Of a stretch of DNA of 29,291 bases, positions 1 to 29,291 are shown in pieces. This stretch comes from Candidatus Micrarchaeota archaeon (lineage in GTDB: Archaea; B1Sed10-29; WALL01; WAMD01): contig CAZZDL010000010.1 in the NCBI GenBank assembly GCA_964652335.1, forward strand, positions 1 to 29,291, written 5' to 3'. Positions within the stretch are counted from its first letter, which is position 1. Each line of letters opens with the position of its first letter. Both the position numbers and the translations under genes were made by a program. The notes beneath the pieces are model-generated. The model was not told the DNA's origin. It made no database searches and saw only the letters and a program-made list of their open reading frames with translations.

Positions 1-20
1 GGCACAAGGCCACCTATCTC

Positions 21-89
21 ACCGACGATACGTCGGCTCGCGAAGGCCTACCTTGCGTAGTCCGCGGCGTAAACCGACGCGACGGTTTA
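21..89 (-). other. GC-rich multi-hairpin trailer downstream of tRNA-Leu (possible structured RNA)
   Basis: Minus strand: TAAACCG-TCGCGT-CGGTTTA, then CTAC-GCAAG-GTAG flanked by CGCG...CGCG, then GCCGACG-TAT-CGTCGGT. Much more GC-rich than the flanking genes. Confidence 0.45.
26..42. repeat. 17-bp direct repeat CGATACGTCGGCTCGCG, copy 1 (copy 2 at 29275-29291)
   Basis: Exact match read at both ends of the window. This copy sits in the hairpin CCGACG-ATA-CGTCGG (22-36). Confidence 0.95.
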
Positions 90-90
90 G

Positions 91-175
91 TGCGGGGGAC
101 GGGATTTGAACCCGCGCAGGCCTAAGCCACTGGATCCTGAATCCAGCCCGTTTGACCAGGCTCCGGCACCCCCGC
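91..175 (-). tRNA. tRNA-Leu(CAG)
   Basis: Acceptor GCGGGGG/CCCCCGC+A, anticodon arm CTGGA-TTCAGGA-TCCAG, long variable arm, T loop TTCAAAT; CCA not encoded. Confidence 0.97.
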
Positions 176-194
176 GTTGAATAAGCGTTAGAAA

Positions 195-974
195 TTAGAC
201 TTTCTCAAATTCAATCCCTATTTCTTCCAACAATCCTTTTATCATTACTCTCTGTTTTCCTTTTAGCCCCTTTTCATCTATCATTGCTAGATCAACACCA
301 TCACTTGTTTTTTCAACCATCTGTCTAACCAATTCTAAATCAAGTTTGTCAGCGTTATATTTTGGACATATATGGCTGAATGCTATGTTTTCCTCCATGG
401 GTGTGAATTTGGGAGCGTAATGACCTCCGCCAAATCCAATAGCTACTTCAGCCTTCTTTTTTCTATTTACACCAGCTAATATGGATTCCACAAGTACAGT
501 CACTGCATTCAGATCGTTCCATTCATTTTCAGTGGATCCGACTTCTGCAAAAAACATAGGGGTTTTGAATTCTGTGGGACCATGGTGGGTAACCTCTAGG
601 GTTACTGTGTATTCACTTGGTTGTCTTGATAACATTTCTAGGAATACATTCCTCATTCCGTTTGCAAATGTCATTTGTAATTCTCTTTCTCTCCCCCCAT
701 ATCTTGCATCACCGAAATTTCCAGTGGGATGAACACTCAGTGTCTTTATCCCTCTCTCTGCCTTGTGTCTAGAGATGACTATAAAATAATCGATTGCCAT
801 CTCTTCTGCTATCTCGTCCAGACCAGATATGTATAGAACATCCTCATCCTTTTCTATCACAACCACATCATTTTTAATCAAAAACCTATCCTCTGGCTTA
901 AAACCTTTATCTAGCAGTATAGGAAGAGCATTCCTGCCAACAACATCTGCCTTTGAGACAATTATCCCTATCAT
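195..974 (-). CDS. dtdA: D-aminoacyl-tRNA deacylase, archaeal DTD2 type
   Basis: Motifs SRH, LSVHPTGN, LEVTHHGPT, FAEVGS, GFGGGHYAPKF. Confidence 0.92.
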   Translation of the reverse strand: MIGIIVSKADVVGRNALPILLDKGFKPEDRFLIKNDVVVIEKDEDVLYISGLDEIAEEMAIDYFIVISRHKAERGIKTLSVHPTGNFGDARYGGRERELQMTFANGMRNVFLEMLSRQPSEYTVTLEVTHHGPTEFKTPMFFAEVGSTENEWNDLNAVTVLVESILAGVNRKKKAEVAIGFGGGHYAPKFTPMEENIAFSHICPKYNADKLDLELVRQMVEKTSDGVDLAMIDEKGLKGKQRVMIKGLLEEIGIEFEKV

Positions 975-1114
975 TCTAACGCCTTTAACTCACCGTTCTC
1001 ATGTGAGAATATTGTCTGGCATTTAGGACATAAAAAATAACCTGCCTTCTCTTCTAGGGCAATACTTGCCCCTGTTTCTGAAAAGCATTTAGGACACACA
1101 AGTTTGTATTCCAT
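971..1114 (-). CDS. 47-aa Zn-ribbon microprotein (two CPKC motifs); absent from ORF track
   Basis: Hand translation MEYKLVCPKCFSETGASIALEEKAGYFLCPKCQTIFSHENGELKALE. SD AGGTGG upstream, TATA-like TTTTATAA at about 1145-1152, ATGA overlap with the dtdA start. Confidence 0.85.
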   Translation of the reverse strand: MEYKLVCPKCFSETGASIALEEKAGYFLCPKCQTIFSHENGELKALE

Positions 1115-1154
1115 TCTCCCACCTATTATTTTCATGGTGGGGAATTATAAAAAA

Positions 1155-3047
1155 CTACCTCAGTCTTACAGAGTCAAGGGTCCTTGGTGCATCTGCCTCA
1201 ACTCTCGCCTTTTCTATACTCCTTGTCAGTGCTAACGCCTTCTTCTCTTCACCGTGGACAACCAAAACCTTCTGTGGTCTTGGAGTCAATTTCTTGAAAA
1301 AGCTAAGCAATTGGTTCCTATCTGCGTGACCTGAGAAACCTTCAACAGTCTCAACCCTCATGTTTATCTTTAATGCCACAGTCTTCCCGTCTATGGTCAC
1401 TGGTATCTCTTTGCCCTTTGAGTTCATTCCTAGGCTCTGTACTCTCCTACCTAACGAACCCTCACTCTGGTAACCCACAAACACAATGGCATTCTTTTCA
1501 TTCTCAGCCATCTTTTTGAAATATTCAACACTTGGTCCTCCTGTAAGCATACCAGACGGTGCTAGTATCACAGAATAACCTTCCTCTGTTATTTGATCCC
1601 TCTTGTTCTTGTCCACTTCTATGAATATATCTGAATCAAACGGTGAGTCATCGTGCAGTATTCTTTTCTGAACAGACCTCTTCATATACTCTGGATAGGC
1701 TGTGTGTATAAGAGATGCCTCCTTTATCATCCCATCTATATACACTGGTATGTCCCAATCATTCTTTCTTGCATATTCCTCTAATACTAGCATTATCTCT
1801 TGGGCCCTACCAATTGAGAACACAGGAACAAGAACGCTCCCACCATTGCTTGTTGTCTCGAGTATAGTTGATATCAGGTTTCTCTCACTAGTATATCTAG
1901 GTGGCTGTATATCCTGAGGTCCTCCGTATGTAGACTCCATTATCAGCGTTTCTATCCTTGGGTACCTGGTGTCTATCATGTCAAATAATCTAGTGTACCC
2001 GAACTTGAAGTCCCCAGTATAGAGAAGGTTATGGAAACCTTGCCCGATATGCAAATGCACTGCAGCGGAACCAAGTATGTGCCCGGCGTTATGGAATGTT
2101 AATCTTATGTCAGGAGTAATATCAGTGACTTCTCCATACTCCTTTACTATACAATGCTTCACAAACTCCTTTATGTCATCCTTACCGTATGGTGGATCTC
2201 TTCCTTCCCTTGCTGTGACCTCAATATAATCCATCATCAACAAGACGCTTAGGTCTCTAGTTGGAGGTGTACAATAAGTTGGACCTTCAAATCCATATTT
2301 GTATAGATATGGAACAAAGCCAACGTGGTCAAGGTGAGCGTGGGATATCACCACCGCATCTAACTCATCAAGTGGGAAATTTATAGAATCTAGCATAGGA
2401 TATGCCCTTTCCCTACTAGCTACATTTACCCCACAGTCTAACAGGATCTTTGAATTATTTGTTTCAAGCAGGAATGCAGATCTTCCAACCTCTCTAGCTC
2501 CTCCGAGCGGGGTTATCCTCACCCATTGTAGTTCTCCAATGTCTGAGTATATCCTTTCCCCTGTTTTCTTTAGGAATTTTTCAATTTCCTTTGCATGCTT
2601 GACTATTGTGTGTCTTACTCCGGTTAAGGTTGGAGACGGGTTGTTTGGTGATCTCCACAATTCAGGAATCCAGCCGGTTTTTATAGCAATATCCTTTAGG
2701 TTTTGTCCATGTTTTCCTATTACTAACCCAAGCCTCTTAGCTTCTATGTAAACCTTTCCACTTTCTGGGACAAAGAACATATCCCCAATTTCCGCCTCTT
2801 TTGGAACTATATCAAGTATTATCTCCTTAGCCTTTTCAGGATCCTTCCTAATGGATGGGTCCCCTCTAACATGCACTCTCTTCTTTAATTCTGAAGCTAT
2901 ACTCCTGACTATGCTTTCATCCTCTATCAATTCCTCTAGGTTTTTTGTCAATATTATTATCTCGCTACCTTCTGGGAAGATCTTCGTTATTTCAGCACTA
3001 CTAGGCATTAACTCGTTTATCCTAGCCTCTAGGCTGGAAAAATCCAT
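1155..3047 (-). CDS. fttA: beta-CASP ribonuclease aCPSF1 / termination factor FttA (KH + MBL + beta-CASP)
   Basis: KH motif GLVIGKHG, GGAREVGRS, HAHLDH, NAGHILGS, MESTYGG, GFSGHADR; adjacent to psmB as usual. Confidence 0.95.
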   Translation of the reverse strand: MDFSSLEARINELMPSSAEITKIFPEGSEIIILTKNLEELIEDESIVRSIASELKKRVHVRGDPSIRKDPEKAKEIILDIVPKEAEIGDMFFVPESGKVYIEAKRLGLVIGKHGQNLKDIAIKTGWIPELWRSPNNPSPTLTGVRHTIVKHAKEIEKFLKKTGERIYSDIGELQWVRITPLGGAREVGRSAFLLETNNSKILLDCGVNVASRERAYPMLDSINFPLDELDAVVISHAHLDHVGFVPYLYKYGFEGPTYCTPPTRDLSVLLMMDYIEVTAREGRDPPYGKDDIKEFVKHCIVKEYGEVTDITPDIRLTFHNAGHILGSAAVHLHIGQGFHNLLYTGDFKFGYTRLFDMIDTRYPRIETLIMESTYGGPQDIQPPRYTSERNLISTILETTSNGGSVLVPVFSIGRAQEIMLVLEEYARKNDWDIPVYIDGMIKEASLIHTAYPEYMKRSVQKRILHDDSPFDSDIFIEVDKNKRDQITEEGYSVILAPSGMLTGGPSVEYFKKMAENEKNAIVFVGYQSEGSLGRRVQSLGMNSKGKEIPVTIDGKTVALKINMRVETVEGFSGHADRNQLLSFFKKLTPRPQKVLVVHGEEKKALALTRSIEKARVEADAPRTLDSVRLR

Positions 3048-3068
3048 GCTTCCACCTCAGAAATTTTT

Positions 3069-3680
3069 TCATATCTTTTCTAGATCCTTTCTAGTGTAAC
3101 TAAACTCCTGGAATCCGGACTTCTTTATCACTACAATGTCGGCCCCGTTTCCAGACATTACATCCCTTTCCATTGCAGCCTTCAAAGCTCTCAAGGCCAA
3201 TTTCATGTTTTCCTTTGTTGTGTTTGTCTCTTTGTAGCCCTCTTCTAGTACTCCATAAGCTATGGGTGAGCCTGATCCTGTTGCCACATACTTCTCAGGA
3301 AGTACAGAACCTAGAGCATCCAAGGAAAACAGCCTAGGCTCTGTGTCATATCCTCCCATCAGCAATTGGACGTAATATGGGAAAATTCTGTTCTCATTTA
3401 GAATATTACTAAGCAATGTTGCAGCTGCGAATACCTTCATTGGAACCTCTCTTTCTATCTGATACAAATTTGTTTGTACTTTCATTATCCTGACTAACTT
3501 TTGCGCGTCTGCAACGCTTCCAGCTGTTGTTATCCATATATGATCCTGTACCTTGAATATCTTCTTTGTTTCCTTATTTGCCACTAGGTAACCCATGGTG
3601 GCCCTTTTCTCTGATGCCAGAACCACACCATCTTTTGATACCAAACCTATAGTAGTAGTTCCTTTCCTGCTCTCTTCCAT
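3069..3680 (-). CDS. psmB: 20S proteasome beta subunit
   Basis: 7-aa propeptide then G^TTTIG, EKRAT, GSVADAQ, ATGSGS, ERDVMSGNG. Confidence 0.97.
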   Translation of the reverse strand: MEESRKGTTTIGLVSKDGVVLASEKRATMGYLVANKETKKIFKVQDHIWITTAGSVADAQKLVRIMKVQTNLYQIEREVPMKVFAAATLLSNILNENRIFPYYVQLLMGGYDTEPRLFSLDALGSVLPEKYVATGSGSPIAYGVLEEGYKETNTTKENMKLALRALKAAMERDVMSGNGADIVVIKKSGFQEFSYTRKDLEKI

Positions 3681-3722
3681 GTTAGCCCCCCTAGAATGAG
3701 CGTTATTATTCTTAGTTCCTTC

Positions 3723-3737
3723 ATTTAAAAACCTTTC
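3723..3737 (-). promoter_or_regulatory. BRE-TATA promoter for psmB-fttA
   Basis: Minus strand GAAAGG-TTTTTAAAT about 45 nt upstream of the psmB start. Confidence 0.65.
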
Positions 3738-4375
3738 TACTGGTATTTATATATCTCTATCCACTTAACAGGCTTTCCAAGGCTCATTAGCTCTTTAAGG
3801 CAAGAGGCCTTTCTCTCTAGATATCCTTTTCCCGCCGTGTTTGCATCTATCTCCACTGTTATCTCTTTGCCAACATTGGTTTTTGCGTTGTTAAAGTATT
3901 TCTCAGTTAGGGCCTTTACCTTCTCCTTTTCATCTTTTATTATATCTTTTATAGTTATATCAAAAACAAGGGTCTTACCTGCAAGTTCATGATTAAAGTC
4001 TACTTGCACCCTTCCTCCTGATACACTCAAAACCCTGGCAGGGTAACCATCCACATCAACAACCATTCCTGGTTTTGGGTCTATTCCTGCGTTTTTAAAT
4101 GCGGTTAATGGGACAACTCTGACCAATCCAAGATTTCTTTCCCCATAAGCCTTTTCAGGAGGTATTTCCACAGTTTTACTCTCTCCCTTTTCAGAACCAA
4201 TTATTGCCTCTTCTAATCCCTTTATCAAGTTTCCTTTGCCTACAACCACCACAAGTGGCCTTCCTTCTCTACCGAGCTTTTTAGCTATTTCCGGGTTACT
4301 TGAGTCTATTATGTCTCCTCCCTTTATCTTCCCTGTAAAGTCCACTATTACTACATCTCCTGCCTCAACTTTCAT
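3737..4375 (-). CDS. Long-type archaeal FKBP peptidyl-prolyl isomerase (SlyD-like)
   Basis: VDFTGK, LIKGLEEA, IPPEKAYGER, VDFNHELAGK, plus a C-terminal domain. Confidence 0.92.
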   Translation of the reverse strand: MKVEAGDVVIVDFTGKIKGGDIIDSSNPEIAKKLGREGRPLVVVVGKGNLIKGLEEAIIGSEKGESKTVEIPPEKAYGERNLGLVRVVPLTAFKNAGIDPKPGMVVDVDGYPARVLSVSGGRVQVDFNHELAGKTLVFDITIKDIIKDEKEKVKALTEKYFNNAKTNVGKEITVEIDANTAGKGYLERKASCLKELMSLGKPVKWIEIYKYQ

Positions 4376-4451
4376 ATATAACCCTCCGAGGTTATCTTTT
4401 TGAACCTGGGACTATTTAAATATAAGGGTTCAAAACAATGTAGGTGAGAGT

Positions 4452-5474
4452 ATGAACAAGAGAACAAAGTGGATACTATTTGTAGCAGTTATTGCGGCCC
4501 TTAGCGTATTATGGCCATTGAGTTATGTTCTCAGGCATTCCCCATCAAAGAACCCACAACTAGAGGAGGACAATAACACGGTGACCATAATAGAGGCTAT
4601 AGAGAGTTATAAGGCTTCAGTTACCGGGAATGTAACCAGCATATCACCAGAATTGCTTGTCGTTGCATACTCTGATTTTGGCTCCAGAGATGCAATAGCG
4701 AAACAAATAAGATCTCTTGGGGTTAGTGGAGTAAATGTCAGTAGAAGCGAGTCTGACAATGAGAATTTCATTTACCGTTTTGATATAATGGTAAACTTAA
4801 CAAATTCGTCAGATATTGGAAGAGTCTATTACCTTATAACTAGACTGTTGAACTTATCAATAGCATCAGCATTTGCCCCTGCCGATGTAACTCTTCCAGA
4901 TAATGCCACATTCTCAGGAGAATCTGGAGATGTAGTGCTGAACATTCCAAAAAACACACTAACATTTGTTTATCCTGGGACAAGGCTAGGTGAGAATCAA
5001 TTTACAGTCTATCTGGAAAAATCTGGACCTAGCATAAGGAGAGCCATTGCTATAGGAGGGACACCGTTTTTCATACCTGAAACAGAGACAGAGTACACAC
5101 CAGTTACAGGTAATGTTGTCTCTGAGGAGTTTGCAGTGGTTAAAGCCGATGTTTCAGGACTTGATCTAACAAAAATAAACGAAACAGAGCTTGGGGATAG
5201 ATGGAATGCAACTGTCAGTTTAGACAACACTTCAAATGCTAGCTATTTAATAGTTAAGGCAGAGCCGTCTAGACTGGACGAGTTGGAAAAAGCAGTATCA
5301 AGCGAATTTAATGTCATAGATTCATACTATCTTTCCAAAGTAAAGGTGGATATAGACAATTCTACGTATGTAGTGGATAATGTTATAACCCATGGCGAGA
5401 AGGAAGTGAGCTTCACGGCAAAGGTCACAAGAGCGTATGGATATATAGTAGATGTCAGCTACTTCAGCCCTTGA
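4452..5474 (+). CDS. Exported / membrane-anchored putative glycoprotein of unknown function
   Basis: Basic N-terminus followed by a hydrophobic helix; 12 N-x-S/T sequons counted; Val/Ser/Thr/Asn-rich; SD GGTGAG and TATA-like TTTAAATA upstream. Confidence 0.8.
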   Translation: MNKRTKWILFVAVIAALSVLWPLSYVLRHSPSKNPQLEEDNNTVTIIEAIESYKASVTGNVTSISPELLVVAYSDFGSRDAIAKQIRSLGVSGVNVSRSESDNENFIYRFDIMVNLTNSSDIGRVYYLITRLLNLSIASAFAPADVTLPDNATFSGESGDVVLNIPKNTLTFVYPGTRLGENQFTVYLEKSGPSIRRAIAIGGTPFFIPETETEYTPVTGNVVSEEFAVVKADVSGLDLTKINETELGDRWNATVSLDNTSNASYLIVKAEPSRLDELEKAVSSEFNVIDSYYLSKVKVDIDNSTYVVDNVITHGEKEVSFTAKVTRAYGYIVDVSYFSP

Positions 5475-5781
5475 GACGTAATATCGCCTCTGCTACATCA
5501 CCTGTCTCTTCCAGCGCCTTCTTGGCTTCTTCCTCACTTACTCCTGTTTGCTCTATAACAAATTTTACATCTTCTTCTGTTATCGTCTTTACGCCAATCT
5601 CTCCAGTTATCTGAAATGTCTTTATCCCTTTCATATCTATTTCTGTAACCTTTGGATTTTTTACTATTATATCTCCATCATCTGTTTTTATTATTACTTC
5701 CTTTGCAGCTATGTCCTTCGTTTTTATTCCTAGCTGTCTGAACATGGCTTGCATCTGTCTTGGATTCATTCCAGGCATCAT
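5464..5781 (-). CDS. nac: Nascent polypeptide-associated complex protein
   Basis: MNPRQMQAMFRQLGI, NPKV, TFQITG, and a C-terminal UBA-like segment EEDVKFVIEQTGVSEEEA...GDVAEAI. Confidence 0.95.
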   Translation of the reverse strand: MMPGMNPRQMQAMFRQLGIKTKDIAAKEVIIKTDDGDIIVKNPKVTEIDMKGIKTFQITGEIGVKTITEEDVKFVIEQTGVSEEEAKKALEETGDVAEAILRLKG

Positions 5782-5841
5782 CTAAAATCACCTAGTTTTT
5801 CTAGACAATAGTTAAAAATAATACTTTCGTTAGTTTGTAGG

Positions 5842-6483
5842 ATGAGATTAATAACGAACAAGTCTGATCTGGAAAAATATTTACCAGCCTCATGGGCAGA
5901 GGGATTTATGCAGAGGAAGAAGGCAGTAGAAACATATCTAGAGACAGGAGGGATAATAAAGATAGGAGAGCACAAGGGAAACTGGCCAAGGCTTATTTAT
6001 CCAACTAAGGAAAAGCTTAGACAGGAGCTTGATGAAGTAGAAAAGGAGCTAGCCAAACTAGACAAGCAATTGGCTGAGGCAAAGCGTAGGAGAAACAGAC
6101 TTCAGACTACGCCAGGCAAGATGGTTAAGGTAGCCATGGACCCACTATACTGGGAGCATAGAATGAAGTTGTTGAAGGACAGAGAGTATAGAGAGGTGTA
6201 TGAGTTAGTAAGACCACCATTTCATCTAATGCATATGCCAGAATGGAGAAAAAGATTAGAGGTTTTTGTTAAAAGTGCAGAATACAGAGCAAGGCTAAAG
6301 GAAGCGAGGCTTAGCAAGATAGGTAAGAGAAGAGAACTGCTTGATAAGGAAGTAGAAAGGAGAATGGACTTTAGCAGATCTGTTGTTGATGGTTTAATTG
6401 AAAAGCTTGAAGCAAAGAGAGATAAGCTGGTCAAGCGCGCAGATGCGTTGAGGACATTAATGGGATGGGCGGAAGCTAGCTAA
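5842..6483 (+). CDS. Hypothetical charged coiled-coil protein
   Basis: 213-aa ORF with host-like codon use (AGA/AGG, GAA/GAG); heptad-like segments at about aa 55-88 and 165-205; no family recognised. Confidence 0.8.
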   Translation: MRLITNKSDLEKYLPASWAEGFMQRKKAVETYLETGGIIKIGEHKGNWPRLIYPTKEKLRQELDEVEKELAKLDKQLAEAKRRRNRLQTTPGKMVKVAMDPLYWEHRMKLLKDREYREVYELVRPPFHLMHMPEWRKRLEVFVKSAEYRARLKEARLSKIGKRRELLDKEVERRMDFSRSVVDGLIEKLEAKRDKLVKRADALRTLMGWAEAS

Positions 6484-6676
6484 AGATCAGCCATAGAAAT
6501 GGCTTCCCGTACAAGCTTAAACTAATTATTTCTAGTACAGTTGGTATTATGAATGCCAAGAACACTGTTAAGTTTGGATGCTCGTCTAGCCTATATCCTC
6601 TTTTTGCGTCAGCACTTGCTATGACAACAGATATGAATATGAAGTTTATGAGCCAGCTTATTATTGTTTCAATCAT
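6476..6676 (-). CDS. Small two-TM membrane protein, unknown function
   Basis: Two hydrophobic stretches with a polar loop; overlaps the hel308 stop; SD-like GGAG upstream. Confidence 0.65.
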   Translation of the reverse strand: MIETIISWLINFIFISVVIASADAKRGYRLDEHPNLTVFLAFIIPTVLEIISLSLYGKPFLWLIFS

Positions 6677-8726
6677 TTAGCATCTCCCTTGTTAATTTCT
6701 TTCCAATAATCTTTTCCAATTTATCCTTTTTAATCTTTCTAATATCAGCCACCTTTTTTACGCCTAGATTGTACAATCTTCTAGCTCTTATTCTCCCAAT
6801 ACCTCTCACAGCAATCAACGGCAATAATTCTTCCTTTACTCCATATCTTATTCTTGTCATCAGTTTTTTGAACTCCTTTTCCTTTTCACTACCTACGAGT
6901 CTAGCTAGTTCAGAGGCAGAATACGCCATCCACTCGGCATTGGATATATACGCCCTCAATATCCCTGGTGCAACATTGTATTTTTCTAGTATCTCCTCTT
7001 CTGTCTTTTCATTTATCCAGTCCTTTATCATTAGCGCAGTTTTTATCTTGTCTAACAGCAGATAGTCTTCAAACCCAAGGGACGTTACCTCAAACCCAAG
7101 TTCGTTTTCATTTAGTAGGGCTAGCTCCCACATGTCCTCCTCTTCTTTTTTCTTTACAGATAGGTATGGACTCATTTCAATTGTATCAACTACAGCATAA
7201 ATGAAACCAAGTTCTCCCATATCTCTACTGAAGGAATTAATCAATTTCCTAGCAGAGTATGGATCTATGTATAATTCACTCACTCTGGCCCCAAGCCTAG
7301 TTGGAGTTATCTTTTCTCCAATATTAACGAATCCCCATCTTGCTAGCTCTTCCACAACACTCCTTATTTTATTCATGAGATAGTCTGGATCTCCGTATTG
7401 ATGGGCAAAGAAGGAGTTCATAAACAAGGCATTTAATCGTTGATAATCATGAGCTATGTGCATCGCCACAGCGGACAAAACATGGCTTCTCAAAACAGGT
7501 TCCTTGCTAAACTGAGAGTAGACCGTTTCTGGTTCTCCGTTTATGTATTCTTCCCATAGTATCTCCTTTTCATTTTCTGATCTTGCTATTAGTATTGCCA
7601 GACCCTTTTCTGAGTAACCTGGTCTTCCAGCTCGTCCACCACACTGAAAGAATTCTCTTTTTGGTAATCTGATTAATCCCCTTGGTGTATATCTAACTAG
7701 AGACTTCATTATCACTACGTCGGCTGGCAGATTCACACCCATTGCAAGGGTTGGAGTGGCACATATTAGTCTGATCTTTCCATCTCTAAACGCATCTTCC
7801 ACAATCTCCCTTTGCTCTGCTACCAGTCCAGCGTGGTGAAAGGCAGTTCCCATTGACAGACATTTTGACAATCTCATGCATTGTTTTGTTGGAGGGTTCA
7901 CTGCAGTCAAAACCTTTTTAGCTAAAGATTCTTCAAAATCGTAATTTTTTGCTATTTTACCTAACCTCTCCGCTGTTGCCTCTGCACCTTTCCTTGTTTG
8001 TGTAAATATCAGCATGTTTTTTCCTTCATTTAGGAAATGCTTAACTATTGCGTTCAAAGGGTCCTTGCTAGGTTCTATTTCAATTGTTCCATCTGTTGTT
8101 TCCAGTATCCCGTCTAGATATACTCCCTTTACTAATTTGACTGGTCTCCAATTACTTTTTACCATTTGTGCATTAAGCCAATCAGCAATTTCCTCTGCGT
8201 TTGGTATTGTTGCTGAGAGCGCTATGATCTGTGTTTTTGGGAACATATACTTGAACTTCATTATTATTGATTCTATTGTTGGACCTCTGTCAGAATCTAT
8301 TAGGTGTATTTCATCTACGATGAGAAGGTCAACATCTTTTATCCATTGCGCTCTGTGTCTCATTAATGAATCTAGCTTCTCATTAGTTGTTACAATGACA
8401 TCGTATTTTCCTAACCATGGATCACTTGAATCCAGATCGCCTATACTTATTGCAATCCTTTTTCCCATCCTTTCCATGGATTGAAATTCTTTGTATTTCT
8501 CTGTTGCTATTGCCTTTAGTGGGCAAGTATATACAGCTTTCCTACTATCCAGGATTGCCATTTCAGCAATGAACGTTTTCCCAGATCCTGTTGGGCTGGC
8601 TACGACTAGGTTTGATCTATTTTCTAGAAACCCAGTCTCAATAGCTCTTTCCTGAACAGGGTTAAGTTTTTCTATCCCATTTTTTTCCATCAGGTCTCTT
8701 ATGCTCTTTTTTATCTCAACTCCCAT
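6669..8726 (-). CDS. hel308: Ski2-like DNA helicase Hel308/Hjm
   Basis: SPTGSGKT, DEIH, LSATIPN, FHHAGL, TPTLAMGVNLP, QCGGRAGRP, C-terminal HhH GIGRIRARRLY. Confidence 0.95.
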   Translation of the reverse strand: MGVEIKKSIRDLMEKNGIEKLNPVQERAIETGFLENRSNLVVASPTGSGKTFIAEMAILDSRKAVYTCPLKAIATEKYKEFQSMERMGKRIAISIGDLDSSDPWLGKYDVIVTTNEKLDSLMRHRAQWIKDVDLLIVDEIHLIDSDRGPTIESIIMKFKYMFPKTQIIALSATIPNAEEIADWLNAQMVKSNWRPVKLVKGVYLDGILETTDGTIEIEPSKDPLNAIVKHFLNEGKNMLIFTQTRKGAEATAERLGKIAKNYDFEESLAKKVLTAVNPPTKQCMRLSKCLSMGTAFHHAGLVAEQREIVEDAFRDGKIRLICATPTLAMGVNLPADVVIMKSLVRYTPRGLIRLPKREFFQCGGRAGRPGYSEKGLAILIARSENEKEILWEEYINGEPETVYSQFSKEPVLRSHVLSAVAMHIAHDYQRLNALFMNSFFAHQYGDPDYLMNKIRSVVEELARWGFVNIGEKITPTRLGARVSELYIDPYSARKLINSFSRDMGELGFIYAVVDTIEMSPYLSVKKKEEEDMWELALLNENELGFEVTSLGFEDYLLLDKIKTALMIKDWINEKTEEEILEKYNVAPGILRAYISNAEWMAYSASELARLVGSEKEKEFKKLMTRIRYGVKEELLPLIAVRGIGRIRARRLYNLGVKKVADIRKIKKDKLEKIIGKKLTREMLND

Positions 8727-8760
8727 CCTTATTTAAATGGGATTTGAACAATAAAATAAC

Positions 8761-9273
8761 ATGGATTACTCAATGCTTGTTACTGCCATATTGTACATAA
8801 TGCCTGCCTATATAGCTAATGCGGCAGCAGTGATATTTAGGGGTAAGACAAGGATAGATCAGGGCCAAAATTTCTTTGATGGCAGACCCATACTAGGAAA
8901 GGGCAAGACAATAGAGGGATTTTTGATAGGATTCTTATCTGGGTCTGTATATGCGATCATCCAGTTTAGCATTATTGGATTTCCATCAATGTGGACTGGT
9001 GTTCTGTTGGCATTTGGTGCAATGACTGGTGACGTAGTTGGGAGCTTTGTCAAGAGGAGATTAAACCTTAAAAGTGGAGAGTTAGCTCCTTTCTTAGATC
9101 AATGGGATTTTGTCTTTGGAGGATTTTTCTTTGTGTATATAGGTGAGATGTTTGGGGTGGCTCATCTTCCAAGCTTAACTGTATTGCTTATAATACTTGT
9201 AACAACTGTGTTTATCCATCTTATCTCAAATATATTTGCTTACCTTATTGGCATGAAGGAGGTCCCATGGTAA
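8761..9273 (+). CDS. carS: CDP-archaeol synthase
   Basis: PAYIANAA, DGRPILGKGKTIEG, GDVVGSFVKRR, FLDQWDF, C-terminal KEVPW. Confidence 0.93.
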   Translation: MDYSMLVTAILYIMPAYIANAAAVIFRGKTRIDQGQNFFDGRPILGKGKTIEGFLIGFLSGSVYAIIQFSIIGFPSMWTGVLLAFGAMTGDVVGSFVKRRLNLKSGELAPFLDQWDFVFGGFFFVYIGEMFGVAHLPSLTVLLIILVTTVFIHLISNIFAYLIGMKEVPW

Positions 9274-9716
9274 TGGATTTTAAGAGGTTTGTGGTATTGA
9301 CTCTTTTGTTTTTTATTATCCTAAGAATCCTGCCATTGTATCCGTTGCAGTTGGCAGTCGCAGGATTGGCCTATAACTTGGTTCTAGCAATAGGCGTTGA
9401 TGCAGAGCTTAATGGAGATAGTATAATAACCTCCAATCAGTTTTATGTCTCTCCAGATTGCACAGGCATAATATCAATTGCCATCGTTCTTGCATTGCTC
9501 CTTTCTACAATCCTTAGACTACAAACTAGGGTTTTATTTAGTCTTTTAGCGTGTATCATCTTTCCAATCTGGAATGCGGTAAGGATAGCAGTGTCTATAG
9601 CTGTTAGTAAAAATTTTGAATTAGTCCACTTCTCTTTATGGATAGTTAGTTTTGTTTTTATTTTGGGGATATACCTTTTGGCTATATGGTATGATGATAG
9701 AACTAGAAGGGTTTGA
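9273..9716 (+). CDS. Archaeosortase/exosortase-family membrane transpeptidase (short form)
   Basis: Multi-TM protein with catalytic-type C (VSPDCTG), R (WNAVRI) and H (ELVHF). Likely start is ATG 9273 (TAATG overlap with carS, SD GGAGGT); alternative start 9267. Confidence 0.8.
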   Translation: MDFKRFVVLTLLFFIILRILPLYPLQLAVAGLAYNLVLAIGVDAELNGDSIITSNQFYVSPDCTGIISIAIVLALLLSTILRLQTRVLFSLLACIIFPIWNAVRIAVSIAVSKNFELVHFSLWIVSFVFILGIYLLAIWYDDRTRRV

Positions 9717-10398
9717 ATGAGAAACCAACTTTTGGAGACACCTTTACAGGATACCATCTCTCAACAAAATCTGTTCCTATCATTTTTTCAACCTTTGCCT
9801 CTGTTACCACTGTCCCGTCAGATGTTTCTATTTTTCTTGTTCTTATTATACCATCAACTAGATGGTCTTCCACCCCGAATTTAGTTACCTTTCTTGTTTT
9901 TTCTTCTGCTATTAGCACTGATGTTATTCCCCGCTTTTTAAGGAAATCTAAGAAAAGATAGAGTGAGTATCTATAATCGCTGACATCCTTTATCGCTAGG
10001 GATATTGGAGTTATTGAATCAACTACAAGTCTCTTCGCGCCTATGCTGTTTATTATTGCCTCTAGCTTTCTTATCACGTCACCTTCTATTGTATGGGGCA
10101 TAAACCTGCCGTAATCCTTTGGATGGAAAGAGAATATTGCTAGTAATCCCAAGTCTTGCATTCGCCCAAGATCCCAACCAAATTCCTCAGAATACCAGGA
10201 TAAAGTTTGATCAAATTCTTCAGCTTGGACTAGTATCCCTGCCTCCTTTTCAGCTTTTGCTCCTCTGTATAAATACTGCAATCCGAATATTGTTTTCCCA
10301 GTTCCAGCAGAACCAGTGACCAATATTGAGCTTCCTCTGGGAAATCCACCATCTATTAGTTGGTCAAGGCCTATTATTCCTGTTTTGATTCGTTCCAT
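9703..10398 (-). CDS. KaiC/RAD55-like RecA-superfamily ATPase (single domain)
   Basis: RIKTGIIGLDQLIDGGFP, Walker A GSAGTGKT, EE pair, Walker B LVVDS, HLVDGII. Confidence 0.9.
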   Translation of the reverse strand: MERIKTGIIGLDQLIDGGFPRGSSILVTGSAGTGKTIFGLQYLYRGAKAEKEAGILVQAEEFDQTLSWYSEEFGWDLGRMQDLGLLAIFSFHPKDYGRFMPHTIEGDVIRKLEAIINSIGAKRLVVDSITPISLAIKDVSDYRYSLYLFLDFLKKRGITSVLIAEEKTRKVTKFGVEDHLVDGIIRTRKIETSDGTVVTEAKVEKMIGTDFVERWYPVKVSPKVGFSFKPF

Positions 10399-10420
10399 GA
10401 TATGAAATTACAAATCAGGT

Positions 10421-10435
10421 TTATTTAAGGCTTTC
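10421..10435 (-). promoter_or_regulatory. BRE-TATA promoter of the KaiC-like gene (likely leaderless mRNA)
   Basis: Minus strand GAAAGCC-TTAAATAA ending about 23 nt upstream of ATG 10398. Confidence 0.6.
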
Positions 10436-10460
10436 TAGTTCTCGTTTTATACTCTTTTAA

Positions 10461-10583
10461 TCACAACCATCCGATTGAATGGAAAATTAGATACAGAAAT
10501 ATGAAAAATCCAAGTATCATAACTAGACTAGCAATCTGGCCCGCTAACAGTAGTATAAGCTCTTTGCGCTCAGCTGGCTTCAT
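10461..10583 (-). CDS. 40-aa single-TM microprotein at the end of the ATPase operon; absent from ORF track
   Basis: Hand translation [40 protein letters not shown]; start overlaps the atpD 3' end by 14 nt; fills the otherwise empty gap. Confidence 0.7.
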   Translation of the reverse strand: MKPAERKELILLLAGQIASLVMILGFFIFLYLIFHSIGWL

Positions 10584-11199
10584 TTCTCTTCTCCGCCTTT
10601 GCTTTTATCTTCTTTAGCCTTGTAAAGTTTTCCCTCTCCATCTCTTCCAGCTTGAAGGCTATTTCCTTCTTTATGTCCTCTAGGACTGGGATTGTTATAT
10701 ACTCTAGGGCGTTCACCCTCCTTTTTGTCTTTTTTATCTCATCTCCCAACTTTTTTAGTTTCAACTGTAACTCCACCAATTTAATGAAATCTGGGGTTAC
10801 TTGCCTATACAAGCTAACAGCCGATTCAAGATAAGTGGATGCAGACATCAAACTGTACCACTCTGGTTCTATCACTAACTTTTCTAGCTCCGGAACCTTT
10901 ACCCCCATAATATTTTTTGTTCTGAATGATACAATTGTATTCCCGGCAAGGCCAATTGCTAGTCTTTCTACGTCATGTTCTCCCTGATACGCCTCTGCTA
11001 ATACTAGTTGCTTATCAGCTTCCCACAATTTTTCTCCAAGCGACTCTCTAAGTTCTTTTATCTCCTTAAGTGTTTCAAAGAATTCCATCACTAGAGTATC
11101 TCTTTTTTCCTTTAGCAACTTGTGCCCTTTCTCAGCTAGCTTTAACCTCTTCTTCGTCTTGAGCAGCTCCATCCTTGTAGGCTTTATTCTCATTCTCAC
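10570..11199 (-). CDS. atpD: A/V-type ATPase subunit D
   Basis: [48 protein letters not shown]. Confidence 0.96.
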
Positions 11200-12692
11200 A
11201 CCTTAGGTTTCCTTTTCTTCTTTAATACTCCTCCAAGGTCTATCAGGTCAGCCCCAAGGCTTTCTATTCCCTCACCTGCAAATCTCTCTTCAACAGCTAG
11301 TTTCTTTTTACCCTTTTTGAATGTTTTTGGATGATATTTCTCTAGATATTCTGTTCTAATTCTCTTTAACTCTGTCTCAGGCAGCATAGCTAGTAAGTCC
11401 CATGCAATATCCAATGTTTCTTCCAATGATCTTTCTTCCTCGTATCCTTGGTTTATGAATCTTCTTTCGAATTCATCAGCAAATTTCAAGTATATCTTGT
11501 CAACCTCACCTAGGGATTCCTCTCCGATAACTGCCACAAGCTCTCTAATCTCTATACCCTGTGCATATGCAGCGTACATTTGATTTGAAACATCTGCATG
11601 GTCTTCCCTTGTTTTATCCTTCCCAATACCGTTCTTCATTAACCTTGATAAAGATGGTAGAGGATTCATTGGTGGATATATCCCCTTTCTGTGTAGGTCC
11701 CTAGATAACACAAGCTGACCCTCAGTTATATACCCAGTAAGGTCAGCTATTGGGTGAGTAATATCATCGTCCGGCATTGTAAGTATAGGCATCTGAGTGA
11801 CAGAACCTTTTCTACCCCTTATCCTTCCAGCCCTCTCATAGATAGTTGCTAGATCAGTATACATGTACCCTGGATATCCTCTTCTGCCTGGAACTTCCTC
11901 CCTTGCAGCAGCTATCTCTCTTAATGCTTCACAATAGTTTGTCATGTCTGTCAGTATTACCAGGACATGCATGTCTTGTTCGTATGCAAGGTATTCCGCA
12001 GTGGTTAGTGCCATCCTCGGAGTGATTATTCTCTCTATCGCAGGATCATTCGCCAGGTTCAAGAACATGACTACGTTATCTATGGACCCTGTCCTTTCAA
12101 ACTCATTTTTGAAGAACATAGCTTCTTCGTGAGTTATTCCCATTGCAGCGAAGACCACAGCGAACGATTCCTCTGTCTTTCTAACCTTTGCTTGCCTGGC
12201 TATCTGTGATGCCATTGCGTTATGAGGTAAACCGGATCCAGAGAATATAGGCAACTTTTGCCCTCTGACTAGTGTATTCATGAGATCTATGGTAGATATT
12301 CCTGTTTGTATGAAGTCCAGAGGCATGTCTCTTCTGGATGGATTTATTGCATTTCCGTTTATGTCTAACTTCTCTTCAGGTATTATTTCTGGTCCGTTGT
12401 CTATCGGTATCCCTCTTCCATTTAGAACTCTGCCAAGCATATCGGACGAGACGCCTATCCTTACAGTTTCCCCTGTGAATCTAACGGTTGTTGATTTTGT
12501 GTCTATTCCTTGAGTCCCCTCAAACACTTGTATGACTGAGTAACCTTCCCCTGTCTCCAGGACCTGTCCCATTTTTTCTTCTCCGGTCCCAGTTATTACT
12601 TTCACAAGCTCTCCATAGGCCGCCCCTTCCACGCCTTCAACTACCATCAACGGACCAGATACTTCCTTCACATTCTTGTATTCGGTTATCAT
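11196..12692 (-). CDS. atpB: A/V-type ATPase subunit B (with C-terminal extension)
   Basis: [42 protein letters not shown]. Confidence 0.98.
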
Positions 12693-14431
12693 TCAACCAC
12701 CTCTGTCAAGTTGCCAATCTCTTTATCAATCTCTTTTCTAATACCCTCAGCATTTTTTACAAGGTTCGCGTCGTATTTCATTCTAGCTATTCTCTCCCTT
12801 ACAGGTAAAACAGCTATCTTTGCAACCTTTACACCCCTTGCTACAGCCTCTTTTGCTCTTCTGTGGAAGTGCAATATTGTCTTCAACATTTCATACTGTT
12901 TTTCTAATGAACAATAAGAATCTACGTCATGGAAAGCGTTCTGCTGAAGGTAGTCCTCTCTTATAGACTTTGTTGTCTCAAGGATCAACTTCTCTTCCTC
13001 TGGAAGAGCGTCTGGACCAACTAGTTGCACTATCTCCCTCAACTCAGCCTCTTTTTGCAGGAGTTCCATTGCTTCTCTCTTTAGATCAGGGAAGTCTTGA
13101 GCTATCTTTTTGAAGTAATCTTCCAGATATCCTTCATACAAGCTGTAGGAGGTCAGCCAGTTTATGGCAGGGAAGTGTCTTCTGTATGCTAGCGATGAAT
13201 CCAATGCCCAGAACACCTTTGTTATCCTTAGAGTATTCTGTGTTACTGGCTCAGAGAAGTCACCGCCAGGAGGAGAAACAGCTCCAATTACACTTACAGA
13301 TCCCTCATTTCCTCCCAAAGTCTTTACCCTTCCAGCCCTCTCATAGAAGGCCGCCAGTTTTGAAGCTAAATAAGCAGGGTAACCCTCTTCTCCAGGCATT
13401 TCTTCCAATCTAGATGATATTTCTCTCATCGCCTCTGCCCATCTTGATGTTGAGTCAGCCATTAATGCAACGTCATATCCTTGGTCTCTATAATACTCTG
13501 CAATTGTGATCCCAGTATAAACGCTAGCTTCTCTAGCAGCCACAGGCATGTTTGATGTGTTTGCTATTAGACTGGTTCTCTCCATTAATGGTTTCCCAGT
13601 TTTTGGATCCTTAAGTCTTGGGAATTCTTCAAGGACCTCAGTCATTTCATTTCCTCTTTCTCCACATCCAATATACACAACAATGTCTGCATCTGACCAT
13701 TTTGCAAGTTGATGCTGGGTAATGGTCTTACCTGACCCGAATGGACCAGGTATCGCTGCAGTTCCTCCTTTGGCAACAGGGAAGAAAGTATCTAGTATTC
13801 TTTGTCCAGTGACTAATGGGATATTTGGGAACTTTTTTTCTTTGTAAGGTCTTGCACTCCTAACAGGCCATTCTTGGAACAACTTTATTTTGAATTCCTT
13901 TTTTCCTGATCTCACTACTACTGCGGTGTCGTTTACAGTCATCTTCCCATCATTTACCTCGATAACTTCACCACTTATTCCTGGAGGCAACAGTATTTTG
14001 TGTTTTATAACTTTTGTCTCATTCACTATTCCTACTACACTCCCTTCAGATAATTTGTCCCCCCTTTTCACAGTTGGTTTGAATTCCCATTTTTTCTTCA
14101 TATCCAATGCAGGAACGTCAATACCCCTAGCTATGAAATCCCCTGACTTTTCAGCTATCTTGTCTAGTGGTCTAGCAATTCCATCAAACATATTATTCAG
14201 CAAACCAGGACCCAGTTGGATACTAAGTGGCTTCCCAGTTTCATAAACAGGCTCTCCAGGCCTAAGTCCAGTTGTGTCTTCGTAAACCTGGATTGTAGCC
14301 TTGTCTCTCCTTAGTTGGATTATTTCACCTATAAGTTTTTCTTCGCCTACTCTAACTACGTCGTACATTTTTGCTCCTCTAATCTCTTTAGCAACAACGA
14401 CAGGTCCCGATATTTTTGATATCTTAGCCAT
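12689..14431 (-). CDS. atpA: A/V-type ATPase catalytic subunit A
   Basis: [44 protein letters not shown]. Start moved to ATG 14431, downstream of SD GAGGTGG. Confidence 0.98.
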
Positions 14432-14442
14432 CTCTTTCCACC

Positions 14443-14721
14443 TCACAGTTGAATCTCAATACCAACAGCAGACTTTATCATCTGTTTTAAATCATCTATA
14501 CTCCCAAATGATCTTGTATCATCCGGGATTGTTACGACATTACTAAGCTCCCCAAGCTCAGGAAGGATATCAATGATGCTTGCATTGACGATTATCACGT
14601 CATCCTTATCAATCTCCTTCAGTATCCTTAATCCTTCCTCTCTATTTTGTATTACATAGCTATCCTTTATTCCCATGAGCAGCATGGATATCACGAACCT
14701 ATGGTTCCCAAGCACTATCAT
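14443..14721 (-). CDS. atpF: A/V-type ATPase subunit F
   Basis: Size, position between C and A, C-terminal IKSAVGIEI. Confidence 0.88.
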
Positions 14722-15779
14722 ATTACCATCCTCTTTATCTCCTCAGCATTCAGCCCCTCTTCAATTAGTTTTCCTATTATTTGCAGTTTTTTCCTTTCAT
14801 TGTTCTTTTTTATCATGTATTCAAATACAGGAAATACACCTTCAGGCTTCAGTGATGATAGTGTTGAAACCCTTTTCTCAAACTCTTTATCAATCTCTAG
14901 CTCAAGAGAACCAAACTCCTTGGTCTTCATAATCTCTTCCCACATCTTTGATACAATGTTTCCGAATGGGATGTTTTTCAAGTTTGGAATCTCTTCAATC
15001 TTGACCTCATTTAGTATAGTTAGCTCAGGGAATCCAAGATATTCTATTAGCTCGTTTATCTTTTCCTTATCTACCCCCCTAAGCCTTGCCCTTAATGCTA
15101 AAAGCATTACGTTTGCCCTGGCTTTTTCCTTCCATAAAGCTAACAATTCGTTAGCGAATGGGATCTTAGCTTCTCTTATCCTCTTATACATCCTTCTTTC
15201 TACAAATCTATCAATCCTTTCTTCAGCTTCTTCCCAAGTCTTTGGCACACTTTTCACAAATAATCCTGCAAAGTTAGTTCTTTGAAGAGCAACTACAAAG
15301 TCTGCAATGGTTTTTGCTCTGATTAGTTCGTCTATCCTAGATTGCGTTAGGTTCCCTATAGGGTATATTGCATCTGATGGAATGGTAATATCCTTCATTT
15401 TAGATTTCATTAATAGTTTGATCATCTTTCCTTCAAACTTCATTATGTAGGCATCTATTACCCTTTTAAATTCAGGAGGGGTGTCCTTTGATAACTCCAT
15501 TATCTCATTGATTAATTTTTTCTCTAGGTGAATGTGTAGTTCCCTTGCATTTTTGACATTGCAACAGTCGCTGTATATCGTATCTCTCAAGTATGTAAGA
15601 AAGCTGTTGAAGCTTGTCGCATCACACATTCTCTCAAGTTGCTCTTTAGTTAGTAGGTCTTTGCTTCGTGCACTGGCTCTGGCGTTGGCATACAAGTATT
15701 TAGACATGGGAATAGTCCTGTAGGTAGCATAGCCTGCCAGCGTTGCCAAAAACGCCAATGAGAACAGGATCGCAATCAT
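14718..15779 (-). CDS. atpC: A/V-type ATPase subunit C (d), with N-terminal hydrophobic helix
   Basis: YLYANARASAR motif, LRDTIY, IYPIGNL; operon position. Confidence 0.88.
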   Translation of the reverse strand: MIAILFSLAFLATLAGYATYRTIPMSKYLYANARASARSKDLLTKEQLERMCDATSFNSFLTYLRDTIYSDCCNVKNARELHIHLEKKLINEIMELSKDTPPEFKRVIDAYIMKFEGKMIKLLMKSKMKDITIPSDAIYPIGNLTQSRIDELIRAKTIADFVVALQRTNFAGLFVKSVPKTWEEAEERIDRFVERRMYKRIREAKIPFANELLALWKEKARANVMLLALRARLRGVDKEKINELIEYLGFPELTILNEVKIEEIPNLKNIPFGNIVSKMWEEIMKTKEFGSLELEIDKEFEKRVSTLSSLKPEGVFPVFEYMIKKNNERKKLQIIGKLIEEGLNAEEIKRMVI

Positions 15780-16312
15780 TTGAGCACCTTACTGATCACC
15801 ATCTTTATCCTTGGCATCTTTGCGTTCAGTATACTCTCTAGCGTAAAATCATAGACGACATCTTTCCCAATCAGCCTAACACCTGTTATACTTCTGTCAA
15901 TCTTTATCTTCTTCTTGAATAGCTTTTGGTAGTAATTGCTGTCTGCGTACACTTCGAAGTTGCCCTTTGGCATCTTTCTCTTCAGATAATCTAGATAACT
16001 CTTTGAGTGAGCAATCTTCCTTAGATCCTTCCTAATTTCATTTATAATGGTGTTAGCCATCTTTTCCTTTTCTCTTTGGTACTCTAGCTTCCACTTCATT
16101 TTCACTTCATTTAACGCTGCTCTCTTGCTGGTTTCCTTTATCCGATTTATCCTAGGCTTATTTCTTTCTCTTATCGCCTTTAGTTTGTCCCTTGTTGTAC
16201 TTCGTATTTTTTCTATTCTCTGCTTAGCTTCCTTCTCTAGCTTCCTGAGGTCAGATTCGTATTTTCTTCTTATTTCCTTTTCTAGGCTAGCTATACTACC
16301 TACGACTTTCAT
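15776..16312 (-). CDS. atpE: A/V-type ATPase subunit E
   Basis: N-terminal coiled coil, C-terminal ITGVRL...YDFTLES; position after K. Confidence 0.82.
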   Translation of the reverse strand: MKVVGSIASLEKEIRRKYESDLRKLEKEAKQRIEKIRSTTRDKLKAIRERNKPRINRIKETSKRAALNEVKMKWKLEYQREKEKMANTIINEIRKDLRKIAHSKSYLDYLKRKMPKGNFEVYADSNYYQKLFKKKIKIDRSITGVRLIGKDVVYDFTLESILNAKMPRIKMVISKVLK

Positions 16313-16323
16313 TCCTATCCTCC

Positions 16324-16821
16324 CTATCCAAGTACACCAAGTCCAACTACGAGCACTATCAATGCTATGACGAACCCGAATATTGCTGGAGTTTCTGCCT
16401 GTCCTGCGAACACAATACTTGGGACGAATGCATCTTTGTTCTTTGCACTTGCAGCCACGCCAGCAGCAGCTACCTTACCCTGGAATATAGCTGAGAGACC
16501 AGTTATTGCCACTACTAGACCTGCACCAAACATCACTCCACCTTGAGCTATTGTTATTTCTTTTGTTGCACCTAGCAACCCTGCACCCATTGCTATTAGC
16601 AGTGCAGTGATGAATGCGTATATTGTTTGTGTCTGTGGGAGAGCTTGTAAGACTAGTGCGTTCTTAAAGTTCTCTTTGTTCTCAGCCACTGCTCCTGCAC
16701 CTGAAACACCAGCTGCGTATACACCCATAGCTGTTGCGAATCCTGCACTCCCTAATGCTATGGCTGCACCAAGCATAGCAAGGGTTTGCCCGTTAATCAT
16801 CTGGTTTAGAGATTCTAACAT
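16324..16821 (-). CDS. atpK: A/V-type ATPase proteolipid K/c, four TM, single carboxylate, Na+-type signature
   Basis: Duplicated hairpins with PQTQTIY, SAIFQG and AETPAIFG. Confidence 0.95.
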   Translation of the reverse strand: MLESLNQMINGQTLAMLGAAIALGSAGFATAMGVYAAGVSGAGAVAENKENFKNALVLQALPQTQTIYAFITALLIAMGAGLLGATKEITIAQGGVMFGAGLVVAITGLSAIFQGKVAAAGVAASAKNKDAFVPSIVFAGQAETPAIFGFVIALIVLVVGLGVLG

Positions 16822-16823
16822 TC

Positions 16824-18728
16824 TTATCTAACCTCCATTATCCTTTTTTTAGCATGAAACGGTGAATATGGTTTTCCTCCACCCACATAAAACTTTGAGA
16901 AAAACTCTAGGAAGTGAAGCCTAAGTGAGTGGACGAACGCTCCCAAAGCGTTTATTCCCATATTGAAAGTATGTCCAAGCACTATAATCAGTAAAGCGAT
17001 TATCCAGCCGATAACAGGTATCATGTTGTTAGCTAGACCAGCCATGAAGTTTACCGCTAGGGCTATTCCACCAGTTCCTAAGGCGAGGGACATTAGTCTA
17101 GCGTATGAAAACCAGTCTCCCAAGAAACCAGTGTAATCAAATATAGACAGTCCGGCAAGGATTGCACCGTTTTGGAGATATGCTCCAACAAAGTTGAGTG
17201 CTATAGATATACCTATTAGAGTTAAACCTATTCCAGTCAAATCAATACCAGTGATCCCTCCACACACAATTACAAGCAGTCCTAGAATAAATGTCAACAT
17301 AGTAACAGATGGTCTTAATGCATCCAAGTACTCTTTCTTCTTTATTTTTTCTATCAATCCTAAAGTTAATCCTATGGATATGTGTGTCAGCCCTAGTATC
17401 AATGCTATTCCTAGTACGATAGTTGCTTGTTTCATTGGGTCTATCCAGTATGGGATATGGAACATATCAGTTAGTAATGATCCTAACCAGCTGCCGAACA
17501 GAGCCCCGAGTATAAGGGTAAATATCCCACTTAATATTATGACGAATGAAAAGTCTTTCATTTCAGGTTTAGTTCTCCCTATTCCTATCATAGCTAGGAG
17601 ACCAATCGCTATCATTGCCAAACCATATGCAGCGTCAGTTAGCATAAACCCAAAGAAAAGCGCAAACGAGAAAGCCAGTATTGGGGTTGGGTCTATTCTT
17701 CCGTATTTTGGGAAACCATACAACGCCGTGATCCTCTCAAATGCTTTTATTGGTTGTGGATTCTCAAGAAGAGTTGGTGCTGTTTCCTTTTCCTCCGCTA
17801 TTATGTAATATTTGCCCAATTCTTTCTTAACTAGTTTCAAGAATCGTTTCCAATTTTTCTCCGGAATCCATACGTTCAACCTAGCTAGCGCGTAACCAGT
17901 TTCCATACTTCCGAGTGCTTCCAATCTAGAGGTAACTATGTTTATTTCGTCAAGGACCATATCCAACTTTTTGTTTTTTGTTTCCCAAAGTTTTGCTAGC
18001 CTTTCCTTTTCCTTATTTATTTCTTCCTTCAATACTTCAATTCTCTTAAGAATGTTCGCCCTTACGTCTGATGGTTTTCCTCTATCTTCAGGAGGTTTCA
18101 CTGGGCTGAATCCAATCTCATGTACCTTGCTTAGAACTAATTCGCTATCCTTTTTTAGGAAGAAGATTGCCAAGAAGCTGGTTCTTTTGTCCACCTCTTT
18201 GATTATTTTCACACCCGGTAAATCACGAATATTGCTTTCATTTTTAGTTAGTATCAGCCCGGTTATGACCCTTATCTTATCAGAATTAGTATACACTGAC
18301 AAGTCAACATCCTTTGGGAAAATTTCTAGATCTCTAAGCTTTTCCATTTCATCTTCTAATTTTTTCTTTAGCTCAGGTAGGTCAGTTTTTATTTCCTCTT
18401 TTAGCCTGCTAACCTCTTTCCTGACATCTTGTATTATTTCCTCAATACTTCTGTCTTCCACTATCTCAATCATCCGCTCCTTTGGGAATAATATCTCAAT
18501 TGGGTTTAGTTTTTGAGATGGCTTGTATTGATGTAGTTCGTCTTTTATTCTTTCTATCTCGGACTTTAAGGTTAATGCATCGGAATATTCATCTATTATA
18601 TTCTCTTCCCAGTTCTCAAGTTTCGCAATTTGGCATATCCCTTCCCTTTGTAACTCATGCAAGAAGTTTTCTAGTTTGTCCTTACTAGCTATTATTGACG
18701 CATGTTCTATCTTTGAAGGGAAAAACAT
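16824..18728 (-). CDS. atpI: A/V-type ATPase subunit I (a)
   Basis: IDPTP, FFGFMLTDAAYG, DWFSYARLMSL, HSLRLHFLEFFSKFY. Confidence 0.96.
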   Translation of the reverse strand: MFFPSKIEHASIIASKDKLENFLHELQREGICQIAKLENWEENIIDEYSDALTLKSEIERIKDELHQYKPSQKLNPIEILFPKERMIEIVEDRSIEEIIQDVRKEVSRLKEEIKTDLPELKKKLEDEMEKLRDLEIFPKDVDLSVYTNSDKIRVITGLILTKNESNIRDLPGVKIIKEVDKRTSFLAIFFLKKDSELVLSKVHEIGFSPVKPPEDRGKPSDVRANILKRIEVLKEEINKEKERLAKLWETKNKKLDMVLDEINIVTSRLEALGSMETGYALARLNVWIPEKNWKRFLKLVKKELGKYYIIAEEKETAPTLLENPQPIKAFERITALYGFPKYGRIDPTPILAFSFALFFGFMLTDAAYGLAMIAIGLLAMIGIGRTKPEMKDFSFVIILSGIFTLILGALFGSWLGSLLTDMFHIPYWIDPMKQATIVLGIALILGLTHISIGLTLGLIEKIKKKEYLDALRPSVTMLTFILGLLVIVCGGITGIDLTGIGLTLIGISIALNFVGAYLQNGAILAGLSIFDYTGFLGDWFSYARLMSLALGTGGIALAVNFMAGLANNMIPVIGWIIALLIIVLGHTFNMGINALGAFVHSLRLHFLEFFSKFYVGGGKPYSPFHAKKRIMEVR

Positions 18729-18733
18729 TTCGA

Positions 18734-19045
18734 TCAGTCCTTAAGTAACTCACCTATTATTTCTTTTTTTAATTCTTTTTTCCTGCTTACAAATTTTTTC
18801 TTTAGTTTAGAAATCTTATTTTCAAAATCTTTTTTTATCTTTTTACTCTCTTTCCTTGCCTCTTCAATCCCCTCCATTTTCGCTTTCTCCTCAAGCTTTT
18901 TCAGTCTATTTTTCTCTTCTGCTATCCTCCTTTTTGATCTTTCAATTTCATTTTTTATTTTTTCTTCAAGCTGTAATCTTCTTTCTTCCAATTGCCTCTC
19001 ATACCGTATCTCTAACTCTCTAAGTTCTTCTACAGACCCAACCAT
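18734..19045 (-). CDS. atpH: A/V-type ATPase subunit H/G (peripheral stalk)
   Basis: About 100-aa E/K-rich coiled coil directly upstream of atpI; start is ATG 19045 or GTG 19054. Confidence 0.78.
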   Translation of the reverse strand: MVGSVEELRELEIRYERQLEERRLQLEEKIKNEIERSKRRIAEEKNRLKKLEEKAKMEGIEEARKESKKIKKDFENKISKLKKKFVSRKKELKKEIIGELLKD

Positions 19046-19046
19046 T

Positions 19047-19217
19047 TTACTCACTTTTTTTCATTATTGTGTATCCACACTTTCCACAATGCCATCTATC
19101 TTTGTGTTCTGCCATAAATACTCCAGGACCACATTTTGGGCATGTCCTCTTTCTTGATTCTATCTTGTTATCTTTCACTTGGTAGTACTTTGAGATTACT
19201 TCATTCCCCTTTGCCAT
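19047..19217 (-). CDS. rps27ae: 30S ribosomal protein S27ae (eS31); absent from ORF track
   Basis: Hand translation [56 protein letters not shown]; follows rps24e. Confidence 0.97.
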
Positions 19218-19590
19218 CTTCCTCACCTTCTTTCTTTTCCTCTTTAGCCCCCTCTTTCACCTTCTCCCCCGGTTGCTCCTCTCCTTTGGCTTCTTCCTTT
19301 TCTGCTTCCTTTAACCCTTTCTCTTGTCTTTTTATCATGTATTCTGGTTCTATTGATTTCATCTTGCTTTCGGATTCGTATATCCTTATCTCAACTTTGG
19401 CAGATCTGCCTCCGTATTCTTGGTCTATCTTACTTACCACTACTAGCTTCTCTGGTATGTTTTTTTTCGCTGCTATATACTTTATTATATCCTTCCTGGT
19501 TGGTGTCCCAGATTCAAATTTCACAATTCCCTCTATTTCTGTTCTATGAAGAAGTCTATTTTCCCTTTCTTTTGTTATTTCTATCTCCAT
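19201..19590 (-). CDS. rps24e: 30S ribosomal protein S24e
   Basis: [30 protein letters not shown]-rich tail. Confidence 0.95.
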
Positions 19591-20084
19591 TCTATCTCCT
19601 CCATTCGGCCTAATATTTTATTCGCAAAGCTTTTAATTCTTTTGTCAATTTTGACCTCAACGAGGCCAACGTCTGGTTGTCCGTAGTATAGATATTCACC
19701 CACCTTCATCTCCATAATTGCTGGCAATGCCATGAGATCTTCCTCACCGACTATTTCTATCCTTGCTGGATATTTCCCTTCTTCAATTATCAACTTAACA
19801 GCTTCCCATGCACTCTCACTTATGTGTCCTGCTGGGTTTTCCACTCTAATAATCCACTTTCCGAAATTGTTTACAACTTTTGCAATATCTTCACTTATAG
19901 GGTTTCTTTTTACCTTGTTGTCAATTATTATAAGCTTTGGCTTTTTTCCAGCTGTTATTAAGTTATACGATGATTCGTCACCCACCACTATAGCGTTTTC
20001 CTTAGCTTCCTCAGGCTTTATTATTGGACCCATGGGCTTCTTTAATTCTTCCCTTGCATCGCTGCTTAATTTTCTCAATTTCAT
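19581..20084 (-). CDS. GTP-dependent dephospho-CoA kinase (DUF359 family)
   Basis: VVGD, IIDNKVKR, NPAGHI, GEEDLMALP, YGQP; conserved position between spt4 and rps24e. Confidence 0.9.
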   Translation of the reverse strand: MKLRKLSSDAREELKKPMGPIIKPEEAKENAIVVGDESSYNLITAGKKPKLIIIDNKVKRNPISEDIAKVVNNFGKWIIRVENPAGHISESAWEAVKLIIEEGKYPARIEIVGEEDLMALPAIMEMKVGEYLYYGQPDVGLVEVKIDKRIKSFANKILGRMEEIEWR

Positions 20085-20272
20085 TTTCCGACCCTCAATG
20101 CATATTTTCCTGGCGTGGTAAGTCCAAGTAGCTTTGCCACTTCAGAGTTTTCAGGATCTATAACAACTATAGTCCCCTTCCAATTAGTTGTTAAGTCCCC
20201 CCCACAATAAGGGCATTTCCTACCCTTTTCAACTATTCTTTTACATGATTTACATGCCTTGTACGAGGTCAT
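20081..20272 (-). CDS. spt4: Transcription elongation factor Spt4 (RpoE'')
   Basis: KACKSC...CPYCG, WKG, DPENSEVAK, PGKYALRV. Confidence 0.96.
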   Translation of the reverse strand: MTSYKACKSCKRIVEKGRKCPYCGGDLTTNWKGTIVVIDPENSEVAKLLGLTTPGKYALRVGK

Positions 20273-20844
20273 TTTTTCTCACCTTTCTTCTTCTTTTTTC
20301 TCTTCTTCTTTTCTTCCTCTATCCATTCTAACTTTCCTAGACCTTCTTGTCTCATCGTTAATCCAATCTTACTCTCAGTTATTACAGGCTTAAGGCTGAC
20401 ACTAACTATCCTTGCCCTGACGATATCTCCTTCCTTTAATACTCTTTTTGTCTCTTTTCCTGCTAGGACACCCGTTTTTTCATTAAATGATATGAAATCA
20501 TCAGTTACTTGAGATACGTGGACAAGACCATCTATCGGACCCATTTTCACGAATGCTCCAAATTGAGTTATCTCGGAGACTTTCCCAGTTATTACTTCGT
20601 GAAGGATCGGTTTGTATACAACGGCTTCAAATTCTACATCATGATAGGTCGCTCCATCTCCAGGGATTATTCTACCTTCACCTATTTTCTTGACCCCAGT
20701 GACTGCTAGAAGCAAACCCAAATCCTTGTCAACTTTGCCTTCATATGACTCCCTAAGAACCTGGAGCGCAGATTCCTTTAATGGGTTTCCAAATTCCTTT
20801 GGAGGGACTCTTATTGTATCAACCAGCTTAACCATCTTATACAT
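20269..20844 (-). CDS. rpoE: RNA polymerase subunit E' (Rpo7)
   Basis: IRVPPKEFG, IIPGDGA, FGAFVKMGPIDGLVHVSQ, GLTMRQEGLGK. Confidence 0.97.
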   Translation of the reverse strand: MYKMVKLVDTIRVPPKEFGNPLKESALQVLRESYEGKVDKDLGLLLAVTGVKKIGEGRIIPGDGATYHDVEFEAVVYKPILHEVITGKVSEITQFGAFVKMGPIDGLVHVSQVTDDFISFNEKTGVLAGKETKRVLKEGDIVRARIVSVSLKPVITESKIGLTMRQEGLGKLEWIEEEKKKRKKKKKGEKK

Positions 20845-20846
20845 AT

Positions 20847-21227
20847 TTACCACCCTATGAATCCATCAACATCTAATTTCTTTTTTGATCTGATATACAC
20901 AACAGGTATCCCATATTTCCTCAGTCTCTCTCTAAGTTTGAGGTCCACTGTAGCTGCTATACATTTTTTGTTTATAGCTATCTCTAACACAGCGTCATCT
21001 GCGTTTTTATTAGATGGGATCACCTCATATTCAAACGCATTTAACAGTTTCAATCCAACACCTCTTTTCTTCAACTTTAGTTCCCTAAACACAGACTCGG
21101 GAACTATCAACTTAAATTTCCTTCCAATGATTCTTTCTAGTTCTGATTTGATATCAATGTTCATCTCTATGGCAGCCAGTAGTATGCTAGTGTCTACTAC
21201 CACCTCATACGATCTTTCCATAGCCAA
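20847..21227 (-). CDS. PIN-domain protein (Fcf1/Utp24-like)
   Basis: [23 protein letters not shown]; conserved position between aIF2gamma and rpoE'. Confidence 0.9.
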
Positions 21228-22404
21228 CTAGTCTCCACCTTCCACCTATTTTTCTACTTATTGCTGCGATCCATCCCTTGTCTCCACATATTGGTCTCTT
21301 TAACTGTACAGTAAGTGGCTTTAGATTGGTTATTCGCCCTATTGTAACAGCAGTCCCAACGGTTAACACTATGACTTCATCTTTCTTGAATGGCTCAATC
21401 TTTTCGGCCCCAACCACTCTTTCAAATAACTTAAAGTCTAGCTTTATTTCATTGAGAGTCGGGGGCAGTTTACCCTTTTTACCCAATATGTTCCCAACCA
21501 TTTGATCATCTTTTGTAAATGCAGGATCTAGGTTTGTGGCCACTGCTATCAATCCACCGGGCAGTGCTTCTTCAAGCTTTTCCCTGCCTGCACTTAAACC
21601 CTCAACTTTCGTTTCAACTGGGACCCATTTTCCATCTATGTACATCCCTGGCCTTAACTCAACAGTATCTCCAACTTTCAGTTTACCCTGAATTATTGAA
21701 CCACCAACTACACCACCAACTAGTTTATTTACTGGCGTTCCTGGCTTGTTGACATCAAAGCTTCTCACTACATACATTAATGGATCCTTTTCTAGATCTC
21801 TTTCAGGTGTTGGTATTACTTTTTCTATTGCTTCTATTAGTTTGTCTAGGTTTACTTTATGATTCGCCGCCATCGGGATTATCGGAGCATTTTCAGCCAC
21901 TGTCCCTTTGACAAATTCCTTTATCTGCTTATAGTTTTTCATTGCCTCTTCTTTGGTTACTAGATCTATCTTGTTTTGAACTATTATTATCTTGTTTATT
22001 CCCAGCACATTTAGAGCCATCAAATGCTCGTATGTCTGCGGTTGTGGAACTTCTTCATTGGCTGCTATCACAAGTATCGCTCCATCCATCAAAGCAGCAC
22101 CTGATAACATCACTGTTACTAGCGTTTCGTGCCCTGGAGCGTCAACTATTGCTATTTTTCTTCTAAGTTCTGTTTCTCCACCACAGTATGGACATTTCTT
22201 CTCTACTGTGTACTTATTGCACTTTTTACACTGTCTTATATCTACGTCAGCGTAGCCAAGCTTTATTGTTATACCCCTCTTTAACTCCTCGCTATGTGTA
22301 TCTGTCCATTTCCCAGTTAGAGCATAAGTTATCGTTGTCTTCCCATGATCCACGTGCCCAACTAGCCCTATGTTCACCTGTGCTTGTTTGCTTTTATACT
22401 GCAT
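21205..22404 (-). CDS. eif2g: Translation initiation factor aIF2 gamma
   Basis: [19 protein letters not shown], Zn ribbon, [19 protein letters not shown]. Confidence 0.98.
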
Positions 22405-22408
22405 TCAC

Positions 22409-22798
22409 TCACTCCTTTTTTTCTTCCTTCTTCTCAAACAGCTTATCTAATTTTTCTGCACCAGCCTTTATTACCTTGGTGTTCACTTGAACTATGTCCT
22501 CTGCAATGGTGTTGCCTCTCACTGTTTTCCTTTTTCTTTCACCTTTTCTCTTTGGGTGGAAACCTGTCCCACCTGAGAGAAGAACTCTTTTCCTAGATGT
22601 CCCATGTAGATCTGACCTCATTGGAAAACCATCTTTGTCTGATCCTCCTGTTATCACTAGTTCGTACCCTGCTAGACCTAGCTGATCTCCCTTTATCTTA
22701 TCTCCTATCTTCATACCATACAATACCTTGGCCTGGTTCTTGTCCAGTTCCTTTTGGTAGCTTTTCCCAGTTTCTGGATCTGAAACAACCAATTTCAT
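22409..22798 (-). CDS. rps6e: 30S ribosomal protein S6e
   Basis: ITGGSDKDGFPMR, GERKRKTVRGN. Confidence 0.98.
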   Translation of the reverse strand: MKLVVSDPETGKSYQKELDKNQAKVLYGMKIGDKIKGDQLGLAGYELVITGGSDKDGFPMRSDLHGTSRKRVLLSGGTGFHPKRKGERKRKTVRGNTIAEDIVQVNTKVIKAGAEKLDKLFEKKEEKKE

Positions 22799-22804
22799 TT
22801 TCTA

Positions 22805-24565
22805 TCACTCCTTAATTCTTTTTTCAATCTGTTTTATTTCTTTTAGTAGTTCCTCTTCTTCGGTCATATTTTCTCTTTGGAAAAGGGTTAGTAGGTCATT
22901 TATCTTATCTAGTGGAATAAAGTTGTACAATACATCTCCTTCATTAATGTTTCTACCTATCACCCCACCATCTATACTAACAGCTACTTGCATTCCAGCC
23001 TTTGCTTCTTGAACGTTTTCTCCCTTGTCCTGGATCTCCTTTATCTTACCAACGATTTCTCCGGATCCATTTATGAGCCTTGCCCCAGGTCTTAGTATTC
23101 CGGAGATAATCTCAACACCACATATGGCTGGCTTAGATTTTCTGAATACATAACCTGGTAGAATCTTTACCTTAACAGGATACATGTTTGAGGAGAGCAA
23201 CCCTTGTTTCTCTTTTTCTCTTTCAGCCTCTTTCCAGCCCTTATATGTTTCGAGCAGCGTATAAATAACGTTACTCTCAAAGATCGGGACGTCCAGTCTC
23301 TCTGCCTCCTCTAAGGCATCCTCGGTCACGCCCGTATTGAATGCAAAGATTACCCCTAGATAATTATCTTTTTGCTTCACTGAATACGCTTTCATTACAT
23401 CCTTTTTGTTTACCTTTCCTATACTACCAGATTTAACAGGAATTTCTTCTGTCTCCAGTAATTTCACCATAGCTTCTAAACTTCCTAATGTATCTGCTTT
23501 AACTATTACTCCATTTATCTCCTTTTCAAATTCTATCTCTTCGATCTCTCCCTTTATCTCCTCTATAGCCTCCTTTGGGTCTCCCCAGACACAGATTACA
23601 CTACCCCCTGGTAACGCATTGTCCAGGTTAGGAGCCGCGATTTTAATACCACATGCGGCGTGAACTTCTTTTACAGAATTAAATCTCTGTTTTGGGTCTC
23701 TTATTTCTTGTAACGGTTTTGGCCTAAGTAATGCCCGAACCTTAGTTTGTATCGGACCCTGCATTCCAGCCAAAACAATTGTATCGCCAGTTCTTATTTT
23801 TCCTTCATAGAGTATTATGTCTATGGTTGTTCCTAAGCCCTGCACTTCCTTTACTTCTAGTATTGAGCCCCTTCCGGGCTTTTCAATATCTATGTCCAGC
23901 TTTTTCTCCATGAACTTTTGAGACAACCCAGATGCATACAGCAGGAGATCAGGTATTCCCTCACCTGTCTTGGCGGATGTTGGGATTATCAATATTTGCT
24001 TAGTAAAGTCTGAAACTCTGTCAAATCTTTCTGAATTAAACCCAAGTTCGTACAGCTTTCCTACTAGCTCATATATCTTGTTCTCTAACTCAAGTTTTAC
24101 TTTTTCTTCCTGCTTGTTAAAGCTCTCTAAGAAGAAAGCCCCATTGTGAGAAACCCAACCGTTTAGCATATCTATCTTATTCGCTGCCACGATGAATGGA
24201 ACCTTATACGTTTTTAGAATGTCTATCGCTTCTAGGGTTTGAGGTTGGAGACCTTGATTTATGTCTATAACGAGGATTGCAAGATCTGCTATGCTTCCAC
24301 CACGTTTCCTTAGATTTGTAAACGCCTCGTGTCCAGGGGTGTCTATAAACAGCAGGCCAGGAATAGTTAACTCTATTCCAAGCTTTTTTAATTTATCTCC
24401 ACATATCTCCTCAATATTCTTCTTTGGTATCTCTGTTGCACCAATGTGCTGTGTTATCTTTCCAGCCTCTCTTTCAGCGACAGTTGTTCCTCTGATGTAA
24501 TCTAGTAAAGTCGTCTTCCCATGGTCCACGTGACCAAGGACTGTGATTATTGGTTGTCTTATCAT
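22805..24565 (-). CDS. infB: Translation initiation factor aIF5B (IF-2)
   Basis: [55 protein letters not shown]. Confidence 0.98.
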   Translation of the reverse strand: MIRQPIITVLGHVDHGKTTLLDYIRGTTVAEREAGKITQHIGATEIPKKNIEEICGDKLKKLGIELTIPGLLFIDTPGHEAFTNLRKRGGSIADLAILVIDINQGLQPQTLEAIDILKTYKVPFIVAANKIDMLNGWVSHNGAFFLESFNKQEEKVKLELENKIYELVGKLYELGFNSERFDRVSDFTKQILIIPTSAKTGEGIPDLLLYASGLSQKFMEKKLDIDIEKPGRGSILEVKEVQGLGTTIDIILYEGKIRTGDTIVLAGMQGPIQTKVRALLRPKPLQEIRDPKQRFNSVKEVHAACGIKIAAPNLDNALPGGSVICVWGDPKEAIEEIKGEIEEIEFEKEINGVIVKADTLGSLEAMVKLLETEEIPVKSGSIGKVNKKDVMKAYSVKQKDNYLGVIFAFNTGVTEDALEEAERLDVPIFESNVIYTLLETYKGWKEAEREKEKQGLLSSNMYPVKVKILPGYVFRKSKPAICGVEIISGILRPGARLINGSGEIVGKIKEIQDKGENVQEAKAGMQVAVSIDGGVIGRNINEGDVLYNFIPLDKINDLLTLFQRENMTEEEELLKEIKQIEKRIKE

Positions 24566-24566
24566 C

Positions 24567-24597
24567 TAATCCCCTCAGTTGCCCGAGGTTCACTCCA
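24567..24597 (-). promoter_or_regulatory. Kink-turn candidate with GNRA-capped hairpin covering the aIF5B SD
   Basis: UGG-AGU-GA-A-CCUCGG-GCAA-CUGAGG-G-GA-UUA, ending 1 nt before the AUG. Confidence 0.6.
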
Positions 24598-24600
24598 CAG

Positions 24601-25062
24601 CTAGAGTTCGTCTTCACTGTAGACGAACTTGTCCATTATTCTTTCCCATTCTATTAGTTCATTGTCATTGAAAAACCGCTTTATTTCAATTTCTGCCGTT
24701 TCTACGCTATCCGATGCGTGTATTATGTTTTTTGACACACTCATTGAATAGTCTCCTCTTATGCTTCCTGGTTCTGCCTCTCTGCCATTTGTTTTACCAA
24801 CTACTTTCCTTACCACGGTTACAGCATCCTTTCCTTCCCAGACAGTTGCTATAACTGGACCAGACTTCATAAAGTTAAGGAGATTTGGGAAAAATGGTTT
24901 GTCTAAGTGATGCTTGTAATGTTCCTTTAGTATATCATCGTTTAGCTTTATCATTTTCATTGCAATTAGCTTCAGTCCTTTCTTCTCTAGTCTGGATATT
25001 ACTTCTCCCACTATTCCTCTCTGGAGTGTATCAGGCTTTAGCATCACGAACGTTCTCTCCAT
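24601..25062 (-). CDS. ndk: Nucleoside diphosphate kinase
   Basis: ERTFVMLKPD, SGPV, PGSIRGDY, NIIHASDS; ATG 25062 follows SD AGGTGG. Confidence 0.98.
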   Translation of the reverse strand: MERTFVMLKPDTLQRGIVGEVISRLEKKGLKLIAMKMIKLNDDILKEHYKHHLDKPFFPNLLNFMKSGPVIATVWEGKDAVTVVRKVVGKTNGREAEPGSIRGDYSMSVSKNIIHASDSVETAEIEIKRFFNDNELIEWERIMDKFVYSEDEL

Positions 25063-25384
25063 TTTTCCCACCTTTCTTTTTTGCTTTCTTTTCCAGCTTC
25101 TTTTTCTTCCTCAGCTCTCTCCTCTCTTTCTTGCTGAGCTTCTTCTTTTTCTTTTTCTCCACCTTTTCCTCAGCTCTCTCCTTTTTCCTCTCCTTTCCAT
25201 AGAGTCTTATCTTTTTCTCTAGGTGATAGCTTTCTGTCCATTTAACCTTCTGTGGACTCCTCTTTAGGACAAGCATGTTTCTTTCACATTTTGAGGAGCA
25301 AAATGTTAGAAAGCTTCCATCTTCTCTGACCACTATCTTTGCTCTTCCAGGAGCTATATCAGCTCCACAGAAACTACACTTCAT
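25031..25384 (-). CDS. rpl24e: 50S ribosomal protein L24e with long Lys/Arg-rich tail
   Basis: CSFCG, FCSSKCERN, PQKVKWT. Confidence 0.96.
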   Translation of the reverse strand: MKCSFCGADIAPGRAKIVVREDGSFLTFCSSKCERNMLVLKRSPQKVKWTESYHLEKKIRLYGKERKKERAEEKVEKKKKKKLSKKERRELRKKKKLEKKAKKKGGKNGENVRDAKA

Positions 25385-25388
25385 AGTA

Positions 25389-25601
25389 TCACCTTGCCCT
25401 TATTGGTTTTGCCTCTGTCTTTGTGTCAAGCAATATTATTATATCACCTACTTTTACGGGCCCTTTAACGTTCCTTCTGAGTATTCTCCCTTTATCTGGC
25501 CCATCTAGTATTTTGCACATTACTTGGTGAATCTCCCCATATACTCCAGTCCTACCAAGTATCTCCATTATCTCGGCAGGAACGCCTTCACTCAATACCA
25601 T
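25389..25601 (-). CDS. rps28e: 30S ribosomal protein S28e
   Basis: [24 protein letters not shown]. Confidence 0.97.
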
Positions 25602-25611
25602 ATTTTACACC

Positions 25612-25959
25612 TCATTTCTTAAGCTCATTGACTTTTGATATTATACTCGCTACTATGTCCTTTGCATCTCCTTCCTCAAGTATTGCTATTGAAGAGGTAG
25701 GAACCTTTATCCCAGATGCCTTCCCTAGTTCTTCTTTAGATGGCACATTTACGTATATTATTCCCTTTTCATCACACAAGACTGGAAGGTGCATTACGAT
25801 CTCCTTCGGAGAAACGTCTGATGCAATTATGACAAGCTTTGCTTTTTCCCTTTCCACTGCCTTTGTTGTTTCATTTACACCCCTTTTAACCTTTCCAGTC
25901 TTTGAAGCTACCTCCACAGCTTTGTATACATCCTTTACCAGTTCTTCTGGTATTTCCAT
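25612..25959 (-). CDS. rpl7ae: 50S ribosomal protein L7Ae (kink-turn-binding protein)
   Basis: KRGVNETTKAVER, IASDVSPKEIVMHLP, SKEELGKASGI. True start is ATG 25959 after SD GGAGGTGA. Confidence 0.97.
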   Translation of the reverse strand: MEIPEELVKDVYKAVEVASKTGKVKRGVNETTKAVEREKAKLVIIASDVSPKEIVMHLPVLCDEKGIIYVNVPSKEELGKASGIKVPTSSIAILEEGDAKDIVASIISKVNELKK

Positions 25960-25961
25960 TT

Positions 25962-25988
25962 TCTCACCTCCTATCATCGGATCATTGA
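25962..25988 (-). promoter_or_regulatory. Box C/D-like kink-turn candidate in the rpl7ae leader, using the SD as its second strand
   Basis: UC-AAU-GA-U-CC ... GG-U-GA-GA: tandem sheared G.A pairs, a U.U pair and two C-G pairs; only a 2-bp canonical stem. Confidence 0.55.
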
Positions 25989-25992
25989 TTTG

Positions 25993-26076
25993 ATAGCCCC
26001 GGGCAGATCCGAAGGGCCTTTTAGAAAAGCCCCGGGAAAACTGGAACCTGCCCGGAATAGGGGACACAAGGTCCCC
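25993..26076 (-). repeat. Two degenerate copies of the tRNA-Gln 3' end plus hairpins
   Basis: 25993-26018 matches 26079-26104 at 22/26 positions; 26028-26048 keeps GGTTC-N7-CCCGGGGCT; hairpin GGGGAC-CTTGT-GTCCCC at 26060-26076. Confidence 0.8.
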
Positions 26077-26079
26077 AAA

Positions 26080-26152
26080 TAGCCCCGGGCGGATTCGAAC
26101 CGCCGTCGCGAGGTCCAGAGCCTCGCATGCTTGGCCGCTACACCACGGGGCT
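26080..26152 (-). tRNA. tRNA-Gln(CTG)
   Basis: AGCCCCG/CGGGGCT+A (A1-U72, typical of archaeal Gln), anticodon arm CGAGG-CTCTGGA-CCTCG, T arm GGCGG-TTCGAAT-CCGCC. Confidence 0.97.
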
Positions 26153-26959
26153 TCACGTGAATATTATTGATGCGTATCCTACGCATGTGGGTTCCCCAGT
26201 TACATCGCTTGACGTTGAGTAGTCTACTAGTATACCTCTTGTTGCTCCTCTCTCACTTGCGAATACAGCAGCAGTTGCTATTGCGCCATATCCACATGCA
26301 CTAACATTCTTTTCTGATATCCTCTTGTAAAACTCTCTGACGTCTAAATTGGTTATCGCCTCTATTGCATACTTGTCATTTTTCTCAGCTTCCTCTACAG
26401 GTACATAATGGCTGAAATCACTTGAAGCTAAGACAAATGTATTCTCTGGAAGTATATCTGCTAAGGCTTTACCCAATTCTGCAGCAGTGCTCATACTTTG
26501 GTCACCAAGCATTATTGGAACAATGTCAAAATCTTTTAGGAAGTATTGCGCCAATGGCAATTGTACTTCTATAGAATGTTCCATTGCATGGGCTTCAGGG
26601 TCTGTTACAGCAGAGGTTACAGACTCACTGATCTTGTTCGCTATTTCTTTGTTGATCTTTACTTCCCCAATTGGTGTTATCCAATTTCCATTGTTATATA
26701 CTGCGATTTCGTTCTTATAGGAAGCAACACCCACATGGTCCGGACCTATTATCACAAGTGTTTTTGGATTGGTGTTTCTTATAACCTTAAATGTTTTTGC
26801 AGCTGTTCTCCCAGAATATATGTAACCTGCATGTGGGCTTACTCCGGCAATGGCTGTTAGGCTAGTCTCTCCACTGGACGAATCTAGCTCTGACAACAGA
26901 GCCATTAGCTCATCCTTTCTGTCAGGATAGAACTGCCCAGCCACTGCAGGCTCTCTCAT
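26153..26959 (-). CDS. MEMO1-family protein (AmmeMemoRadiSam B)
   Basis: REPAVAGQFYP, PHAGYIYSG, EHSIEVQLP, ASSDFSHY, SACGYG, VGYAS. Confidence 0.95.
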   Translation of the reverse strand: MREPAVAGQFYPDRKDELMALLSELDSSSGETSLTAIAGVSPHAGYIYSGRTAAKTFKVIRNTNPKTLVIIGPDHVGVASYKNEIAVYNNGNWITPIGEVKINKEIANKISESVTSAVTDPEAHAMEHSIEVQLPLAQYFLKDFDIVPIMLGDQSMSTAAELGKALADILPENTFVLASSDFSHYVPVEEAEKNDKYAIEAITNLDVREFYKRISEKNVSACGYGAIATAAVFASERGATRGILVDYSTSSDVTGEPTCVGYASIIFT

Positions 26960-27663
26960 TTTTGGCTCACCATCTCAAATTCCTCTAATGGGACCTTGAA
27001 ATCTGATTTTTTCTTTATCACACCTCTTCTTAGTAGGATTTCTCTTGCTAGTATCCAGTAAAGCAATGCCAAGCTTTTTTTACCTTTGTTGTTTGCTGGT
27101 ATTATCAAATCAACGTCCTTTAGATTGTTGTTCGTATCACATATTGCTACCACAGGTATCATTACTTTTCTAGCCTCTACTAGTGCTTGCTTGTCTATTG
27201 CTGGATCTCCGACAAATACAACGTCAACCTCAACGAAGTTTGGATTGTTTGGGTTTGTAAGTGTTCCAGGTATGAACCTTTTTACAACAGCTTTTGCTCC
27301 AATTAATTCTGCGAATTTCTTTGCAGGTTTTCTAGCATAAACCCTTGACGCCACAACTAGTATCTTGTCCGGATCGTATTTTGACAGGAAGTCAGCAACT
27401 ATTTTTATTCTTTCATCTATAGTTTTCACATCAAGTATGTGCAAACCATCTTGTCTTGTTTTGTATATATATGGTTTCATGTGTCCGCTCTTGAACTGGG
27501 ATCCTATGTGTATTCCTGCTTTTAGATAGTCCTCAAGCGGGACTAATAGATTGTCAGTTTGCTTATCAGTAACTTTTTCATCCTTGATCTTCTTTACACG
27601 ACTTGTTCTAGGTTTTGTCTTTCTTGGTTTTCTCCTTTGTGTTCTCCTTCTTTTTTCCACCAT
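26956..27663 (-). CDS. rps2: 30S ribosomal protein S2 with basic N-terminal extension
   Basis: YLKAGIHIG, RFIPGTLTNP, ICDTNN, IPANNKGKKSL. Start ATG 27663 after SD GGGGTGG; the longer track ORF overlaps the tRNA. Confidence 0.97.
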   Translation of the reverse strand: MVEKRRRTQRRKPRKTKPRTSRVKKIKDEKVTDKQTDNLLVPLEDYLKAGIHIGSQFKSGHMKPYIYKTRQDGLHILDVKTIDERIKIVADFLSKYDPDKILVVASRVYARKPAKKFAELIGAKAVVKRFIPGTLTNPNNPNFVEVDVVFVGDPAIDKQALVEARKVMIPVVAICDTNNNLKDVDLIIPANNKGKKSLALLYWILAREILLRRGVIKKKSDFKVPLEEFEMVSQK

Positions 27664-27683
27664 CTTACCACCCCATAAAAGAG

Positions 27684-27781
27684 TGGGGCCGCCGAGAAAT
27701 TCGGGCATTCATCGAATGCCCTTCGAACTCGGGTCACCGGCACCCCAAGCCGGGAGGATGGCCTGGCTACCCTACGGCCCC
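27684..27781 (-). tRNA. tRNA-Pro(GGG) with a 24-nt intron in the T-loop (position 59/60)
   Basis: GGGGCCG/CGGCCCC+A, anticodon arm CCGGC-TTGGGGT-GCCGG; T arm CCGAG-TTCGAA[intron]T-CTCGG. Confidence 0.95.
27698..27721 (-). other. Non-canonical BHB tRNA intron
   Basis: CCGAG-TTCG-AA^G-GGCATTC-GAT-GAATGCC-CGAA-TT^T-CTCGG forms a strict helix-bulge-helix-bulge-helix. Confidence 0.92.
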
Positions 27782-27782
27782 A

Positions 27783-27980
27783 CTAAACTCTCTTGTACTT
27801 TGCAACAGTTGGCATTAGTTCAACATGGCTTAGGAACATCCTCCTGCAACAGTATCGTGTGTATCCAAGTTGATCCAGGACCTTCTCTGGCTTTTCCCCC
27901 TTTTCTACTTTGTCAAGGAATTTATCCCAATCCTTGCCTATTACAGCCCCACACGTAAAACATCTTATCGGAAATTTCAT
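27783..27980 (-). CDS. rpoN: RNA polymerase subunit N (Rpo10)
   Basis: [22 protein letters not shown]. Confidence 0.98.
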
Positions 27981-27989
27981 TTTCTCACC

Positions 27990-28466
27990 TCATCTAAAGC
28001 TCTTCTGGAATCTTGCTCTTGCACCCTTTCTCATGTATTTCTTTGGTTCTTTCCTTCTTATGTCATCTACGAGTATTGACCTATCGTAATTTAAGTATGC
28101 ATTTTTCAGATCTTCACTCTCTGTGATTTTTACTATACCCTTAGCAACAGCAACCTTTACTGCTTCAGCCTGCCCCATGAATCCTCCGCCTTGAACATTG
28201 ACGTCTATGTCAAGGTTGTTTATGACCTTTTCTCCAAGAACGTCAGATGCTATCCATACAGGTAGGAGCATTTCCTTTCTTGCGATTTCAGGTTCTATCA
28301 AATCAACCTTCTTTTTATTTACTCTGTATTCTCCATTTCCCTTTACTATCTTTATCCTTGCTCTGGCTACAGCTGATTTCTTTTTACCTTTTGTTAGCAC
28401 AATTTTTTCCTTCTTTTTTGTTTTTGTTGATTTAGTCCCAGTTTTCTTAGTTGTTTTTCTCACCAT
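27990..28466 (-). CDS. rps9: 30S ribosomal protein S9 with Lys/Thr-rich N-terminal extension
   Basis: GKKKSAVARA, VQGGGFMGQAEA, YDRSILVDD, GARARFQKSFR. Confidence 0.97.
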   Translation of the reverse strand: MVRKTTKKTGTKSTKTKKKEKIVLTKGKKKSAVARARIKIVKGNGEYRVNKKKVDLIEPEIARKEMLLPVWIASDVLGEKVINNLDIDVNVQGGGFMGQAEAVKVAVAKGIVKITESEDLKNAYLNYDRSILVDDIRRKEPKKYMRKGARARFQKSFR

Positions 28467-28471
28467 TTAGA

Positions 28472-28888
28472 TCACCCTTTCCAACCAAGCATTTTTGCTA
28501 GCTCTTCAACAGTGATATAATCCCCTTTATACAGGTTTGTCTTAATCTTGGTTACATCTTTGTAGTCCTCAGGAGACCCAATAAATACTCTAAGGTTTCT
28601 GAGAAGGTTTCTTCCTCTGTTTGTTTTTGGGAGCATTCCCCTTATTGTTCTTCTCACGAGGAGATCAGGTCTTCTTGGGAATTTTGGCCCCTTTCTTGGA
28701 TTTGCAATGTCTGCTCTGTCTACCCTTTGCTTGTATTTTTTGAATATGTAGTCCTTGTTCCCTGATATAATTGCCTTTTCAGCGTTTATTACTACCACCT
28801 TTTCACCCTTCACTAACTCTTTTGCTGCCCTTGTAGCTAGCCTTCCGAGAATAGTATTTGTTGCATCAATGACTATCATCCTCATCAC
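28472..28888 (-). CDS. rpl13: 50S ribosomal protein L13
   Basis: IDATNTILGRLA, INAEKAIISG, RRTIRGMLP; the start may be 28885 or 28879. Confidence 0.97.
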   Translation of the reverse strand: MMRMIVIDATNTILGRLATRAAKELVKGEKVVVINAEKAIISGNKDYIFKKYKQRVDRADIANPRKGPKFPRRPDLLVRRTIRGMLPKTNRGRNLLRNLRVFIGSPEDYKDVTKIKTNLYKGDYITVEELAKMLGWKG

Positions 28889-29235
28889 CCTATAATTTTC
28901 ACCTTCTTACCTTCTGGATTCTTTTCAGCTATCTCTTCAAGGGATAAACATTTTCCACCAGCCTTTTCAATTTTTTCTTTGGCTGTATTTGAGAACCATA
29001 CAGCACCAACTGTCACTGGATGATCTATATCTCCGTTTCCCAGCACTTTTCCTGGAACTACAATTGTGTCGCCCTTTTCTGTCATGGCATTTATCTTCCC
29101 AATATTTACCTCAGCTAACCTTTGCCTAGGTCTGGTTATTCTCCATGCTATGTCTTTCCAGACCTTCCCTGGCTTCTTCCCAATTTTTCTTGATATATAC
29201 TCTCTCATTTTTGGTTTTTTCTTATGTAATACCAT
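28885..29235 (-). CDS. rpl18e: 50S ribosomal protein L18e
   Basis: VWKDIA, EVNIGKIN, VVPGKVLGNG, FSNTAKEKIEKAGG, NPEG. Confidence 0.97.
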   Translation of the reverse strand: MVLHKKKPKMREYISRKIGKKPGKVWKDIAWRITRPRQRLAEVNIGKINAMTEKGDTIVVPGKVLGNGDIDHPVTVGAVWFSNTAKEKIEKAGGKCLSLEEIAEKNPEGKKVKIIG

Positions 29236-29274
29236 TTTAACTCCTCCTTACGCTCTTCACTCGGAGAGGAGAGC

Positions 29275-29291
29275 CGATACGTCGGCTCGCG
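29275..29291. repeat. 17-bp direct repeat, copy 2, inside the perfect hairpin GAGCCGA-TACG-TCGGCTC (29271-29288)
   Basis: Identical to 26-42; runs to the last base of the window. Confidence 0.95.

Follow-up and report, generated by a model that had tools for sequence, protein, structure and literature searches.

The window analysed here is the whole of contig C10 (29,291 nt) of the genome bin G000, which comprises 821,209 bases in 51 contigs and is 96.8% complete. Its first 55 nt (positions 1-55, forward strand) are the last 55 nt of a shared trailer repeat, here called R, and are identical to positions 3040-3094 of L046, a contig from a JGI metagenome, where they stand in the trailer of a tRNA-Leu(GAG) gene. 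This end of the window opens with a stem-loop half-module featuring a 5-nt ACAAG-type loop and a short spacer (1-25, forward strand), followed by a 17-mer (26-42, forward strand) that is the second of two 17-mers within R, located 59 nt apart in L046. Two more modules of the tRNA-Leu(CAG) trailer come next (43-89, forward strand), and then the tRNA-Leu(CAG) gene itself (90-175, reverse strand; 91-175 according to Rfam) and dtdA, encoding D-aminoacyl-tRNA deacylase (195-974, reverse strand). At the opposite end, rpl18e (28885-29235, reverse strand) is the first gene of the run rpl18e-rpl13-rps9-rpoN-tRNA-Pro-rps2 and has a conserved leader motif with a ribosome-binding site (29239-29267, reverse strand), which lies outside R. 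The contig ends with the first 22 nt of R (29270-29291, forward strand), holding the other copy of the 17-mer (29275-29291).

The sequence-only reading of this window had reported that the 17-mer occurs near both ends in the same orientation, with each copy in its own hairpin and a CCGA/CGA offset beside it. Both copies are indeed exact and on the same strand, and two matches to the 17-mer, with up to two mismatches allowed, were found in none of 100 dinucleotide shuffles of the window, so the pair is not due to chance. The offset is present in the window sequence, and a hairpin can be folded for each copy, although the short pieces alone are unremarkable (z -1.6 to -2.3; 7-14 of 200 shuffles equally good). 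A search of the genome for the 17-mer, which had been suggested as a check, yielded three further exact copies. The bin thus holds five on four contigs: two in C10, one in the first bases of C1, one in C23 in the trailer of a tRNA-Leu(TAG) gene and one in C28 in the trailer of a tRNA-Leu(TAA) gene. The right-hand copy of the window has 22 nt in common with those on the other contigs (C1 1-22, C23 8764-8785 and C28 3308-3329), and just 17 nt with the left-hand copy. The simpler alternative that the reading had offered, a dispersed repeat family, was right. The 17-mer was absent from the 20 largest repeat families listed for the window in a repeat search, and Rfam at gathering score returned two tRNAs in the window and no family matching the repeat.

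The sequence beyond the right-hand end is provided by L046, one of five stretches (L045 among them) found by scanning JGI metagenomes with a 22-letter pattern. L046 matches window positions 26270-29291 (3020 of 3022 nt), passes through a bridge of 109 nt and then matches the end of contig C3 of the bin (2950 of 2950 nt). C3 stops precisely where a tRNA-Leu(GAG) gene has its 3' end; this gene follows rpoD (identified by Pfam) and three genes that we take, from their translations, to be rps13, rps4 and rps11. Because L046 bridges the window and C3, the distance from tRNA-Leu(GAG) to the rpl18e start downstream of it comes to 165 nt. The window and C3 are joined through the repeat, and the resulting order rpoD-tRNA-Leu(GAG)-rpl18e is the usual archaeal one. 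A contig of 3220 nt from the run X1 (Logan) covers L046 2880-3030 with 0 differences and reaches 8 nt beyond the window end, and the depth per contig in X1 is alike on either side of this junction (33.3 versus 33.0). L046 or one of the runs may share its source material with the window. L045 was taken for a chance match, being GC-rich and having neither a tRNA nor an alignment of at least 60 nt to the bin. A continuation of the rpl18e side into a trailer of the C23 or C28 type was also considered and is wrong for L046.

The relatives have the same gene order. In 25 of 27, rpoD is directly upstream of rpl18e, and the remaining two are cut by contig ends, one of them still having tRNA-Leu(GAG) and the tail of rpoD; this count excludes L029 and L030, weak matches without rpl13 or rpoD and likely uL15 paralogs, as well as L001, which is the window itself. 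ARAGORN called a tRNA-Leu before rpl18e in 12 relative loci (11 GAG and one TAG), and for 23 of the 27 a motif search recovered the start of a tRNA-Leu ahead of rpl18e. The operon order tRNA-Leu-L18e, which the sequence-only reading had given as established, is right, and the second tRNA-Leu with a paralogous trailer that it had placed as a possibility just outside the window is the tRNA-Leu(GAG) of L046. Its arithmetic for a join at the 17-mer was also correct, giving a circle of 29,249 bp with a tRNA-Leu about 104 nt upstream of rpl18e. That upstream partner would have been the window's own tRNA-Leu(CAG); L046 puts tRNA-Leu(GAG) there instead. The AGGTGG in bases 1-25, taken for a Shine-Dalgarno-like signal, turned out to be one arm of a stem-loop that is completed in L046, and not a ribosome-binding site.

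L046 also explains why the two ends of the contig match. Within its 109-nt bridge another 17-mer lies 59 nt past the first, and window positions 1-55 are matched exactly; because of this both window ends reach into one and the same repeat. R is, accordingly, composed of the last 22 nt of the window, 17 nt that the bin lacks and the first 55 nt of the window. The left-hand copy is identical to R over 55 nt and is likely whole, which would put the shared repeat at about 94 nt. The first mismatch between the window and R of L046 is at base 56, and bases 57-65 are identical again. Exact overlaps between contig ends measure 55 nt at 23 of the 102 ends of the bin, and because 55 nt is the usual overlap length here, the shared start of 55 nt is probably the mark of an assembly fork. 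An effect of k-mer length is noted in PMC8116208. Further, of the 102 contig ends, 19 have a match in a tRNA or trailer located on a different contig, compared with 18 of 2000 random 60-mers.

The runs add to this picture. In X2, the middle of R is covered by a contig with a depth of 155.7 against 69.9-85.1 in the unique flanks, corresponding, by what is a weak measure, to about two copies. An assembly with k=55 is expected to run 55 nt into a repeat, and at its right-hand end the window runs 22. X2 includes a variant contig of 61 nt with G>A at the base right after position 29291, and the run's own contig stops at 29291; this variant base is a likely reason for contigs to stop there and may account for the shorter run. 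In both X1 and X2, among the records listed, a contig leaves R at L046 3081-3082 and enters a trailer of the C23 type, and none of the X1 records listed bridges L046 3081-3082. Because a contig leaves R into another trailer form in these runs, the trailers differ from strain to strain.

On the left-hand side, the neighbour of the window is likely C1. This contig begins with the shared 22-mer, which directly follows a RecJ-like (DHH/DHHA1) gene at its stop codon, and an X1 contig carrying the end of the same gene enters R at its first base, as a loose end. In the related genomes G002 and G003, one contig carries both the RecJ-like gene and dtdA, which converge on a tRNA-Leu lying between them; in G001 they are on separate contigs, and other genes stand behind the RecJ-like gene. 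No single contig bridging C1 and window base 1 was present among the contigs examined. A direct joining of C1 and C10 through the palindrome had been considered and was rejected.

The left-hand end could also be read differently, with bases 1-55 belonging to the tRNA-Leu(GAG) trailer alone and a module common to both trailers having led the assembler to attach them to that of tRNA-Leu(CAG); the bracketing of the window would then be an assembly error altogether. The shared length of exactly 55 nt would fit such a misjoin, as would the failure to find a contig from C1 to base 1 and the other exit from R held by X1 and X2. Against it, C1 itself ends in the shared 22-mer and enters R in X1, R is at about double depth in X2, and the same module family is present behind tRNA-Leu(CAG) in G001 and G003. 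We consider the misjoin improbable. The preferred reading, in which we have high confidence, is that the window is a linear stretch of the chromosome with both ends in one tRNA-Leu trailer hairpin repeat, where the assembly was likely broken. The chromosomal order is then C3 (rps13-rps4-rps11-rpoD-tRNA-Leu(GAG)), the repeat, the window from its right-hand end (rpl18e to dtdA and tRNA-Leu(CAG)), the repeat again and, probably, C1. The assembler likely broke in the hairpin repeat behind both tRNA-Leu(GAG) and tRNA-Leu(CAG), and such a repeat, with two ways in and two ways out, could be walked as a loop, giving the appearance of a circle.

A real circle, or a segment of 29.3 kb excisable by recombination at the repeat, had been the more striking proposal of the sequence-only reading. 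The direct repeat flanking the segment is longer than first seen (55 nt by identity and presumably up to about 94 nt), near-identical tRNA-Leu 3' ends adjoin it on both sides, and the RadA family is present in the bin, making a rare crossover between copies of R possible in principle. Such a crossover would, on the other side, put essential genes on a circle without a known initiator. Of the 37 window proteins scanned, 32 matched Pfam families, mostly core ones (ATP synthase, IF2, ribosomal proteins) and including no integrase or initiator; the other five are one ATP synthase F, matched in NCBIfam below the cut-off, and four unnamed proteins, and the ORFs at 4452-5474 and 5842-6483 had no family in Pfam or NCBIfam. 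The earlier statement that the window has no recombinase or replication gene thus holds for Pfam and NCBIfam, and the bin as a whole, at 96.8% completeness, gave no match to PF00589, PF00239, PF01797, PF00078 or PF01541, all of which were found in control genomes. The gene order across the right-hand junction is conserved in relatives, and L046 runs colinearly into tRNA-Leu(GAG) and rpoD. The look-up of the junction that had been proposed as a check gave a colinear contig instead of the joint: in all four runs compared with L046 2880-3300, no joint from rpl18e to the dtdA side is listed, among contigs from which rare variants are dropped, and depth in X1 is alike on both sides of the junction (33.3 versus 33.0). 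The usual terminal-repeat test failed because the repeat is 17 nt long, lies 25 nt in from the contig end and also occurs elsewhere. Circularity or excision is therefore unsupported; the circle is best regarded as an assembly artefact, with only a very small probability left for a rare real form.

The repeat itself belongs to a wider set of sequences. Behind most tRNA genes of G000 stand GC-rich stem-loop modules, which come from one common kit. Among the 25 ARAGORN tRNAs with a trailer of at least 100 nt (of 35 called in G000), 18 trailers have at least 20 nt in common with another trailer, compared with 2 of 24 upstream flanks. A copy of the tRNA's own 3' end of at least 11 nt is present in 14 of the 25 trailers and in one upstream flank, and reaches at least 18 nt in four of the 25; in the 89 nt of the window's tRNA-Leu(CAG) trailer this copy is just 5 nt. 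As for the modules seen in the window, near copies of 1-25 are found at C19 13483 and, for many tRNA genes, immediately after the gene, positions 43-65 are common to trailers on C1, C4, C5, C7, C9, C23 and C26, and positions 63-92 are common to C1, C3, C4 and C28. G000 has 10 copies of the wider module of the 17-mer, each located at a tRNA gene or at a contig end that leads to one. A search of 30 relatives gave no match to the exact 17-mer (at most one mismatch), and a looser pattern of its module has matches in 6 of 60 relatives, all of the same class. These matches number 14, with 12 behind a tRNA gene, one in a T-loop insertion of tRNA-Leu(GAG) and one elsewhere; two of the placements were read by eye, ARAGORN having missed those tRNAs. 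A relaxed ARAGORN search allowing long introns gave 141 calls, mostly false, which were discarded.

The window's tRNA-Pro(GGG) and 8 of 11 tRNA-Leu loci of relatives carry T-loop insertions with 4 of 4 pairs in a central helix between 3-nt bulges; the 11 loci were chosen for their oversize genes, and the other three comprise one with 1 of 4 pairs, one trailer duplicate and one without a match. In the tRNA-Leu(GAG) gene of G016, the 17-mer module lies within an insertion at position 58/59. In addition, the Leu(GAG) and Leu(CAG) genes of G003 are identical over a stretch of 125 nt that runs from the variable arm on into the trailer.

The Leu loci of G000, G002 and G003 show a permutation of tRNA-Leu anticodons. 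The gene beside dtdA has CAG in G000, G001 and G003 and TAA in G002, that before rpl18e has GAG in G000 and G002 and TAG in G003, and that in the Glu-Leu-Val cluster has TAG in G000, CAG in G002 and GAG in G003. Such permutation would be compatible with the repeat being the scar of a past rearrangement between tRNA-Leu loci. However, the flanking protein genes are unshuffled, with both rpoD-rpl18e and RecJ-dtdA kept in G002 and G003, and the permutation affects the middles of the tRNA genes only, fits conversion better than a scar at the 17-mer, and might stem from faulty assembly of those bins. We regard the scar as extremely unlikely. Gene conversion, by comparison, would be primed at the near-identical tRNA-Leu 3' ends and probably keeps the Leu trailers alike, with RadA as its likely agent. 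The modules would be transcribed as part of the pre-tRNA trailer and then cut off.

We put forward, tentatively and as something we think could be true without expecting it to be, that the kit represents a family of mobile elements in small archaea, without genes of their own, whose target is the tRNA T-loop. Landing in a way that forms a bulge-helix-bulge would give a spliceable 58/59 intron and any other landing a trailer, and the shared trailers would act as recombination handles by which tRNA-Leu anticodon arms are swapped and the order of protein genes stays intact. Searches of the bin for five families (PF00589, PF00239, PF01797, PF01541 and PF00078) gave no candidate for a mobilising enzyme. 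In the literature covered, which lies mostly outside subscription journals, no published description of tRNA-linked hairpin repeats in DPANN or other archaea was found.

The finding as it was first stated carries no biological weight; ATP synthase and ribosomal genes on a circle would have been a great surprise, but the matching ends likely reflect a break of the assembly at a repeat present twice. The junction proposed earlier is not diagnostic of a circle, because loss of 59 nt between the tandem 17-mers of the GAG trailer yields an identical sequence as far as window base 55. A crossover in register would be expected to produce a circle of 29,308 bp and not of 29,249. The repeat does close a gap in the bin, by joining the window to C3 and likely to C1. 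The hairpin kit behind the tRNA genes, for which we found no paper, would, if mobile, bear on intron gain in archaeal tRNAs: such gain would be tied to a repeat family, and isoacceptor genes would trade places.

Several known systems can be compared with this locus. The attachment sites attL and attR of tRNA-integrating islands and proviruses (PMC9897764) are direct repeats that include tRNA sequence and bound the segment. The window resembles such a segment in being bounded by direct repeats with tRNA sequence, and differs in that it is a core-chromosome segment with two whole tRNA-Leu genes of different anticodons, in a genome where no tyrosine or serine recombinase (PF00589, PF00239) was matched. 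Instead of the empty site of an island, relatives have rpoD and rpl18e adjacent (25 of 27) and RecJ linked to dtdA (G002 and G003). The direct terminal repeats of circular contigs, as outlined in the CheckV paper (PMC8116208), are similar in that one sequence lies near both ends; unlike those, the 17-mer of the window is not confined to the termini and its first copy starts from base 26.

Closer parallels are offered by bacterial repeats. CGTC-tagged REPs are described in PMC3733652 as clustered palindromes of 20-40 nt located downstream of genes and having no known dedicated transposase. Like these, the copies on C23, C28 and the rpl18e side have CGTC beside the stem on one strand. In contrast to REPs as portrayed there, the module occurs in about 10 copies per genome and not in high copy number, is tied to tRNA genes and not to ORF ends, lacks the CGTC tag in window copy 1, and is accompanied by no RAYT/Y1 (PF01797) match in G000. 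The tRNA-linked repeats (TLRs) of E. coli, according to PMC8144298, lie in tRNA operons as non-coding elements with no known function and end in an 18-19 nt copy of the 3' end of the upstream tRNA. Many G000 trailers likewise end in a copy of the 3' end of their own tRNA. The kit differs from the TLRs described there in being archaeal and composed of several interchangeable palindromic modules, the likeness being one of description, and the window's tRNA-Leu(CAG) trailer has no 3'-end copy in the 89 nt available. By analogy, the kit appears to work like the TLRs of E. coli and resembles the CGTC-tagged REPs, overlapping with both definitions and coinciding fully with neither.

The GC-rich stem-loop modules that lie behind most tRNA genes of this genome recur within the window, where the trailer of tRNA-Gln(CTG) (about 25990-26079, minus strand) lies within the rpl7ae leader, carries two such hairpins and a second, slightly altered copy of the 3' end of its own tRNA, and is almost identical to the trailer of tRNA-Val(TAC) on C28, another contig of the bin. 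The JGI metagenome contig L048 (2861-3203) joins the left end of contig C15 to the right end of contig C23 via tRNA-Ala(GGC), and immediately upstream of this tRNA gene it carries another copy of the 22-mer with which the trailer repeat begins. The tyrosine recombinase family PF00589 had zero matches across the whole bin (rated 96.8% complete), and a XerA-like gene was therefore not found in it. Two plus-strand ORFs of the window, of 340 aa (4452-5474) and 213 aa (5842-6483), have no Pfam or NCBIfam family.

Between rpoN and rps2, a tRNA-Pro(GGG) gene (27684-27781, minus strand), called by neither ARAGORN nor Rfam, has a 24-nt T-loop insertion at position 58/59 (27698-27721, minus strand), which forms a full bulge-helix-bulge with a 4/4 central helix, two 3-nt bulges and an 8-bp inner helix and is likely a non-canonical intron. 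The rps2 ORF start as listed (27708) falls inside this insertion and is likely too early.

The rpl18e leader contains a conserved motif (29239-29267, minus strand) composed of CGAGT, a variable stem-loop and GCGNAAG, followed by the ribosome-binding site. It is present in nine of 28 loci (the window, L002, L003, L007, L009, L011, L012, L013 and L016), all belonging to the family or order, and is a candidate ribosomal-protein leader RNA with no match in Rfam.

Within the family, the tRNA-Leu loci stay fixed, with the same genes on either side, but their anticodons are permuted (L094 and L096-L100 versus C10, C3 and C23 of this genome): the anticodon beside dtdA is CAG or TAA, the one before rpl18e GAG or TAG, and the one in the Glu-Leu-Val cluster TAG, CAG or GAG. 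This may be real exchange or misassembly. The tRNA-Leu(GAG) genes of relatives carry T-loop insertions (L010, L012, L014, L015, L017-L020, L022, L023 and L025), some with a D-loop insertion as well, and several of these insertions are the same modules that form trailers in the present genome.
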